In this document: in pieces, positions 1 to 64,000 of the stretch
Numbering within the stretch: the first letter of the stretch is position 1
Layout: every line of letters starts with the position of its first letter
NCBI GenBank assembly: GCA_965220745.1
Contig: CBDCQT010000011.1
Coordinates: 576,001 to 640,000, forward strand
Length of the DNA: 64,000 nt
From: Alphaproteobacteria bacterium
GTDB lineage: Bacteria; Pseudomonadota; Alphaproteobacteria; UBA828
Reading direction: 5' to 3'
Made by a program: the position numbers and the translations under genes
The notes under the pieces: model-generated
What the model saw: only the letters and a program-made list of their open reading frames with translations
What the model was told of the DNA's origin: nothing
The model's database searches: none

Positions 1-1267
1 TGATCGCTTGCGCCATGTTCTCGCAGGTGATCGAGATGATCGCTTCGGCCGCCTCCAGCCGGTCGATGCCGAGCCGGTCGGCGATTCTGCTCACCGCGCG
101 CTCCGCGGCATCGGCATCGAGCGCGAGCTTGCCGCCCAGGGTGGCGTCCAGCCGGCCCAGGACGAAGTTCGCGTCTGTCACCGTTGCCTCGTCCCCGCCG
201 CGATCGTAGCAGGCGGGGCCCGGATCGGAGCCCGCGCTCTGCGGCCCGACGCGTAGCGAGCCGCCCTTGTCGACCCAGGCAATCGACCCGCCGCCGGCCC
301 CGACGCTGCGGATGTCCAGCATCGGGATGGTGATCGGCACCTCCCATTCGAGCTGGTAGTCGTGGGTGAGGAGCCCCTCGCCGTGATCGACGATCGATGC
401 GTCGAAGGTCGTGCCCCCCATGTCGGTATGGATGATGTTGGAGAACTCGGTGGTCTGGCTCAGGTAGCGGGCGTAGGCGACGCCGCCGGCCGGACCCGAT
501 TCCACCAGCTCCTCGGGCCGCTCGATGGCGAGATCAACGCCCATCATGCCGCCGTTACTTTTCAAGGCGAGCAGCGAGCCGGAGAAGCCGTTGTCGCGGA
601 GCCCGGCCGCCAGACGGTTGAAATAGCTGGTCATCACCGGGAGTAGCGCCGCGCGCACCACCGTGGTGGAAAAGCGCCCGTGCTCCCTGAACTTCCTTAC
701 CGTCTCGGACGAGAGCGCAATGTGGCAGTCGGGATATTCCTCGAGCAGGATGTCGCGCATCCGGGCTTCGTGCCGCCCGTCCACGTAGGCGTTGATGAAG
801 CAGATCGCGATCGACTGAGCGCCCTGCTCCCTGATCTGGCGCGCGACTTGGCGGGCCTCCTCGTCGTCGAAGGGGCTCAGGTCCTCGCCCGCAGCGGAGA
901 GCCGGCATCCCAGCGTGAAGCGCAGGCGCCGGGGCACGATGGGCGTGGGCCGCTTCTGGCGCAGCGCGAACAAGTGCTGGCGGCGCTGGCGTCCGATCTC
1001 GATGACGTCGCGAAAGCCTTCGGTCGTGACCATGGCGACCGGCGGGTAGCTGCGCTCGACCAGGGCGTTGGTCGCGGTCGTGGTGCCGTGCACGAGCACG
1101 CTGATCTCGGCCGGGGCGATTGCGGCTGCCTCCAGCGCGTTCAGCACGCCCACCGAGCGGTCGCCGGCGGTGGTCAGCACCTTCGCCGAGATCGTCTCGC
1201 CGCTCTCTCCGTTCGCCGCGAAGAGGTCGGTGAAGGTTCCGCCAACGTCAATTCCGACGTGCCACAT
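1..1267 (-). CDS. Hydantoinase/oxoprolinase A-subunit family protein (3' end runs off the window)
   Basis: Not in the ORF track. Manual translation from ATG at 1267 gives MWHVGIDVGGTFTDL..., VHGTTTATNALV, TTEGFRD, ESGPAGG, DMGGTTFD and SVGAGGGSIAW, all hallmark HyuA/OplA motifs. Confidence 0.9.
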   Translation of the reverse strand, partial: MWHVGIDVGGTFTDLFAANGESGETISAKVLTTAGDRSVGVLNALEAAAIAPAEISVLVHGTTTATNALVERSYPPVAMVTTEGFRDVIEIGRQRRQHLFALRQKRPTPIVPRRLRFTLGCRLSAAGEDLSPFDDEEARQVARQIREQGAQSIAICFINAYVDGRHEARMRDILLEEYPDCHIALSSETVRKFREHGRFSTTVVRAALLPVMTSYFNRLAAGLRDNGFSGSLLALKSNGGMMGVDLAIERPEELVESGPAGGVAYARYLSQTTEFSNIIHTDMGGTTFDASIVDHGEGLLTHDYQLEWEVPITIPMLDIRSVGAGGGSIAWVDKGGSLRVGPQSAGSDPGPACYDRGGDEATVTDANFVLGRLDATLGGKLALDADAAERAVSRIADRLGIDRLEAAEAIISITCENMAQAI

Positions 1268-1471
1268 CACGCTATTCCCGGTGGGTCGATGGATCGTGAG
1301 AACCGGTCGAAGACAGCCTGGTCGAGAACGGAGTCCGGCATCGCTCGCCGAAGAGGCCGTATTTCTAGCGAATCGCCGGCTTCACGGAAATATCGGCCGG
1401 CCCACAGATGACCTCGGCAAGGGTCATGTGATAGAGACATGGCGGCAGTTGAACGCGTTGGGAGGGTTTTC

Positions 1472-3538
1472 ATGCGCCACATCATGGGCGTCGATATCGG
1501 CGGCACCTTTACCGATTTTTCACTGATCGACGATCGCGGCGGCATCACGCTTTGGAAGGAAGCGACGACGCCCGCCGATCCGGGGGTCGCCGTCCAGCGC
1601 GGCCTGGAAGCGCTCGCAGATGCCCAAGGTCTGGAGGTCGATTCCTTCGTTGGCAGTCTGGACCTCTTCGTGCATGGCCAGACCATCGCCACCAACACGG
1701 TGATCCAGCGCAACGGCCCCAAGACGGCGCTGCTCTGCACCGAGGGCTTCCGCGACGTTCTCTACTTCCGCGACGGCTTCAAGCCCGACCGCTACAACGT
1801 CAGCCTGCCCAGATCGAAGGATTTCATCCGCCGCGACCTGCGCCTGCCGCTCACGGAGCGGATGGACTATCGCGGCGAGCCGCTGATCGAGCTCGACGAG
1901 GACTCGGTGCGCGCCGCGGCGCGGACACTCAGCGAACAGGGTGTCGAATCCGTCGCCGTAGCGCTGCTCTGGTCCATCATGAACTCGAGCCACGAAGTCC
2001 GCGCCAAGGAGATTCTCGCGGAAGAGCTTCCGGGCGTCCCCGTGGTCCTGAGCTCGGACGTGCTGCCCATGATCCGCGAGTGGGAGAGGACATCGAGCAC
2101 CGTCCTCAGCGCTTACATCCTGCCCCGTATCTCCAGCTACATGATCGCGCTCGAGAAATATCTCTCCGAGAACGGCTTCGGCCAGAACCTGCTGGTCATG
2201 CAGCTCAACGGCGGCACGGCGACGGTCAAGCAGATCATCGAGCGGCCGATCTACGCGCTGGCCTCGGGCCCGGCGGCGGGGCCGGCTGCCGGCCTCTATT
2301 GCGCCGAGCGGGTGGGCGTCAACAACGTCATCACCATCGACATGGGCGGCACCAGCTTCGACGTCTGCATGGTGACCGACGGCGAACCTGCGCTGACCAA
2401 GGACATGCGCGTGCACGACAACCCGGTGGGCGTGGCCGCGGTCGACGTGCATTCGATCGGCGCGGGTGGCGGCAGCATCGCCTGGATCGACAAGGGCGGC
2501 GCGCTGCAGGTCGGCCCGATGAGCGCCGGCGCCGAGCCGGGGCCTGCCTGCTACGAGCTGGGCGGCGACCGGCCCACAGTGACGGACGCCAACGTGGTCC
2601 TCGGCTACATCAACCCCGATTTCTTCCTCGGCGGGCGGAGGGACATCAATCCCGATGCCTCCAACCGGGTCATCGAGGAGTCCATCGCGAAGCCGCTGGG
2701 CTTGAGCGTCGAACAGGCCGCCGACGGCATCTTCCAGATCGTCAACACCAACATGGTGGACGCGATCCGCGTCGTCTCGGTCGAGAAGGGCATCGACCCG
2801 CGCGGCTACAGCCTGGTGGTGGGCGGCGGCGCCGGCGCCATCCATGCCGGCGCGCTCGGCGTGGAGCTCGGCATGAAGCAAGCGATCATTCCGCGCTACG
2901 GCGGGGTCTTCTGCTCCTACGGCATGATCGCGAGCGACGTCCGCCACGACCTGATCAAGGCCTTCGCCACCAACACCAGCGACTTCGACCTCGCGCGTGC
3001 CAACGAGATTTTCGCCGAGCTCGAAGCCGAAGCGATCGCCGAACTCAAGGCGCAGGGCTTCGCCCGCTCGCGAATCAAGATTGCCCGCTTCGCCGACGCC
3101 AAATACTCGAACCAGATTCACGAGCTCACGATCCCGCTGCCGTCCAAGGGCAAGATCAAGAAGTCCGACATCGACAACATCGCCGAGGCCTTCCACGGCC
3201 TGCACGAGCGCATGTTCTCCTACTGCGTGCGGGAGAGCGCGGTCGACCTGTTCCACTGGCGGATCACGGCGGAGGGCCGGCTGCCAGAGCGCGAGACACC
3301 GATTCAGAAGCGCACGCGCAAGCCCGCGAGCGAGGCGCAGAAGGGCACGCGCATGGTCTATTTCAGGGCCTTCAAGAAGTACCGCCGGACCAAGATTTAC
3401 GACGGTGCCAAGGTGCGCCACGGCATGACCATCGAAGGGCCGGCCGTGGTCGAGCAGGAGAACTCGACGATCGTGGTCCAACCCAAGCACACCCTGAAGG
3501 TCAACCGCTACGACGATTTCGTCCTCGCGATCAACTGA
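1472..3538 (+). CDS. Hydantoinase A / 5-oxoprolinase ATP-binding subunit
   Basis: GVDIGGTFTD, HGQTIATN, SGPAAG, DMGGTSFD, GAGGGS, GPMSAGAEPGPACY, PTVTDA. GGAGG RBS lies before ATG 1472. Confidence 0.93.
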   Translation: MRHIMGVDIGGTFTDFSLIDDRGGITLWKEATTPADPGVAVQRGLEALADAQGLEVDSFVGSLDLFVHGQTIATNTVIQRNGPKTALLCTEGFRDVLYFRDGFKPDRYNVSLPRSKDFIRRDLRLPLTERMDYRGEPLIELDEDSVRAAARTLSEQGVESVAVALLWSIMNSSHEVRAKEILAEELPGVPVVLSSDVLPMIREWERTSSTVLSAYILPRISSYMIALEKYLSENGFGQNLLVMQLNGGTATVKQIIERPIYALASGPAAGPAAGLYCAERVGVNNVITIDMGGTSFDVCMVTDGEPALTKDMRVHDNPVGVAAVDVHSIGAGGGSIAWIDKGGALQVGPMSAGAEPGPACYELGGDRPTVTDANVVLGYINPDFFLGGRRDINPDASNRVIEESIAKPLGLSVEQAADGIFQIVNTNMVDAIRVVSVEKGIDPRGYSLVVGGGAGAIHAGALGVELGMKQAIIPRYGGVFCSYGMIASDVRHDLIKAFATNTSDFDLARANEIFAELEAEAIAELKAQGFARSRIKIARFADAKYSNQIHELTIPLPSKGKIKKSDIDNIAEAFHGLHERMFSYCVRESAVDLFHWRITAEGRLPERETPIQKRTRKPASEAQKGTRMVYFRAFKKYRRTKIYDGAKVRHGMTIEGPAVVEQENSTIVVQPKHTLKVNRYDDFVLAIN

Positions 3539-3549
3539 GGGAGCGAGAC

Positions 3550-5490
3550 ATGGCCAACATATCCACGGTGCACCGCACCGGGCCGAAGACCAAGAGCATC
3601 GCCAAGAGGCAGGTCAGGACGCGGCCCCAGAAGAGCGCCAAGACGGCCGTCGATCCGATCACCTTCTCGGTCGTTCTCAATCGCTTCAACACGATTGCGA
3701 ACGAGATGACGCTGACCATGGAGAAGACCTCCTGGACCTCGATCATCGCGCTCGCACGCGACTTCTCTTGCGCGATCTACGACGCGAAGGCGCGCCAGAT
3801 CTGCATGATGGACGCGCTGCCGGTCCACACCAACTCGATGCACGTGGTCCTGAAGGAGATCGCGCGAGTCTTCGAAGGCGACATCCACGACGGCGATGTC
3901 ATCGTCTGCAACGACGCCTACAGCGGCAACACCCACGTCGGCGATTTCGTCACCGCCTGCCCGGTGTTCCACAAGGGCAAGCACATGTTCTGGAGCATGA
4001 CCAAGGGCCATCAGCTGGATTGCGGTGCCTTCATCCCCACCAGCACGCCCGCCGCCGCCAAGGACGTTTGGCAAGAAGGGCTGCAGCTGCCGCCGATCAA
4101 GTTCTACGAGAAGGGCCAGCGGCGCGAGGACGTGGTGCGCATGTACCTTGCCAACGTGCGCTGGCAGGAGTGGCTCTACGGCGACCTGATGGCGCAGCTC
4201 GGCTCGATCTGGACCGGCAAGCGGCGGCTCATCGAGCTTGCGGCGCACTACGGCAACGACGAGGTGGAGCGCTATATCGAGGCGATCTTCGACTACGCCG
4301 ACCAGCGCATGGCCCAGGAAATCCGCCAGATGCCGGATGGCGACTACGAGGGCACATCCTGGCTCGACACCGACGGCCAGGGCGGCACCGACATTCCCGT
4401 GAACGCGCGGGTCTCGATCCGGGACGACCGGGTCCACGTCGATTTCGGCGGCTCCGCACCGCAGACGCCGGGCGCCAACAACTCCTCCTTCGGCGTCATG
4501 CAGGCCGCGGCGGGCATCCCGATCCTCTGCACGATCGACCCCTCGATCCCCCACAACGACGGCTGCCTGCGCCACATCACGGCCGAGGCCCCGCTCGGCT
4601 CGGTGTGCAACGCGCAGTATCCGGCCTCCACCGCGCTCGCCACCATCGGCCCCGACGACACCATGCAGGACGCCGTCTACAAGGCGCTCGCCCACGCGGT
4701 GCCCGAGCGGGTTACCGGCGGGAACGGCCGGGTCAGCTGCGTGCCCTTCTTCTCGGGCACCGATACCCGCGACGGGCAGGACCGTTCCTGGGGCTGCATG
4801 TTCTTCAACGGCGGGCCGGCGGGCGGGGCATCCTCGAAGGAGGACGGCTGGCCGCTCCTCATCACGTCGGCCGGCATGGGTGGACTCAAGATCCTGAGCG
4901 TCGAGATGAGCGAGATGCTCTACCCCATGCGCGTCGATAAGCAGGAGATCGGCGCCGATTCCATGGGGCACGGCGAGCATCACGGCGGCCCCGGCGTCGA
5001 AATTCAGATCACGCCCATCGGCGGCCCGATCGAGTGCCACCTGTTCGGCGACGGCACCGCCAATCCGCCTCACGGCGTGATGGGCGGCACGACCGGGATC
5101 GGCGGCGGCAGCTACAAGGAGAACCTGGAAACGGGCAAGCGCACCTATTGCTCCTCGAAGGGGCTCCTCATGATCGAGGAGAACGAGGTTTGGGTGGCGC
5201 ACTCCAGCGGCGGCGGTGGCTACGGCGATCCGTTGAAGCGCGATCCCGAGGCGGTGCTGGAGAGCATCTTCGAGGGGCTGCTCACGGTCGAATGCGCGAC
5301 CGAGGTCTATGGCGTCGTCATCAACAAGGCGACCATGACCATCGACTGGAACAAGACCGAGGCGCGGCGAGAGCAGATAGCGGCCGAGCGCGGTCCATTG
5401 GAGGTGGTGGTACCGACCACGCCAGGCGCCTCCGACTGGATTCCGAAGCGGCTCCGGGACGGCGACGAATATCTGATCGATCCGCAATGA
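3550..5490 (+). CDS. Hydantoinase B / oxoprolinase subunit, paralog B1
   Basis: DPITFSVV, RDFSC, NDAYSGNTHVGD, KGHQLD, EGLQLPP, GGGGYGDP. AGGGAG RBS before ATG 3550. This is the C-terminal part of track ORF 1552..5490. Confidence 0.93.
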   Translation: MANISTVHRTGPKTKSIAKRQVRTRPQKSAKTAVDPITFSVVLNRFNTIANEMTLTMEKTSWTSIIALARDFSCAIYDAKARQICMMDALPVHTNSMHVVLKEIARVFEGDIHDGDVIVCNDAYSGNTHVGDFVTACPVFHKGKHMFWSMTKGHQLDCGAFIPTSTPAAAKDVWQEGLQLPPIKFYEKGQRREDVVRMYLANVRWQEWLYGDLMAQLGSIWTGKRRLIELAAHYGNDEVERYIEAIFDYADQRMAQEIRQMPDGDYEGTSWLDTDGQGGTDIPVNARVSIRDDRVHVDFGGSAPQTPGANNSSFGVMQAAAGIPILCTIDPSIPHNDGCLRHITAEAPLGSVCNAQYPASTALATIGPDDTMQDAVYKALAHAVPERVTGGNGRVSCVPFFSGTDTRDGQDRSWGCMFFNGGPAGGASSKEDGWPLLITSAGMGGLKILSVEMSEMLYPMRVDKQEIGADSMGHGEHHGGPGVEIQITPIGGPIECHLFGDGTANPPHGVMGGTTGIGGGSYKENLETGKRTYCSSKGLLMIEENEVWVAHSSGGGGYGDPLKRDPEAVLESIFEGLLTVECATEVYGVVINKATMTIDWNKTEARREQIAAERGPLEVVVPTTPGASDWIPKRLRDGDEYLIDPQ

Positions 5491-5504
5491 GCGGGAGCAA
5501 CGCC

Positions 5505-6419
5505 ATGGCGAGGCTCAATACATTCGATGCCGACGTCGGCGCAGATTCGTTGGCGGCGGCGATCAAGCGGGACGGCTATGTGATCGTGCGGGAGCTTCTC
5601 GATCCTGAGACCCTTGCGCGGCTCTCGGGCGAGCTGACCCCGCATCTGGAGGCGACGGATCTTGGCGACCCCGACGCCTTCATGGGGCACAAGACGAAGC
5701 GCTTCGGCGCGTTGCTCTCACGCTGCCCGACGAGCCGCGACATGGTGGTCCATCCGCTGGTGCTGGAGATCGCTGACCGCGTCCTCGGGCCGTATTGCGC
5801 GCGCTACCAGGTCCATTACACCGGAGTGATGCACGTCGAGCCCGGCGAGACCGTGCAAACGATGCACCGGGATACCGGCCTCTTTCCCATCCAGAACCCC
5901 GCGCCGCCGCTGACGCTCGCGACCATGTGGGCGGTCAGCGACTTCTCGGTGGAGAACGGGGCGACCCGCATCGTGCCGGGGAGCCACCAATGGCCTGACG
6001 AGCGCATACCGGAGCCGGACGAGATAAAGCAGGCGGAAATGCCGGCCGGTTCGCTGCTGATGTACGTGGGCAGCGTGATCCATGGCGCCGGCGCCAATCG
6101 CTCGAACGCCGCTCGCTGCGGTGTCGCGCTTCACTACGCGCTCGGCTGGCTGCGCCAGGAGGAGAACCAGTACCTCGCCGTGCCGATGGAGGAGGCGCGG
6201 ACCTTCCCCCATCAGTTGCAGTGCCTGATGGGCTACGACCTGGGCACAGTTAACCTGGGGTTCGTCGACCACAAGCATCCGAACGACATCCTGAACGGCA
6301 CCGCCGGCGATCAGGCCGGCGTGCTCGGACCTCAGGAGCTGATGGATGCGGACAACGCGATCCAGCGCTTCAAGGTCGAAGGCACAAAGGCCGTCGGCCG
6401 CGCTCGCATGAGTGTGTAA
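5505..6419 (+). CDS. Phytanoyl-CoA dioxygenase (PhyH) family Fe(II)/2-oxoglutarate oxygenase
   Basis: DGYVIV, H-x-D (MHRD), NGATRIVPGSH, distal IHGAGAN..R, WLRQEEN. Alternative start at 5487 overlaps the B1 stop. Confidence 0.88.
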   Translation: MARLNTFDADVGADSLAAAIKRDGYVIVRELLDPETLARLSGELTPHLEATDLGDPDAFMGHKTKRFGALLSRCPTSRDMVVHPLVLEIADRVLGPYCARYQVHYTGVMHVEPGETVQTMHRDTGLFPIQNPAPPLTLATMWAVSDFSVENGATRIVPGSHQWPDERIPEPDEIKQAEMPAGSLLMYVGSVIHGAGANRSNAARCGVALHYALGWLRQEENQYLAVPMEEARTFPHQLQCLMGYDLGTVNLGFVDHKHPNDILNGTAGDQAGVLGPQELMDADNAIQRFKVEGTKAVGRARMSV

Positions 6420-6461
6420 GCAACGGTCAAGCGAGCGACCCGCACCTCGCGGGCCCTTATC

Positions 6462-7367
6462 TCATAGCGGATCCCAGCTGAACACGTCGCCGGAGCGGTC
6501 CAGCGCGGCGAAGTGGCCCTGCAGCGCCGGCACGGCGTGGTCGGCGATCGCTTGCACGTCCCACCCCTCGCTCCGGTGGACGCTGCGGGCGGGCCGGAAA
6601 GGATCGAAGAGGAAAATCTCGTTGTGGCGTGTCCCGAAGACCTGGCCTGAGATGTCGCGCGCCGCGTCGGACGCGAGAAACACGGCGAGCGGCGCGTTCT
6701 TCTCGGGCGTCATCTTCTTGAGGCGCTCGATCCGCTCCCGTTGCTCGTCCGTGTCGGCCGGGATTTCGCTCGTCATCCGGCTCCAGGCGAAGGGCGCGAT
6801 GCAGTTGGAGCGCACGTTGAAGCGCTTCATGTCGAGGGCGATCGACTTGGACAGCGCGCAGATGCCGAGCTTGGCCGCCGCGTAATTCGCCTGCCCGAAG
6901 TTGCCGATCAGCCCGGACGTGCTGGTCATGTGGACGAAGGCGCCCGACTCCTGACGCCGGAAGTGCTCCGCCGCCGCGCGGCTCAGGAAGAAGCTGCCGT
7001 TGAGATGCACGCCGACGACGGAGAGCCATTGCTCGGCCGTCATCTTGTGGAAGATGGTATCGCGCAGGATACCGGCGTTATTCACCACGATGTCGATCCG
7101 CCCGAAGGCATCGAGCGCGGTTGCCACGATGGCGCGGGCGCTCTCCCAGCTCTCGACGCTGTGCGTGTCGATGGCGGCGGTGCCGCCGTCTTTCTCGATC
7201 AGCCGCTTGGTCTCCTCGGCTGGGGTCGCCGAGCCGCCTTCGCCTGTGACCGAGACGCCGATATCGTTGACGACGACGGAAGCCCCGGTCTGCGCGAGCG
7301 CCAGTGCGATCTCACGGCCGATGCCGCCGCCCGCGCCGGAGACGATTGCAACCTTTCCCTCGTTCAC
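6462..7367 (-). CDS. SDR oxidoreductase (3-hydroxyacyl-CoA dehydrogenase/MFE-2-like)
   Basis: SGAGGGIG, VVVND, NNAGILRD, GNFGQANYAAAK. Confidence 0.9.
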   Translation of the reverse strand: MNEGKVAIVSGAGGGIGREIALALAQTGASVVVNDIGVSVTGEGGSATPAEETKRLIEKDGGTAAIDTHSVESWESARAIVATALDAFGRIDIVVNNAGILRDTIFHKMTAEQWLSVVGVHLNGSFFLSRAAAEHFRRQESGAFVHMTSTSGLIGNFGQANYAAAKLGICALSKSIALDMKRFNVRSNCIAPFAWSRMTSEIPADTDEQRERIERLKKMTPEKNAPLAVFLASDAARDISGQVFGTRHNEIFLFDPFRPARSVHRSEGWDVQAIADHAVPALQGHFAALDRSGDVFSWDPL

Positions 7368-7388
7368 CGTTCATCTCCCATCATTGCG

Positions 7389-8234
7389 TCACCCGAAGGT
7401 CGCGAGGCCGTTGCGCAGGACCAAGACGTCGCGCTCGACGGCGCGCGCGCGAAAGGCGCCGTTCCGCCACATCTCCACCTCGACGGTCTCCCCCGGAAAG
7501 ATCGGCGCCGAGAACCGCGCGGACATGCTGCGGAGCGATCCGGGATCGTCGGCAGCGAACGCGCGCAGAATGGCGTGGCAAGCGATGCCGAAGGTGCAGA
7601 GCCCGTGGAGGATCGGCCGCTCGAAGCCCGCCTTCTGCGCGACTGCAGGGTCGAGATGGAGCGGGTTGGGATCGCCATTCAGGCGATAAAGGAGAGCCTG
7701 TTCCGGACGCGTGGCAATGGCAACGGTGCGGTCGGGCTGGTCGCCCGGTTCCTCCGGCGCGGGACGCGGCGTGCCGGAGGGGCCATCGTAGCCGCCGTCG
7801 CCCCGGAGCATGATCGTGCGCGTCTCGGTCGTGATGACCGCGCCCGTGTCTGTGTCGCTGAGCGTCTTTTCGAGATAGAGCAGCGCGCCCTTCTGCGCTC
7901 CCTTGTCGACGATATCGACGATTCGGGTCTTGCCGACGACCGTACCGGCGCTGGGGATGGGTGCCTTCAGGGAGAATCCCTGCTCGGCATGGACGACCCG
8001 GCCCGCGTCGACCGTGGTGCGCGGATCGGCCAGCCAGAAGCCGGGATGGCCGAGCACCGAGCAGAACGACGGTACGATGCGGGGGCCCTTGTGGTCATCC
8101 ACGAATTGCAACTGCCACGGGTCGAGAGGATCGTGGCCGAGCCCGATTGACAGCGCGTAACGCACCGAGTCGAGCGGGCCGTAAGTCTGCCGGGCCTCGG
8201 GAATCTCGAAGCCCATGAGGGCATCGTAGTTCAC
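7389..8234 (-). CDS. MaoC-family double hot-dog (R)-specific enoyl-CoA hydratase
   Basis: YRLNGDPNPLH hydratase-2 motif, PILHGLCT, RFSAPIFPGE. Confidence 0.9.
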   Translation of the reverse strand: MNYDALMGFEIPEARQTYGPLDSVRYALSIGLGHDPLDPWQLQFVDDHKGPRIVPSFCSVLGHPGFWLADPRTTVDAGRVVHAEQGFSLKAPIPSAGTVVGKTRIVDIVDKGAQKGALLYLEKTLSDTDTGAVITTETRTIMLRGDGGYDGPSGTPRPAPEEPGDQPDRTVAIATRPEQALLYRLNGDPNPLHLDPAVAQKAGFERPILHGLCTFGIACHAILRAFAADDPGSLRSMSARFSAPIFPGETVEVEMWRNGAFRARAVERDVLVLRNGLATFG

Positions 8235-8325
8235 GGTGCGGAGGTCTCAGAGCGCGGTGGGTTGCTCACAGCCGTCGCAATGAGGTGAGGGTTATGCTGC
8301 AGATTGAGCCGGCGCGGTGGGTCAT

Positions 8326-9528
8326 TCAGCCGTCGTAGTGTCCGACGATCGCGACGCTGCAGACGTTCTGCACGGGATGGCCACCCAGGTTGTGGGTCAG
8401 ACCGTAGCGCATGGAATCGATCTGGCGCTCCTCCGCGCGGCCGTGGAACTGCAGATAGATCTCGTAGAGCATCCGCAGGCCGGAGGCCCCGATGGGGTGG
8501 CCGAAGCACTTCAGGCCGCCGTCGATCTGGCACGGCATGTCGCCATCGGCATCGTAACGGCCGTCGAGCACCGCCTTCCAGGCCTGGCCCTCGTCGGCGA
8601 GGCCGAGGTCCTCCATCGTCACCAGCTCAGTGATCGAGAAGCAGTCGTGGACCTCGGTGGCACTGATCTCCTTGCGCGGATCGTCGATGCCGGCTTCCTC
8701 GTAGGCGCGCTGGGCGGCGATGCGCGTGGTCTTGAAGTGGGCGCCGTTCCAGCTGTTGAAGCCGATCTCTTCGCCGTTCGAGACGCTGAGCTGCAAACCC
8801 TTGACCGTCACGACGTTCGTTTTGCCCAGGGTCATGGCGATCTCGGGCGTGGTGACGATGGCGCAGGCCGCGCCGTCGCTGACGCCGCAGCAATCGAACA
8901 GGCCGATGGGCTCCGCGACCATCGGTGCCCCGATCGCCTGCTCGTGGGTGATCTCGCGGCGCAAGTGCGCCTTGGGGTTGCGCGCGCCATTGGCGTGGCT
9001 CTTGACCGAGACGTGAGCCATCGCGCGCTTGAGATCGTCCCTGTCGATGCCGTGGGCGCCGCGGTAGCCGGCCGCGAGCTGCGCGAAGGCGCCCGGCGCG
9101 GAGACGTTGGGGGAGAACAGATCGTTGGTCACCCCGCGGGTCCGGGCCGGCAGGCCGCCATAACCAGTGTCCTTCAGCTTCTCCACGCCAAGCGCGAGCG
9201 CGAAGTCCGCAGCACCCGAGGCCACCGCGTAGCAGGCGCCGCGGAAGGCTTCCGTTCCGCTCGCGCACATGTTCTCGACGTGCGTGACCGGGATGTAGCC
9301 GAGCCTGAGCGAAGTCGCGAGCGGCAGCGCGCTCGGCCCGACGTTGACGGAGTCGAACGCCGTGCTCAGCCACGCCGCATCGATCTGCGAGCGTTCGATC
9401 CCGGCGTCGGCGATGCACTCCTCGAACGCCTCGGCCATCAGGTCCGAGGGCTCGGCATCCCACCGCTCGCCGAACTTCGAGCAGCCCATGCCGAGGATTG
9501 CCACCTTGTCTCGAATTCCGCTGGCCAT
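8326..9528 (-). CDS. Thiolase-family protein (SCP2/acetyl-CoA acetyltransferase type)
   Basis: ENMCASG, DCCGVSDGA, EVHDCF, GGLKCFGHPIGASG. Confidence 0.9.
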   Translation of the reverse strand: MASGIRDKVAILGMGCSKFGERWDAEPSDLMAEAFEECIADAGIERSQIDAAWLSTAFDSVNVGPSALPLATSLRLGYIPVTHVENMCASGTEAFRGACYAVASGAADFALALGVEKLKDTGYGGLPARTRGVTNDLFSPNVSAPGAFAQLAAGYRGAHGIDRDDLKRAMAHVSVKSHANGARNPKAHLRREITHEQAIGAPMVAEPIGLFDCCGVSDGAACAIVTTPEIAMTLGKTNVVTVKGLQLSVSNGEEIGFNSWNGAHFKTTRIAAQRAYEEAGIDDPRKEISATEVHDCFSITELVTMEDLGLADEGQAWKAVLDGRYDADGDMPCQIDGGLKCFGHPIGASGLRMLYEIYLQFHGRAEERQIDSMRYGLTHNLGGHPVQNVCSVAIVGHYDG

Positions 9529-9554
9529 GTTCGTTCTCCCCGCGCTGCAGCGCC

Positions 9555-10985
9555 TTAGTCGGGCGCCGCCTTCCAGAAATACTGCCGCATCCCGCGCCGC
9601 TCATCCACATGCTTGATCCTGAAGCGCATGCTCGCCCGCGTGCCGACGTCGAAGCTCTCGGGATCCACCTCCGTGAACTCAACCATGGTGCGCCCGCCGC
9701 CTTCGAATTCGACGAGGCCCGGGTAGGCGGGCGGATCCATGGAGAACACGAGGTGGTCGGCGGTAAAGGTCTTCACCGTGGTCGGCACGTCCGCCATGGG
9801 GTGGGGCTCCTGCGTGTCCTTGGCGCCGCAGTTGGGGTTCACGCAGTAGATCGCCTTCGGGTACTGCACCGTGCCGCAGCGCTTGCAGCGGCCGCCGACG
9901 AAGCCTGTCACGCCCTCCCGGTTGCGGTACTGCGCCGTAAGCGCCGGCGACCGGTCGAGCTCAGCGCGCTTGCCGTACTCGCGCTCGACCACGCCGCAAT
10001 AGGTCAGGAACTTGGCGTAGTTGGTTTCCTCGACCCTGCGCTCCAGCCAGCCGGCGACGCCGCGATTGGGCAGGGCCGCGCCGATCGCGTCCGTCACGCG
10101 AAACACCAGCGCGTCGCAGCCCTGCCCGAACCCCGTGACGACAATCGTCTGCCCTGGCTCAGCACTCGCCAGCTCTGCCGCCAGCATGAGCAGCGGCTGC
10201 GCCGTGCCGCATTGACCGACCGTGCTCATCATCGGGTCGGCGACGGCCTCGGCAGAGATGCCGCACGCCTTGCCGACACCCTCCGGCACCCGCCTCAGGT
10301 GGCAGGGAACGATCAGGCGGTCGACCTCCGAGGGCTCCACACTCGCCTTTGCGAGAGCCCGCGCGATCGCCTGCGGCACCAGCTTCATCCAGCCTTCGTC
10401 GCGAATCCAGCGGTCCTCCCAGGCGTAGTCGTAGGCATCGCCGCTCGCGCGGAAATGGTCGATGAAGTCGGCGGCGACAGTCGCGGACCCCAGCAGCGTC
10501 GCGATCTCTCCCTCGGAGCCCACCCGGAGAGCCGCTGCCCCGTCGCCGGAGAGCATTTCCATCGGGCTGCCGGCGCGGGCCCTGCGTCTCTCGGCCGCCA
10601 CCACGATCGCCTGCGTCCCCGCCGCTGCGGCGTCGAGCGCGCTCATAAGCGCGGTCGTCGAAGCCCGAAGCGAGCCCGCCACGTCCATGGTGCGGAGCTC
10701 GCTCCCGAGATTCAGCGCCTCCGCGACGATGCCGGCGTTCTGGCGGACCGCGAACGGGTGCGTGGTCGATGCGAGGAAAAGCGCCTGGACCGGCGTAGCC
10801 GGGCCCATGTCACGCGCCGCTTCCACGGCCATGGTCACAGTGTCCTCGTCCCAGCTGCACATGGTGCGCTCGCCGCGAGCCAGGCCGCGCAGCGATGCGT
10901 CGAACCAGGTATTGGCGGCAGCAATCGCCGAGCGCTGGAGGCGTCGGCGCGGCAGATAGGCGCCGTAGGCGGTGATGCCGGGCAC
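9555..10985 (-). CDS. HMG-CoA-synthase-like domain fused to Zn-ribbon/OB-fold (DUF35) domain
   Basis: GITAYGAYLP, DEDTVTMAVEAA, GDGAAA, then C-terminal CKRC...CVNPNC and YFWKA. Confidence 0.85.
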   Translation of the reverse strand: MPGITAYGAYLPRRRLQRSAIAAANTWFDASLRGLARGERTMCSWDEDTVTMAVEAARDMGPATPVQALFLASTTHPFAVRQNAGIVAEALNLGSELRTMDVAGSLRASTTALMSALDAAAAGTQAIVVAAERRRARAGSPMEMLSGDGAAALRVGSEGEIATLLGSATVAADFIDHFRASGDAYDYAWEDRWIRDEGWMKLVPQAIARALAKASVEPSEVDRLIVPCHLRRVPEGVGKACGISAEAVADPMMSTVGQCGTAQPLLMLAAELASAEPGQTIVVTGFGQGCDALVFRVTDAIGAALPNRGVAGWLERRVEETNYAKFLTYCGVVEREYGKRAELDRSPALTAQYRNREGVTGFVGGRCKRCGTVQYPKAIYCVNPNCGAKDTQEPHPMADVPTTVKTFTADHLVFSMDPPAYPGLVEFEGGGRTMVEFTEVDPESFDVGTRASMRFRIKHVDERRGMRQYFWKAAPD

Positions 10986-11075
10986 GCAGGAACTCCGGAG
11001 TTGAGCGGATACGCGACCTAGGGGCGGGGCATACTACACGGTCGCACCGGCAAGGCTAATCGGCCGGCAACCCAT

Positions 11076-11786
11076 TCAGAGGCCGAGGTAGGCCGCTCTG
11101 ACGTTGTCGTCCTTGATGAGTTCGTTGGCTGGCCCCTGGAGCACGAGCGAGCCCTGCTCCAGCACGTAGCCGTGGGAGGCGACGCTCAGCGCCAGCGCGG
11201 CATTCTGCTCCACCAGAACCACGCCGACGTTCTCGTCGACCGTGAGCACGCGGAGCGTCTCCATGATCCTCTGCTCGATCACCGGCGCAAGGCCGATGGA
11301 GGGCTCGTCCAGCAGCAGCAGCTTGGGGTCGGACATGAGCGCGCGGCCGAAGGCCAGCATCTGCTGCTCGCCGCCGCTCAGATCGCGCGCCAACTGGCGT
11401 CTGCGGTCCTTGAGAATGGGGAAGTGCTGGTAAATGCGGTCCAAGTCGCGGCGGATGGCCTTCCTGTCCTTACGCAGGTAGGCGCCCACCATCAAGTTGT
11501 CGTAGACGCTGATGCGCGGGAAGAGCTCGCGCCCCTCCGGCACGTGGGAGATTCCCATGCGCACGATGGCGGTGGGCGAGGCCGCGTCGATCCGCTCGCC
11601 GAGAAAGCGAATCTCGCCGGATTCCGGCCGGATCAAGCCCGAGATGGTCTTGAGCAGGGTCGTCTTGCCAGCACCGTTGCTGCCGACGATGGTCGTGATC
11701 GTCCTCTCTTCCGCCGAGATCGACACCTCCGAGAGCGCCGAGATCAGGTCGTACTTGACCGTCAGTTCCTGGGTCTCAAGCATCAT
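11076..11786 (-). CDS. Liv-type ABC transporter ATP-binding protein (LivF-like)
   Basis: GSNGAGKTT, VPEGRELF, LSGGEQQM, LLDEP. Confidence 0.92.
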   Translation of the reverse strand: MMLETQELTVKYDLISALSEVSISAEERTITTIVGSNGAGKTTLLKTISGLIRPESGEIRFLGERIDAASPTAIVRMGISHVPEGRELFPRISVYDNLMVGAYLRKDRKAIRRDLDRIYQHFPILKDRRRQLARDLSGGEQQMLAFGRALMSDPKLLLLDEPSIGLAPVIEQRIMETLRVLTVDENVGVVLVEQNAALALSVASHGYVLEQGSLVLQGPANELIKDDNVRAAYLGL

Positions 11787-12546
11787 GGCGCGACTGCTTC
11801 CCGAGATAGGCCTCGATGACGGCCGGGTTGCTGGTCACCTCGTCCGCCGTGCCCTCGGCGATCTTCTCGCCGAAGTCGATCACGGTGATGAGCTCGCAGA
11901 CGCTGAGCACGGAGCGCACGTCGTGCTCGACCAGGAGTATCGTGATGCCGTGGTCACGCAGGCTCGCGATCTTCTGGGCGACACTGATCTTCTCGGTCGG
12001 GTTGAGGCCGGCAAGCGGCTCGTCCAGCATCAAGAGCGTCGGCCGCACCGCGAGCGCGGTGGCGATCGAGAGCACCCGCTGCATGCCGGCGGGCAGCAGG
12101 CGCGCGGTCGTCTCCGCATCGTCCGAGAGCGCCATGAAGTCCAGGATCCACTCGGTGCTCTCATCCACGCTTTCGAAATGAGGCAGATTCTCGAGGGAAG
12201 GCCGCGGCCTCGCCCCCCGGCGCCCGGAATGGACGTGATGGCCCATCGCCACGTTCTCGCGCACCGTCATTTCACGGTAGATGCTGGTGAGCTGGAAGGT
12301 GCGGACGAGCCCGCGCTTGGCGATCTGGTGCGGACGCTTGCCCTTGATCGAGTGGCCCTGGAAGCGCACGTCGCCGGAAGTAGGCTTTAGGAATCCGCTG
12401 ATGAGGTGGAACATCGTGGTCTTGCCGGAGCCGTTCGGCCCGATGAGACCCCGAATCTGCCCCTCCGGAATCTCGAAGGAGATCCCCTTCACCGCGGCCA
12501 GCTTGCCGAAGCGCTTGGCGACGTTATCGACTTCGAGGATCGCCAT
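11776..12546 (-). CDS. Liv-type ABC transporter ATP-binding protein (LivG-like)
   Basis: GPNGSGKTT, RTFQ, LDEP, VEHD, VIEAYLG. Confidence 0.92.
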   Translation of the reverse strand: MAILEVDNVAKRFGKLAAVKGISFEIPEGQIRGLIGPNGSGKTTMFHLISGFLKPTSGDVRFQGHSIKGKRPHQIAKRGLVRTFQLTSIYREMTVRENVAMGHHVHSGRRGARPRPSLENLPHFESVDESTEWILDFMALSDDAETTARLLPAGMQRVLSIATALAVRPTLLMLDEPLAGLNPTEKISVAQKIASLRDHGITILLVEHDVRSVLSVCELITVIDFGEKIAEGTADEVTSNPAVIEAYLGKQSRHDA

Positions 12547-12549
12547 CGC

Positions 12550-13575
12550 TCACCGCCCCTGCCGGGCCCCGTCCGGCGGTCGGTCGCCCCGGCTCCTCCA
12601 CCAGCGACGCGCGCGCCGCACGAGCCGGATGATGACCATCTCCAGGCCGCCCTCCGCCAGCAGGATCACACCGAGGACGCTGACGCCCCAGAGCAGCGGA
12701 ATCCACTGCGTGAAGTCCCGGAACACCTCTTCCAACACGGTCAGATAGAGCAGGCCGACCAGCGGCCCCCAGAAGGTGGTGATGCCGCCGACGATGGCCG
12801 CCGCCACCAGCTTGAACATGAGAACCGCGCTGAAATCCAACGGATTGATCAACCCGTTGAAGTTCGCGTAAAGCACGCCGCTGAAGCCCGCGACCACCGA
12901 ACCCATGACGAAGGGGAGTGTCCTGAGCGCCCACGTGTTGATGCCGATGGATTCGGAAAGCTCCTCATTGGCGGCGACCGCCTTGATCGTGTGGCCGAGG
13001 CGCGAGAGGTCGAAGCGGTAAAGCAGGAGGCCAACGACCACGGCAAGCGCCAATGCCAGATAGTAGAAGCCGACGCTGTTGCCGAAATCCATCCCCAGGA
13101 TGGGCTCGGGCCGCGGGATGAACGAGATGCCGTAGGTGCCGCCAGTGATCCCGCTGAACTGCACGTAGCACTGGCGCAGCGCTTCGCCCGCCGCAAAGGT
13201 GCTCAGGAAGAAGTAGTAGTGCCGAGTGCGCAGCACCGGATAGGCGATGATCATCGCGAAGGCGCCGGCGATCAGCGCGCCGAGGAAGAACGTCGCCCAG
13301 AACGACCAGGGCGTCTCCAGCGTCGTGAGGATCGCCGTCGTGTAGGCGCCGAGGCCCGCCGTTGATATATGCGCGAACGACCAGCCGCCCATGGTCGTGA
13401 TCAGCCGGTAACCCATCAACGAGACCGCGTTGATGGTGAAGAGCACCAGCACGCTCTGCCAGTAGACCGAGAGCGCGTGGGGCAGCGCCACCAGCAGCGG
13501 CAGCGCGATGCCGGTGCCGATGCAGGCCCGCAGGAAAATCCTGTTGGCCTGTCGGTTGGCGGCGCGGTTGATCAT
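12550..13575 (-). CDS. Liv-type ABC permease (LivM-like)
   Basis: Multi-TM protein with SFAH, TGGTYGI and IVGG..TFWGP. Confidence 0.88.
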   Translation of the reverse strand: MINRAANRQANRIFLRACIGTGIALPLLVALPHALSVYWQSVLVLFTINAVSLMGYRLITTMGGWSFAHISTAGLGAYTTAILTTLETPWSFWATFFLGALIAGAFAMIIAYPVLRTRHYYFFLSTFAAGEALRQCYVQFSGITGGTYGISFIPRPEPILGMDFGNSVGFYYLALALAVVVGLLLYRFDLSRLGHTIKAVAANEELSESIGINTWALRTLPFVMGSVVAGFSGVLYANFNGLINPLDFSAVLMFKLVAAAIVGGITTFWGPLVGLLYLTVLEEVFRDFTQWIPLLWGVSVLGVILLAEGGLEMVIIRLVRRARRWWRSRGDRPPDGARQGR

Positions 13576-14435
13576 TCGCGCGCCCCGAGCAGCCCGCTCG
13601 GCAGGAAGGAAAGCACCAGCAGCATGATGATGGCGTCGACCATGGGCGCGAATTTGCCCGCGCCGAACGTCGTCATCAGCGTGTCGATGATGCCGAACAG
13701 GAAGGCGGCGACCACGGCGCCGGACAGGCTGCCGATGCCGCCCACGATGATGATGATGAAGGCGCGCCAGAGCGCCTCGCCGCCCATGAACGGGCTGATG
13801 ATGAGCACGCTACCCATGAGCACGCCGGAAATTGCCGCCAGCGCCGAGCCCACGAACATGGTCGTGAGCGCGATATGGTTCATGCTGATGCCCTGCAGCA
13901 TGGCGCCGGTTCGGTTCTGCGCGGTCGCGCGGACGGCGCGCCCGAGATCGGTGTGCATCAGGAAGAGATAGAGCCCGCCCATCATCACGACGGTGAAGCC
14001 GAAGACCACCAGCCGTTGGATCGGCAGGACCATGCCCTCGAACAGGATGAAGCCCGGGAACGGCGCCGGGACAGACTGCCCCATTGGGCCGATGGCCTTC
14101 ACCACCGCCACCTGTAGGACATAGGAGAGCCCGAGCGTCGCCATGAATATCGAGAAGGGCTGCTCCCGCAATCGATGGAAGATCGAGAGCTGGACCAGGA
14201 TCCCGAGTATGCCGACCACGCCTGCGGCGACGATCAGCGCGACAATGAAGGTCGCACCCGGAGGCAGGATGCCGGTGAAGGCGTTGATCAACAGCCAGAG
14301 CGCGTAGCCGCCGAACATGTAGAACTCGCCATGCGCGAAGTTGATGGTGCGCATGACGCCGAAGACGAGCGCGAGCCCGACCGCGAAGGACACGTAGAAG
14401 GTGCTGAGAAAGATGATGTTGGCGACGATTTGCAT
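13572..14435 (-). CDS. Liv-type ABC permease (LivH-like)
   Basis: GLALVFGVMRTINFAHGEFYM, GRAVRATAQN, IIVGGIGS. Confidence 0.9.
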   Translation of the reverse strand: MQIVANIIFLSTFYVSFAVGLALVFGVMRTINFAHGEFYMFGGYALWLLINAFTGILPPGATFIVALIVAAGVVGILGILVQLSIFHRLREQPFSIFMATLGLSYVLQVAVVKAIGPMGQSVPAPFPGFILFEGMVLPIQRLVVFGFTVVMMGGLYLFLMHTDLGRAVRATAQNRTGAMLQGISMNHIALTTMFVGSALAAISGVLMGSVLIISPFMGGEALWRAFIIIIVGGIGSLSGAVVAAFLFGIIDTLMTTFGAGKFAPMVDAIIMLLVLSFLPSGLLGARE

Positions 14436-14541
14436 GTCGTCTTGGCCGCTACGCCCGCCTAAGTCTTAGCACCGTCGCCGCGCGGCAGGGCCGAGCGGGC
14501 CAGCCGCTCGCCGTATGCGCCTGCCTGGTATCGAAAATGGA

Positions 14542-14583
14542 CGGGCCGGGAACGACGCCGCACGCGACGCGCTTCCCGGCCCG
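14542..14583 (-). terminator. Stem-loop after the substrate-binding protein gene (partial terminator or mRNA stabiliser)
   Basis: 11-bp inverted repeat CGGGCCGGGAA...TTCCCGGCCCG, followed on the minus strand by TCCATTTT. Confidence 0.5.
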
Positions 14584-14605
14584 CAAAACCAGCCGCTGGA
14601 GCGGC

Positions 14606-15895
14606 CTATCTGAATACTTGACCGCCTGCCTCGAGCACGGGCAGGGCAACGGCCATGTGCTGCTCCCACCACGCGGCGTGGTCGAGGAGATGGTCGAGCA
14701 CCAGGTTGCCGTCGGCACCGAGGTTGTAGATCGGCAGCGGCGTCAGCAGGTGGTTGTTGGCGCCATAGATCTCCTCACCACCCCAACGCGAGGGACCGAA
14801 GATCGGGTGATCGACGACCTCCGCGCCGAGCAAGGTCTTCATCACGACCTCGGAGTCGATGCTGGGCGACATCCTGATGCCGGCCTCGATCGTGCCGATC
14901 GCGGCATAGCCGATCGGGGTGTAGGGCGACCACTGGTCTTCGCCAAACTGCTCCACGTAAGTGGTGTAGAGCTCGTGGCCCTTGGGGCTGAAGGACGCCT
15001 CGGAGGCTTCGAAGGCGTAGCCGAAGTACATCCGCCCGGCGAGCACCTCGGCGGGCACCCGCTTCAGGATGATCGGCATGGTGAAGCCTTCGGCGCAGTA
15101 GACGCCCTTGAAGCCGAGCTGCTCGACGGTCTCCACCATGATGGCGAGCTGCGCCGGCACGAAGCCGAGCTGACAGATCATGTCCGGCTCGGATGCCATG
15201 AGCGGCGTCAGCAGGCCGAGCATGTCCTTGGTGGCGTCAGGCGAATAGCTCTCGTTGTAGACGATCTCCGCCTGGTCCGGGTGCGCCGCGACGCCGGCCT
15301 CGAAATAGGCCTTGGCCGCGAGACCGTAGGACGCGTCCGCCGTGATGATCGCGACCCGCTTCACATCCGGGTTGGCGGTGAGCGCGCGGCTTGCGACCAG
15401 CATGTAGGCCGCCGGCGAGCCGGTGATGCCGCCGATCAGGTACGGATGATCCTTGCTCAGATAACCCGCGCCGTAGGACGTGGTGAGCACGTGGTGGTCG
15501 GTGGTCATCTGGGCGATCGCCTGCCGGCTGCCCGGTGTGAAGGTCTGCAGCATGAACTTGATGCCGTCGTCCAGAATGGCGCGACGGCCGGCCTTCAGCT
15601 CCTCGCCCGGGATGTAGCAGACGTTGTCGTACGCCTTGATCTCGATCATGTAGCGCTTGCCGTCGCCGGCGAGCAGACCGCCCTCGGCGTTGAGCTGATC
15701 CGCCCAGATCTGCATGCCACGGGTGATGGGAATCCCCCATTGCCCGCAATCGCCGGCCTGCGGCTGGATCGCACCGACTTGGAGCGTCTCCTGTGCCGAT
15801 GCCGTTTCGGTGGTGGCTGTTACGGCCATGCCCAAAGCGGCCGCACCGGCAACTGCCGACAATGCTAGCCTGGGAATGCCCCTAGTGTTCCTCAT
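14606..15895 (-). CDS. ABC substrate-binding protein, LivK/PBP type 1 family
   Basis: Signal peptide ending ASA-Q, then LQVGAIQP..G and QLNAEGGL. First gene of the Liv-type operon; AGGGAG RBS supports start 15895. Confidence 0.85.
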   Translation of the reverse strand: MRNTRGIPRLALSAVAGAAALGMAVTATTETASAQETLQVGAIQPQAGDCGQWGIPITRGMQIWADQLNAEGGLLAGDGKRYMIEIKAYDNVCYIPGEELKAGRRAILDDGIKFMLQTFTPGSRQAIAQMTTDHHVLTTSYGAGYLSKDHPYLIGGITGSPAAYMLVASRALTANPDVKRVAIITADASYGLAAKAYFEAGVAAHPDQAEIVYNESYSPDATKDMLGLLTPLMASEPDMICQLGFVPAQLAIMVETVEQLGFKGVYCAEGFTMPIILKRVPAEVLAGRMYFGYAFEASEASFSPKGHELYTTYVEQFGEDQWSPYTPIGYAAIGTIEAGIRMSPSIDSEVVMKTLLGAEVVDHPIFGPSRWGGEEIYGANNHLLTPLPIYNLGADGNLVLDHLLDHAAWWEQHMAVALPVLEAGGQVFR

Positions 15896-15930
15896 AGTTC
15901 CCATCTCCCTACGTGTCAGAACCGCCATCG

Positions 15931-15959
15931 CTTTTAGAGACATTGCCCAGCCCCGTCAA
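15931..15959 (-). promoter_or_regulatory. Putative sigma70-type promoter of the ABC importer operon
   Basis: TTGACG-N17-TAAAAG on the minus strand, about 35 nt upstream of the SBP start. Confidence 0.45.
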
Positions 15960-16021
15960 TCGACGGCGGTTGAACCGGCGGCGCGTTCATGGGATGGAGA
16001 TTGGCGGCGATGGGGAAGGGG

Positions 16022-16657
16022 ATGAGCCGGGGCACAGAGAGCGAATTCAGTCTCCGCCTCATGACGGCGGACGATATTGGGCGGGTGCCGATCGGCTGCC
16101 AGGGCGGCGAAGCGGCGCTCAGGGCGCGGATCGCCGACGTAGGCTCCGCCGCCGTCCTCGCCTTCGACGGCATCCAGCACGTGGCGCAGCTCCAGTTCCG
16201 TCGTTACGACCGTGAGTGCCGCTCGCCCAACGGCCTGTGGGACCCGCTCTACTGGGGTGAGTTCGGCGACGCCGCGCCCGCTCTGCCCGCCGATAGCCTC
16301 TCGATCTTCTGTTATCACGTGGGCCAGCTCGACGATTCGGAGCACCGGGATGCGCGCTACCAGGGCCGGGGCCTCGGCGTGGCACTTTTGGATTATCTGC
16401 TCGATTGGGCCGTTGGCGCGGGCTTCGCGGCGGTAACGGCGAAGGCGACGCCCTCGCACCGGGCGGTGATGGGCTTCATGGGCGGCCAGCCAGCGAGCAT
16501 CTATGAGGGGCGCGGCTTCGCGACCGAGGCGAGCTGGATTGACAGGCAATTGCTCGATGTGGTCCATGAGAAGGCGCTGGTGCCCGAGGGGACCGCGCCC
16601 GATGTCGCGGCGCGCGTCAGTCTGTGCGTGAAGCATCTCGCGGCGAAAGCCGAATAG
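16022..16657 (+). CDS. GNAT-like acetyltransferase / hypothetical protein
   Basis: Acetyl-CoA-binding-like motif RYQGRGLGVALL and IYEGRGF. Start uncertain (15989-16061). Confidence 0.6.
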   Translation: MSRGTESEFSLRLMTADDIGRVPIGCQGGEAALRARIADVGSAAVLAFDGIQHVAQLQFRRYDRECRSPNGLWDPLYWGEFGDAAPALPADSLSIFCYHVGQLDDSEHRDARYQGRGLGVALLDYLLDWAVGAGFAAVTAKATPSHRAVMGFMGGQPASIYEGRGFATEASWIDRQLLDVVHEKALVPEGTAPDVAARVSLCVKHLAAKAE

Positions 16658-16671
16658 TTCGGGGGAGGGGT

Positions 16672-17433
16672 ATGTCCAAGGTCATGATCGTTACGGGCGG
16701 CAGCCGCGGGATCGGCGCCGCCATTGCGCGGCTCGCCGGCACCAAGGGCTACGATGTCGCCGTCAACTACGCCCAGGCCAAGGATCGAGCGGAAGAGGTC
16801 GCGGCCGATATCGAGAAGACCGGCCAACGCGCCATCGCCGTCCAGGCCGACATGGGCAAGGAAGACAACATCCTGCGGATGCTGGAAACGGTCGACAACG
16901 AGCTCGGGCCGGTCTCCGCCATCGTCAACAACGCCGCGATCGACTACGAGACGTTGATCCCCGACATGACGTTGGAGGGGCTGGAACGCGTCTTCGCCAT
17001 CAACGTCTTCGGCCTCTTCGTCATCGCGCGCGAGGCCGTCACGCGCATGTCCACCAAGCACGGCGGCGACGGCGGCTCCATCGTGAACGTGGGCTCCATC
17101 TCGGCCCGCTATGGCGGTCTGCCGAGCGATGTTCCCTACGCGTCCTCCAAGGGCGCCGTGGATTCCTTTACCAAGGGCCTGGCCCACGAATATGCTGAGC
17201 ACGGCATCCGCGTGAACTGCGTGCGCCCCGGCCTCATCCTCACCGACATCTGGGAGCGTTCCATCGGGCCCGAGGCCGCCATCGCGCTCGGCAAGACCGG
17301 CTCGATGCTCAAGCGGATCGGCCAGCCCGAGGAAATCGCCACCATGGTACTGTGGCTCTGCTCGGACGAGGCCTCCTACGTCACCGCGGCGATCTACGAT
17401 GTCGACGGTGGGCGTGGCAACAGGCCGGCATGA
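16672..17433 (+). CDS. SDR family oxidoreductase
   Basis: TGGSRGIG, NNAA, YASSK, IRVNCVRPG, DVDGG. GGAGG RBS. Confidence 0.92.
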   Translation: MSKVMIVTGGSRGIGAAIARLAGTKGYDVAVNYAQAKDRAEEVAADIEKTGQRAIAVQADMGKEDNILRMLETVDNELGPVSAIVNNAAIDYETLIPDMTLEGLERVFAINVFGLFVIAREAVTRMSTKHGGDGGSIVNVGSISARYGGLPSDVPYASSKGAVDSFTKGLAHEYAEHGIRVNCVRPGLILTDIWERSIGPEAAIALGKTGSMLKRIGQPEEIATMVLWLCSDEASYVTAAIYDVDGGRGNRPA

Positions 17434-17482
17434 GCGGAGCGCGCGCGGGTAACGAACGACCGTTTACGTTGGGAGGGAGCCG

Positions 17483-17821
17483 ATGAGCGGCATCAAGGTT
17501 ATGAGTTTGGGCGACGCGGAGGTTTACGAGGACGAGACCGTCATCAGCCGTCGCCTCGTCCGCCGCGCGCACGGGTCGGAAGAAATGTCGCTCAACGTCT
17601 CGACCCTGATGGAAGGCATGGAAGATCCGGACTGCGTCTATGCCGACTACGACGAGATCGTCTATGTCCTGAGCGGCACCGCGGAGTTGACCATCGACGG
17701 CGAAACGCAGACGGTGGGCAAGGGAACCGCCTTCTACGTCCCGCGCGGGGCCTCCTACGGCTACAAGGTGATCGAGGGACCCAATGACGTGATCGCGGTG
17801 TTCACGCCGGCCAAGACCTAG
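17483..17821 (+). CDS. Cupin-domain protein
   Basis: EIVYVLSG...TIDGE...G.AFYVPRG cupin pattern. The usual metal-binding His residues appear replaced. Confidence 0.8.
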   Translation: MSGIKVMSLGDAEVYEDETVISRRLVRRAHGSEEMSLNVSTLMEGMEDPDCVYADYDEIVYVLSGTAELTIDGETQTVGKGTAFYVPRGASYGYKVIEGPNDVIAVFTPAKT

Positions 17822-17850
17822 CGATGCCGCACGAGGCGGGAGGAAAGCGA

Positions 17851-19803
17851 ATGGCTCGATCGAAGAAGACCAATGGCAAGAGCCGCCCGGCGGCTCTCGG
17901 TCGCACGGCGCGCACCACGCTCCCCAAGGCCAGGAGCCGTAAGACGAACGGGCGTGCCGATATCGACCCGATCACCTTCTCGGTCATCCTCAACCGCTTC
18001 AATACGATCGCCAACGAAATGACGCTCGTCATGGAGCGCACGGCGTGGACCTCCATCATCGCGCTCTCGCACGACTTCTCGTGCGCGATCTACGACCGCA
18101 AGGACCGGCAGGTCTGCATGATGGACGCGCTGCCGATCCACACGAACTCCATGCACGTCGTGCTGAAGGAGATCGCGCGCGTCTTCGACGGCGACATTCA
18201 CGACGGCGACGTGATCGTCTGCAACGACCCCTACAGCGGCAACACCCACGTGGGCGACTTCGTGACCGCGTGCCCCGTCTTCTACAAGGGCGAGCACCTG
18301 TTCTGGAGCGTGACCAAGGGCCATCAGCTCGATTGCGGCGCCTTCATGCCGACCAGCGTCCCCGCTGCGGCGAAGGACGTGTGGCAGGAGGGCCTGCAGC
18401 TCCCGCCGATCAAGTTCTACAAGAAGGGCAAGCCCTGCGAGGACATCATCCGCATGTACCTCGCCAACGTGCGCTGGAAAGACTGGCTCTACGGAGACCT
18501 GATGGCGCAGCTCGGGTCCATCTGGACCGGCCGGCGGCGCATCCTCGAAATGCTGGAGCGCTACGGCAAGGACGAGCTAGAGGGCTATATCGACGCGATC
18601 TTCGAGTATTCGGATCAGCGCATGGCGGCCGAAATCCGCGACATGCCCGACGGCGAGTATCACGGCGATGCCTGGCTCGATACCGACGGCCAGGGCGGCA
18701 CGAACATCCCGATTCACGCCAAGGTCACGATCAAGGGCGACAGGGCGCACGTGGATTTCACGGGCTCCGCGCCGCAGACGCCCGGCTCCAACAACAGCAC
18801 CCAGGGCGTGATGCAGGCGGCGGCCGGCATTCCGATCATGTGCATGATCGACCCCACCATTCCGCACAATGACGGCTGTCTGCGGCACATCACGGCGGAG
18901 GCGCCGGCAGGCACGGTCTGCAACGCCAACCACCCGTCCTCGACTGCACTGGCAACGATCTGCCCCGGCGACACCATGCAGATCGCGGTGTGGAAGGCGT
19001 TGGCCAGGGCCATGCCGGAGCGCGCCACCGGCGGCATGCCCGCCATTCATTGCGTGCCCATGTTCTCTGGCACCGACCAGCGTAACGGCGAGTCCAAGGA
19101 GTGGGGCAGCATGGTGTTCAACGCGTCGCCCGGCGGGGGCGCCGGGGTCGGCACCGACGGCTGGCCCATCATGCTCTCGCCCGCCGCCCTCGGCGGGCAG
19201 AAGATCATCAGCGTCGAGGTGAGCGAGATGCTCTACCCGATGCACTTCGACAAGCAGGAGATCGCCGCTGATTCCATGGGGCATGGGGAGGACATCGGCG
19301 GCCCCGGCGTGGATATCCGGATTCGCCCGATGAGCGGGGCGATGGACTGCAATATATTCGGCGACGGCAACATGAACCCACCCTACGGCACGGTCGGCGG
19401 GACGCCCGGCATCGGCGGCGGCAACTACAAGGAGAACCTCTCCACCGGCAAGCGCACCTTCTGCTCGGCCAAGGGAAACATGGTCATCGGGGAAGACGAA
19501 GTCTGGGTGGGCCTTTCCACGGGCGGCGGGGGGCGAGGCGATCCATTGGATCGCGATCCCCAAGCCGTGCTGGAGAGCGTCCTCGACGGCATGATCTCGC
19601 TCGAGAGTGCCGAGGACGTTTACGGTGTCGCAATCGACCGGGCGACTATGACAGTCGATCTGGCAGCAACCGATTCGCTGCGCGCAAGGATGCGCGCGGC
19701 GCGGGGCCCGATCGACGTCGTCAGGCCCGATCGCGCCGACGCGGGCGATTGGGTGCAGCGGAACTTGCGTCAGGGCGACGACTATCTGATCGACCCGCAG
19801 TAG
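17851..19803 (+). CDS. Hydantoinase B / oxoprolinase subunit, paralog B2
   Basis: DPITFSVI, HDFSC, NDPYSGNTHVGD, KGHQLD, GGGGRGDP. GGAGG RBS. Confidence 0.93.
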   Translation: MARSKKTNGKSRPAALGRTARTTLPKARSRKTNGRADIDPITFSVILNRFNTIANEMTLVMERTAWTSIIALSHDFSCAIYDRKDRQVCMMDALPIHTNSMHVVLKEIARVFDGDIHDGDVIVCNDPYSGNTHVGDFVTACPVFYKGEHLFWSVTKGHQLDCGAFMPTSVPAAAKDVWQEGLQLPPIKFYKKGKPCEDIIRMYLANVRWKDWLYGDLMAQLGSIWTGRRRILEMLERYGKDELEGYIDAIFEYSDQRMAAEIRDMPDGEYHGDAWLDTDGQGGTNIPIHAKVTIKGDRAHVDFTGSAPQTPGSNNSTQGVMQAAAGIPIMCMIDPTIPHNDGCLRHITAEAPAGTVCNANHPSSTALATICPGDTMQIAVWKALARAMPERATGGMPAIHCVPMFSGTDQRNGESKEWGSMVFNASPGGGAGVGTDGWPIMLSPAALGGQKIISVEVSEMLYPMHFDKQEIAADSMGHGEDIGGPGVDIRIRPMSGAMDCNIFGDGNMNPPYGTVGGTPGIGGGNYKENLSTGKRTFCSAKGNMVIGEDEVWVGLSTGGGGRGDPLDRDPQAVLESVLDGMISLESAEDVYGVAIDRATMTVDLAATDSLRARMRAARGPIDVVRPDRADAGDWVQRNLRQGDDYLIDPQ

Positions 19804-19828
19804 CTGACAAAGCGGAGATTCCAGGAAC

Positions 19829-20227
19829 ATGACCGACGCGGAACGGGACGCCTTCCTGCGCGAGACCCGCATTGCCACCCTCTGCACGCTGAACGAAGAC
19901 GGCTCGCCCAACGCGCTGCCGCTCTGGTACGAGTGGGACGGCGAGAAGGCCCGCATGTTCTCGATGCTGGACACCGGCAAGGTGAAGCGGCTGCGGCGCG
20001 ATCCGCGCGCCTGCCTCAGTGTGGCCGACCCTGTCGGCGCGCCCGAGGCGTGGGTCACAGTGGAAGGGACGATCGAAATTTTCGACGAGGGCGGCAAGGA
20101 GTTCGGACTCGAACTCACCAAACGCTACTACGAGAGCCCGCGGCGGGAGGAAGCCATCGCCGAGTGGTCCGCAAGGGACGACTGGGTCCTGCTGGAGCTC
20201 ACGCCGACCCGTTTCTTCACGTATTAG
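19829..20227 (+). CDS. Pyridoxamine 5'-phosphate oxidase-like split-barrel protein (PPOX class, FMN/F420-binding)
   Basis: ATLCTLNEDGSP, PLWY, KVKRLRRDPRACL, VTVEG. Confidence 0.85.
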   Translation: MTDAERDAFLRETRIATLCTLNEDGSPNALPLWYEWDGEKARMFSMLDTGKVKRLRRDPRACLSVADPVGAPEAWVTVEGTIEIFDEGGKEFGLELTKRYYESPRREEAIAEWSARDDWVLLELTPTRFFTY

Positions 20228-20246
20228 TGCCTGAGGCGAGCTTCCG

Positions 20247-21017
20247 TTGAAGATCGCGGACAAGTCCGTCGTCGTCACTGGCGGCGCGAGCGGGATCGGG
20301 CTCGCGCTGGCGCGTCGCTTCAGGGCGGAGGGCGCGCGAGGCATCGTTCTGGCCGATCTGCAGGAGGACGCCCTGTTGAAGGCCTCCGGCGAGATCGACG
20401 CCCTGGCGGTTCCCTGCGATGTGGCGGACGAAGCCGACATCAAGCGCCTCGTTGCCGCTGCGGAGGACGCCTTTGGGCCGATCGACGTGTTCGTCTCCAA
20501 TGCCGGGATCGCGCGCATGGGCGGCGTCGATGCCCCGGATGAGGAGTGGCGGCAGAACTGGGACATCCACGTCATGGCCCACATCTACGCGGCGCGGGCG
20601 GTGGCGCCCAAGATGGCGGCGCGCGGCAGCGGCTATCTGGTCAACACGGCATCGGCCGCGGGCCTCCTCAGCCATGTGGAATCGGCGACCTATACGGTGA
20701 CCAAGCATGCCGCCGTGGCCTTCGCCGAGTGGCTCTCGATCGCCTACGGCGACCGGGGGGTGCGGGTTTCGGTGCTCTGCCCGCAGGCGGTCCGCACCGC
20801 AATGCTCACGGGCCGGGACGAGGGCGTCGCCAGCCTCGACGGCGTGCTGGAGCCGGAACAGGTGGCCGACAGCGTGATCGCGGCGATGGAGCGGGAGGAG
20901 TTCTTGATCCTTCCCCACGCCGAGGTGCAGGGCTACGTGGAGCGCAAGGCCTCGGATCGCGAGCGCTGGCTCAGGGGGATGCGCAAGCTGCGCGCGGCAC
21001 ACGGAGGAGCCGCCTAG
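20247..21017 (+). CDS. SDR family oxidoreductase
   Basis: TGGASGIG, SNAGI, NTASAAG, YTVTKHA. TTG start. Confidence 0.9.
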   Translation: MKIADKSVVVTGGASGIGLALARRFRAEGARGIVLADLQEDALLKASGEIDALAVPCDVADEADIKRLVAAAEDAFGPIDVFVSNAGIARMGGVDAPDEEWRQNWDIHVMAHIYAARAVAPKMAARGSGYLVNTASAAGLLSHVESATYTVTKHAAVAFAEWLSIAYGDRGVRVSVLCPQAVRTAMLTGRDEGVASLDGVLEPEQVADSVIAAMEREEFLILPHAEVQGYVERKASDRERWLRGMRKLRAAHGGAA

Positions 21018-21020
21018 CCC

Positions 21021-22772
21021 ATGGGCCGTCGTTTGAGCCGGGTGGAGGCCCACGAGCGCCTTGTGGGCGCCGGGCTCCCCTTCGCGCTTGAAGAGATCGA
21101 GATCCGGGGCGTCGTCGTCCGTGCGTGGACGAACGCGCCGCGCACGCTTGGCGACGTTCTTGCCGCCTCGGCAGAGCATGGCGAGAGGGCGTGCCTCGTG
21201 CTCGACCGCGAGCGCCTGAGCTACGCCGACCACCATCGCCAGGCGTGCCGGTTGGCGCAGGCCCTGCGGACGCGCTACGGCATCCGTAAGGGCGACCGGG
21301 TCGCGATCGCGATGCGCAACCTGCCGGAATGGTCCGTCGCGTTCTGGGCCATCACCGGCATCGGCGCCATCGTGGTGCCCCTCAACGCCTGGTTCACCGC
21401 ACGCGAGCTCGCCTACTGCGTGGCCGATTCCGGTTCGCTGGTGGTGGTGGCGGACGGCAAGCGTGCGGCGCTGCTCGCCTCCTGTGAGGAAGACCTCGGC
21501 CTGCGGGGCCTGATCGTCGTGCGCGGCGAGGAGGCTGAAGTCAGTGACGGCGTTGCACTCTGGAACGACGTGCTCGCCACCGCAGACGACGATCAATCGC
21601 TTTCTGACGTGCCGATCGAGCCCGACGACGACGCCACGATCTTCTATACCTCCGGCACCACGGGGACGCCCAAGGGCGCGGTCGGTACGCACCGCAACAT
21701 CTGCACCAACATCATGACGGTGGCCTACCGCGGCGCCGTGCGGCAGCTCGGTCGCGGCGTGACGCCGGTGTGGCTCGGCGGGCCGGTGCCGCATCCCACA
21801 GTGCTGGTGCCGGCGCCGTTCTTCCACGTCACCGGCTGCCACTCGATCCTGGCGCCGGCCATCTTCGGCGGCACCACCCTGATCCTGATGCATCGGTGGG
21901 ACCCGGAGCGGGCGCTCGCGCTGATCGAGCACGAGAGCGTCACGCATTTCACCGGCGTGCCGGGCATGGCCCTGCAGATGCTCGAATCGCCGGGCTTCGC
22001 CGACCACGACACCTCGTCGCTGATCGGCCTCAACTATGGCGGCACGCCGCCACCGGTCAGGCTGCTGGACCGTATTGCGGAGCTGTTGCCGCAGGCGGAG
22101 GCCGAGAACGGCTACGGCCTCACCGAAGCCTCCTCCCTCGTAAGCTACAACGCGGGCGAGAGCTATCGCCGCCACCCTGACAGCGCCGGCATTTCCGTGC
22201 CCACGTGCGACATCAAGATCGTCGACGAGAGCGGCGTGACGGTGCCCGCAGGCGTGCGCGGCGAGGTCTGCGTGCGGGGGCCCAACATCGTCAGGGGCTA
22301 CTGGAACCAGCCCGAGGCGAGCGCCGAGACCTTCCGCGACGGCTGGCTGCACACCGGCGACATCGGGCTGCTGGATGAGGACGGTTTGCTCTTCCTGCTC
22401 GACCGCGCCAAGGACATGCTGATCAGGGGCGGCGAGAACGTCTATTGCGTCGAGGTGGAGAACGCGCTTTGTAGTCACCCGGCGGTCAAGGACGCGGCCG
22501 TGATCGGCAAACCGCACCCTGTGCTCGGACAGGAGGTCGCGGCGGTCGTGCAGGTCTCGGCCGGGCAGGCGGTGGGCGAGGCGGCGTTGATCGAGCATTG
22601 CCGCTCGCGCATTGCCGCGTTCAAGGTGCCGGCGACGATCGAGGTGCGGACCGAGCCGCTGCCGGTCAACGCGAACGGCAAGGTCATCAAGCGGCAGCTT
22701 CAGGACGAGCTGTTTGCGGTTTCGGACGAAGGAACGGGCTGCAGCGGCGGCCAACCGAGCGACGAGCGATAG
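21021..22772 (+). CDS. Class I adenylate-forming enzyme (acyl-CoA synthetase, FadD-like)
   Basis: YTSGTTGTPKG, GYGLTE, WLHTGD, DRAKDMLIRGGEN, NGKVIK. Confidence 0.92.
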   Translation: MGRRLSRVEAHERLVGAGLPFALEEIEIRGVVVRAWTNAPRTLGDVLAASAEHGERACLVLDRERLSYADHHRQACRLAQALRTRYGIRKGDRVAIAMRNLPEWSVAFWAITGIGAIVVPLNAWFTARELAYCVADSGSLVVVADGKRAALLASCEEDLGLRGLIVVRGEEAEVSDGVALWNDVLATADDDQSLSDVPIEPDDDATIFYTSGTTGTPKGAVGTHRNICTNIMTVAYRGAVRQLGRGVTPVWLGGPVPHPTVLVPAPFFHVTGCHSILAPAIFGGTTLILMHRWDPERALALIEHESVTHFTGVPGMALQMLESPGFADHDTSSLIGLNYGGTPPPVRLLDRIAELLPQAEAENGYGLTEASSLVSYNAGESYRRHPDSAGISVPTCDIKIVDESGVTVPAGVRGEVCVRGPNIVRGYWNQPEASAETFRDGWLHTGDIGLLDEDGLLFLLDRAKDMLIRGGENVYCVEVENALCSHPAVKDAAVIGKPHPVLGQEVAAVVQVSAGQAVGEAALIEHCRSRIAAFKVPATIEVRTEPLPVNANGKVIKRQLQDELFAVSDEGTGCSGGQPSDER

Positions 22773-22789
22773 CGGCGGGAGAACCGGAC

Positions 22790-24199
22790 ATGGACATCGA
22801 ACAGGCCCACAACCTCTCTCTCGAGGAGATGGACAAGCAGAGCTTTCTGCACCCCTACACGGCTCTCAAGCCGCATCTCGAGAACGGGCCCAACATCATC
22901 AAGTCGGGCAGCGGCGTGCGGCTCACCAACGCGGCGGGCAAGTCGTACATCGACGGCATGGCCGGCCTCTGGTGCGTCAACATCGGCTGGGGCCACCGGG
23001 AAGTGGTCGACGCGATCACCGAGCAGGCCGAGAACCTGGCCTACTACCACAGCTTCTTCTCGATGGGGACGGAAGCGCCCATCCGCCTGGCGGACCGCAT
23101 CCTGCGCCTGGTGCCCGGCAACATGAGCAAGGTGTTCTTCGGCAATTCGGGCTCGGACGCGAACGACACCAATGTAAAATTGGTTCACTACTACAACAAC
23201 TTGCGCGGCAAGCCCGAGAAGAAGAAAATCATCTCCCGTAAGCGGGCTTACCACGGCGTCACGGTCGCGTCGGCGAGCCTGACAGGATTGCCGAGCATTC
23301 ACACGGCGTTCGATCTGCCGCTACCGACAGTCCTCCATACCGAGACCCCGCACCACTGGCGGAACGCCGAGCCGGGGATGAGCGAGCGCGACTTTTCCAA
23401 GTGGTGCGCGCAGAAGCTGGAGGAGATGATCCTCGCCGAGGGGCCAGAGACCGTGGCCGCGTTCATCGCCGAGCCGGTGATGGGCGCGGGCGGCGTGATC
23501 ATCCCGCCGGAGGGCTATTTCCCCGAAATGCAGAGGGTTCTGCGCAAGTACGACATGCTGATGATCGCCGACGAGGTCATCACCGGCTTCGGTCGCACCG
23601 GCAACTGGTTCGGCTCCCAGACCTACGACATCGAGCCCGACATCATCACCATCGCCAAGGGGCTGACGAGCGGCTACGTGCCCATGTCGGGCAGCATCAT
23701 CTCCGACGAGATCTGGCAGGTGATCAAGGAGGGGGCGCCCGGCGTCGCATACTTCGCGCACGGCTACACCTACTCCGCACATCCCGTGGCGGCGGCGGCG
23801 GCCATGGCCAACATCGACATCATGGAGCGGCTGGACCTGCCGGCGAAATGCGCCGAGGTCGGCAGCTACTTCCAGCGGCGGCTGCGCGAGGTCGCCGCGG
23901 ACCATCCTCTGGTCGGCGAGGTGCGCGGCGAGGCCCTGCTGGCGGCCGTCGAGCTGGTCAAGGACAAGGAGACCAGGGAGTCCTTCGACCCCGCCCTGCT
24001 CGTGGGGCCGACGCTGAGCAAGTACACGATCGAGGAGGGGCTCATCATCCGCGCCCTGCCGCTCAGCGATGCAGTCTCCTTCTCGCCGCCCCTGGTCATC
24101 ACCGAGGCCGAGGTGGACGAGGCGCTCGTGCTGTTCAAGCGCGCGTTGGATCGCGTCACCGACGAGCTGGTCAAGGACGGCACTTGGACGCCTAAGTAG
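22790..24199 (+). CDS. Class III PLP aminotransferase (omega-amino acid/amine transaminase type)
   Basis: DGMAGLWCVNIG, SGSDAND, AYHG, IAEPVMGAGG, DEVITGFGRTG, AKGLTSGY. Confidence 0.93.
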   Translation: MDIEQAHNLSLEEMDKQSFLHPYTALKPHLENGPNIIKSGSGVRLTNAAGKSYIDGMAGLWCVNIGWGHREVVDAITEQAENLAYYHSFFSMGTEAPIRLADRILRLVPGNMSKVFFGNSGSDANDTNVKLVHYYNNLRGKPEKKKIISRKRAYHGVTVASASLTGLPSIHTAFDLPLPTVLHTETPHHWRNAEPGMSERDFSKWCAQKLEEMILAEGPETVAAFIAEPVMGAGGVIIPPEGYFPEMQRVLRKYDMLMIADEVITGFGRTGNWFGSQTYDIEPDIITIAKGLTSGYVPMSGSIISDEIWQVIKEGAPGVAYFAHGYTYSAHPVAAAAAMANIDIMERLDLPAKCAEVGSYFQRRLREVAADHPLVGEVRGEALLAAVELVKDKETRESFDPALLVGPTLSKYTIEEGLIIRALPLSDAVSFSPPLVITEAEVDEALVLFKRALDRVTDELVKDGTWTPK

Positions 24200-24219
24200 T
24201 CCGCTCGTCGGCCGATAGG

Positions 24220-26025
24220 ATGGAGAGCGCGGTCGTCAATCCGCGCGACCTGCGGTTTCAGCTCTTCGACGTGCTGGGCGCGGACGCGCTGTGTGCGCGC
24301 ACGCGCTACCGCGACCATGACCGCGAGTCCCTGGAGGCCGCCCTCGATCTCGCCGTTCAGATCGCGGACGAAGTGCTCTGGCCCAATGCGCCGATCGGCG
24401 ACAGGGACGAGCCCAGGCTCGAGAACGGCCGGGTGCGCGTGCCCGCCGCCATTCACGAGAGCGTGGCCGCGATCACCGATGCGGGTTTCATTGCTGCCGC
24501 GCTCGACTACGACCGGGGCGGCATGCAGCTTCCCGCCGTGCTCCTGCAGGCCTGCCTTGGCGTATTGAAGGCGGCCGATACGGCGACGGCCGGCTACCTG
24601 ATGCTGACCAAGGCGGCGGCCAATCTGCTCGACGTTCACGGCACCGACGAGCAGAAGCGGCTCTACATGGAGCCGCTCTACGCCGGGCGTTTTCTTGGCA
24701 CGATGTGCCTCTCGGAGCCCGACGTGGGCTCGTCATTGGGCGATATCAGGTGCCGGGCGGTGCCCGCCGGCGATGGCAGCTACCGGCTCTCCGGCAGCAA
24801 GATGTGGATCTCCGGCGGCGACCAGGACATCTCGGAGAACATCGTCCACCTGGTTCTCGCGAAGCTCCCCGACGCGCCGCCCGGCGTGAAGGGGATCTCG
24901 CTCTTCATCGTGCCGAAGATCCGGGTGAAGGCCGACGGCACGCTCGGCGCCGCCAACGATGTCGCCGTGGCCGGCCTCAATCACAAGATGGGCTACCGCG
25001 CGATCTCGAATTGCCTGCTGAGCTTCGGCGAGAACGGCAACTGCGAGGCGCACCTGGTGGGCGCTCCCCACGAGGGCCTCGCCTGCATGTTCCACATGAT
25101 GAACGAGGCGCGGATCGGGGTCGGCATCAGCGGCGCCATGATCGGCTATGCGGGCTACATGCAGGCGGTCCGTTACGCCAGGGAGCGGCGCCAGGGCCGG
25201 CCGGTCGATAACCGCGATCCATCGCAGCCGCCCGTGCCCATCGTGCGCCACGCCGACGTGAAGCGCATGCTGCTCAAGCAGAAGGCGATCGTCGAGGGAG
25301 CGCTCGCGCTCTGCCTGACCTGCGCGTGCTATCTGGACGACATGACCACGGCGGAGGGCGAGAACGAGCGGCGGCGGGCCGCCCTGCTGCTCGACATTCT
25401 TACGCCGATCGCCAAGGCCTGGCCCGCGGAGTTCTGCCAGGAGGCCAACAGCCTCGCGATCCAGGTTCACGGCGGCTACGGCTACACGCGGGACTTCCCG
25501 GTCGAACGGCTCTACCGCGACAACCGCCTCAACGCGATCCACGAGGGGACGAACGGCATCCAGGCGATCGACCTGCTCGGGCGCAAGGCGCGCTTGCGGG
25601 ACGGCGCCGCGCTCACGGCGTTGATGGAGGAAATCCGTGCCGATATCGACGCGGCGCGAGACCTGCCCGCCCTCGCCGAGTATTGCGGCGCGCTGGAGGC
25701 CGTCGCGACCGAGATCGAGAACGCCACGACCGCCATCGGCGCAGCACGCGCGGAGCGTCGGATCGGGGACTCGCTCGCGAACGCGAGCCTCTATCTCAAC
25801 GCCTTGGGCCACATCGTCGTCGCGTGGCTCTGGCTGCGCCAGGCGCGCGCCGCGGACGACGCCCTCCGGCAAGGCGCGGTCACGGACGACGCAGCGTTCT
25901 ACCGTGGCAAGCTCGCGGCCTGCCGTTACTTCTTCCGCTACGAGCTGGCCGGGATGAGACCCGCCATCGCGCTGCTCGCGCGGGTCGATACGACCTGTGC
26001 CGAGATGGACACGAACATGTTCTAA
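24220..26025 (+). CDS. Acyl-CoA dehydrogenase
   Basis: GTMCLSEP, GSKMWISGG, KMG, MMNEARIG, QVHGGYGY, IHEGTNGIQ. Confidence 0.93.
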   Translation: MESAVVNPRDLRFQLFDVLGADALCARTRYRDHDRESLEAALDLAVQIADEVLWPNAPIGDRDEPRLENGRVRVPAAIHESVAAITDAGFIAAALDYDRGGMQLPAVLLQACLGVLKAADTATAGYLMLTKAAANLLDVHGTDEQKRLYMEPLYAGRFLGTMCLSEPDVGSSLGDIRCRAVPAGDGSYRLSGSKMWISGGDQDISENIVHLVLAKLPDAPPGVKGISLFIVPKIRVKADGTLGAANDVAVAGLNHKMGYRAISNCLLSFGENGNCEAHLVGAPHEGLACMFHMMNEARIGVGISGAMIGYAGYMQAVRYARERRQGRPVDNRDPSQPPVPIVRHADVKRMLLKQKAIVEGALALCLTCACYLDDMTTAEGENERRRAALLLDILTPIAKAWPAEFCQEANSLAIQVHGGYGYTRDFPVERLYRDNRLNAIHEGTNGIQAIDLLGRKARLRDGAALTALMEEIRADIDAARDLPALAEYCGALEAVATEIENATTAIGAARAERRIGDSLANASLYLNALGHIVVAWLWLRQARAADDALRQGAVTDDAAFYRGKLAACRYFFRYELAGMRPAIALLARVDTTCAEMDTNMF

Positions 26026-26107
26026 GCGCAAAGCCGCTATGATCGGCCGCGGCACCGGGCGCCGGGCCGCGCGCCGCAACCGATATCCAGGGCAAGGGGA
26101 GATGGAC

Positions 26108-26593
26108 ATGGCCGAGCTCACGCTGGAGCAACGGGTTCAACGGATCGAGGACGCCGAAGAGATCAGGCGCCTGCGCTATCTCTACTGCGAGTACGGCAAC
26201 CTCTACGACGCCGAGCGCTTCGCCGCCCTCTTCGCGCCGGACGCGATATGGGACGGGGGCGATGCCTTCGGGTGCCAGGAGGGGCTGGAGCAGATCGAGC
26301 AGATGGTGCGCGACGCGGGCGAGCGAATCCGCTTCTCCGCCCATTACATCACGAACGAGCTGATTGAGGTCGACGGCGACAGCGCAACCGGGCGCTGGTG
26401 GCTGTTCATGCCGTGCGTCCTGGACGGCGAGTCGACCTGGCTCTTCGCCACATACGACGATGAGTACGTGAAGCTCGACGGGCGCTGGCTGATCAAGAAG
26501 ATCGTCCTCGACGTAAAGAACTTCGCACCCCAAGACAAAGGCTGGGCCGAGAGCGCCAAGCCCTGGGTCGACGATCACTGGAAAGGGCCCTGA
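26108..26593 (+). CDS. SnoaL/NTF2-like protein (LinA/BaiE/scytalone dehydratase-like), copy 1
   Basis: IEDAEEIRRLRYLYC...LFAPDAIWD...HYITN...DGDSATGRW...YDDEY...GRWLI. Alternative start at 26102. Confidence 0.85.
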   Translation: MAELTLEQRVQRIEDAEEIRRLRYLYCEYGNLYDAERFAALFAPDAIWDGGDAFGCQEGLEQIEQMVRDAGERIRFSAHYITNELIEVDGDSATGRWWLFMPCVLDGESTWLFATYDDEYVKLDGRWLIKKIVLDVKNFAPQDKGWAESAKPWVDDHWKGP

Positions 26594-26731
26594 GCCCCCG
26601 GCGCAGAAGACCCCTTGCACCGCCGCACCCGCCGACGGCAAGCTGCAGGCGCGGCGGGCGGACGGTTCCTTCCGCGCCGCAGTGAGTACAAACGCGCGCA
26701 GACATCACATCACACGCAGACAGGGTGAGAC

Positions 26732-28675
26732 ATGGCTTCGACTTCCACAGCGCGCCGCGCCGTGCGGCAGATCAAGGACCAGGACAAGCCCAAGCCGGCC
26801 GCCAGAAAGCGCGGCAACGGTGCTGCAGGCGCCGTCGATTCGATCACCTTCTCCGTCATCCTCAATCGCTTCTCCACCATCGCGAACGAGATGACGCTGA
26901 CCATGGAGAAGACCGCCTGGACCTCGATCATCGCGCTGGCACGCGACTTCTCCTGCGCGATCTACGACGCCAAGGCCCGGCAGATCTGCATGCAGGATGC
27001 CCTGCCGATCCACACGAATTCCCTGCACGTCGTGCTGGGCGAGATCGCGCGGGTCTTCGAGGGCGATATCCACGACGGCGACGTCATCGTCTGCAACGAC
27101 GCCTACAGCGGCAACACCCATATCGGCGATTTCGTCACCGCTTGTCCCGTGTTCCACCAGGGCAAGCACATGTTTTGGAGCGTGGCGAAGGGCCATCAGC
27201 TCGATTGCGGCGCGTATATCCCGACCAGCGTGCCGGCGCCCGCCAGGGATGTCTGGCAAGAGGGGCTGCAGCTACCGCCGATCAAGTTCTACGAGAAGGG
27301 CCAGCGGCGCGAGGACGTGGTGCGCATGTACCTCGCCAACGTGCGCTGGCAGGAATGGCTCTACGGCGACCTGATGGCGCAGCTCGGCTCGATCTGGACC
27401 GGTCGGCGTCGCCTCGTCGAGCTTGCGGCGCACTACGGCAACGACACGATCGAGCGCTACGCCGAGGCGATCCTCGATTACTCCGACAGGCGGATGGCCG
27501 ATGAAATCCGCGCCATCCCCGACGGCGACTACGACGGCATGTCGTGGCTCGACTCGGACGGCCATGGCATGACGAACATCCAGGTCGGCGCCCGGGTCTC
27601 GGTGCGGGGCGAGAACGTGCACATCGATTTCTCGAATTCGGATCCGCAGGTTCCGAGTGGGAACAACTCGTCTTACGGCGTGATGCAGGCTGCGGCGGGT
27701 ATCCCGGTGCTCTGCTCCATCGACCCCACCATTCCTCACAACGACGGCTGCCTCAGGCACATCACGGCGGACGCGCCCAAGGGCACCGTCTGCAACGCCG
27801 AGTACCCGGCGTCCACGGCGCTCGCCACCGTGGGGCCCGGCGATACCATGCAGGAGGCGGTGTGGAAGGCGCTCGCCCACGCCGTGCCGGAGCGCGTCAT
27901 GGGCGGCAGCGGCAAGGACGGCAACCTGCCGATGTTCTCCGGCACGGATACGCGGAGCGGCAAGCCGGTCGACTGGGGCTGCATGCTGTTCAATGGCGCG
28001 CCCGCCGGCGGCGCCACGTCGTCGGCCGACGGCTGGCCGCTGATCATGACCTCGGCCGGCATGGGTGGCCTCAAGATCATGAGCGTCGAGCTCTGCGAGC
28101 TGTTCTACCCCTACCGCATCGACCGCCAGGAAATCGCGGCCGATTCTATGGGGCACGGCAAGCACATCGGCGGCCCCGGCGTGGATATCCAGGTCAGCCC
28201 GACCGACGGCGGCTTCCAGGTCGAGCTCTTCGGCGAGGGCCAGGGCAACCCGCCCTTCGGCGTGATGAACGGCACGCCCGGCATCGGCGGCGGTAGTTAC
28301 AAGGAGAATTTGGAGACCGGCAAGCGGACCTATTTCTCCTCCAAGGGCCGCTTCTATATCGGAGAGAACGATATCTGGGCGGGCACGTCGAGCGGGGGCG
28401 GCGGTTACGGCGACGCGCTGGAGCGCGATCCGGAAGCCGTGCTGGAGAGCGTTTTCGACGGCATGCTGTCGCTCGAATGCGCCGAAGACGTCTACGGCGT
28501 CGTGATCAACCGGGCGATGATGACCATCGACCGGGCCAAGACCGAGAAACTGCGCGCCAAGATGGCGGCCAAGCGCGGCCCGCTCCAGGTGACCTCGCCC
28601 AGCCGTCCCGGTGCCGCCGACTGGATTCAGAGAAAGCTGCGCCAGGGCGACGAATACCTCGTGGACGCGCAATAG
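26732..28675 (+). CDS. Hydantoinase B / oxoprolinase subunit, paralog B3
   Basis: DSITFSVI, RDFSC, NTHIGD, KGHQLD, GGGGYGD. Confidence 0.93.
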   Translation: MASTSTARRAVRQIKDQDKPKPAARKRGNGAAGAVDSITFSVILNRFSTIANEMTLTMEKTAWTSIIALARDFSCAIYDAKARQICMQDALPIHTNSLHVVLGEIARVFEGDIHDGDVIVCNDAYSGNTHIGDFVTACPVFHQGKHMFWSVAKGHQLDCGAYIPTSVPAPARDVWQEGLQLPPIKFYEKGQRREDVVRMYLANVRWQEWLYGDLMAQLGSIWTGRRRLVELAAHYGNDTIERYAEAILDYSDRRMADEIRAIPDGDYDGMSWLDSDGHGMTNIQVGARVSVRGENVHIDFSNSDPQVPSGNNSSYGVMQAAAGIPVLCSIDPTIPHNDGCLRHITADAPKGTVCNAEYPASTALATVGPGDTMQEAVWKALAHAVPERVMGGSGKDGNLPMFSGTDTRSGKPVDWGCMLFNGAPAGGATSSADGWPLIMTSAGMGGLKIMSVELCELFYPYRIDRQEIAADSMGHGKHIGGPGVDIQVSPTDGGFQVELFGEGQGNPPFGVMNGTPGIGGGSYKENLETGKRTYFSSKGRFYIGENDIWAGTSSGGGGYGDALERDPEAVLESVFDGMLSLECAEDVYGVVINRAMMTIDRAKTEKLRAKMAAKRGPLQVTSPSRPGAADWIQRKLRQGDEYLVDAQ

Positions 28676-28700
28676 CGCGACGACGCACCGCACAGGGAGA

Positions 28701-29174
28701 ATGACGATGGCCGAATTGACCCTCGAGGAACAGGTCGCGCGACTCACCGCGATCGAGGACATCAAGCGGATGAAGGCGCAGTACTGCTACTACGCCGATC
28801 ACGGCTACGATCCGGACGGCCTGGCGAGCCTCTTCGTCGAGGACGCCCTCTGGGACGGCGGCGACTTCGGTGTCTACGAGGGCAAGGAGGCGATCCGGGA
28901 GTTCTTCGCCGGCATCAAGGACGACATCGTCTTCGCGATCCACCCAGTGATGAACCCGATCATCACGGTGGACGGCGACACGGCGAACGCCAAGTGGTGG
29001 CTCATCATGTGGTGCACCATGATGGTCGACGGCGAGAAGAAGGCCCGCTGGTTTGCCGCCGAGTACGACGACGATCTGGTGAAGCGCGACGGCGAGTGGC
29101 TGTTCACCCACATCAAGGTTACGGGCAAGTTCATGGCCGAGCACGCCGAGGGCTGGGCAGCTCAGACCGGGTAG
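28701..29174 (+). CDS. SnoaL/NTF2-like protein, copy 2
   Basis: IEDIKRMKAQYCYYAD...LFVEDALWD...HPVMNP...DGDTA...YDDD...GEWLF. AGGGAG RBS; start 28701 or 28707. Confidence 0.85.
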   Translation: MTMAELTLEEQVARLTAIEDIKRMKAQYCYYADHGYDPDGLASLFVEDALWDGGDFGVYEGKEAIREFFAGIKDDIVFAIHPVMNPIITVDGDTANAKWWLIMWCTMMVDGEKKARWFAAEYDDDLVKRDGEWLFTHIKVTGKFMAEHAEGWAAQTG

Positions 29175-29224
29175 GCTGCCGCTGCGGCCAGCCGCTCCCG
29201 CGGTACCTTCGGGCAGATTTCGAG

Positions 29225-30448
29225 CTAACTCGGTAGCGCTCGGCCCTCATCCGGTGCGGGCCAGGAGGCGGGGCGGCCGTCGGCGGTCCAGACTCCCTTC
29301 GGCTCGGCCCGGCCGCTGGCGATCCCCGCGATCGGCACGATAACGGCGCGGGTGAAGAAGGCCTGCGCGCGGAAGCCGAAGATCACCGTATCGCCCACTG
29401 CGACGCGCTGGTGGGGCTCCGGCATAAGCTGGCCGTAATAGTCGATCATCGCCGGGTCCGGCGTGGCGGCGTCGACCTCCTGCGCGAGTGCCGCCTCCGG
29501 GTCCGGACCCACCAGCGCCTTGAGTGGGTAGGGCGCGAACACCGGGTCGATGTAGAGGCCGCCGCCGAAGCAATAGGCGCGGCCCTGGTGGAAGTGTGAG
29601 ACCTCCGTCAGGTAGAGCATCGCCGGGCGCTCCGGCAGGTCGGAGCGGGCGTGGAGCGGCGTCGTGCCGGTGAGCCCGTGGCCGGGCTCCACCTGGGTCG
29701 CGCCGCCATCTGCCAGCGCCGCCATCACCCTGGCCGACGTGGTGCCCGGCGCGTTGATGACGATATCGCGCCGGCCCTGCCCGCCGAGCCGTGACGCGGC
29801 CTCGCGCAGGGTCGCGAGATTGGGGGTTGGCTGCGCCTCGCCCGCGCCTTCGTCGAAGAGCAGGGCGGGGAACGTGGTGAGCCCGGCAAAGCGCCCGCCC
29901 GGCGTGCGATCGAGCGCATCCGCCACGGCCTCGACCACGTCGGCATCGAAGCCCCCCTCGTGGCCGGAGTAGAAGGTGTCGCCGGGCGCCTGGATGCGCG
30001 CGATCAGCGCCTGTTCGTGGCCGTGCGCCGCGGCGGCTTGCGCGGCCTCGGCCGCCTTCTCTTCGTTGAAGACGGTCCAGTAGTCGGCGCGCATGGCCGC
30101 GGCCTCCGCCGCCTCGTGGCGTGGGATCTGGCCGAGGTGGCCGATGTGGGCGAGTCCGTGGCCGTTCGCGTGGATCGGCCGCGCGCAGGCCATGTCGACC
30201 GCGACGAAGCGGTCGATCCCGCCCGCCTTGAGTGCATCGAGCGCCGGCGGATTGCGGCCGATCTGCTTGGTCATCGCCAGCACGTCGAGGCCGAGCCTCG
30301 CCGCCTCGGCGCTCATCAGGCGCGCGTTCTCGGTCACCGTGTCGAGGTCGAGCAGGTAGGCGCCGGCCGGCACCCGGCCCGCCTGGTGCAGCGCGACGGC
30401 CGCTTCGAGGAACGCCCGGTTGCGGGCTTTCAGCGCATCTAAGAACAT
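29225..30448 (-). CDS. YhfX-like PLP-dependent alanine-racemase-fold protein
   Basis: MFL...N, YLLDLD, AMTKQIGRNP (PLP Lys), HIGHL, GHEGGF, TFPALL, INAPG, EPGHGLTGTTP. Confidence 0.85.
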   Translation of the reverse strand: MFLDALKARNRAFLEAAVALHQAGRVPAGAYLLDLDTVTENARLMSAEAARLGLDVLAMTKQIGRNPPALDALKAGGIDRFVAVDMACARPIHANGHGLAHIGHLGQIPRHEAAEAAAMRADYWTVFNEEKAAEAAQAAAAHGHEQALIARIQAPGDTFYSGHEGGFDADVVEAVADALDRTPGGRFAGLTTFPALLFDEGAGEAQPTPNLATLREAASRLGGQGRRDIVINAPGTTSARVMAALADGGATQVEPGHGLTGTTPLHARSDLPERPAMLYLTEVSHFHQGRAYCFGGGLYIDPVFAPYPLKALVGPDPEAALAQEVDAATPDPAMIDYYGQLMPEPHQRVAVGDTVIFGFRAQAFFTRAVIVPIAGIASGRAEPKGVWTADGRPASWPAPDEGRALPS

Positions 30449-30570
30449 CGCCTGTCGACTCTCCCCTTGGTCGCCGCGTCCGCCGCGCCGCCTCGCCCGG
30501 CTGCTAGGCGCGTGATAGCGTGCGCGGCCGACGCCACCCTGCGTGTGGGCGGCCGCCACGTGGACGATAC

Positions 30571-31797
30571 ATGAGCGAGACCGACCACACGACGCCGGGC
30601 GCGGCGCCCTCCATCTACCCGCTGGTTCGCCTGCTCACCTCGCTGGTCCTCGTGACCATGGGCGGCGCCGCCATGTACGCGGTGATCGTGGTGCTCAAGC
30701 CCGTCTCCTTCGAGTTCGATGTGGGGCGCGGCGTCGCGTCGCTTCCCTACATGATGTTCATGGTGACGGGCGGGGTCGGCGGCGTGGTGATGGGGCGGCT
30801 TGCCGATCGTTTCGGTGTGATGATGCCGGCCTTGATCGGGTGCGTCGGCCTGCCCGCCGGTATGGCCGGCGCCGCCTTCGCCGAGGAGTTCTGGCAGTTC
30901 TGCGTCTCGCTCGGGGTGCTGTCCGGCCTGCTCGGCACGTCAGCCCTCTTTGCCCCGATGGCGGCCGACATCTCGCACTGGTTCACCCGGCGGCGCGGGC
31001 TCGCCGTCGCGATCGTGATTACCGGAACCTACTTGGCAGGCGCGCTCTGGCCGCCGATCGTCCAGGCCTCGCTCGATGCGCGGGGCTGGCGTGAGACCTT
31101 CGTCGCGATCGCCATTCTCATGGCGTGCGTCATGCTGCCGCTGATCGCGTTGCTCTACCGCAAGCCGGCCGCGCTGATCGAGGCGCAGGCGGCGCGCATG
31201 GCGCCCGGCGCAGGCAGACCGCTGGGCGTCGCCCCCGGCACGCTTCAATGCCTGATTTGCGCGGCCGGGCTCGGCTGCTGCATCGCGATGGCGGCGCCGC
31301 AGGTGCACATCGTCGCCCACGTCACCGATCTCGGATACGCCGCCCAGCACGGCGCCGCGATGCTCTCGCTCATGCTCGGCACCGGCATAGTGAGCCGGAT
31401 CGGCTCCGGCTTCATCTCGGACCGGATCGGCGGGCTGCGCACGCTGCTGCTGGGTTCGGTCCTGCAGGCTGTCACGCTGATGGCCTTCCTCGGCGCCGAC
31501 ACGCTCACCCTGCTCTACGTGGTCTCGGCCGTCTTCGGCCTCTCCCAGGGCGGGATCGTGCCGTCCTACACCATCATCATCAGGACGTTCTTCCCCGCGC
31601 ACGAGGCGGGCCGCCGGGTCGGCTGGGCGATGCTCTTCACGTTCGCAGGTATGGCGCTCGGCGGCTGGATGGCCGGTGCGCTGTACGACCTGACGGGCTC
31701 CTACACCGCGTCATTCATCAACGCGGTCGCCTTCAACGTGATGAACGCCGCGATCGTGGTCTTCCTGGCGCAGCGCCATCGGGCACTCGCCGCTTAG
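30571..31797 (+). CDS. MFS transporter
   Basis: About 12 TM segments with GRLADRFG and GFISDRIG motifs, WFTRRRGLA. Confidence 0.9.
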   Translation: MSETDHTTPGAAPSIYPLVRLLTSLVLVTMGGAAMYAVIVVLKPVSFEFDVGRGVASLPYMMFMVTGGVGGVVMGRLADRFGVMMPALIGCVGLPAGMAGAAFAEEFWQFCVSLGVLSGLLGTSALFAPMAADISHWFTRRRGLAVAIVITGTYLAGALWPPIVQASLDARGWRETFVAIAILMACVMLPLIALLYRKPAALIEAQAARMAPGAGRPLGVAPGTLQCLICAAGLGCCIAMAAPQVHIVAHVTDLGYAAQHGAAMLSLMLGTGIVSRIGSGFISDRIGGLRTLLLGSVLQAVTLMAFLGADTLTLLYVVSAVFGLSQGGIVPSYTIIIRTFFPAHEAGRRVGWAMLFTFAGMALGGWMAGALYDLTGSYTASFINAVAFNVMNAAIVVFLAQRHRALAA

Positions 31798-33656
31798 CCT
31801 GCTTCGGCCCTTTGCTGGCCGTTGCCGAGCCTCTCGCGGCGGAGCGCTTCGGTCGCCGCAACGTCGACGGCGAGGTCGTCGTCCTCTTCCGAACCCACGA
31901 TCACCACGCCGTAGAGTGCCTCCGCCTTGGCGCGGGAGACGTAGCGCTCGTTCACGTCACTCAGCACCCGCTCGGGCTCGCGCTCCAGCGGATCGCCGTA
32001 GCCGCCGCCGCCGTTGTCGATGGCGTGCAGCTTGGAGCCCGCCTCCAGGTGGCAGTAGGCGTCGGTCTCGTAGACCTCGCGCGTGCCGTCCGCCGCGATC
32101 TTGGCCTGATAGCCCGCCTGCGAAGGCAGGCCGCCGAGCACGCCCTGCGGCAGGATGGTGAGCCCGTTGCAGATGTTGATGACCAGCATGGGGTCGTGGC
32201 GCGGGCCGAAGATCACCTCCGAGGCCGGCCCGCCACGCCGGCGGCCGGCGCCGCATGAGTCCTTCAGCGCGCGCACGCTGTCGACCTGGAACGGGAAGCG
32301 CTGCTCGTTCACCTCGATGCTGTCGCGGTAGACGAGGCCCACGCTGACCGGGTTGACTAGGCCATGCATGCCGTCGGTCTCGGCCGAGGCCGCCATGCCG
32401 CCGGCCGACATAAACATCTGGTTGACGTAGGGGGCGCCCTCCCGCCGCCAGTCCTTGCCCGAGCAGACCCCGGTGCCCGCGCCGTTGCAGAAGTTGCCCT
32501 GGCTGAAGCCATAGCCGTCGCCGAGTTTGGCGAAGGCCGACTGGATCAGGTTGATGATCATGTCGGTCATGTTGGTGGTGGCGACCGAGCAGCTATGCGG
32601 GAAGCGCGGGATGCCGACCACGCAGTTCTCCCGGAGCAGCACTTCGAGCCGGCGGAAGCTGCCCGCGTTGTGCGGAATGTCGGAGTCGAGGCAGGCAAAG
32701 ACAGCCTGGGCCGCCGCCATTGTGGAGGTGACGCGGGTGAGGTTCATGCCGGCGTCCACGCAATCGGGATTGTCGCGCAGATCGACCGTGATGAAGCCGG
32801 CCTCGCCGTCGATGTCGATGGTCACCTTGATCGGGATGCCGTCGGGCAGGAACGGCTGGATCGGGTCGTGGCAGCCCTCGTTCTCAAGCCGCCCGCTGGG
32901 CAGCGCCCGGATCGACTCCCTGGCGCGCCGCTCCGAATAGTCGAGCCATTCGCCAATGAAGGCCCTGACCGCCTGGGCGCCGTACTTCTCGATGAACTCC
33001 TTGAGCCGCCGCTCGCCGATTCGCGCCGCCCCGATGGCCGCGAGGTAATCGCCGAACCACTGGTCGGGCACCCGGATGCGGCGCCGGCACATGCGGATGA
33101 TGTCGTCGATATCGCGATAGTCGCTCTGCACCTGGACGCAGGGGAAGATCAGCGCGCCCTCGTGATAGACGTCGGTGGCCGCGGCGAAGTAGGTGGTCGG
33201 CTGGCTGTTGCCCACGTCCGCCTGGTGGGCCTTGATGCCCACCGTGAAGAAATGCTCGCCCTCGTGGAACACCGGCACCAGGATCGTGTGGTCGGCCGCG
33301 TGGCTGTTGCCACCGTAAGGGTCGTTGTCGAGGAACGCATCGCCCTCGCGGAAATCCGGGTGCCTCTCGCTCATGATGGTGGTCTGGATGTTCATGCCGA
33401 AGACGTGGATCGGCATGGCCTCGGCGGTGGCCAGCACCTCGTGGTCCGAGGTGATGATGCCGCACGAAAAATCCCGCGCGATGCCGATGACGGCCGAGCG
33501 CGCGCTGTGCAGCACGGTGTTGGTCATCTCGCGGCAGATCGCATCCATGCGATTGGCCATGACCGCGAGGTTGAGGGCGCTCAGGCGCTCCTCGGTCTCG
33601 GCCGCAGCGGTGGCGGCGGGTACGGCGGCGGATGCGGCAAGCGATGAGTCGTCCAT
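31794..33656 (-). CDS. Hydantoinase B / oxoprolinase subunit, divergent paralog B4
   Basis: RDFSC, NDPYGGNSHAAD, KAHQAD, GAGRRRGG, GGGGYGDP. Confidence 0.92.
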   Translation of the reverse strand: MDDSSLAASAAVPAATAAAETEERLSALNLAVMANRMDAICREMTNTVLHSARSAVIGIARDFSCGIITSDHEVLATAEAMPIHVFGMNIQTTIMSERHPDFREGDAFLDNDPYGGNSHAADHTILVPVFHEGEHFFTVGIKAHQADVGNSQPTTYFAAATDVYHEGALIFPCVQVQSDYRDIDDIIRMCRRRIRVPDQWFGDYLAAIGAARIGERRLKEFIEKYGAQAVRAFIGEWLDYSERRARESIRALPSGRLENEGCHDPIQPFLPDGIPIKVTIDIDGEAGFITVDLRDNPDCVDAGMNLTRVTSTMAAAQAVFACLDSDIPHNAGSFRRLEVLLRENCVVGIPRFPHSCSVATTNMTDMIINLIQSAFAKLGDGYGFSQGNFCNGAGTGVCSGKDWRREGAPYVNQMFMSAGGMAASAETDGMHGLVNPVSVGLVYRDSIEVNEQRFPFQVDSVRALKDSCGAGRRRGGPASEVIFGPRHDPMLVINICNGLTILPQGVLGGLPSQAGYQAKIAADGTREVYETDAYCHLEAGSKLHAIDNGGGGYGDPLEREPERVLSDVNERYVSRAKAEALYGVVIVGSEEDDDLAVDVAATEALRRERLGNGQQRAEAG

Positions 33657-33792
33657 GGCGTGACACGCCTTCGTCGGTCTGGCCTAGGCGGCAAGCTTAG
33701 CACGTTGTGCCGGCGCCCCGCCCGCAGCGCTCCAAACAGCTCCGGCTCCGCGACTCTTGGGTGGCGCGCCCTTTCGGCGCGACGGCTTGTAG

Positions 33793-35046
<1,254 letters not shown>

Positions 35047-35173
35047 TTTCGCCCTGAGCGCCGCTCACGCAGCGTTGAGTTGCCGTGAGCGGCCGCCGGT
35101 GCCATTTCTCTCTGCAAGAGCCCCGCGCGTGGGCGCAGGGCAGAACGCAACTGGCATTCGCGGAGGGCCTTCG

Positions 35174-36166
35174 ATGCTGATCAAGATCAAGCGCGGCTGG
35201 GAGCTGCCGGACTCCGCCGCAACTCCAGAATCGGTGTTCATGAACCGGCGCACGCTGCTCAAGGGGCTCGCCACCGGCCCGCTGCTCGCGGCGGGCGCCG
35301 CGGTGCCGTTCGCGGGCGGCCTCGGCTCGGCGCTGGCGGACGAGGAGCAGGAAGACCCCTCGGCCCACCTCTATCCGGTCGAGCAGAACCCGGCCTACAC
35401 CCTTGACCGGCCGCTTACGCCGGAGGACTTCGCCACCACCTACAACAACTACTACGAGTTCGGCTCCTACAAGGAGATTTGGCAAAAGGCCCAGGCGCTC
35501 AAGATCCGGCCCTGGACGGTCGAGTTCGACGGGCTGGTGGAAGAGCCGATGACCATCGGCATTGACGATCTGCTGGCGAAGATGCCGCTGGAGGAGCGCC
35601 TCTACCGCCACCGCTGCGTCGAGGCGTGGTCGATCGCCGTGCCCTACAGCGGCTTCCCGCTCAAGGCGCTCGTCGATTTCGCGCGGCCCCTCGGCGATGC
35701 CAAGTATCTGGTCATGCAGACCTTCGAGGACGACGACGTGGCCGAAGGCCAGCGGCAGTTCTGGTATCCCTGGCCCTACATCGAGGGCCTGACGATGGCC
35801 GAGGCCACCAACGAGCTCTCCTTCATCGCCACCGGCTACTACGGCAAGCCGATCCCGAAGCAGAACGGCGCACCGCTGCGCCTCGCCGTGCCGTGGAAGT
35901 ACGGCTTCAAACACATCAAGGGCATCGTCCGCTTCAGCTTCACGGACGAGCGGCCGGTCTCCTTCTGGGAGGACCTCGCGGGCAACGAGTACGGCTTCTG
36001 GGCCAACGTCAATCCGCAGGTGCCGCACCCGCGCTGGAGCCAGGCCAACGAGCGCTTCTACGGGCCCGACGGGCAGGAGCGCCGCCCGACATTGCTCTAC
36101 AACGGTTACGGTGAGCAGGTCGCCTCGCTCTACGACGGCATTGAGAACGAGTTGATCTTCATGTAG
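35174..36166 (+). CDS. msrP: Protein-methionine-sulfoxide reductase catalytic subunit (Mo-pterin, Tat-exported)
   Basis: NRRTLLK Tat motif, YNNYYEFG, YRHRCVEAWS, QNGAPLRL.VPWKYGFK, EYGFWANVNP, HPRWSQA. Confidence 0.95.
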   Translation: MLIKIKRGWELPDSAATPESVFMNRRTLLKGLATGPLLAAGAAVPFAGGLGSALADEEQEDPSAHLYPVEQNPAYTLDRPLTPEDFATTYNNYYEFGSYKEIWQKAQALKIRPWTVEFDGLVEEPMTIGIDDLLAKMPLEERLYRHRCVEAWSIAVPYSGFPLKALVDFARPLGDAKYLVMQTFEDDDVAEGQRQFWYPWPYIEGLTMAEATNELSFIATGYYGKPIPKQNGAPLRLAVPWKYGFKHIKGIVRFSFTDERPVSFWEDLAGNEYGFWANVNPQVPHPRWSQANERFYGPDGQERRPTLLYNGYGEQVASLYDGIENELIFM

Positions 36167-36194
36167 CGCCGGCGCGACAGAGCATCGCGCGGAG

Positions 36195-36230
36195 GCCGCT
36201 CTGACCATTGGTCAGGGCGGCTTTCCTTTT
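36195..36230 (+). terminator. Rho-independent terminator after msrP
   Basis: GCCGCTCTGACC-ATT-GGTCAGGGCGGC followed by TTTCCTTTT. Confidence 0.8.
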
Positions 36231-36259
36231 GCTATGGGCGCGTAACCCTCTTTTTTGAT

Positions 36260-37447
36260 TCAGGCTGAATCGAACTCGTTGTCGTGGCGCTCGATGTAGC
36301 GGACGATCCGCTCCAGCCCCTCGCGCAGGGCCTCGTGCGAATGGGCGAAGCAGAGCCGGAAATGCTCCTCGTTGCCGGGGCCGAAGGTGTAGCCCGGCGC
36401 GATGCCGACGTCCTCCTCTGCGAGCACGCCCTCCACGAACGCGAGGCTCGACGAGAGCCCCCGCACGCGCGGAAAGGCATAGAACGCGCCCTGCGGCTCC
36501 GTGAGTTCGATGCGCGGGCAGCGCCCCAGCACCTCGGTCACGATCTCCCGTCCCCTAGCGTACTGATCGCGTAGCCGGACGACCGTCTCCTCGCCCCGCT
36601 CCAGCGCCGTGATCGCGGCCTGCTGCACGAATACGGTCGCCCCGGTGTTGAAACATTCGGAGAGGATTGCCCACGTCTCGGCGTGCCGGCTCGGCGCGAC
36701 CACCCAGCCGACCCGCCACCCGGTCATGGCCCAGGCCTTGGAGAACCCGCTCACGACGATGACCGGATCGTCGTCGCGTGCCAGCGTCATGAAGGAGGGC
36801 GCGACTTCGCCGTCATAGACGTTGCGATGGTAGACCTCGTCCGCGATCAGGAGGATGTTCCGCTCCCGGCAGAGAGCGAGCAGCTCGGCCTGCTGCTCGG
36901 CGGGCATCACCCAGCCGGTCGGGTTGCAGGGGGAGTTGACGAAGAGCGAGCGGGTGCGCGGTCGCAGCGCCGCGCGGATGTCGTCGAGATCGAGCTGCCA
37001 TCCGGCCTCCGATCGCCGCTGGTTCACATACGTCACCTCGGCGCCGGTCGCCCGGTAGGTGCTCTCGATGTTGGGCCAGACCGGGCCGATGATGATCGCG
37101 TGATCGCCGGTGGTCAGCGCCATCTGCGCGGCGATGGTGATGCCGAGCATGGTCGCGCCCGGCACGGTGATCCGGTCGGGATCGAGATCGATCCCGTAGA
37201 GGGCGTCAAGGTAGCGCTTCAGCGCGTCGCGCAGCGCCTGCTTGCCGCGGGTGTGGGTGTAGAAGGTGTCGCCCGCATCCAGCGCCTCCTTGGCCGCAGC
37301 GCGAATGAACTCGTCGGTCACGGCATCGCCCTCGCCGAACCAGAGCGCGATCACCTTGGGGTCGCCGATGCGGGTCAGGGCGACGCGGGTAATCCCGTTC
37401 TGCTCCAGGGCGGCGATTTCGGGGCGGAGGAAATCCATGACCATCAC
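36260..37447 (-). CDS. Class I/II PLP-dependent aminotransferase
   Basis: LWFGEGD, NSPCNPTG, ADEVY, SKAWAMTGWRVG, GAFY, RLCFA. Confidence 0.92.
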   Translation of the reverse strand: MMVMDFLRPEIAALEQNGITRVALTRIGDPKVIALWFGEGDAVTDEFIRAAAKEALDAGDTFYTHTRGKQALRDALKRYLDALYGIDLDPDRITVPGATMLGITIAAQMALTTGDHAIIIGPVWPNIESTYRATGAEVTYVNQRRSEAGWQLDLDDIRAALRPRTRSLFVNSPCNPTGWVMPAEQQAELLALCRERNILLIADEVYHRNVYDGEVAPSFMTLARDDDPVIVVSGFSKAWAMTGWRVGWVVAPSRHAETWAILSECFNTGATVFVQQAAITALERGEETVVRLRDQYARGREIVTEVLGRCPRIELTEPQGAFYAFPRVRGLSSSLAFVEGVLAEEDVGIAPGYTFGPGNEEHFRLCFAHSHEALREGLERIVRYIERHDNEFDSA

Positions 37448-37532
37448 CCGTGCTATGGCGGCTGCACTCTATCGACCCCGGCCCGAACGGGGGACTGGGC
37501 TGGACCGGGGAGGCCTCATCGCGCGTGCCGCA

Positions 37533-37695
37533 TAAAAGGAAGGCCGGGTCCGAAGACCCGGCCAGTCTAACAGGGAGGCTTCACGTCTAGGAGACGTGGG
37601 ATCCGAGGATCCCCTTCAGGCCTTGCACCTGAAGACGACAAACCGGGGTGGGCACCCCGGCTAATCCTCGTCGCATGACGCACGCGTCATGCTGC
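37533..37695 (-). ncRNA. Candidate trans-acting sRNA (suhB/MmgR- or AbcR-like 3' module)
   Basis: Six consecutive perfect hairpins. An unpaired CCUCCCUGUUAGACU precedes a terminal GGCCGGGUC-UUCG-GACCCGGCC stem and a UUCCUUUUAU tail. 5' end inferred. Confidence 0.75.
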
Positions 37696-37750
37696 GGCGC
37701 AATATGTAATCGTGCCGAAACAAATGTGCTAGGGCATGGGAAGCAAACCA

Positions 37751-37771
37751 GCCATGCGTTTAGTTCATGGC
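37751..37771. promoter_or_regulatory. LysR-type binding box (T-N11-A)
   Basis: Perfect inverted repeat GCCATG-N9-CATGGC containing T-N11-A, about 65 nt upstream of the inferred sRNA 5' end. Confidence 0.65.
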
Positions 37772-37781
37772 TACGGGCGTA

Positions 37782-38672
37782 TCAGGAGCGCCACTTGGCC
37801 ACCTCGGAGAGCAGAAAGTCGCGGAAAACCCCGATTCTCTTGGAGTATCGCAACTCCTCGGCGTAGGTGAAGAAGGCTTCGAAAGGCGGACCCTGGAGAT
37901 CCGGCAGCACGCGCTGGAGCCGCTGGCTGCCCCAGGCCACGTAGTCAGGCAACGCGGCGATCCCGAGGCCGCTCTCCACGGCTTCGCGCATGCAATAAAT
38001 GTTGTTCGCTTCCAAAACGATGCGGCCGTCGGCCGTCGGATTGCCCGAAATGCCGATCAGCCAGTCCGGGTTGGCGATGGGGGTGAGCGGCCCCTGGCCA
38101 TAGATGATCAGGCGCTGGCGGGCGAGGTCGTCCACCGTCTCGATCGGCCCGAAGCGGGCCAGATAGTCCGGCGAGGCGTAGATGTACGAATAGACGGTCA
38201 TCAGGTGACGGCGGACGAGATCGGGCTCGGTCGGTTCGATCATGCGGATCGCCACGTCCGCCTCACGCATGGCGAGGTCCAGCAGGTTGTCCGAGGTCAG
38301 CAGGGTGATCTTGATCTCCGGATAAAGGCTGTTGAAGGCGGGAATCCGGGGTGTCAGCCAGACCGAGGCGAAGGAGACCGTCGTCGTGATCTTCAGTGGG
38401 CCAGAGGGCCGGTCGCGGGCGTCGGTGATCTGCGCCTCGGTCATCGCGAGCTTGGCCGAGACCTCGCGGACCGTGCGGTAGAGCGCCTCGCCCTGTTCGG
38501 TCAGTAGCAGGCCGCGCGAGTGGCGGTGGAACAGGACCGCGCCGAGGCTCTTTTCCAGCGCCGCGATCTGGCGGCTCACCGCCGACTGGCTGAGCTCCAG
38601 TATGTCGCCGGCGCGGGTGAAGCTGCCGTGCTCAGCGACCGTCTGGAATATTCGTAGCCGGTTCCAATCCAT
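37782..38672 (-). CDS. LysR-type regulator (LsrB/VtlR-like)
   Basis: MDWNRLRIF..VAEHGSFT.A...LSQSAVSRQI HTH, FHRHSRGL, DLAMREADVAIR. Directly downstream of trxB, as lsrB is in rhizobia. Confidence 0.9.
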   Translation of the reverse strand: MDWNRLRIFQTVAEHGSFTRAGDILELSQSAVSRQIAALEKSLGAVLFHRHSRGLLLTEQGEALYRTVREVSAKLAMTEAQITDARDRPSGPLKITTTVSFASVWLTPRIPAFNSLYPEIKITLLTSDNLLDLAMREADVAIRMIEPTEPDLVRRHLMTVYSYIYASPDYLARFGPIETVDDLARQRLIIYGQGPLTPIANPDWLIGISGNPTADGRIVLEANNIYCMREAVESGLGIAALPDYVAWGSQRLQRVLPDLQGPPFEAFFTYAEELRYSKRIGVFRDFLLSEVAKWRS

Positions 38673-38700
38673 GGCAGCGCCTCCGGCGCCGCGCCGGTGC

Positions 38701-39669
38701 TCACGCCGCGGCGGCGGCCTCCGGCGTCTCGGCCTCCGCGAGAAACTTCTCGGCCTCCAGCGCGCCCATGCAGCCGGTGCCGGCGGCAGTTACCGCTTGC
38801 CGAAACACCTTGTCCTGCACGTCGCCGGCGGCGAACACGCCCGGCACGTTGGTCTTCGTGCTGTCCGCCATCGTCTGAATGTAGCCCTCGTCGTCCATCG
38901 TAAGCTGGCCGGCGAAGAGTTCGGTGTTGGGCCGATGCCCGATGGCGATGAACACGCCCGCGAGCGGGATGCGCTGCACCGCATCGGTCTTGACGTGGCG
39001 CACCGCGATTCCCGTCACCGTCGGCGGCTCGCTCTCGCCCTCGATCTCGTTCAGCACGTGGTCCCACAGAACCTCGATCTTGTCGTTTCGGAACAGGCGG
39101 TCCTGCAGGATCTTTTCGGCCCTGAGCGCATCGCGGCGGTGGACGAGGGTGACCTTGCTCGCGTGGTTGGTGAGGTAGAGCGCCTCTTCGACGGCGGTGT
39201 TGCCGCCGCCGATCACCGCGACCTCCTTGCCGCGGAAGAAGAATCCGTCGCATGTCGCACAGGCCGATACGCCGAAGCCCATGAAGCGTTGCTCGCTCTC
39301 CAGGCCCAGCCACTTCGCCTGCGCGCCCGTGCAGATAATGACGGTGTCGCCGATGTAGACATCGCCGGAATCGCCGGTGCAGACAAAGGGCCGCTTGCTG
39401 AAGTCCACGGCGGTCACCATGTCGTGGACCAGCCGCGTGCCCACTGCCGCAGCCTGGCCCGCCATCTGCTCCATGAGCCACGGTCCCTGGATGATGTCGG
39501 CGAAGCCCGGATAGTTCTCGACATCGGTGGTGATGGTGAGTTGACCGCCGGGCTCGAGGCCCTGGACCATGATCGGCTCGAGGTTGGCGCGCGCGGCGTA
39601 GATCGCCGCTGAGTAGCCGGCAGGGCCGGAGCCAATGATCACGACCTTGCTGCGGTGGGTCGTCGCCAT
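38701..39669 (-). CDS. trxB: Thioredoxin reductase
   Basis: IIGSGPAG, GGQL, VENYPG, SACATCDG, GGGNTAVEEA, AAGDV. Confidence 0.97.
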   Translation of the reverse strand: MATTHRSKVVIIGSGPAGYSAAIYAARANLEPIMVQGLEPGGQLTITTDVENYPGFADIIQGPWLMEQMAGQAAAVGTRLVHDMVTAVDFSKRPFVCTGDSGDVYIGDTVIICTGAQAKWLGLESEQRFMGFGVSACATCDGFFFRGKEVAVIGGGNTAVEEALYLTNHASKVTLVHRRDALRAEKILQDRLFRNDKIEVLWDHVLNEIEGESEPPTVTGIAVRHVKTDAVQRIPLAGVFIAIGHRPNTELFAGQLTMDDEGYIQTMADSTKTNVPGVFAAGDVQDKVFRQAVTAAGTGCMGALEAEKFLAEAETPEAAAAA

Positions 39670-39719
39670 GCGCGTCTCCCGTCAAGGCCGGCGCGGGCGC
39701 CGGCAGCAAGAGTGACAAA

Positions 39720-39748
39720 CATAGGGGCGGCCACGGCGCCCGTTCAAG
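39720..39748 (-). promoter_or_regulatory. Putative RpoH (sigma32) promoter of trxB-lysR
   Basis: CTTGAA-N15-CCCCTATG on the minus strand. Confidence 0.6.
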
Positions 39749-39815
39749 GGTTGGCCCTGCATGTGGACCGATTCTCGACCCGGTGGCGCCCGAGAGCCGC
39801 GTGCCCGCCCGCCCG

Positions 39816-40742
39816 TCACCCGCTGCGCGCGAAGCTCTCGCGCCGCGTCATCACCGGCACCGCGAGTGCTGCGATGACCAGACCGAGTGCGCTGAACTCG
39901 CTCCAGCCCAGCGGCTCGCCCAGGATCAGGGCTCCACTGAAAAGCCCCACCATCGGGATTCCCAGGGTGCCCACGGTCGCCACCCCGGTCGGGAACATCC
40001 GCACGATCTCATAGTAGATGTAGTAGCAGATCACGAACGGCGCGAAGACGTTGTAAATCACCGAAACCAGCGGCCAAAGCGACGGGAATTGCACCGTGTC
40101 GGCGTCCACCACGGCCGCTGCCACGAAGATCGGCAAGCCGCAGATCAGGCATTGCCAGCCGACCAGCACCCACATGGAGACTTGCCAATCGGTGCGCTTG
40201 AGCGCGACAGTGCCGCAGGCCCAGCCGACGGCGCCCACCAGCACCAGGAGCGGCCCCAGTGGTGCGGCGCTGAGGGTCTGGGCGTCGGTCGCGATCAACA
40301 CCCCCAACCCGGCAGAGCCCAGCGCGAGCGCGCTCAGTCGCCGCCAGCCCGGTCGCTCGCCGAGCACGAAATAGCCCACCGGGACGGTCCAGATCGGCAT
40401 CGTGTAGGCGATGATCGAGGCACGGCCGGAGGTCGTGTAGACGAGGCCGAATCCGGTCGCGAGGTGCCAGACGGTGATGTTGAAGAACCCGGTGATCAGG
40501 AGCGGCCGCCACTGCCGGCGCGGCACTTTGATCGAGCGACCGATCGCGCAGTGGAGGGCAATGATGACCAGGCCTGCGAAGAAGAGGCAGGTTCCGCGGA
40601 AGGTGAGGACCGGCAGCTCATTGAGCGCGAGCTTGAGCATCGGCCAGTTGACGCCCCACAGCAGCGTCAGCGCTGCCAGAAGAACGAAGCCCCGGCGCGG
40701 TAGCGGCTCGGTGCTGCCGGGGGAGGTCGCCGCGTCCGTCAT
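39816..40742 (-). CDS. EamA/DMT family transporter
   Basis: About 10 TM segments; LWGVNW, AYTMPIW, LGE repeated twice. Confidence 0.9.
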   Translation of the reverse strand: MTDAATSPGSTEPLPRRGFVLLAALTLLWGVNWPMLKLALNELPVLTFRGTCLFFAGLVIIALHCAIGRSIKVPRRQWRPLLITGFFNITVWHLATGFGLVYTTSGRASIIAYTMPIWTVPVGYFVLGERPGWRRLSALALGSAGLGVLIATDAQTLSAAPLGPLLVLVGAVGWACGTVALKRTDWQVSMWVLVGWQCLICGLPIFVAAAVVDADTVQFPSLWPLVSVIYNVFAPFVICYYIYYEIVRMFPTGVATVGTLGIPMVGLFSGALILGEPLGWSEFSALGLVIAALAVPVMTRRESFARSG

Positions 40743-41215
40743 CGGCGAGAGCGGTCGCGGGTGCGGCCGAGCGTGCTCCGGAAGCGGCCACTTGAGCCAT
40801 ATCCCAGGCCAGCCAGAGGCGGACGGGCGCGGTCGGCCCGTGATGCTGTTGCATCGGTCACGTCAGCCCCTGTCCTCTTCTCCCGGCTCGAAAGGTCCGG
40901 GGATGCGCCCGCTGTCCCGTTGCGGCCATCATCCCGTTCCGGTCGGCCGGCCTCAAGGGCGGCGCTTCGACAGGCACAGTCGTGCGTCGCAGAGTAGATA
41001 CCGACAAGCACCTTTCACGTTATCGCTATAACGTATAGCGCAACCGAATAAGCATAGCCGCCCCAACTCTTTTTCTTGTTCGTGGCCATTTTGGTGCCTA
41101 GACTGCCGTCCCGACGCGCGCTTGGCGGGCGGGCGATAATCGCGGACCCCCGTAGCATCTGCGAGTTGTTCGTGGCGGGCGCGTGCGGCAACCATAAGTC
41201 AGACTGGAGGACGGG

Positions 41216-42247
41216 ATGAGCTTCAAGAAGATCGCCGGCGCCATTGCGGTGGCCGGCGCGCTGGTGGCCGCGGGCGCGGTTCCGGGCCAGGCAGCGACAC
41301 TCGACGACGTGAAGGCCGCAGGCACGCTCAAGTGCGGCATCAACACCGGCCTGCCGGGGTTCGCCTACACCGATGACGCGGGCAATTGGACCGGCTTCGA
41401 CGTGGCTTATTGCCGGGCGATGGCTGCCGCCGTTCTGGGCGACGCCAACGCAATTTCCTTCGTCAACCTGACCGGCAAGACCCGCTTCCCGGCGCTGGCA
41501 TCGGGCGAGATCGACGTGTTGTCGCGCAACACGACCTGGACCTATTCGCGCGATGTCGACCTCGGCTTCACCTTCGTCGGCGTCAACTACTATGACGGCC
41601 AGGGCTTCATCGGCCGCACGGCGCTCGGTATCAGCAGCGCCACCGAGCTCGACGGCGCCTCGGTCTGCATCCAGACCGGCACGACTACCGAGCTCAACCT
41701 CGCGGACTTCTTCCGCGTCAACGGCATCACTTACGAGCCGGTGCCGATCGAGACCAACGCAGAGGCCCGCGCGGCTTACGAGGCGGAGCGTTGCGACGTC
41801 TACACGACGGACGCGTCCGGTCTGGCGGCAACGAAGACGACCTTCGACGATCCGAGCGCGCACATGGTGTTCCCGGAGATCGTCTCGAAGGAGCCGCTGG
41901 GTCCGTTGGTGCGCCAGGGCGACGACCAGTGGGCGGACATCGCGCGCTGGACGCTGAACGCGCTGATCACGGCCGAGGAGCTCGGCGTGACCCAGGCGAA
42001 TGTCGAGGAGATGGCCGCAGCCGCTGGCGATCATCCTGAGATCAACCGGATGCTCGGCACGGAGGGCTCTCTCGGCGAGATGCTGGGCCTCGATGCGCAG
42101 TGGGCGGTTCGGGCGATCGCGGCGGAAGGTAACTACGCCGAGATCTTCGACCGCTATATCGGCCCCGACAGCCCGCTCGGACTGGGGCGTGGCCTGAATG
42201 CGCTGTACACGGATGGCGGCATCCTCTATTCGCCTCCGTTCCGTTAG
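41216..42247 (+). CDS. aapJ: General L-amino acid ABC transporter substrate-binding protein (AapJ/BztA)
   Basis: Signal peptide, LKCG, GFDV.YCRA, LSRNTTWT, YYDGQGF, GTTTE, SKEPLGP, YSPPFR. Confidence 0.95.
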   Translation: MSFKKIAGAIAVAGALVAAGAVPGQAATLDDVKAAGTLKCGINTGLPGFAYTDDAGNWTGFDVAYCRAMAAAVLGDANAISFVNLTGKTRFPALASGEIDVLSRNTTWTYSRDVDLGFTFVGVNYYDGQGFIGRTALGISSATELDGASVCIQTGTTTELNLADFFRVNGITYEPVPIETNAEARAAYEAERCDVYTTDASGLAATKTTFDDPSAHMVFPEIVSKEPLGPLVRQGDDQWADIARWTLNALITAEELGVTQANVEEMAAAAGDHPEINRMLGTEGSLGEMLGLDAQWAVRAIAAEGNYAEIFDRYIGPDSPLGLGRGLNALYTDGGILYSPPFR

Positions 42248-42258
42248 AATCAACGATG

Positions 42259-42300
42259 TCACCGTCCCGCCCGCGCGACCGGGCGGGACGGTGATTCTTT
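42259..42300 (+). terminator. Stem-loop/terminator after aapJ
   Basis: Perfect 15-bp stem TCACCGTCCCGCCCG / CGGGCGGGACGGTGA followed by TTCTTT. Confidence 0.8.
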
Positions 42301-42363
42301 CTGATCAGTGCTTATTTGAGACAAGAGAGATTGTTCCGTTGACGTGAGGAGGGCGCCGCCACC

Positions 42364-43554
42364 GTGAGCGAGAGACCGGCGCCTCCACGCGGCGGCGGCT
42401 TCGACATAAGCCGCGCCTGGACCGACGAGCGCGCCCGCGGCGTCATCTTTCAAATTCTGATCGTGCTCGGGGTGGCAGGCCTTGCCGCCTTCATCGTTAT
42501 CAACACGATCACGAACCTTAGAGAAGCCGGCCTCTCCTCCGGCTACGGCTTCCTCTTCGACACCGCCAACTTCGATATCAACCAGCGCCTCCTCGATTAC
42601 GCGTCGACCTCGACCTATGGGCAGGCATTCGTGGTCGGTGCGCTCAACACGATCCTCGTCGCCGTGATGGGCATCATCGCTGCGACGGTCATCGGCTTCG
42701 TCACGGGCGTCCTCAGGTTGTCCAACAACTTCCTGGTGAGCCGCATCGTTGGGGTTTGGGTCGAGTTCACCCGCAACGTCCCGGTCCTGCTGCAGATCAT
42801 CTTCTGGTGGCTGATCATGCTGGCGCTGCCCAGGGTGAAGGACAGCATTTCGATCGGCGATGCAGCCTTTCTGAACAATCGCGGCATCTTCCTGCCCTCG
42901 CCCATCTTCGAGGACGGCTCGGCGATCGTGCTGGCGATGATCCTGATCGGTGTGATCGGGGCGGTCCTGGTCGGGCGCTGGGCCAGGAAACGCCAGGAGG
43001 CGACGGGCCGCACCTTCCCGGTCGGCTGGGTCGGGCTCGGGCTGATCGTGGGCATCCCCGTGATCGTCTATGTCGCCCTCGGCCAGCCGCTCGATTTCGA
43101 CATCCCGGAGAAGAAGCGCTTCAATTTGAAGGGCGGCTTCAACATCACGCCGGAGCTGATAGCACTCTGGCTGGCGCTCTCCACCTATACCGGCGCCTTC
43201 ATCTCCGAGATCGTGCGCGGCGGCATTCTCTCGGTCTCCAAGGGTCAGACCGAGGCGGCCGGCGCGCTCGGGCTGAGGCGCGGGCTGACCATGCGCAAGA
43301 TCATCCTGCCGCAGGCGCTGCGGGTGATCATCCCGCCGATGACCAGCCAGTATCTCAACCTGACCAAGAACTCCTCGCTCGCTGTCGCCATCGGCTACCA
43401 GGATATCGTCTCCATCGGCGATACCATCCTCAACCAGAGCGGACAGGCGCTCGAGGTGATCTCCCTCTACATGGCGTTCTATCTGGTGTTGAGTCTGCTC
43501 ACCTCCGCCTTCATGAACTGGTACAACAAGCGCATCGCCCTGGTGGAACGATGA
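42364..43554 (+). CDS. aapQ: Amino acid ABC permease (AapQ/BztB)
   Basis: EFTRNVP, EIVRGGI..V.KGQTEA, QYLNLTKNSSLA. Confidence 0.93.
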   Translation: MSERPAPPRGGGFDISRAWTDERARGVIFQILIVLGVAGLAAFIVINTITNLREAGLSSGYGFLFDTANFDINQRLLDYASTSTYGQAFVVGALNTILVAVMGIIAATVIGFVTGVLRLSNNFLVSRIVGVWVEFTRNVPVLLQIIFWWLIMLALPRVKDSISIGDAAFLNNRGIFLPSPIFEDGSAIVLAMILIGVIGAVLVGRWARKRQEATGRTFPVGWVGLGLIVGIPVIVYVALGQPLDFDIPEKKRFNLKGGFNITPELIALWLALSTYTGAFISEIVRGGILSVSKGQTEAAGALGLRRGLTMRKIILPQALRVIIPPMTSQYLNLTKNSSLAVAIGYQDIVSIGDTILNQSGQALEVISLYMAFYLVLSLLTSAFMNWYNKRIALVER

Positions 43555-44663
43555 AGACGCACGCCTTCCACCGCAGCCGGGCGGAGATGCTGCCTGAGCG
43601 GCCGGCGCCGATCACCACCACAGGCGTGATTGGCTGGCTGCGGACCAACCTCTTCTCCAGCTATCTGAGTGCGGCGCTGACGCTAGGCTCGATCGCCGTG
43701 CTCGCGCTGATCGTACCGGGCCTGATCGAATGGGCTTTCATCGATGCAACGCTTACGGGCGAGATCGGCAAGGACTGTCCCAGCGAGGGTGCGTGCTGGG
43801 CTTGGCTCGACCAGCGCATCACTCAGTTCTTCTACGGCTTCTACCCGGCCGATGCCTATTGGCGGGTGAACATCTGCATCGCCCTGCTGGTACCGGCGCT
43901 CGCCTATATGCTGTTCGACAAGCTGCCGTATTCCCGCTACGGGCGCTGGTTCTCGCTCGCCTATCCGGTAATCGCCGCGATCCTGCTGGTCGGCGGTCTC
44001 GGCCTCGAAGTCGTGCGGACCGATCAGTTCGGCGGCTTCATGCTCAATCTTATCGCCGGACTCGTCGGCATCGTGCTCTCCCTGCCCATCGGCATCCTGC
44101 TGGCGCTGGGCCGGCGCTCGCGCATGCCGATCGTCCGGATGTTCTCGGTCGGGTTCATCGAGTTCATCCGCGGCGTGCCGCTGATCACGCTGCTCTTCGT
44201 CGCGATCATCCTGCTGCCGCTTTTCCTGCCGCCGCAGGTTACGCTCGACCAGTTGATCCGCGTGATGATCATCATCACGGTGTTCGCCTCCGCCTACATG
44301 GCCGAGGTGATCCGCGGCGGACTGCAGGCGATCCCGCAAGGGCAGTACGAGGCCGGTCAGGCGATGGGGCTCGGCTACTGGCAGTCGATGCGCCTGATCA
44401 TCCTGCCGCAGGCGCTCAAGATCTCGATCCCGGGCATCGTCAACACCTTCATCGGGCTCTTCAAGGACACCACGCTGGTCATCATCATCGGCCTGTTCGA
44501 CATCCTGGGCCAGGCGCGTCTCCTCCAGACCAACCCGGACTGGCTGGGCAAGGTCGATTACGAGACCTTCCTGCTGGCGGCGCTGTTCTTCTTCGTGATC
44601 TGCTTCAGCATGTCGCGCTACTCGCTCAATCTCGAGAAGCGTCTGGACACCACGAGACGCTAG
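43551..44663 (+). CDS. aapM: Amino acid ABC permease (AapM/BztC)
   Basis: WLRTNLFS, GACW, EFIRGVPLI, EVIRGGLQ, FKDTTLV. ATGA overlap with aapQ. Confidence 0.93.
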   Translation: MKTHAFHRSRAEMLPERPAPITTTGVIGWLRTNLFSSYLSAALTLGSIAVLALIVPGLIEWAFIDATLTGEIGKDCPSEGACWAWLDQRITQFFYGFYPADAYWRVNICIALLVPALAYMLFDKLPYSRYGRWFSLAYPVIAAILLVGGLGLEVVRTDQFGGFMLNLIAGLVGIVLSLPIGILLALGRRSRMPIVRMFSVGFIEFIRGVPLITLLFVAIILLPLFLPPQVTLDQLIRVMIIITVFASAYMAEVIRGGLQAIPQGQYEAGQAMGLGYWQSMRLIILPQALKISIPGIVNTFIGLFKDTTLVIIIGLFDILGQARLLQTNPDWLGKVDYETFLLAALFFFVICFSMSRYSLNLEKRLDTTRR

Positions 44664-44672
44664 GGAGGCACC

Positions 44673-45437
44673 ATGGCGGAGGCAGAAGCCGCGCCCGGCG
44701 GCGCCGAAGACCCGATCATCGAAATCACCGGCCTCAACAAGTGGTTCGGCCAGTTCCACGTGCTGCGCGACATCGATCTCATGGTTGAGCGACGGGAGCG
44801 CATCGTCATCTGCGGGCCGTCGGGATCGGGCAAGTCGACGCTGATCCGCTGCATCAACAGGCTGGAGGAGCATCAGGAAGGCAAGGTCGTCGTCGACGGC
44901 GTCGAGCTCACCCACAATCTAAAGAACATCGATGCCATTCGCCGCGAAGTCGGCATGGTCTTCCAGCAGTTCAACCTGTTCCCGCATCTCACGGTGCTGG
45001 AGAACTGCACGCTGGCCCCGATCTGGGTGCGCAAGATGCCGAAGGCCGAGGCCCAGCAGTCCGCGATGGAGTACCTGGAGCGGGTCAAGATCCCTGAGCA
45101 GGCCTTGAAATATCCCGGCCAGCTCTCCGGCGGCCAGCAGCAGCGCGTGGCGATCGCCCGCTCCCTCTGCATGAAGCCCAACATCATGCTGTTCGACGAG
45201 CCCACTTCGGCCCTCGATCCGGAGATGATCAAGGAGGTGCTGGAGGTCATGGTCGACCTTGCCGAGAGCGGCATGACCATGCTCGTCGTCACCCATGAGA
45301 TGGGCTTCGCCTCGCAGGTCGCCAACCGCGTCATCTTCATGGACGAGGGCCAGATCGTCGAGCAGAACACGCCGGAAGAGTTTTTCAACAATCCGCAATC
45401 CGACCGGACCAAGCTGTTCCTGAGCCAGATTCTGTAG
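44673..45437 (+). CDS. aapP: Amino acid ABC ATP-binding protein (AapP/BztD)
   Basis: [25 protein letters not shown]. Confidence 0.95.
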
Positions 45438-45463
45438 GGCCTGCGGCGGGCGTGCAGCCTGTC

Positions 45464-46915
45464 TCAGCCGCCGTCCGCCTTGCCTTCGCCAACGTCGAAA
45501 CGCGCAGGCGCGGGGCTCACCACGCGGGTCTTGCCGCCGCCCGCGACCTCGAAGACGGCGAGGCCCCGTTCCGCGATCCCCTCGTCGTCGAAGCGAAAAA
45601 GACCGTCCGCGCCCACGAATCCGCCGCGGTTGCCGATGGCCTGCGGGTCGAACGAGGCGCCTGCTCGTGCGAGAGCCGCGGCCAGCGCGGTCGCGTCATA
45701 GGCGACGGTAGCGATTGCTCCCGGTGGCGCGCCGAAGACTCGGCGGTAGCGTTCCTCGAAATTTCGCCGTGCGGCCGGGTCAGGACCCGCAAACCAGCCG
45801 CCTGCAAGCGCCGGCTCGCCGAGCGTGGCCGCATCCTCCCAGAGGCCCGTCCCCAGAACGCGGACTTCGGTGGGGTCGATGTCGTAGTAGGGGAGTAGCG
45901 GCGCGACCTGCCGCAACCGAGCGCCGCCATCGGCCAGCAGCAGCGCGTCGAAGGGCAGCTCGCCCAGCGTGTCGAGGGTCTCAAGCCGCTTCAGGCGGCG
46001 GCGCGCGGCGGCATCGCCCTGGCGGGCGAGCGTCCGCCGCTCGTGTTCCAGGGCCCGGGCGCGCCGGTCGTACTCGGCGAGGTCACTCACGACGTCTGCT
46101 GCGTCCGACGCATCCGCCGCGTAATTGCGGACTCTTGCGAGCGACAGTCCGTTGAGCGCTGCCGCCGTCCAGGCTTCGTCCGCCACTGTCGCGCCATAGC
46201 GCGTCTCGGGCGCCAGCAGGGCGATCCGTCGGTGGCCCTTCGCCGCCGCGTGGGCGAAGACCCGCCTGATCTGCGCGCGCGGTGTATGGCCGAGCAGATA
46301 GACGCCCTCGCTTGCGGCCGTTCGATCGGTGGAGAAGGCGACCACGGTTACCCCATGCGCTCGTGCGTGGGAGGCGACGGCGTTCACGCCCTCGGCAAAC
46401 AGTGGTCCGAGGATCAGGTCGACGCCCTCTTCGAGGAGCGCAAGCGCGGCCCGCTCCGCACCCGGCGCCGTGCCTCCCGTATCGCGCGGCAGCAGCAAGA
46501 AGCGCTCATCGGCCGTGTCAAAAAGCGCGAGCTGCGCCGCGTGCAGAAGGGTCCCACCTTCCGACGCATAGCGGCCGGAGAGCGGTAGCAGCAGACCCAC
46601 CCTGGCGGCGCGTGCTGTCTCCTCGGGTGCCGTAGCTGCGCTGTCCTTGTCCTCAGCAGGCTCGCCCGCAGTCGATTCATCGGTGGGGAGGGCGGCGAGC
46701 GTCTCGGCCCGCTCATCGATTGGAGGGGTCAAGGACTCGGGTGCCGCGGTCTCCCCTTCGGCCGCCGAGCGAGGCGGCGGCTGGTCCTCGGGCGACGGCG
46801 GCGGTACGCTCGGCGCGGCGCATGCGCCTGCCAGAAGGGCCAGCAGCAGGGCGACGCCTGCCGGTCCGATCCGCCGGCGCCGATTGGCTGCGGGGAGGCT
46901 ACGAGGTCGATCCAT
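45464..46915 (-). CDS. Penicillin-binding protein activator-like lipoprotein (LpoA/LppC family)
   Basis: Lipobox LAGAC, VGLLLPLSG, DLILGPLF, LGTGLW, AYDA, GLFRF..G..ERGL. Divergent from rsmI; start uncertain. Confidence 0.85.
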   Translation of the reverse strand: MDRPRSLPAANRRRRIGPAGVALLLALLAGACAAPSVPPPSPEDQPPPRSAAEGETAAPESLTPPIDERAETLAALPTDESTAGEPAEDKDSAATAPEETARAARVGLLLPLSGRYASEGGTLLHAAQLALFDTADERFLLLPRDTGGTAPGAERAALALLEEGVDLILGPLFAEGVNAVASHARAHGVTVVAFSTDRTAASEGVYLLGHTPRAQIRRVFAHAAAKGHRRIALLAPETRYGATVADEAWTAAALNGLSLARVRNYAADASDAADVVSDLAEYDRRARALEHERRTLARQGDAAARRRLKRLETLDTLGELPFDALLLADGGARLRQVAPLLPYYDIDPTEVRVLGTGLWEDAATLGEPALAGGWFAGPDPAARRNFEERYRRVFGAPPGAIATVAYDATALAAALARAGASFDPQAIGNRGGFVGADGLFRFDDEGIAERGLAVFEVAGGGKTRVVSPAPARFDVGEGKADGG

Positions 46916-47858
46916 GTCCGAGGAAGCTCCCGCGACGCCGGCAGGCGCGGGACAGACTAGGGACCGCGCGGGTGGGAGTAAACCGCAGCCGCGCGCGGAA
47001 CCAGGTCTCTGGCTGGTGGCGACCCCGATCGGCAATCTGGAGGACATGTCGCCGCGCGCGCTCGCGGTGCTTGCATCCGTTGATCGTGTCGCCTGCGAGG
47101 ACACCCGCCGCACCGGGCGGCTCTTGGCGCGCCACGGCATCTCGGCACGCCTCGTCTCCTACCACGAGCATAACGCGGCGCACGTTCGCCCGGCGTTGAT
47201 CCGTACGCTTACAGGCGGCGGCTCGGTGGCTCTAGTTTCGGACGCCGGCACACCGTTGATCTCCGACCCCGGCTACAAGCTGGTTCGTACTGCGCTCGAT
47301 GTCGGCATTCGCGTGACCGGCTGCCCCGGCCCGAGCGCGCCCCTGCTCGCGCTCATCCTCTCTGGCCTGCCGACCGATCGCTTCTTCTTCGGCGGCTTCC
47401 TGCCTTCCAAGGCGGGGCCCCGGCGGGAGGCGCTCGCCACGCTCTGCTCCCTCGACGCAACGCTCGTCTTCCTCGAATCGCCCCGGCGACTGGCGGCGTC
47501 ACTCGAAGACATAGCGGCGATACTCGGCCCGCGCCCGGCGGCTGTGGCGCGCGAGCTGACCAAGCTGCACGAGGAGGTGCGGCGCGGATCGCTCGGCGAG
47601 CTGGCCGGCCATTACGCCGCCGCCGGTGCTCCCAAAGGCGAGGTCGTGATCGTCGTTGGCGGCGAGCGGGGAGACACGGCGCAACCGGCGCTCTCGGACG
47701 CGGATATCGACGCGCGCCTCGACCGTCTGCTCGTCGACGGCACCGTGCGCGACGCCGCGACAGCGCTCAGCGCCGAGACCGGACTGCCGCGTCGCGAGCT
47801 CTATACCCGTGCATTGGCACGGACACGGGCACGGGAGGAATGCGCGGTCGATCCCTAA
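46914..47858 (+). CDS. rsmI: 16S rRNA (cytidine1402-2'-O)-methyltransferase
   Basis: VATPIGNLED, CEDTR, SDAGTPLISDPG, ESPRR, RELTKLHEE. Confidence 0.95.
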   Translation: MSEEAPATPAGAGQTRDRAGGSKPQPRAEPGLWLVATPIGNLEDMSPRALAVLASVDRVACEDTRRTGRLLARHGISARLVSYHEHNAAHVRPALIRTLTGGGSVALVSDAGTPLISDPGYKLVRTALDVGIRVTGCPGPSAPLLALILSGLPTDRFFFGGFLPSKAGPRREALATLCSLDATLVFLESPRRLAASLEDIAAILGPRPAAVARELTKLHEEVRRGSLGELAGHYAAAGAPKGEVVIVVGGERGDTAQPALSDADIDARLDRLLVDGTVRDAATALSAETGLPRRELYTRALARTRAREECAVDP

Positions 47859-48232
47859 AGGACCGACGCGCGGCTTACGCGCGGGGTCTTGCGGCGGAGC
47901 GACTTTGCGCGTTGCGTCTTCGACTCACGGGCTGGCGCATCCTGGCGCGGCGCTACGTGACCCCCGCAGGCGAGCTCGACATCGTCGCGCAACGCGGCAC
48001 GTTGATCGCCTTCATTGAAGTGAAGCATCGCAAGGAGCGCGAGGGCATTCTTGAGGCCGTCACCGCGCATCAGCGGCGGCGTATCGAGAACGCCGCCACC
48101 ATTTACTTGTCGCGTCACCCGAATCGGCGCAAGCTTTCACTCCGATTCGATTTGATGGTGGTGAGCCCTTGGCGATGGCCGAGCCACCTGCCAGATGCGT
48201 GGCGTCCCGACCGCAGCGGGACAGTTATCTGA
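47840..48232 (+). CDS. yraN: YraN/UPF0102 family protein
   Basis: G..AE, GELDIVA, FIEVK, RFD. Confidence 0.9.
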   Translation: MRGRSLKDRRAAYARGLAAERLCALRLRLTGWRILARRYVTPAGELDIVAQRGTLIAFIEVKHRKEREGILEAVTAHQRRRIENAATIYLSRHPNRRKLSLRFDLMVVSPWRWPSHLPDAWRPDRSGTVI

Positions 48233-48237
48233 CACGA

Positions 48238-48861
48238 TTGACGCGGTGCCCGAGCCGGAAGGCGGGACCCGCGGTCGCGCTCGTACTCCTCTTGGCCGGC
48301 TCGCTCTCCCTCTCTGGATGTGCGGAACTTCTGATCGGTGCGGCTGCGACGACGGGCGTTGCGATCGCCGAGGAGCGCTCGGTCGGCGACGCGGTCGACG
48401 ACCTGACCATTAGGGCGGAGCTCAACCACCTCTTCTTCCGGGATGATGTCGAGCTCTTTGGGGACGTGTCGTTCAGTGTGATCGAAGGACGTGTTCTGCT
48501 CAAAGGCAGCGTGCCCACGCCCGACGATCGCATCCGTGCGCTTCGGCTCGCCTGGCAGGCCGCCGGCGTGCGCGAGGTGATCAATGAGCTTCAGGTGGCC
48601 GACGACACAGGGATCCTCGACTACGCGCGGGACACGTGGATTTCGGCGCAGCTCAAGGGAAAGCTTCTGGTGGACGGCGATGTCCTCTCCATCAACTACA
48701 GCGTGGAGACGGTCGACGGCACGGTCTACCTCCTGGGTATCGCGCAGGACGAGGCCGAGCTCGCGCGGGTCACCGAGCACGCCCGCAGCATCGAGGATGT
48801 GAAGCGCGTCGTGAGCCACGTCGTCTTGAAGGACGACCGTCACCGGCCGGTGACGCCTTGA
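48238..48861 (+). CDS. Dual-BON-domain lipoprotein (DolP/YraP-like), copy 1
   Basis: Lipobox LSGC, ERSVG..VDD, EGRVLLKG, VINEL, GTVYLLG. Start uncertain. Confidence 0.85.
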   Translation: MTRCPSRKAGPAVALVLLLAGSLSLSGCAELLIGAAATTGVAIAEERSVGDAVDDLTIRAELNHLFFRDDVELFGDVSFSVIEGRVLLKGSVPTPDDRIRALRLAWQAAGVREVINELQVADDTGILDYARDTWISAQLKGKLLVDGDVLSINYSVETVDGTVYLLGIAQDEAELARVTEHARSIEDVKRVVSHVVLKDDRHRPVTP

Positions 48862-49565
48862 TGGCCCGTGGGGCGAATGCACGCACAGGCCGCACGGGCG
48901 GTCGGAGTCTTCGCCACTGGCGCCAAGCTGGTCCGGCCGCAACTCTCGCCCTCGCGCTGGCCGCTCTGCTGAGTCTCGCCGGTTGTGCGGATGTCATCAT
49001 CGGCGCGGCCACCACGACGGGCCTCGCCATCGCCGAGGAACGCACGGTCAGCAACGCCGTCAAGGACCTGACGATTCAAGCGGAACTCAACCATCTCTTC
49101 TTCCGGGACGATCTCGACCTTTACAACGACGTCTCGATCAGCGTGATGGAGGGCCGCGTGCTGCTCAAGGGCAGCGTACCGACGCACGAGGACCGCATTC
49201 GTGCGGGTTGGGTCGCCCGGCAGGCTGCGCGCGCGGAGGAGGTGATCAACGAGCTGCAGGTGACCGGCGAGGGCGGAATTCTGGATTACGCGGAGGACAG
49301 GTGGATTTCGTTCAAGCTCCGGGCCAGGCTGCTCCTGGACCTCGATATCCTGTCGGTCAACTATGATATCGAGACCGTCAACGGTACGGTCTATCTCCTG
49401 GGAATTGCGCAGGACGAGGATGAACTGGAGCGGGTCAAGGCGCACGCCCGCAGTGTGGGCGGCGTCGAGCGCGTGGTGAGCCATGTGATCATGAAGGACG
49501 ATCCACGTCGCCCGCTGCCATCTGATGCGCGGTCAAGCTCCTCGCTGCCATTTGATGCCGGGTGA
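48861..49565 (+). CDS. Dual-BON-domain lipoprotein, copy 2
   Basis: Lipobox LAGC; collinear paralog of copy 1. Confidence 0.85.
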   Translation: MARGANARTGRTGGRSLRHWRQAGPAATLALALAALLSLAGCADVIIGAATTTGLAIAEERTVSNAVKDLTIQAELNHLFFRDDLDLYNDVSISVMEGRVLLKGSVPTHEDRIRAGWVARQAARAEEVINELQVTGEGGILDYAEDRWISFKLRARLLLDLDILSVNYDIETVNGTVYLLGIAQDEDELERVKAHARSVGGVERVVSHVIMKDDPRRPLPSDARSSSSLPFDAG

Positions 49566-50382
49566 CGCGATCGAAGGTGCGCTCCGCGCCGTCGGCACCC
49601 TCGCGGACGAAGAGATCGACTTGGCCGATGCTGCGCTGTTGCTCGGTGCCCTCGACCTGCCGCGCGCATCGCTCGAAGGCTACCGCACCCACGTCGGCCG
49701 GCTCGGCGAGGACGTGGCGGCGCTGGCCCGCGCCGGCGAGCCGCTGGAGCGCCGCCGCCGTCACCTCAACGCCGTGCTCTTCGAGGTCCACGGTTATGCC
49801 GGCGATACCGAGAGCTACGATGCGCCCGAGAACGCAAATCTGCTTCAGGTCATCGACCGCAGGATCGGTCTCCCGGTCAGCCTCGGCATTCTCTACATCC
49901 ACGCCGCGCGGGCGCAGGGCTGGGCGGTGGACGGGCTGGCCTTCCCCGGTCATTTCCTGGTGCGGATGGACGAGGGCGACCGCCGTGTGATCGTCGATCC
50001 CTTTCACCAGGGCCAGGCGCTGGAGGCCGGCCACCTGCGCGGCCTGCTCAAGCAGTTCCAGGGTGCCGATGTGGAGCTGGAGCCTGCCCACTATGCGCCG
50101 GTTGGCAACCGGGCGATCCTTCTCAGGCTTCAGAACAACATCAAATCCAGGGCGCTGCAGGCGGGCGACGGCGCCCGCGCTGCCGCGATCCTGGAACGAA
50201 TGCTGCTGATCGCGCCGGAGGCCGGCGGCCTCTGGCATGAGCTCGGCATGGTTCGGGCGCGGCTCGGCACCATCAAGGGCGCGGTCGAGGCGCTGGAGCG
50301 CAGCCTTGCCTGTCCGTTGCCCGAGGCCGCGCGGTCGCGTGTCGAGGCAGCGCTCGCGTCTCTGACGACCAGCCTGCATTGA
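49555..50382 (+). CDS. SirB1/transglutaminase-like (Transglut_core2) protein with TPR
   Basis: GYAGD...Y, VIDRRIGLPVSL, FPGHFLV, VDPF, RLQNNIK, C-terminal TPR-like helices. Confidence 0.85.
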   Translation: MPGDAIEGALRAVGTLADEEIDLADAALLLGALDLPRASLEGYRTHVGRLGEDVAALARAGEPLERRRRHLNAVLFEVHGYAGDTESYDAPENANLLQVIDRRIGLPVSLGILYIHAARAQGWAVDGLAFPGHFLVRMDEGDRRVIVDPFHQGQALEAGHLRGLLKQFQGADVELEPAHYAPVGNRAILLRLQNNIKSRALQAGDGARAAAILERMLLIAPEAGGLWHELGMVRARLGTIKGAVEALERSLACPLPEAARSRVEAALASLTTSLH

Positions 50383-50410
50383 GAGCCGAGGGACTTAGGG
50401 GGTCCATGAC

Positions 50411-51358
50411 GTGAGCCTCGCTGTGGCCATTCAGATGGACCCGATCGATTCCATCGACATCGAGGCCGACAGCACCTTCGTGCTCGCGCTGGAAGCGCAG
50501 GCCAGAGGCCATCGGCTGTATCACTACCTGCCGCAGCATCTCTCGCTGACCGCGGCCGGTGCGGTGGCGACGGTGCGTCCCCTCGAGGTACGCCGGAAGA
50601 CCGGCGATCACTTCTCCCTCGGTGCGTCTGAGAGCGTCGACCTCGCCACCATGGACGTCGTCCTGATGCGCCAGGACCCGCCCTTCGACATGGCCTACAT
50701 CACGGCCACCCATATCCTGGAACAGATTCAAGCAGAGACGCTGGTGGTCAACGACCCGGTTCATGTGCGGAACGCGCCGGAAAAACTCTTCGTCACCCGG
50801 TTCCCCGAGCTGATGCCGCCGACGCTGATCACGGCCGAGCGCGAGATGATCGTCGACTTCCGCGCCCGGCACGGCGACATCATCCTCAAGCCCCTCTTCG
50901 GCAACGGCGGCGCGGGCGTATTCCACGTCGGGCCCGAGGACGAGAACCTCAATGCCTTGATCGAGATGTTCGGCACATTCTTCCGCGAGCCGATCATCGC
51001 CCAAGCCTATCTGCCGGCGGTCCGCGACGGCGACAAGCGCATCATCCTGGTGGAGGGCGAGCCGGTGGGCGCCGTGAACCGGGTGCCGGCCGAGGGCGAG
51101 GCCCGCGCCAACATGCATGTCGGCGCCCGTCCGGACAAAACCGAGCTGAGCAGCCGCGACTGCGAGATTTGCGCCGCAATCGGGCCGGCGCTCAGGGAAC
51201 GTGGCCTGATCTTCACGGGGATCGACGTGATCGGCGGCTATCTCACCGAGATCAACGTCACCTCGCCCACGGGCATTCAGGAGATCAACCGCCTCGACGG
51301 CACCTGCCTCGAAGCCCTGATCTGGGATGCGATCGAGGTCCGGCTCGCGCGCTCGTAG
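50411..51358 (+). CDS. gshB: Glutathione synthetase
   Basis: [38 protein letters not shown]. Confidence 0.97.
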
Positions 51359-51390
51359 ACCTGTATTCAGGCCGATACGTGGGCCTTGTT

Positions 51391-51786
51391 CTATAGGGGC
51401 TCGCGCTTGGGCGGCCCTGGATCGTCGACGTTCCAGTCTGCGCCGTGCACCGCGATCACCGTCTCGCCCGTGACGGTACCGGGATCGAGGCAGGGCACGT
51501 TGACGCTGTAGCAGTCGGGCGCCGAGCGCGGCGAGTAAAATGACTTCACGCCGCAGACCGCGCAGAAGAGGTGCTCGGCCACGCCAGTGCCGAAGCGGTA
51601 GCTGGTCAACTTGTCCGCGCCAGAGAGCAGGATGAAACGCGACTTCGGCACCACCAGATGGCGGTAGCCGGACTTCCGGCAGATCGAGCAGTCGCAGTCG
51701 TGCACTTCGATCTGGGCCGGAGCCTCGCAGGAGAAGCGCACCGCGCCGCAGTGGCAGCCGCCCGTGTGGGTGACGAGCGCGGTCAC
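51391..51786 (-). CDS. GFA (glutathione-dependent formaldehyde-activating)/CENP-V family Zn protein
   Basis: GGCHCGAVRF, CDCSIC, FCAVCG. Confidence 0.88.
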   Translation of the reverse strand: MTALVTHTGGCHCGAVRFSCEAPAQIEVHDCDCSICRKSGYRHLVVPKSRFILLSGADKLTSYRFGTGVAEHLFCAVCGVKSFYSPRSAPDCYSVNVPCLDPGTVTGETVIAVHGADWNVDDPGPPKREPL

Positions 51787-51903
51787 TGGCGGCTGTTCGT
51801 CGCGTGAATGGCGGGTGCGGCGGGCAGCACGCGCATCTCGGCCTCTTCCCCTGCGCGTCGCGCAAACGCCCGCCGTAAACTTTGGCGGGCGCGGGCCGGA
51901 GAC

Positions 51904-51978
51904 TGGAGCGGGCGATGGGATTCGAACCCACGACCCCAACCTTGGCAAGGTTGTGCTCTACCCCTGAGCTACGCCCGC
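51904..51978 (-). tRNA. tRNA-Gly(GCC)
   Basis: GCGGGCGTAGCTCAGGGGTAGAGCACAACCTTGCCAAGGTTGGGGTCGTGGGTTCGAATCCCATCGCCCGCTCCA: cloverleaf, anticodon GCC, encoded CCA. Confidence 0.98.
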
Positions 51979-52360
51979 CTGCGCCCAGCCCCGTGCGTTG
52001 CGATAGTACGCGTTCGGCGCGCCCGCACAAGCGCAATCCCGCTGACACATTTCCCACCGAAAAGGTATACGCGGCACGTGCATCGTTACTCCCCGTGCAG
52101 ATGGCGATTGACGCTGGCTTGCGGCAAGGGTAGGAGGGGCGCGGACCGAGGACGCCGCGTCGCATGCGCGTCCGGATTCGGGTCCGACGGCGGGTCATTC
52201 GTCGGCTGCCTTGCGGCCAACCCGCCGCTGAAGGAGCAATAAATCCTGCATCACGTCATTGGTCCGCGACATGCGGCTGGGAGCCACGCCGGCGCCCGTG
52301 CCGTGCTGTCGCTCGAAGACTCGCAGGGTGCGGCGAAGTCGCCGCTATGGAGGAAATTTC

Positions 52361-53809
52361 GTGGAATTGAATGAAGGATTCGCGGATCTCGGCCTGAGCG
52401 AGCCGCTGCTCGCCGCCGTTGCCGGGGCCGGCTACGAGGCGCCGACGCCGATCCAGCAGAAGGCCATCCCGCTGGTCCTGCGCGGCGTCGACTTGCTGGG
52501 CTGTGCCCAGACCGGCACGGGCAAGACCGCATCCTACGCGCTGCCGATCATCGACATCTTGAGCGCGGGCACGGGCAAGCCGCGGATGCCGCGCTGCCTG
52601 ATCCTGGCGCCGACGCGGGAGCTCGCGCAACAGATCGCGGACAACTTCGCCACCTACGGCACCAACCACAGCCTGCGCCAGGCGCTGCTCATCGGCGGCG
52701 AGGGGTTCACGCTGCAGGAAGCCGCGCTCGGCAAGGACCCCGACATTCTGATCGCCACCCCTGGTCGTCTGATCGACATGTTCGAGCGGGGCCGGATCAT
52801 GCTGGGCGGCGTCAAGGTCTTGGTGATCGACGAGGCCGATCGCATGCTCGACATGGGCTTCATCCCGGATGTCGAGCGCATCGTCCAGACGCTGCCGCGC
52901 ATCCGCCAGACTCTCATGTTCTCCGCCACGCTTGGGCCCGAGATCAAGAGACTCGGCAAGGAATTCCTGATCAATCCCAAGGAGGTGAGCGTCACGCCGC
53001 CGGCAACGGTGGCAGGCACCGTGAGCCACGCGATGATCCTGGTGGAGCCGGAGGAGAAGCGCGTTGCACTGCGTGTCCTGCTCCGCGACGAGGCGGTGCA
53101 GAGCGCGCTGATCTTCTGCAACCGCAAGAAGGACGTCGATATCGTCAGCGCCTCGCTCCAGCGCCACGGCTTCGACGCCCGCGCGCTGCACGGCGACATG
53201 GTGCAGCACCGCCGCACCGAGACGCTGGCGGCGTTCAAGGAGGGCGAGGTCAACCTCCTCGTCTGCAGCGACGTGGCGGGTCGCGGCCTCGACATCGAGG
53301 CCGTCTCTCACGTCATCAACTTCGACGTGCCCTACAATCCCGAGGACTACGTCCATCGTATCGGCCGCACCGGCCGTGCCGGCCGCGAGGGCCAGGCGAT
53401 CACGCTCGCCACTCACGAGGAAGCCGAGGCGGTGGGCGCCATCGCGGCGCTCGTCAACGCCGCGATCCCGCTCACGACGCCTGAGGGCGAGCCGGCCGAA
53501 CTCGACGCCGCCCCCCGCGAGCGCAGCCGTTCGCGCCGGGGCCGCAGGCGCCGCGAGGAGCCCCGCACAGGCGAAAAGCGGCCCGCGCGCAAGCGGACGC
53601 GCGACGCAGAAGCTGCCGAAAGCAAGCCCAAGCGGGAGAAGAGGCGAGCCGGGAGCTCCGCAGAGGCAAATGAGGGCCAGCGCGCCCGCAGGGCGACCAA
53701 GCAGAGCGCCCCCGACCGCGACGACGAGCGGGTTACGGGGCTCGGCGACCACGTGCCGGCGTTCCTCAGCGATCCCCTGCCGGCGCTCCGGCCTGGCGCG
53801 GAGCGCTAA
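52361..53809 (+). CDS. DEAD-box RNA helicase (RhlE-like)
   Basis: Q motif PTPIQ, AQTGTGKT, PTRELA, DEADRMLDMGF, SAT, HRIGRTGRAG, basic tail ending GLGDHVPAFL. Confidence 0.95.
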   Translation: MELNEGFADLGLSEPLLAAVAGAGYEAPTPIQQKAIPLVLRGVDLLGCAQTGTGKTASYALPIIDILSAGTGKPRMPRCLILAPTRELAQQIADNFATYGTNHSLRQALLIGGEGFTLQEAALGKDPDILIATPGRLIDMFERGRIMLGGVKVLVIDEADRMLDMGFIPDVERIVQTLPRIRQTLMFSATLGPEIKRLGKEFLINPKEVSVTPPATVAGTVSHAMILVEPEEKRVALRVLLRDEAVQSALIFCNRKKDVDIVSASLQRHGFDARALHGDMVQHRRTETLAAFKEGEVNLLVCSDVAGRGLDIEAVSHVINFDVPYNPEDYVHRIGRTGRAGREGQAITLATHEEAEAVGAIAALVNAAIPLTTPEGEPAELDAAPRERSRSRRGRRRREEPRTGEKRPARKRTRDAEAAESKPKREKRRAGSSAEANEGQRARRATKQSAPDRDDERVTGLGDHVPAFLSDPLPALRPGAER

Positions 53810-53924
53810 CCCAGAGTTCTCACCTTAAGTCACGGCCTGCGCATATCGCGCGAAAACGCGCGGGTTCATACCGCGCGGAATCGCGCGCGTGCCCACACCG
53901 TGCCCTGAACAGGACGCGAACCCG

Positions 53925-56573
53925 TTATCGCGACGAAGAGGCGAGGCGCTGCCACCAGCCGCGCCGCCGGGGGCGCTCACCCTCGATATCGTCCGGCGGA
54001 AGCACCGCGGTGGGCGCGTCGCCGCTGTCGTCGACCGAAGGAGCCTCGCTCCCGTCGGAGACCTCAACAGCCTCCGGGCGCGATGCGTCGTCCGATCCGT
54101 TACCACTCGCTGCGGTCGCCTGCGGGCCATCGATGGCCGCTGGCTCAGGCAAGGGCGCCGGCGCCGACGGCGCAAACACCGGTGCCGGCGGTGCCTCAAG
54201 CTCAGGCTCGGATGTGGCTGGGGCCGGCGCGCTCGCGTCGTTGGCGGGGGTGGCGGCTTCTTCGGCGGTGGGAGTTGCAGGGGCCGCCGGGGGCTCGACC
54301 TCAGCCGCAGACGCGGGTGATGCGTCTCCCTCTGCCGCGAGCGGAGGGGTCGTCTCCTCGGCTGCTGCGCCGGGAGTCTCGCGCGCCTCCTCCTGCCGCT
54401 CCTGCTGTTTTGAGGTGCGGCTGCGCCCACCTCGCCGGCCTCGACGCCGGCGCTTGGCGCGAGGAGCATCTTCGGTCTTCTCGGCCTTGTCGTCCGCTGC
54501 GGCTGCCGACTCCTCCTTCTCGTCCTCAGAGCCGCCTTCGGCTGGGGTCACCTCAGCCGGTGCGGAGGTGGCAGCCTCGGCCGGGGCTTCCTCCGCCCCC
54601 TCGCCACGCGGCTTGCGCCGGCGCCGACGGCGGCGCTTGGTCGGCTCCGCGGACTCGCCCTTGGTCTCCTGCTTGGCCTTGCTCTCGCGCTGGGGCGCCT
54701 CGTCTGCCTCTTCCTCCGCAGGCTCCTCGACCGGTGCGGGCCGGGCTGCGAGCCGCTCGATCGCGTAGCTCGGCGGCACGAGGCTGTCGTCCTGCTCGAA
54801 GCTGACGGCGAACGCGTAGCGCTGCTCGATCTCCTCCAGCATCCGGCGCTTGCGGTTGAGGATGTAGAGCCCGACGGCGGCCGGCACGCGCAGCAGGATC
54901 TCGGCGCTCCGCCCCTGCAGCCCTTCCTCCTCGATGGCTCTGAGCGCGTGGACTGCGGACGACTCCACCGAGCGTCTGACGCCGGTGCCGGCGCAGCTCG
55001 TGCAGCGCTCCATGCTGGCTTCCACCAGGCTCGGGCGCAGCCGCTGGCGCGAGAGCTCCATCAGGCCGAAGGGGCTGATCCGGCCCATGCGAATGCGCGC
55101 GCGGTCGATCTTCATCGACTCCTTGAACTTGCGTTCCACCGCCCGCTGGTTGCGGTTCTCGTCCATGTCGATGAAGTCGATGACGATCAGCCCGGCGAGG
55201 TCGCGCAGCCTGAGCTGGCGGGCGATTTCCTCCGCCGCTTCCAAGTTGGTCCTGAGCGCGGTCTCCTCGATCGTGCGCTCCTTGGTGGCCCGTCCCGAGT
55301 TGACGTCGATCGCCACCAGCGCCTCGGTCGGGTTGATGACCAGGTAGCCGCCCGACTTGAGCTGGAGCTCAGGGCCATACATGGAATCGAGTTGGCTCTC
55401 GATCTGATAGCGGACGAAGAGGGGAATTCGGTCCCGATAGGGTTTCACGCGAGAGGCGTGGCTCGGGATCATGGTCTTCATGAACGTCTTTGCGGTCTTG
55501 TAGCCCTCGTCCCCCTCGATCAGGATCTGCTCGATGTCGCGCGTGTAGAGGTCGCGGATCGAGCGGCGGATGAGGTTGGCCTCCTCGTTGATGACGCAGG
55601 GCGCCATCGATTCCATCGTGAGGTCGCGGATGTTCTGCCAGCGGCGCAGCAGGTATTCCAGGTCGCGCCTGATCTCCGTCTTCGAGCGCGAAAGCCCGGC
55701 GGTCCGCACGATGACCGCCATGCGCGCCGGGATATCGAGATCGGCCATGATTTTCTTGAGGCGACGCCGGTCGTCGGCGTTGACGATCTTGCGCGAGATG
55801 CCTCCGCCCCGGATCGCATTGGGCATGAGCACGATGTAGCGTCCGGCGAGCGAGAGATAGGTGGTGAGCGCCGCGCCCTTGTTGCCGCGTTCCTCCTTGA
55901 CCACCTGCACCAGCAGGATCTGGCGCTTCTTGATGACCTCCTGAATGCGGTAGCGGCGGCTGAGCAGCGAGCGGCTGGCCTGAAGGCGCCGCCGCTCCAG
56001 GTCGTCCAGCTCGTCCCCGCCCATGACCTCGACATCGCCGTTGGCACTGGCATCGCCGTTGGCCCCGCCATTGCCGTCGTCGGCGCCGTTGGCCTGGGCG
56101 GTCCCGTCATCGCTGCTGCCGTCACCGTCGGCGGCGGCCACCTCCGTATTCTCGGGGGCGTCCGCCGGCTCGGGCTGAGCATCGCCCTCGGGCGACGCCT
56201 CGCCTTCGGCCGCGGCCTCGCCGTCGGCACCGTTCTCGGCCGCTGCGGCCGGCGAGGCGGCGGCGGGCTCTTCGGCGTCATCGACGGCATCCGCCGTCTC
56301 GGCATAGAGCGCCTCCCGGTCCGCGACCGGGATCTGGTAGTAGTCGGGGTGGATTTCGTTGAAGGGCAGGAAGCCGTGGCGATTGCCGCCGTAGTCGACA
56401 AATGCCGCCTGGAGCGAGGGCTCCACGCGCATGACCTTGGCGAGATAGACGTTTCCCTTGAGCTGCTTCCTGGCAGCCGATTCGAAGTCGAATTCCTCTA
56501 GGCGTGTTCCGTCCGCCACCACCACGCGGGTCTCTTCCGCATGGCTGGCGTCGATGAGCATTCGTTTGGCCAT
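53925..56573 (-). CDS. rne: Ribonuclease E
   Basis: MLIDA..EETRV, S1 domain (GNVYLAKV.RVEPSLQAAF), DVNSG, DFIDM, C..C.G.G Zn link, disordered C-terminal domain ending GWWQR. Confidence 0.96.
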   Translation of the reverse strand: MAKRMLIDASHAEETRVVVADGTRLEEFDFESAARKQLKGNVYLAKVMRVEPSLQAAFVDYGGNRHGFLPFNEIHPDYYQIPVADREALYAETADAVDDAEEPAAASPAAAAENGADGEAAAEGEASPEGDAQPEPADAPENTEVAAADGDGSSDDGTAQANGADDGNGGANGDASANGDVEVMGGDELDDLERRRLQASRSLLSRRYRIQEVIKKRQILLVQVVKEERGNKGAALTTYLSLAGRYIVLMPNAIRGGGISRKIVNADDRRRLKKIMADLDIPARMAVIVRTAGLSRSKTEIRRDLEYLLRRWQNIRDLTMESMAPCVINEEANLIRRSIRDLYTRDIEQILIEGDEGYKTAKTFMKTMIPSHASRVKPYRDRIPLFVRYQIESQLDSMYGPELQLKSGGYLVINPTEALVAIDVNSGRATKERTIEETALRTNLEAAEEIARQLRLRDLAGLIVIDFIDMDENRNQRAVERKFKESMKIDRARIRMGRISPFGLMELSRQRLRPSLVEASMERCTSCAGTGVRRSVESSAVHALRAIEEEGLQGRSAEILLRVPAAVGLYILNRKRRMLEEIEQRYAFAVSFEQDDSLVPPSYAIERLAARPAPVEEPAEEEADEAPQRESKAKQETKGESAEPTKRRRRRRRKPRGEGAEEAPAEAATSAPAEVTPAEGGSEDEKEESAAAADDKAEKTEDAPRAKRRRRGRRGGRSRTSKQQERQEEARETPGAAAEETTPPLAAEGDASPASAAEVEPPAAPATPTAEEAATPANDASAPAPATSEPELEAPPAPVFAPSAPAPLPEPAAIDGPQATAASGNGSDDASRPEAVEVSDGSEAPSVDDSGDAPTAVLPPDDIEGERPRRRGWWQRLASSSR

Positions 56574-56976
56574 TGTTGTGTTTTCTCCGTCCGGGAGCGC
56601 GCGGGGGCCTCAGCCTCCCGTAAGCGCGTCCGCGGGAACGCGATCCGGCGCCGCGCCGAAAGGGGGCCGCCGGCCGGCGCGCGGCGGTCTCGTCTTGCGA
56701 CGGACCGCATCACGGCGGGGTCGGTCGGCTCGATGGTAGGCGGCTGCCGCATCGGACTCGTTCCGTGGTTTCGAGGTGTAGACTCACCGGACGCACCCGC
56801 TGCCCCCGGCTTCTTGCCGGGAAGCCACCGCCCCCGCCATCGTCTTGCGTGCGGTGCGGCGTGGCTCGTCCATCGGTCGTTTCGCACCCTTATGATAGTG
56901 CCGCGGGCCGCTAAAAACAATGCGCTTGCCAATTTAGGGCAGCATACGTGCCGCAAAGGCGGCTGCCCGATCACCG

Positions 56977-57270
56977 TCAGGCAGCGACGAACCGGCGCAC
57001 GGCGACCTCTTCCCGGTTCTGCTGTGCGTGCCAAAGATCGTATTGCATCTGCTGCTGCAGCCAGCTCTCCGGACTGCCGCCGAATGCCTGCGACAGGCGG
57101 ATGGCCATTTCGGGCGAAATCCCGATCCGACCGTTGAGCAGCATGGACAGCGTGTTGCGCGATACCGCGAGCCCCTTCGCGGCTTCGGTCACGGTCAACC
57201 CGAGCGGTTCGAGGCACTGACGCCTGATGAACGCCCCGGGGTGGGGTGGGTTGTGCATGAGTGCCTGCAT
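56977..57270 (-). CDS. higA: HigA family antitoxin (HTH-XRE), no cognate toxin adjacent
   Basis: [42 protein letters not shown]. Start 57270 or 57258. Confidence 0.9.
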
Positions 57271-57292
57271 TTGAAGTATCGAGGCTCGTTAG

Positions 57293-57321
57293 ATTGTAAT
57301 ACGTAATACGACGTTTGTCAA
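57293..57321 (-). promoter_or_regulatory. Near-consensus sigma70 promoter of higA with overlapping putative operator
   Basis: TTGACA-N17-TACAAT. The spacer and -10 carry tandem GTATTAC-GTATTAC. Confidence 0.8.
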
Positions 57322-57401
57322 CGTGCACCTGAAGCGTGGCCCTACCCGCGACAAGCTGACTCAGGCCGTCGAAGGCATGGAAATTGTCGCCTGTCGCGGC
57401 G

Positions 57402-57430
57402 TTGACGCTCCTGGGGGCGCTCACTACATT
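57402..57430 (+). promoter_or_regulatory. Putative promoter of hrcA-grpE
   Basis: TTGACG-N17-TACATT, 32 nt before the GTG start. Confidence 0.55.
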
Positions 57431-57462
57431 CAGGCCGCCCACCATAAGGACGAGATTGCAAG

Positions 57463-58500
57463 GTGTTGCGCGAACTGACCGACCGCTCGCGGGAGGTGCT
57501 CCGCCGGCTGGTCGAGGAATTCATGGAAACCGGACAACCGGTGGGCTCGCGCACGCTCTCTCGCCGGCTCACAACCCCGGTCTCGCCCGCGACGGTGCGC
57601 AACGTCATGGCCGACCTGGAGGATGCCGGCCTGCTTTATGCGCCGCATGTCTCGGCGGGGCGCCTGCCGACCCAGCTGGGCTTGCGCATATACGTGGACG
57701 GCCTGCTGGAGCTGGGCAGGCTCACCGAAGACGAGCGCGCCAGCATCGAGGGCAAGTGCCGGGCGGCGGGGCGCACGGTGGAGGAGATGCTGACCGAGAC
57801 CACCGAAGCGCTTTCGGGCCTCTCGGGCTGCGCGGGGCTGGTGCTCGCGCCCAAGGCCGACGTGCCGTGCCGCCAGGTGGAGTTCGTGAGCCTCAGCCAG
57901 GGGCGCGCGCTCGCGGTCATGGTGACGGAGACGGGGCTGGTCGAGAACCGGGTGATCGACGTGCCGCCCGGCATGACCCAATCGCACCTGAGCCGCGCCA
58001 CCAACTACCTGAACGCGCGGCTTGCCGACCGCACCCTCGCCGAGCTCGGCGACGAAATCCGCACCGAAATCGAGGAGCACCGGGCCCAGCTCGACGATCT
58101 CACCGCTCGCGTCGTCGAAGCCGGGATCGCCGAATGGTCGAATGGGGCGCGCGAGCACGGCAGCCTGATCGTGCGCGGCCGGGCCAACCTGATCGAGGAT
58201 GTCACCGCGCTCGCGGACCTCGAACGCATCCGGCAGCTGTTCGACGCGCTGGAGGAGAGGAACGACTTCATCAAGCTGCTGGAGAGCACCGAAGGCGCGG
58301 ATGGGGTCCAGATCTTCATCGGGGCGGAAAGCACGCTCTTCGCCTCCACCGGCTGCTCCATGGTGGTCGCGCCCTATCGCGATTCCGAGGCGCGCTTCAT
58401 CGGGGCCATCGGCGTGATTGGGCCGACCCGGATCAACTATGGCCGCATCATCCCGATGGTCGATCACACGGCCGCCATCATCGGCCGGGTGCTCGGGTGA
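57463..58500 (+). CDS. hrcA: Heat-inducible transcription repressor
   Basis: TGQPVGSR, SPATVRNVMADLE, PHVSAGRLPT, IFIG.E, GVIGPTRINY. Confidence 0.97.
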   Translation: MLRELTDRSREVLRRLVEEFMETGQPVGSRTLSRRLTTPVSPATVRNVMADLEDAGLLYAPHVSAGRLPTQLGLRIYVDGLLELGRLTEDERASIEGKCRAAGRTVEEMLTETTEALSGLSGCAGLVLAPKADVPCRQVEFVSLSQGRALAVMVTETGLVENRVIDVPPGMTQSHLSRATNYLNARLADRTLAELGDEIRTEIEEHRAQLDDLTARVVEAGIAEWSNGAREHGSLIVRGRANLIEDVTALADLERIRQLFDALEERNDFIKLLESTEGADGVQIFIGAESTLFASTGCSMVVAPYRDSEARFIGAIGVIGPTRINYGRIIPMVDHTAAIIGRVLG

Positions 58501-58562
58501 GCGAGGGCAAATCGCGCCCGGCGCGACGGCGCCCGTGGGCGCGGAAGGAAACGAAGGAGACC

Positions 58563-59297
58563 ATGCAGGACGAGACCGAACGGGCCGAGCCCGAACGAGC
58601 AGAGCCCGAACAGGCGGGACCTGAAACCGACGCCGCCGACCGGCCCGCAGAGCAGAGCAACGCGGGCGACGCCGAGGAGAACGCCGAGGACGCGGACGCT
58701 CTGGAAGCGCCCGACGTTGAAGACGTTGCCGACGCCGAAGAGGATGAGGTGGAGGACGGGGAAGACGCGCTCAAGGATCAGCTCCTGCGCGCCCTTGCCG
58801 ATGCCGAGAACGCGCGGCGCAGGGCCAAGAAGGACGTGGACGACGCGCGAAACTACGCAATTTCGCGCTTCGCCCAGGACCTGTTGGGCGTCGCCGACAA
58901 TCTGGGCCGCGCACTGGAGAGCATTCCCGCCGAGCGGCGCGAGAGCGACGACGCGGTGAAGGCGATTGCCGAGGGCATCGAGATGACGGCGCGGGAGTTC
59001 GAGACGGCGCTGGGGCGCCACGGCATCACCAGGATCGACCCGCTGGGCGAGAAGTTCGACTACAACCTGCACCAGGCGCTGTTCGAGACCGCGGAGACGG
59101 ACCAGCCGGATGGCACCGTCGTCCAGGTCTTTCAGACGGGCTACAGGATCGGCGATCGCCTGCTGCGCGAGGCGATGGTGGGTGTGGCCAAGGGCGGCAC
59201 TCCACCGGCAGCAGACGACGAAGCCGATCCCGAGGCCGAAGCCGAGGCGGAGACCGGGTCGGACGGCGCGGACGCGCCGGCGGATGAGCCCTCATGA
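58563..59297 (+). CDS. grpE: Nucleotide exchange factor GrpE
   Basis: LRALADAENARRR, DLL.VADNL.RA, FDYNLHQA, GY.IGDRLLR.AMV.V. AAGGAG RBS. Confidence 0.95.
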   Translation: MQDETERAEPERAEPEQAGPETDAADRPAEQSNAGDAEENAEDADALEAPDVEDVADAEEDEVEDGEDALKDQLLRALADAENARRRAKKDVDDARNYAISRFAQDLLGVADNLGRALESIPAERRESDDAVKAIAEGIEMTAREFETALGRHGITRIDPLGEKFDYNLHQALFETAETDQPDGTVVQVFQTGYRIGDRLLREAMVGVAKGGTPPAADDEADPEAEAEAETGSDGADAPADEPS

Positions 59298-59322
59298 GCC
59301 TGCAGACGCGCCGTTCTGGACG

Positions 59323-59350
59323 CTTGCAGGGCGCAAATCTGCACCCATAT
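59323..59350 (+). promoter_or_regulatory. RpoH (sigma32) promoter of dnaK-dnaJ
   Basis: CTTGCA-N15-CCCATAT. Confidence 0.7.
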
Positions 59351-59481
59351 TGACCATTGGACGCGGCGGTTGCCCGCCGCGAGGGGGGAGCCCCATGGGC
59401 ATGAGGCATGGGGCAAAGGACACGGGGCGCGAAGCGATGCATGACGTGGTCGTTCGGGCCTGCTGACAATAGGGACGAGAC

Positions 59482-61428
<1,947 letters not shown>

Positions 61429-61511
61429 GCCAGGGGCGGGCGGCTCCCGTGGGCGCGGAGGCTGTCGGCGGCCGTCGGGCTGTGGGCCACGCCCGAGCGG
61501 GGCGCTGAACC

Positions 61512-62651
61512 ATGGCCAAGGCCGACTATTACGACCTTCTCGGCGCCTCCCGCGACGCCAGCGAGGACGATCTCAAGAAGGCCTATCGCAAGCTCGCGAT
61601 GCAATACCATCCGGACCGCAATCCGGATGACCAGGCCGCCGAGCAGAAGTTCAAGGAGATTTCCGAGGCCTACCACGTGCTCTCCGACAAGGAGAAGCGT
61701 GCGGCCTACGACCGCTTCGGCCATGCCGCCTTCGACGGTGCGAGCGGGGGCCCCGGCGCGGGCGGATTCGACTTCGGCACGAGCTTTGCCGACGTCTTCG
61801 ACGACCTGTTCGGCGACTTCATGGGTGGCGGCCAACGCCGCGGCGGCCGGCGGCAGCCGGCCCGCGGGGCGGATCTCCGCTACAACATGGAGATCACGCT
61901 GGAGGACGCCTACAACGGCAAGCAGGCGACGATCCGCGTTCCCGGCACCGTGAACTGCGAGCCCTGCGGCGGCTCCGGCGCCCGCGCCGGCACTCGGCCT
62001 TCGGCCTGTGGGACCTGCGGCGGCGCAGGCAAGGTGCGGGCGCAGCAGGGTTTCTTTACCATCGAGCGGACCTGCCCCACATGCCAGGGCGCGGGCCAGG
62101 TGATCGCCGACCCCTGCCCCAACTGCCGGGGCGCAGGCCGGGTGCAGAAGGAGAAGTCGCTCTCGGTCAACATCCCGACGGGTGTCGAGGACGGCACCCG
62201 CATCCGCCTCGCCGGCGAGGGCGAGGCCGGCGCGCGTGGCGCCCCGCCGGGCGATCTCTACATCTTCCTGTCGGTCGAGCCGCACCCCATCTTCCAGCGC
62301 GACGCGATGCACGTTCACTGCCGCGTGCCTATCCCGATGACCACGGCGGCGCTCGGCGGAGCGGTCGAAGTGCCGACGGTTGGCGGCAGCCGCGCGCGGG
62401 TCACGGTGCCGGCGGGCACCCAGTCGGGGCACCAGTTCCGCTTGCGCGGCAAGGGCATGCCGGCGTTGCGGGGCTCCGGCCACGGCGACATGTACATCGA
62501 GGTCGCGGTGGAGACGCCGGTCAACCTCAGCAAGCGTCAGAAGGAGCTGCTGAAGCAGTTCAACGAGCAGGGCGGCTCACGCCCGACCAGCCCGGAGTCC
62601 GAAGGCTTCTTCTCCAAGGTGAAGGAGCTCTGGGAGGACCTGAAGGACTAG
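61512..62651 (+). CDS. dnaJ: Chaperone DnaJ
   Basis: J-domain HPD, G/F region, four CxxCxGxG repeats. Confidence 0.99.
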
Positions 62652-62844
62652 ATGCTCAATCTCCGTCGCACGGATGCCCGCGGCTAACGAGGCGTAGGAC
62701 CAGTGGAGGGCCGGGCTGGTAGGCCCGGACGGCGCGACTGCGCCGCGCGCCGAATGGCGCGTAGCGTCGCGCGTTCACGCGCGCGGAGCGCACGATCGAG
62801 CGGAGCGAGCGCCCGGCGCCTGAGGGATAGTGAAAGGGGAAGCG

Positions 62845-63645
62845 ATGCAGATCGGAATTCCGGGCGCCGCCGGGCGCATGGGCCAGGCGCTGACCCGTCA
62901 GGTAACAGCGACCGACGGCTGCACTGTGGTCGCCGCGACCGAGGTTCCCGACCATCCTGCGCTCGGACGGGACTGTGGCCCGCTTGCCGGGATCGAGCCG
63001 CTCGGCGTCGCGGTGGGCGACGACGCGCAGGCGATGTTCCGGGCCGCTGACGCGGTGCTCGACTTCACCCTGCCGGGAGCCGCCGCCCGCCACGCCGAGC
63101 TTGCGGCGGCCGAAGGCACGATGCTGGTGATCGGCACCACGGGCCTCGGTGCCAACGAGCAGACCGCGCTTGAGGCTGCGGCGGCGCAGGTCGCGGTGGT
63201 GCAGGCCCCCAACATGAGCCTGGCGGTCAATCTGCTGTTCAGGCTCACCGAGCAGGTCGCCGGCCTGCTGGACGACGACTACGACATCGAGATCGTCGAG
63301 ATGCACCACCGGCACAAGATCGACGCGCCGTCCGGCACGGCCTTGGGCCTCGGCCGGGCGGCGGCGCGAGGGCGCGGGGTCTCGTTCGATGAGGTCGCGG
63401 CGCGTGGTCGCGATGGCGTGATCGGTGCGCGTCCGCGAGGCGAGATCGGTTTAGCCGCGCTGCGCGGCGGCGATGTGACCGGCGAGCACAGCGTGATCTT
63501 CGCGGCCGACGGCGAGCGGCTGGAGCTGGCGGTTCGCTCGTCCAACCGGCAGACCTACGCCCGCGGCGCCGTGCAGGCCGCGCGCTGGGCAGCGGGGCGC
63601 GGGCCGGGCCTCTACACGATGGCGGACGTCCTCGGTCTCACCTAA
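62845..63645 (+). CDS. dapB: 4-hydroxy-tetrahydrodipicolinate reductase
   Basis: GAAGRMG, DFT, GTTG, EMHHRHKIDAPSGTA. Confidence 0.97.
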   Translation: MQIGIPGAAGRMGQALTRQVTATDGCTVVAATEVPDHPALGRDCGPLAGIEPLGVAVGDDAQAMFRAADAVLDFTLPGAAARHAELAAAEGTMLVIGTTGLGANEQTALEAAAAQVAVVQAPNMSLAVNLLFRLTEQVAGLLDDDYDIEIVEMHHRHKIDAPSGTALGLGRAAARGRGVSFDEVAARGRDGVIGARPRGEIGLAALRGGDVTGEHSVIFAADGERLELAVRSSNRQTYARGAVQAARWAAGRGPGLYTMADVLGLT

Positions 63646-63669
63646 TTACCTCCACCCGTCGCAATCCTG

Positions 63670-64000
63670 TCAAACCTGCTTGGCCTCGATCACGCCGCGC
63701 CGGATCGCGCGGGTGCGGGTGAAGAGCGTCTCCAGATAGGCGCCGTCGCCGCGCCGGATGGCGCGCTGCAGCGCCGAGAGGTCCTCGCTGAAGCGGCCCA
63801 GCATCTCCAGCACGGCCTCCCGATTCGTTAGGAAGATGTCGCGCCACATGATCGGATCCGAGGCGGCGATGCGCGTGAAGTCCCGGAATCCGGCCGCTGC
63901 GTACTTGAACACCTCTTCCTTGGTCTCCTCCTCGAGGTCGGTGACCGTGCCGACGATGTTGTAGGCGATCAGGTGCGGCAGGTGCGAGGTGATGGCGAGC
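63670..64000 (-). CDS. tyrA: Prephenate/cyclohexadienyl dehydrogenase (C-terminal part only)
   Basis: LAITSHLPHLIAY...AAGFRDFTRIAASDP.MWRDIF. Confidence 0.92.
   Translation of the reverse strand, partial: LAITSHLPHLIAYNIVGTVTDLEEETKEEVFKYAAAGFRDFTRIAASDPIMWRDIFLTNREAVLEMLGRFSEDLSALQRAIRRGDGAYLETLFTRTRAIRRGVIEAKQV

Follow-up and report, generated by a model that had tools for sequence, protein, structure and literature searches.

A hydantoinase/oxoprolinase gene cluster with one A gene and three pocket-diverged B genes in a marine alphaproteobacterium

Characterised members of the hydantoinase/oxoprolinase family are 1:1 pairs of A and B subunits or A-B fusions (PMC8453981, Table 1). Whether A or B selects the substrate is an open question in the HyuAB, CapAB and OplAB enzymes, as is what A passes on, a phosphorylated substrate or carboxyphosphate. 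According to the available part of PMC11033972, Pseudomonas putida OplA and OplB expressed separately give activity when mixed, while each alone is inactive, OplB also with ATP; acetyl and carbamoyl phosphate substitute for ATP at 10% activity with both subunits present. No precedent for one A serving several B's in this family was found in the literature.

The cluster described here, from an alphaproteobacterium of lineage UBA828, has one A gene (A1) and three related B genes (B1, B2 and B3) (Table 1). The window is the whole stretch of DNA analysed, 64,000 nucleotides long (contig CBDCQT010000011.1, positions 576,001 to 640,000). A1 matches the Hydant_A_N, Hydantoinase_A and Hydant_A_C domains with 158, 303 and 73 bits (cut-offs 25, 23 and 21) and features the motifs DIGGT, DMGGT and GAEPGP and Lys29, while B1-B3 each have a full Hydantoinase_B domain (481-490 bits, model 1-519). 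Judged by these matches the four proteins are hydantoinase/oxoprolinase subunits (HyuA/HyuB, CapAB-like), predicted to form CapAB/HyuAB-type ATP-dependent hydrolases of cyclic amides (lactam- or hydantoin-like). The omega-aminotransferase context is consistent with this predicted hydrolysis. A carboxylase reading was ruled out by weak scores against the acetone and acetophenone carboxylases (Acx, Apc) and by the absence from the cluster of PF08882, the small Acx-gamma/Apc-beta subunit, which has three matches in the genome and none on contig C11 that holds the window.

As the preliminary description of this DNA had stated, A1 and B1 adjoin, and B2 and B3 stand alone. The spacing of A1 and B1 is 11 bases, and the surroundings of B2 and B3 are free of A genes for 14 and 23 kb, respectively. 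It had counted a single A gene in the window; a second one, A0, enters from the left end, beyond which its own B gene comes next. Each B had also been assigned an accessory sub-operon of its own, which does not hold: B2 and B3 lie in one plus-strand run (15989-29174) whose largest gap is 139 bases and in whose gaps no terminator-like site was seen on that strand. B1 belongs to a different transcription unit. A promoter and terminator scan gave 1 and 7 sites versus 1.6 and 5.3 expected, none of them informative. Over the stretch compared, which lies beyond A1 and B1, contigs of the sponge metatranscriptome library X1 overlap B2 (17642-18140 and 18778-19406) and B3 (28285-28798) at 93-96% identity; depth over this stretch is low and flat and extends into the divergent intergenic region, and carried-over DNA is possible. 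The block from the SDR to the ChsH2-like/KAS-III fusion is absent from the equivalent place in the related genome G018, and the ABC transporter is retained in G018, G042 and L031. The ABC binding protein has no PDB match at 1e-8 and thus gives no clue to the substrate.

Table 1. Features of the cluster, in window coordinates
Feature	Position	Strand	Remarks
A0: second, divergent hydantoinase/oxoprolinase A gene, 5' part in window	1..1270	-	whole gene G000:C11:575237-577270
A1: predicted ATP-binding ASKHA-fold A subunit	1472..3538	+	start ATG; PF05378/PF01968/PF19278
B1: predicted metal-binding B subunit	3550..5490	+	PF02538; start 11 bases past A1
B1 residues 393-447: three variable segments of the preliminary description	4723..4887	+	7/15 mapped CapB pocket positions
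PhyH-family dioxygenase, coupled to B1	5490..6419	+	
SDR, MaoC dehydratase, thiolase, ChsH2-like/KAS-III fusion	6462..10985	-	
Branched-chain-type ABC transporter: binding protein, 2 permeases, 2 ATPases	11076..15943	-	divergent from B2-B3 operon
Head of B2-B3 operon: GNAT-like protein, SDR, cupin	15989..17821	+	
B2: intact B subunit, no neighbouring A; most divergent paralog	17851..19803	+	PF02538
PPOX-class protein, SDR, acyl-CoA ligase, aminotransferase, acyl-CoA dehydrogenase, SnoaL-like protein	19829..26593	+	
Class III (omega) aminotransferase, within 19829..26593 block	22790-24199	+	
B3: intact B subunit, no neighbouring A	26732..28675	+	PF02538
Second SnoaL-like protein, last gene of plus-strand run	28710..29174	+	
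B4: another B without neighbouring A, different clade	31794..33656	-	29% identical to B1

An exhaustive six-frame search of the genome (99.96% complete) yielded 36 full A genes and 47 B genes. B1, B2 and B3 are 68-77% identical to each other (B2 71% and B3 76% to B1), with the next B in the genome at 39%, while the genome has no second A of the A1 clade, the nearest paralog of A1 being 45% identical; these values point to triplication of the B without the A. Across the 34 adjacent pairs, identity between A's rises with identity between B's (Pearson 0.83, 0/2000 permutations), and in 23 of them A and B have the same nearest neighbour. The A tree parallels the B tree, indicating that cognate pairing is the rule genome-wide. 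B's without their own A (11/47) are spread over at least five separate clades, and B genes outnumber A genes in all six genomes counted.

B2 and B3 could use an A other than A1: A0, one of the two full A genes that lack an adjoining B, or any of the 36 promiscuously. Besides the existence of these lone A's, such use would accord with the apparent in-trans pairing in this genome of the lone A at C13:407720 with the lone B at C13:156941, and with the presence of A0 and its B beside the cluster even in the relatives G041 and G042. The co-phylogeny of A and B argues otherwise, and the lone A's (34-37% identical to A1) are matched by phylogeny to other, closer lone B's. A0 is 37% identical to A1 (31% at the interface) and its B 26% to B1, with 26% also at the modelled A-facing interface, where B2 and B3 reach 84-88%. 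The genome search proposed in the preliminary description disclosed no A dedicated to B2 or B3 in this genome, and none was found when every candidate was scored in three near-complete relatives. Recourse to another A is accordingly considered quite improbable, and A0 is not a likely partner of B1-B3. B4, which had been put forward as a further partner of A1, is rejected in this role: its interface is only 32% identical to that of B1, and it is 59% identical to the B that is paired with an A at G000:C13:849536.

The motifs DFSC, THxGD and KGHQLD and the nine segments listed in the preliminary description are all present as quoted. The metal ligands Asp41, His99, Asp102 and His124 of CapB align with B1 D72, H130, D133 and H155, which are kept in every B of the clade that was compared. 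The N-terminal halves had been called nearly identical, which overstates their match: the N-domain (residues 36-236) is 84, 91 and 81% identical in the three B pairs, the barrel domain is 62, 67 and 56% identical, and the first ~35 residues can hardly be aligned. Gene conversion behind the similar N-halves is unsupported because third-position identity stays near 0.7 across them. Values of dN/dS are 0.09-0.14 for B1, 0.06-0.21 for B2 and 0.04-0.12 for B3, so that purifying selection acts on B2 and B3 (0.04-0.21). Together with intact frames and upstream ribosome-binding-like purine runs, this rules out that they are pseudogenes.

The substrate pocket was represented by 15 positions of the 4.0 Å CapB structure, transferred via one pairwise alignment. 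Nine of them carry fixed differences between the paralogs and none varies among orthologs, whereas the non-pocket sites include 101/564 fixed-different and 144/564 variable within orthologs (Fisher p=4e-4). Fixed differences are also denser than at the modelled interface (9/48, p=0.007). Relative to B1, B2 differs at 7/15 pocket positions and B3 at 6/15. The short C-terminal-half segments in which the preliminary description had placed the differences do contain CapB pocket positions, but the 110 fixed sites are spread more widely along the protein; the count of 18/31 in these three segments is circular, because they were chosen for their variability, and was not used.

Three B's with the same chemistry could share A1 as well, their copies serving dosage, differing promoters or kinetic variants. 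Conservative exchanges (V/I, I/V, V/L) make up most of the pocket changes, B3-like pockets are seen twice in L031/L033 and G042, and broken copies are found in G015 and G042; B1 goes with A1 and B2/B3 with the catabolic operon, in different transcription units. Yet the pocket is fixed between paralogs and invariant within them, and the changes D370G, V396D, L447Q and T440S/S441P are non-conservative. Pocket identity of same-genome paralogs moreover falls below that of own-A pairs at equal overall identity in 13/15 pairs (mean residual -0.13), and tandem A-B-B-B arrangements in relatives put all copies under one promoter. Functional equivalence of the three B's is thus regarded as unlikely.

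The modelled A-facing interface is 88% identical to that of B1 in B3 and 84% in B2, compared to 48% in the next B of the genome. Between this genome and G018 it differs at 1/50 positions in B2 and 0/50 in B3, versus 12% and 7% elsewhere in these proteins. The predicted combination of a variable pocket and a conserved interface is therefore found, but no extra conservation was detected in shared-A B's relative to own-A B's of equal divergence (mean residual -0.01 helix-defined, -0.04 model-defined), and interface identity is only 64-80% in the G042 B's. No slowing of A1 as a hub was found either: A minus B identity is -0.03 to +0.06, versus -0.09 to +0.05 in 1:1 pairs. A model of the A1-B2 complex scores 0.81 (best of 3 controls 0.00), with runs agreeing in at least 97% of contacts and partner pLDDT of at least 89; the mark for complex scores is reached by 116/157 solved complexes and 2/215 mismatched pairs. 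The controls include no non-cognate A, which leaves some room for the use of another A. The model is a likeness to solved CapAB (PDB 6YRA), hence expected, and not proof of binding.

In B2 and B3 the A-facing surface is still constrained, which also speaks against their acting without A, on chemically activated substrate or with small phosphodonors, or in a non-catalytic role. The phosphodonor activity of OplAB would favour such action, although both of its subunits were present; the inactivity of OplB alone with ATP and the intact metal ligands disfavour it. B2/B3 types were in no case found without an A1-clade gene among the genomes examined (present in 8/8, and in G041 and G042). An A-independent function has the slightest likelihood of the readings weighed here.

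The layout of one A with several B's recurs in relatives. The 1A:3B set (A at least 95% identical, plus B1, B2 and B3) is found in 7/20 same-genus genomes, including the single-contig G018. In the low-GC MAGs G041 and G042, the contig with the one A (80-81%) also bears five clade B's, of which three follow A in tandem, and at least two B's occur at 5/11 metagenome loci with an A of at least 78%. Since the cluster is gained and lost as one unit among kin genomes, the eight 1:3 cases do not count as independent. A0 stays near the cluster in G008, G011, G018, G041 and G042. The B1 ortholog of G015 is interrupted by an in-frame stop and a B2-like copy in G042 by a frameshift, consistent with turnover among copies that are partly redundant or with errors of assembly. 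A plasmid collection gave a single match, at 44% identity. The best tree puts B2 outside a multi-copy B group that would exclude the single visible B of L036 (95/95), while a tree constrained to make the multi-copy B's monophyletic to the exclusion of that B has p-AU 0.055; on these trees either order of B duplications may hold.

Another possibility is that obligate mixed tetramers (A-B1-B2-A, A-B1-B3-A) open the rings of one polycyclic substrate one after the other. Every copy lies together with a single catabolic route, AccA3/AccD4/AccD5 are a known case of an alpha subunit with mixed betas (PMC4347857, in its available part), and 34/46 sites are invariant in the region equivalent to the CapB-CapB interface. 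That conservation counts for less because the region also holds metal-site residues, and the number of B's per A ranges from 1 to 5 among relatives; such tetramers are deemed very improbable.

It is rather probable that three pocket-diverged B's receive lactam-type substrates activated by A1 and feed an omega-transaminase/beta-oxidation route. As there is one A with three intact B's that differ mostly in the pocket, one energy module probably serves interchangeable catalytic modules. The comparisons show that in one A-B pair the B gene was duplicated repeatedly while the A gene was not, and that copies were kept intact in several lineages; their A-facing surface remained nearly unchanged while pocket residues changed and then froze. 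By analogy with CapAB, A would bind ATP and activate the lactim form of the substrate, directly or via carboxyphosphate, and the intermediate would travel by a tunnel into B, where the metal site opens the ring, within an A-B-B-A complex. A1 would assemble with B1, B2 and B3 post-translationally. Each B may open a different related ring compound or perform a different breakdown step of one compound, and, much as in caprolactam breakdown, the omega-amino acid products may pass to the class III aminotransferase, the CoA ligase and the acyl-CoA dehydrogenase. Specificity could also be set by A, because all proposed CapAB mechanisms pass the substrate through A first.

More tentatively, B-only duplication might be a general route for these marine alphaproteobacteria to widen ATP-dependent ring opening, with A's as clade-specific activation hubs and B's as swappable, mixable pocket modules. 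The hubs would possibly supply carboxyphosphate, and mixed A-Bx-By-A tetramers, with up to five B's per A, could yield true combinatorial enzymes. A single A accompanied by three to five natural B's, a few pocket residues apart, offers a ready-made test of the specificity question. If sharing of A1 is true, it would provide modular catalysts that open stable lactams, such as nylon monomers and N-heterocycles, and a starting point for explaining the hyuA/hyuB enrichment in sponge symbionts (PMC5649159) and the role of 36-47 paralogs per cell. In annotation, lone hydantoinase-B genes should not be taken as debris.

Among known systems, CapAB of Pseudomonas jessenii is the best PDB match for both subunits (E 7e-148 and 1e-101), followed by 7HK5. 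CapAB and OplAB of P. putida KT2440 have the same ATP motifs, four metal ligands and separate A and B genes, and the CapAB cluster likewise holds omega-aminotransferase, ABC transporter and beta-oxidation genes (PMC6061476, in the text available). In contrast to their 1:1 subunit genes, the present cluster has one A and three B's. Scores against the caprolactamase CapAB equivalogs NF050156/NF050157 of NCBIfam (716 and 381-397 bits) are below the cut-off of 1000, the acid/base candidate Tyr136 of CapB is T/V/V at position 167, and its vicinal Cys410-Cys411 is AG/AA/AG at 442-443. The wider N-methylhydantoinase/HyuAB/5-oxoprolinase family (PF01968, PF05378, PF19278, PF02538) is matched by full-length domains far above the Pfam cut-offs. 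Compared with its 1:1 or fused characterised members, the apparent novelty here is one A to three pocket-diverged B's. Acx and Apc have homologous large subunits, to which the present proteins match weakly (for B, E 1e-38 to 1e-18). Subunit numbers are unequal in Apc too, with two A-type per B-type in the accessible text (PMC8453981 section 2.1; PMC13677872), but Apc multiplies A whereas the present cluster multiplies B.

The mycobacterial acyl-CoA carboxylases offer an analogous way of working with unrelated fold and chemistry (biotin carboxylation). As described in the available part of PMC4347857, the ATP-using activator AccA3 is common to AccD4, AccD5 and AccD6, the paralogous AccD subunits set specificity and mixed complexes are possible. 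Sharing of AccA3 was demonstrated there by pull-down, while that of A1 is suggested by sequences. The present cluster follows a similar logic: specificity residues have diverged and the interface is kept, though no better than in own-A pairs, and activating genes are fewer than specificity genes, with no dedicated partner elsewhere.

A1 codes for the ATP-binding A subunit, and B1, B2 and B3 for related metal-binding B subunits, of the HyuA/HyuB family; B4 is a B of another clade. The window that contains them is C11:576001-640000 of a genome (G000) of 4.82 Mb in 13 contigs with ~67% G+C, 99.96% complete and 5.2% contaminated. The six database records nearest to B2 (85-99% identity) are Alphaproteobacteria or Rhodospirillales MAGs. 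The coordinates, motifs and segments assigned to the A and B genes in the preliminary description were correct on checking the sequence, but A1 is not the only A gene since A0 precedes it, the N-domains of B1-B3 are 81-91% identical rather than nearly so, and the B's do not each have their own sub-operon. B2 and B3 belong to the same series of twelve plus-strand genes (15989-29174), in which gaps do not exceed 139 bases. This series also encodes SDRs, an acyl-CoA ligase, an acyl-CoA dehydrogenase, two SnoaL-like proteins and a class III aminotransferase whose top PDB matches are 4-aminobutyrate/omega-transaminases; ABC transporter genes diverge from it. The YhfX-like gene and the MFS transporter gene between B3 and B4 are absent from the corresponding place in the relative G018.

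Features of the window (domains from a domain scan)
Feature	Position	Strand	Remarks
A0 (second A gene)	start 1270	minus	divergent from A1; runs off the window, own B just beyond
A1	1472-3538		three hydantoinase/oxoprolinase A domains
B1	3550-5490		Hydantoinase_B domain
B2	17851-19803	plus	Hydantoinase_B domain
B3	26732-28675	plus	Hydantoinase_B domain
YhfX-like gene	29228-30451	minus	PLP/alanine-racemase fold
MFS transporter	30520-31797	plus	
B4	31794-33656	minus	Hydantoinase_B domain
Aminotransferase group	33814-37447		aspartate aminotransferase, molybdo-protein, second class I aminotransferase
Molybdo-protein	34919-36166		presumably MsrP/YedY-like
ABC transporter	41216-45437	plus	taken to be general L-amino acid, Aap/Bzt type
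Two tandem genes	48169-49565	plus	similar; presumed BON-domain-like lipoproteins, by sequence appearance
Small ORF	56977-57270	minus	presumed HigA-like antitoxin upstream of an RNase E/G-like gene; a short toxin gene probably precedes
hrcA-grpE-dnaK-dnaJ-dapB	57463-63645	plus	presumably an ordinary housekeeping run

Six-frame searches of the whole genome yielded 47 B-domain matches and 37 A-domain matches, the latter comprising 36 full-length genes and one distant partial. The family expansion is very large here and in same-genus genomes (18-45 A, 22-58 B); B/A counts in five more near-complete genomes (G008, G011, G016, G017, G018) are 42/34, 58/45, 50/39, 23/19 and 22/18, approximate values because queries and thresholds differ. 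One B clade of G000 has seven members for two A's (C5:284293, C10:321638, 323411, 551063, C13:147643, 293601, 400761). A same-strand A lies within 400 bases of, or is fused to, 34 of the 47 B's, leaving 13 without. Only two full A's lack an adjacent B. The first, C13:407720, is 72% identical to an A whose partner B is 59% identical to the lone B C13:156941, while C13:477385 groups with a carboxylase-like pair and is matched by the lone B C10:750438, whose C-terminal end gave an acetone-carboxylase-gamma-like match, suggesting that both lone A's pair in trans with distant, phylogenetically matching B's. With these two B's assigned, 11 are left that have no A to themselves, and each shares 59-93% identity with some B that does have one.

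B2 and B3 are 71% and 76% identical to B1, and at most 39% identical to any other B in the genome. In the 34 adjacent pairs, identity among the A's correlates with identity among the B's (Pearson 0.83, Spearman 0.71, 0 of 2000 permutations), and the nearest neighbour is the same for A and B in 23. A and B thus normally duplicate and diverge together, B2 and B3 being the exception. The search for further A genes proposed in the preliminary description found none dedicated to B2 or B3 among the 36, the closest paralog of A1 being 45% identical. The putative partnership of A1 with B2 and B3 rests on this absence of any other A of its type; use of another A by B2 and B3, in a genome where trans pairing is suggested elsewhere, is improbable.

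The one-A/three-B arrangement is real and replicated. With at most 28-30 candidates scored per genome, 7 of 20 same-genus genomes have exactly one A (at least 95% identity) and all three B types, and the other 13 show none of the three at that level. An alignment search scoring all candidates gave one clade A each in G018 (on one contig), G011 and G008, with gene order kept. Genomes with this layout are kin, not independent cases. G021, which belongs to a different genus of the family, carries a single A (62%) and a single B (61%), as does G043. The MAGs G041 and G042 (40% G+C) carry one A of 80-81% (next A 38%) with three B's directly behind it. Upstream, the same cluster contains another two B2-like genes, of which one is truncated by the end of the contig in G041 and one has a frameshift in G042; the counts leave out a sixth copy of G042, on an apparently duplicated contig. 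A1 retrieved 27 metagenome loci. Eleven have an A of at least 78%, with at least two clade B's in 5, one within the flank in 3 and the locus ending too early in 3; the 16 with an A of 62-71% have one B (9) or none (7) in short flanks, distant copies being possible.

In trees built without the B1 of G015 and the frameshifted copy of G042, copies of the low-GC MAGs fall in the B2 group (100/100) and those of four other loci in the B3 group (100/99), so that these duplications predate those lineages, A staying single. In the G015 ortholog of B1 (L065:5043-6980, G015:C34), codon 548 is an in-frame TGA, a strain-level loss or an assembly error; A1, B2 and B3 are intact there. Another 7 genomes of the genus (L006-L012 in G004, G005, G009, G013, G014, G019 and G020) carry a sister clade, its A 44% and its B 41% identical to those of the window, as one A with two B's: an independent A-B-...-B locus with an ABC ATPase gene between the B's. 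The two B's are 78% identical and have different residues at 4 of the 15 pocket positions, which do not vary within either type.

Values of dN/dS are 0.06-0.21 for B2 and 0.04-0.12 for B3 (five orthologs each), and similar for B1 (0.09-0.14, four orthologs). The 15 pocket residues listed by Marjanovic et al. (PMC8453981) for CapB, the B subunit of Pseudomonas jessenii caprolactamase, were mapped onto the B's through their phmmer alignment with 6YRA_B and compared over 7, 8 and 7 orthologs of B1, B2 and B3. Nine of the 15 are fixed differences separating the paralogs, and no pocket site shows variation inside an ortholog group; for the remaining 564 core sites the corresponding numbers are 101 and 144 (Fisher p=4e-4, sites taken as independent). 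The signatures are LLVTIDVVMNTAGLF (B1), LLIVIGIVMNSAAQF (B2) and LLIVVGDLMNTAGLF (B3); B2-like pockets of the low-GC lineage have diverged more, with 5-7 of the 15 positions differing from B2. The three variable segments noted beforehand contain or adjoin seven of the 15 and were therefore indeed pocket-lining loops. Set beside these fixed differences, an A1 common to B1-B3 acting on the same substrates is unlikely, although the least so of the alternatives. The reading we favour, and consider rather probable from sequence comparison, is that A1 is common to B1-B3 with differing substrates: one A1 would serve all three, each with its own.

A model of A1 (1-610) with B2 (36-395) scored 0.81 (best control 0.00), with contacts agreeing to at least 97% and partner pLDDT at least 89. 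The score mark is reached by 116 of 157 solved complexes and 2 of 215 mismatched pairs, and often by close cousins of true partners; as a similar complex is solved, the model shows likeness only and served to list 50 contact positions. Of these, 39 are invariant across all 22 sequences. Contact identity to B1 is 88% for B3, 84% for B2, 48% for the next B of the genome, 32% for B4 and 26% for the partner of A0. This conservation predicts continued binding of B2 and B3 to an A of A1's type. The expected conserved interface and variable pocket are both seen. Two results speak against the favoured reading: after allowing for overall divergence the contact surface is no more conserved than in B's having their own A's, and no clear hub-like slowing of A1 was found.

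CapAB is an A-B-B-A tetramer in which a 40 A tunnel connects the ATP site of A with the metal site of B (PMC8453981). Obligate mixed tetramers of the B's are quite improbable. Every mechanism proposed for CapAB places activation of the lactim in A, either direct or by way of carboxyphosphate (PMC8453981). When produced in separate cells, OplA and OplB of P. putida reconstitute lactamase activity, neither being active alone, and acetyl or carbamoyl phosphate replaces ATP at 10% (PMC11033972). Gene adjacency is therefore not needed and, by analogy, A is plausible as a fairly generic activating subunit; A-independent B's are the least probable reading. The caprolactam route continues via an omega-aminotransferase and beta-oxidation (PMC6061476), and such gene kinds accompany the cluster from 67% to 40% G+C genomes. 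Profile scans rejected caprolactamase proper for A1/B1-B3 and a ketone carboxylase for the cluster (cf. PMC13677872).

Enrichment of hyuA/hyuB is reported in sponge symbionts (PMC5649159). A locus with hyuA and hyuB slightly apart is also described (PMC10470539), and a 1:1 pair is the subject of PMC9477822. Full-text literature searches, subscription papers and supplements aside, turned up no account of an A shared by more than one B in this family. The logic proposed for A1 and B1-B3 would be that established for AccA3, an ATP-using subunit common to the specificity subunits AccD4, AccD5 and AccD6 (PMC4347857).
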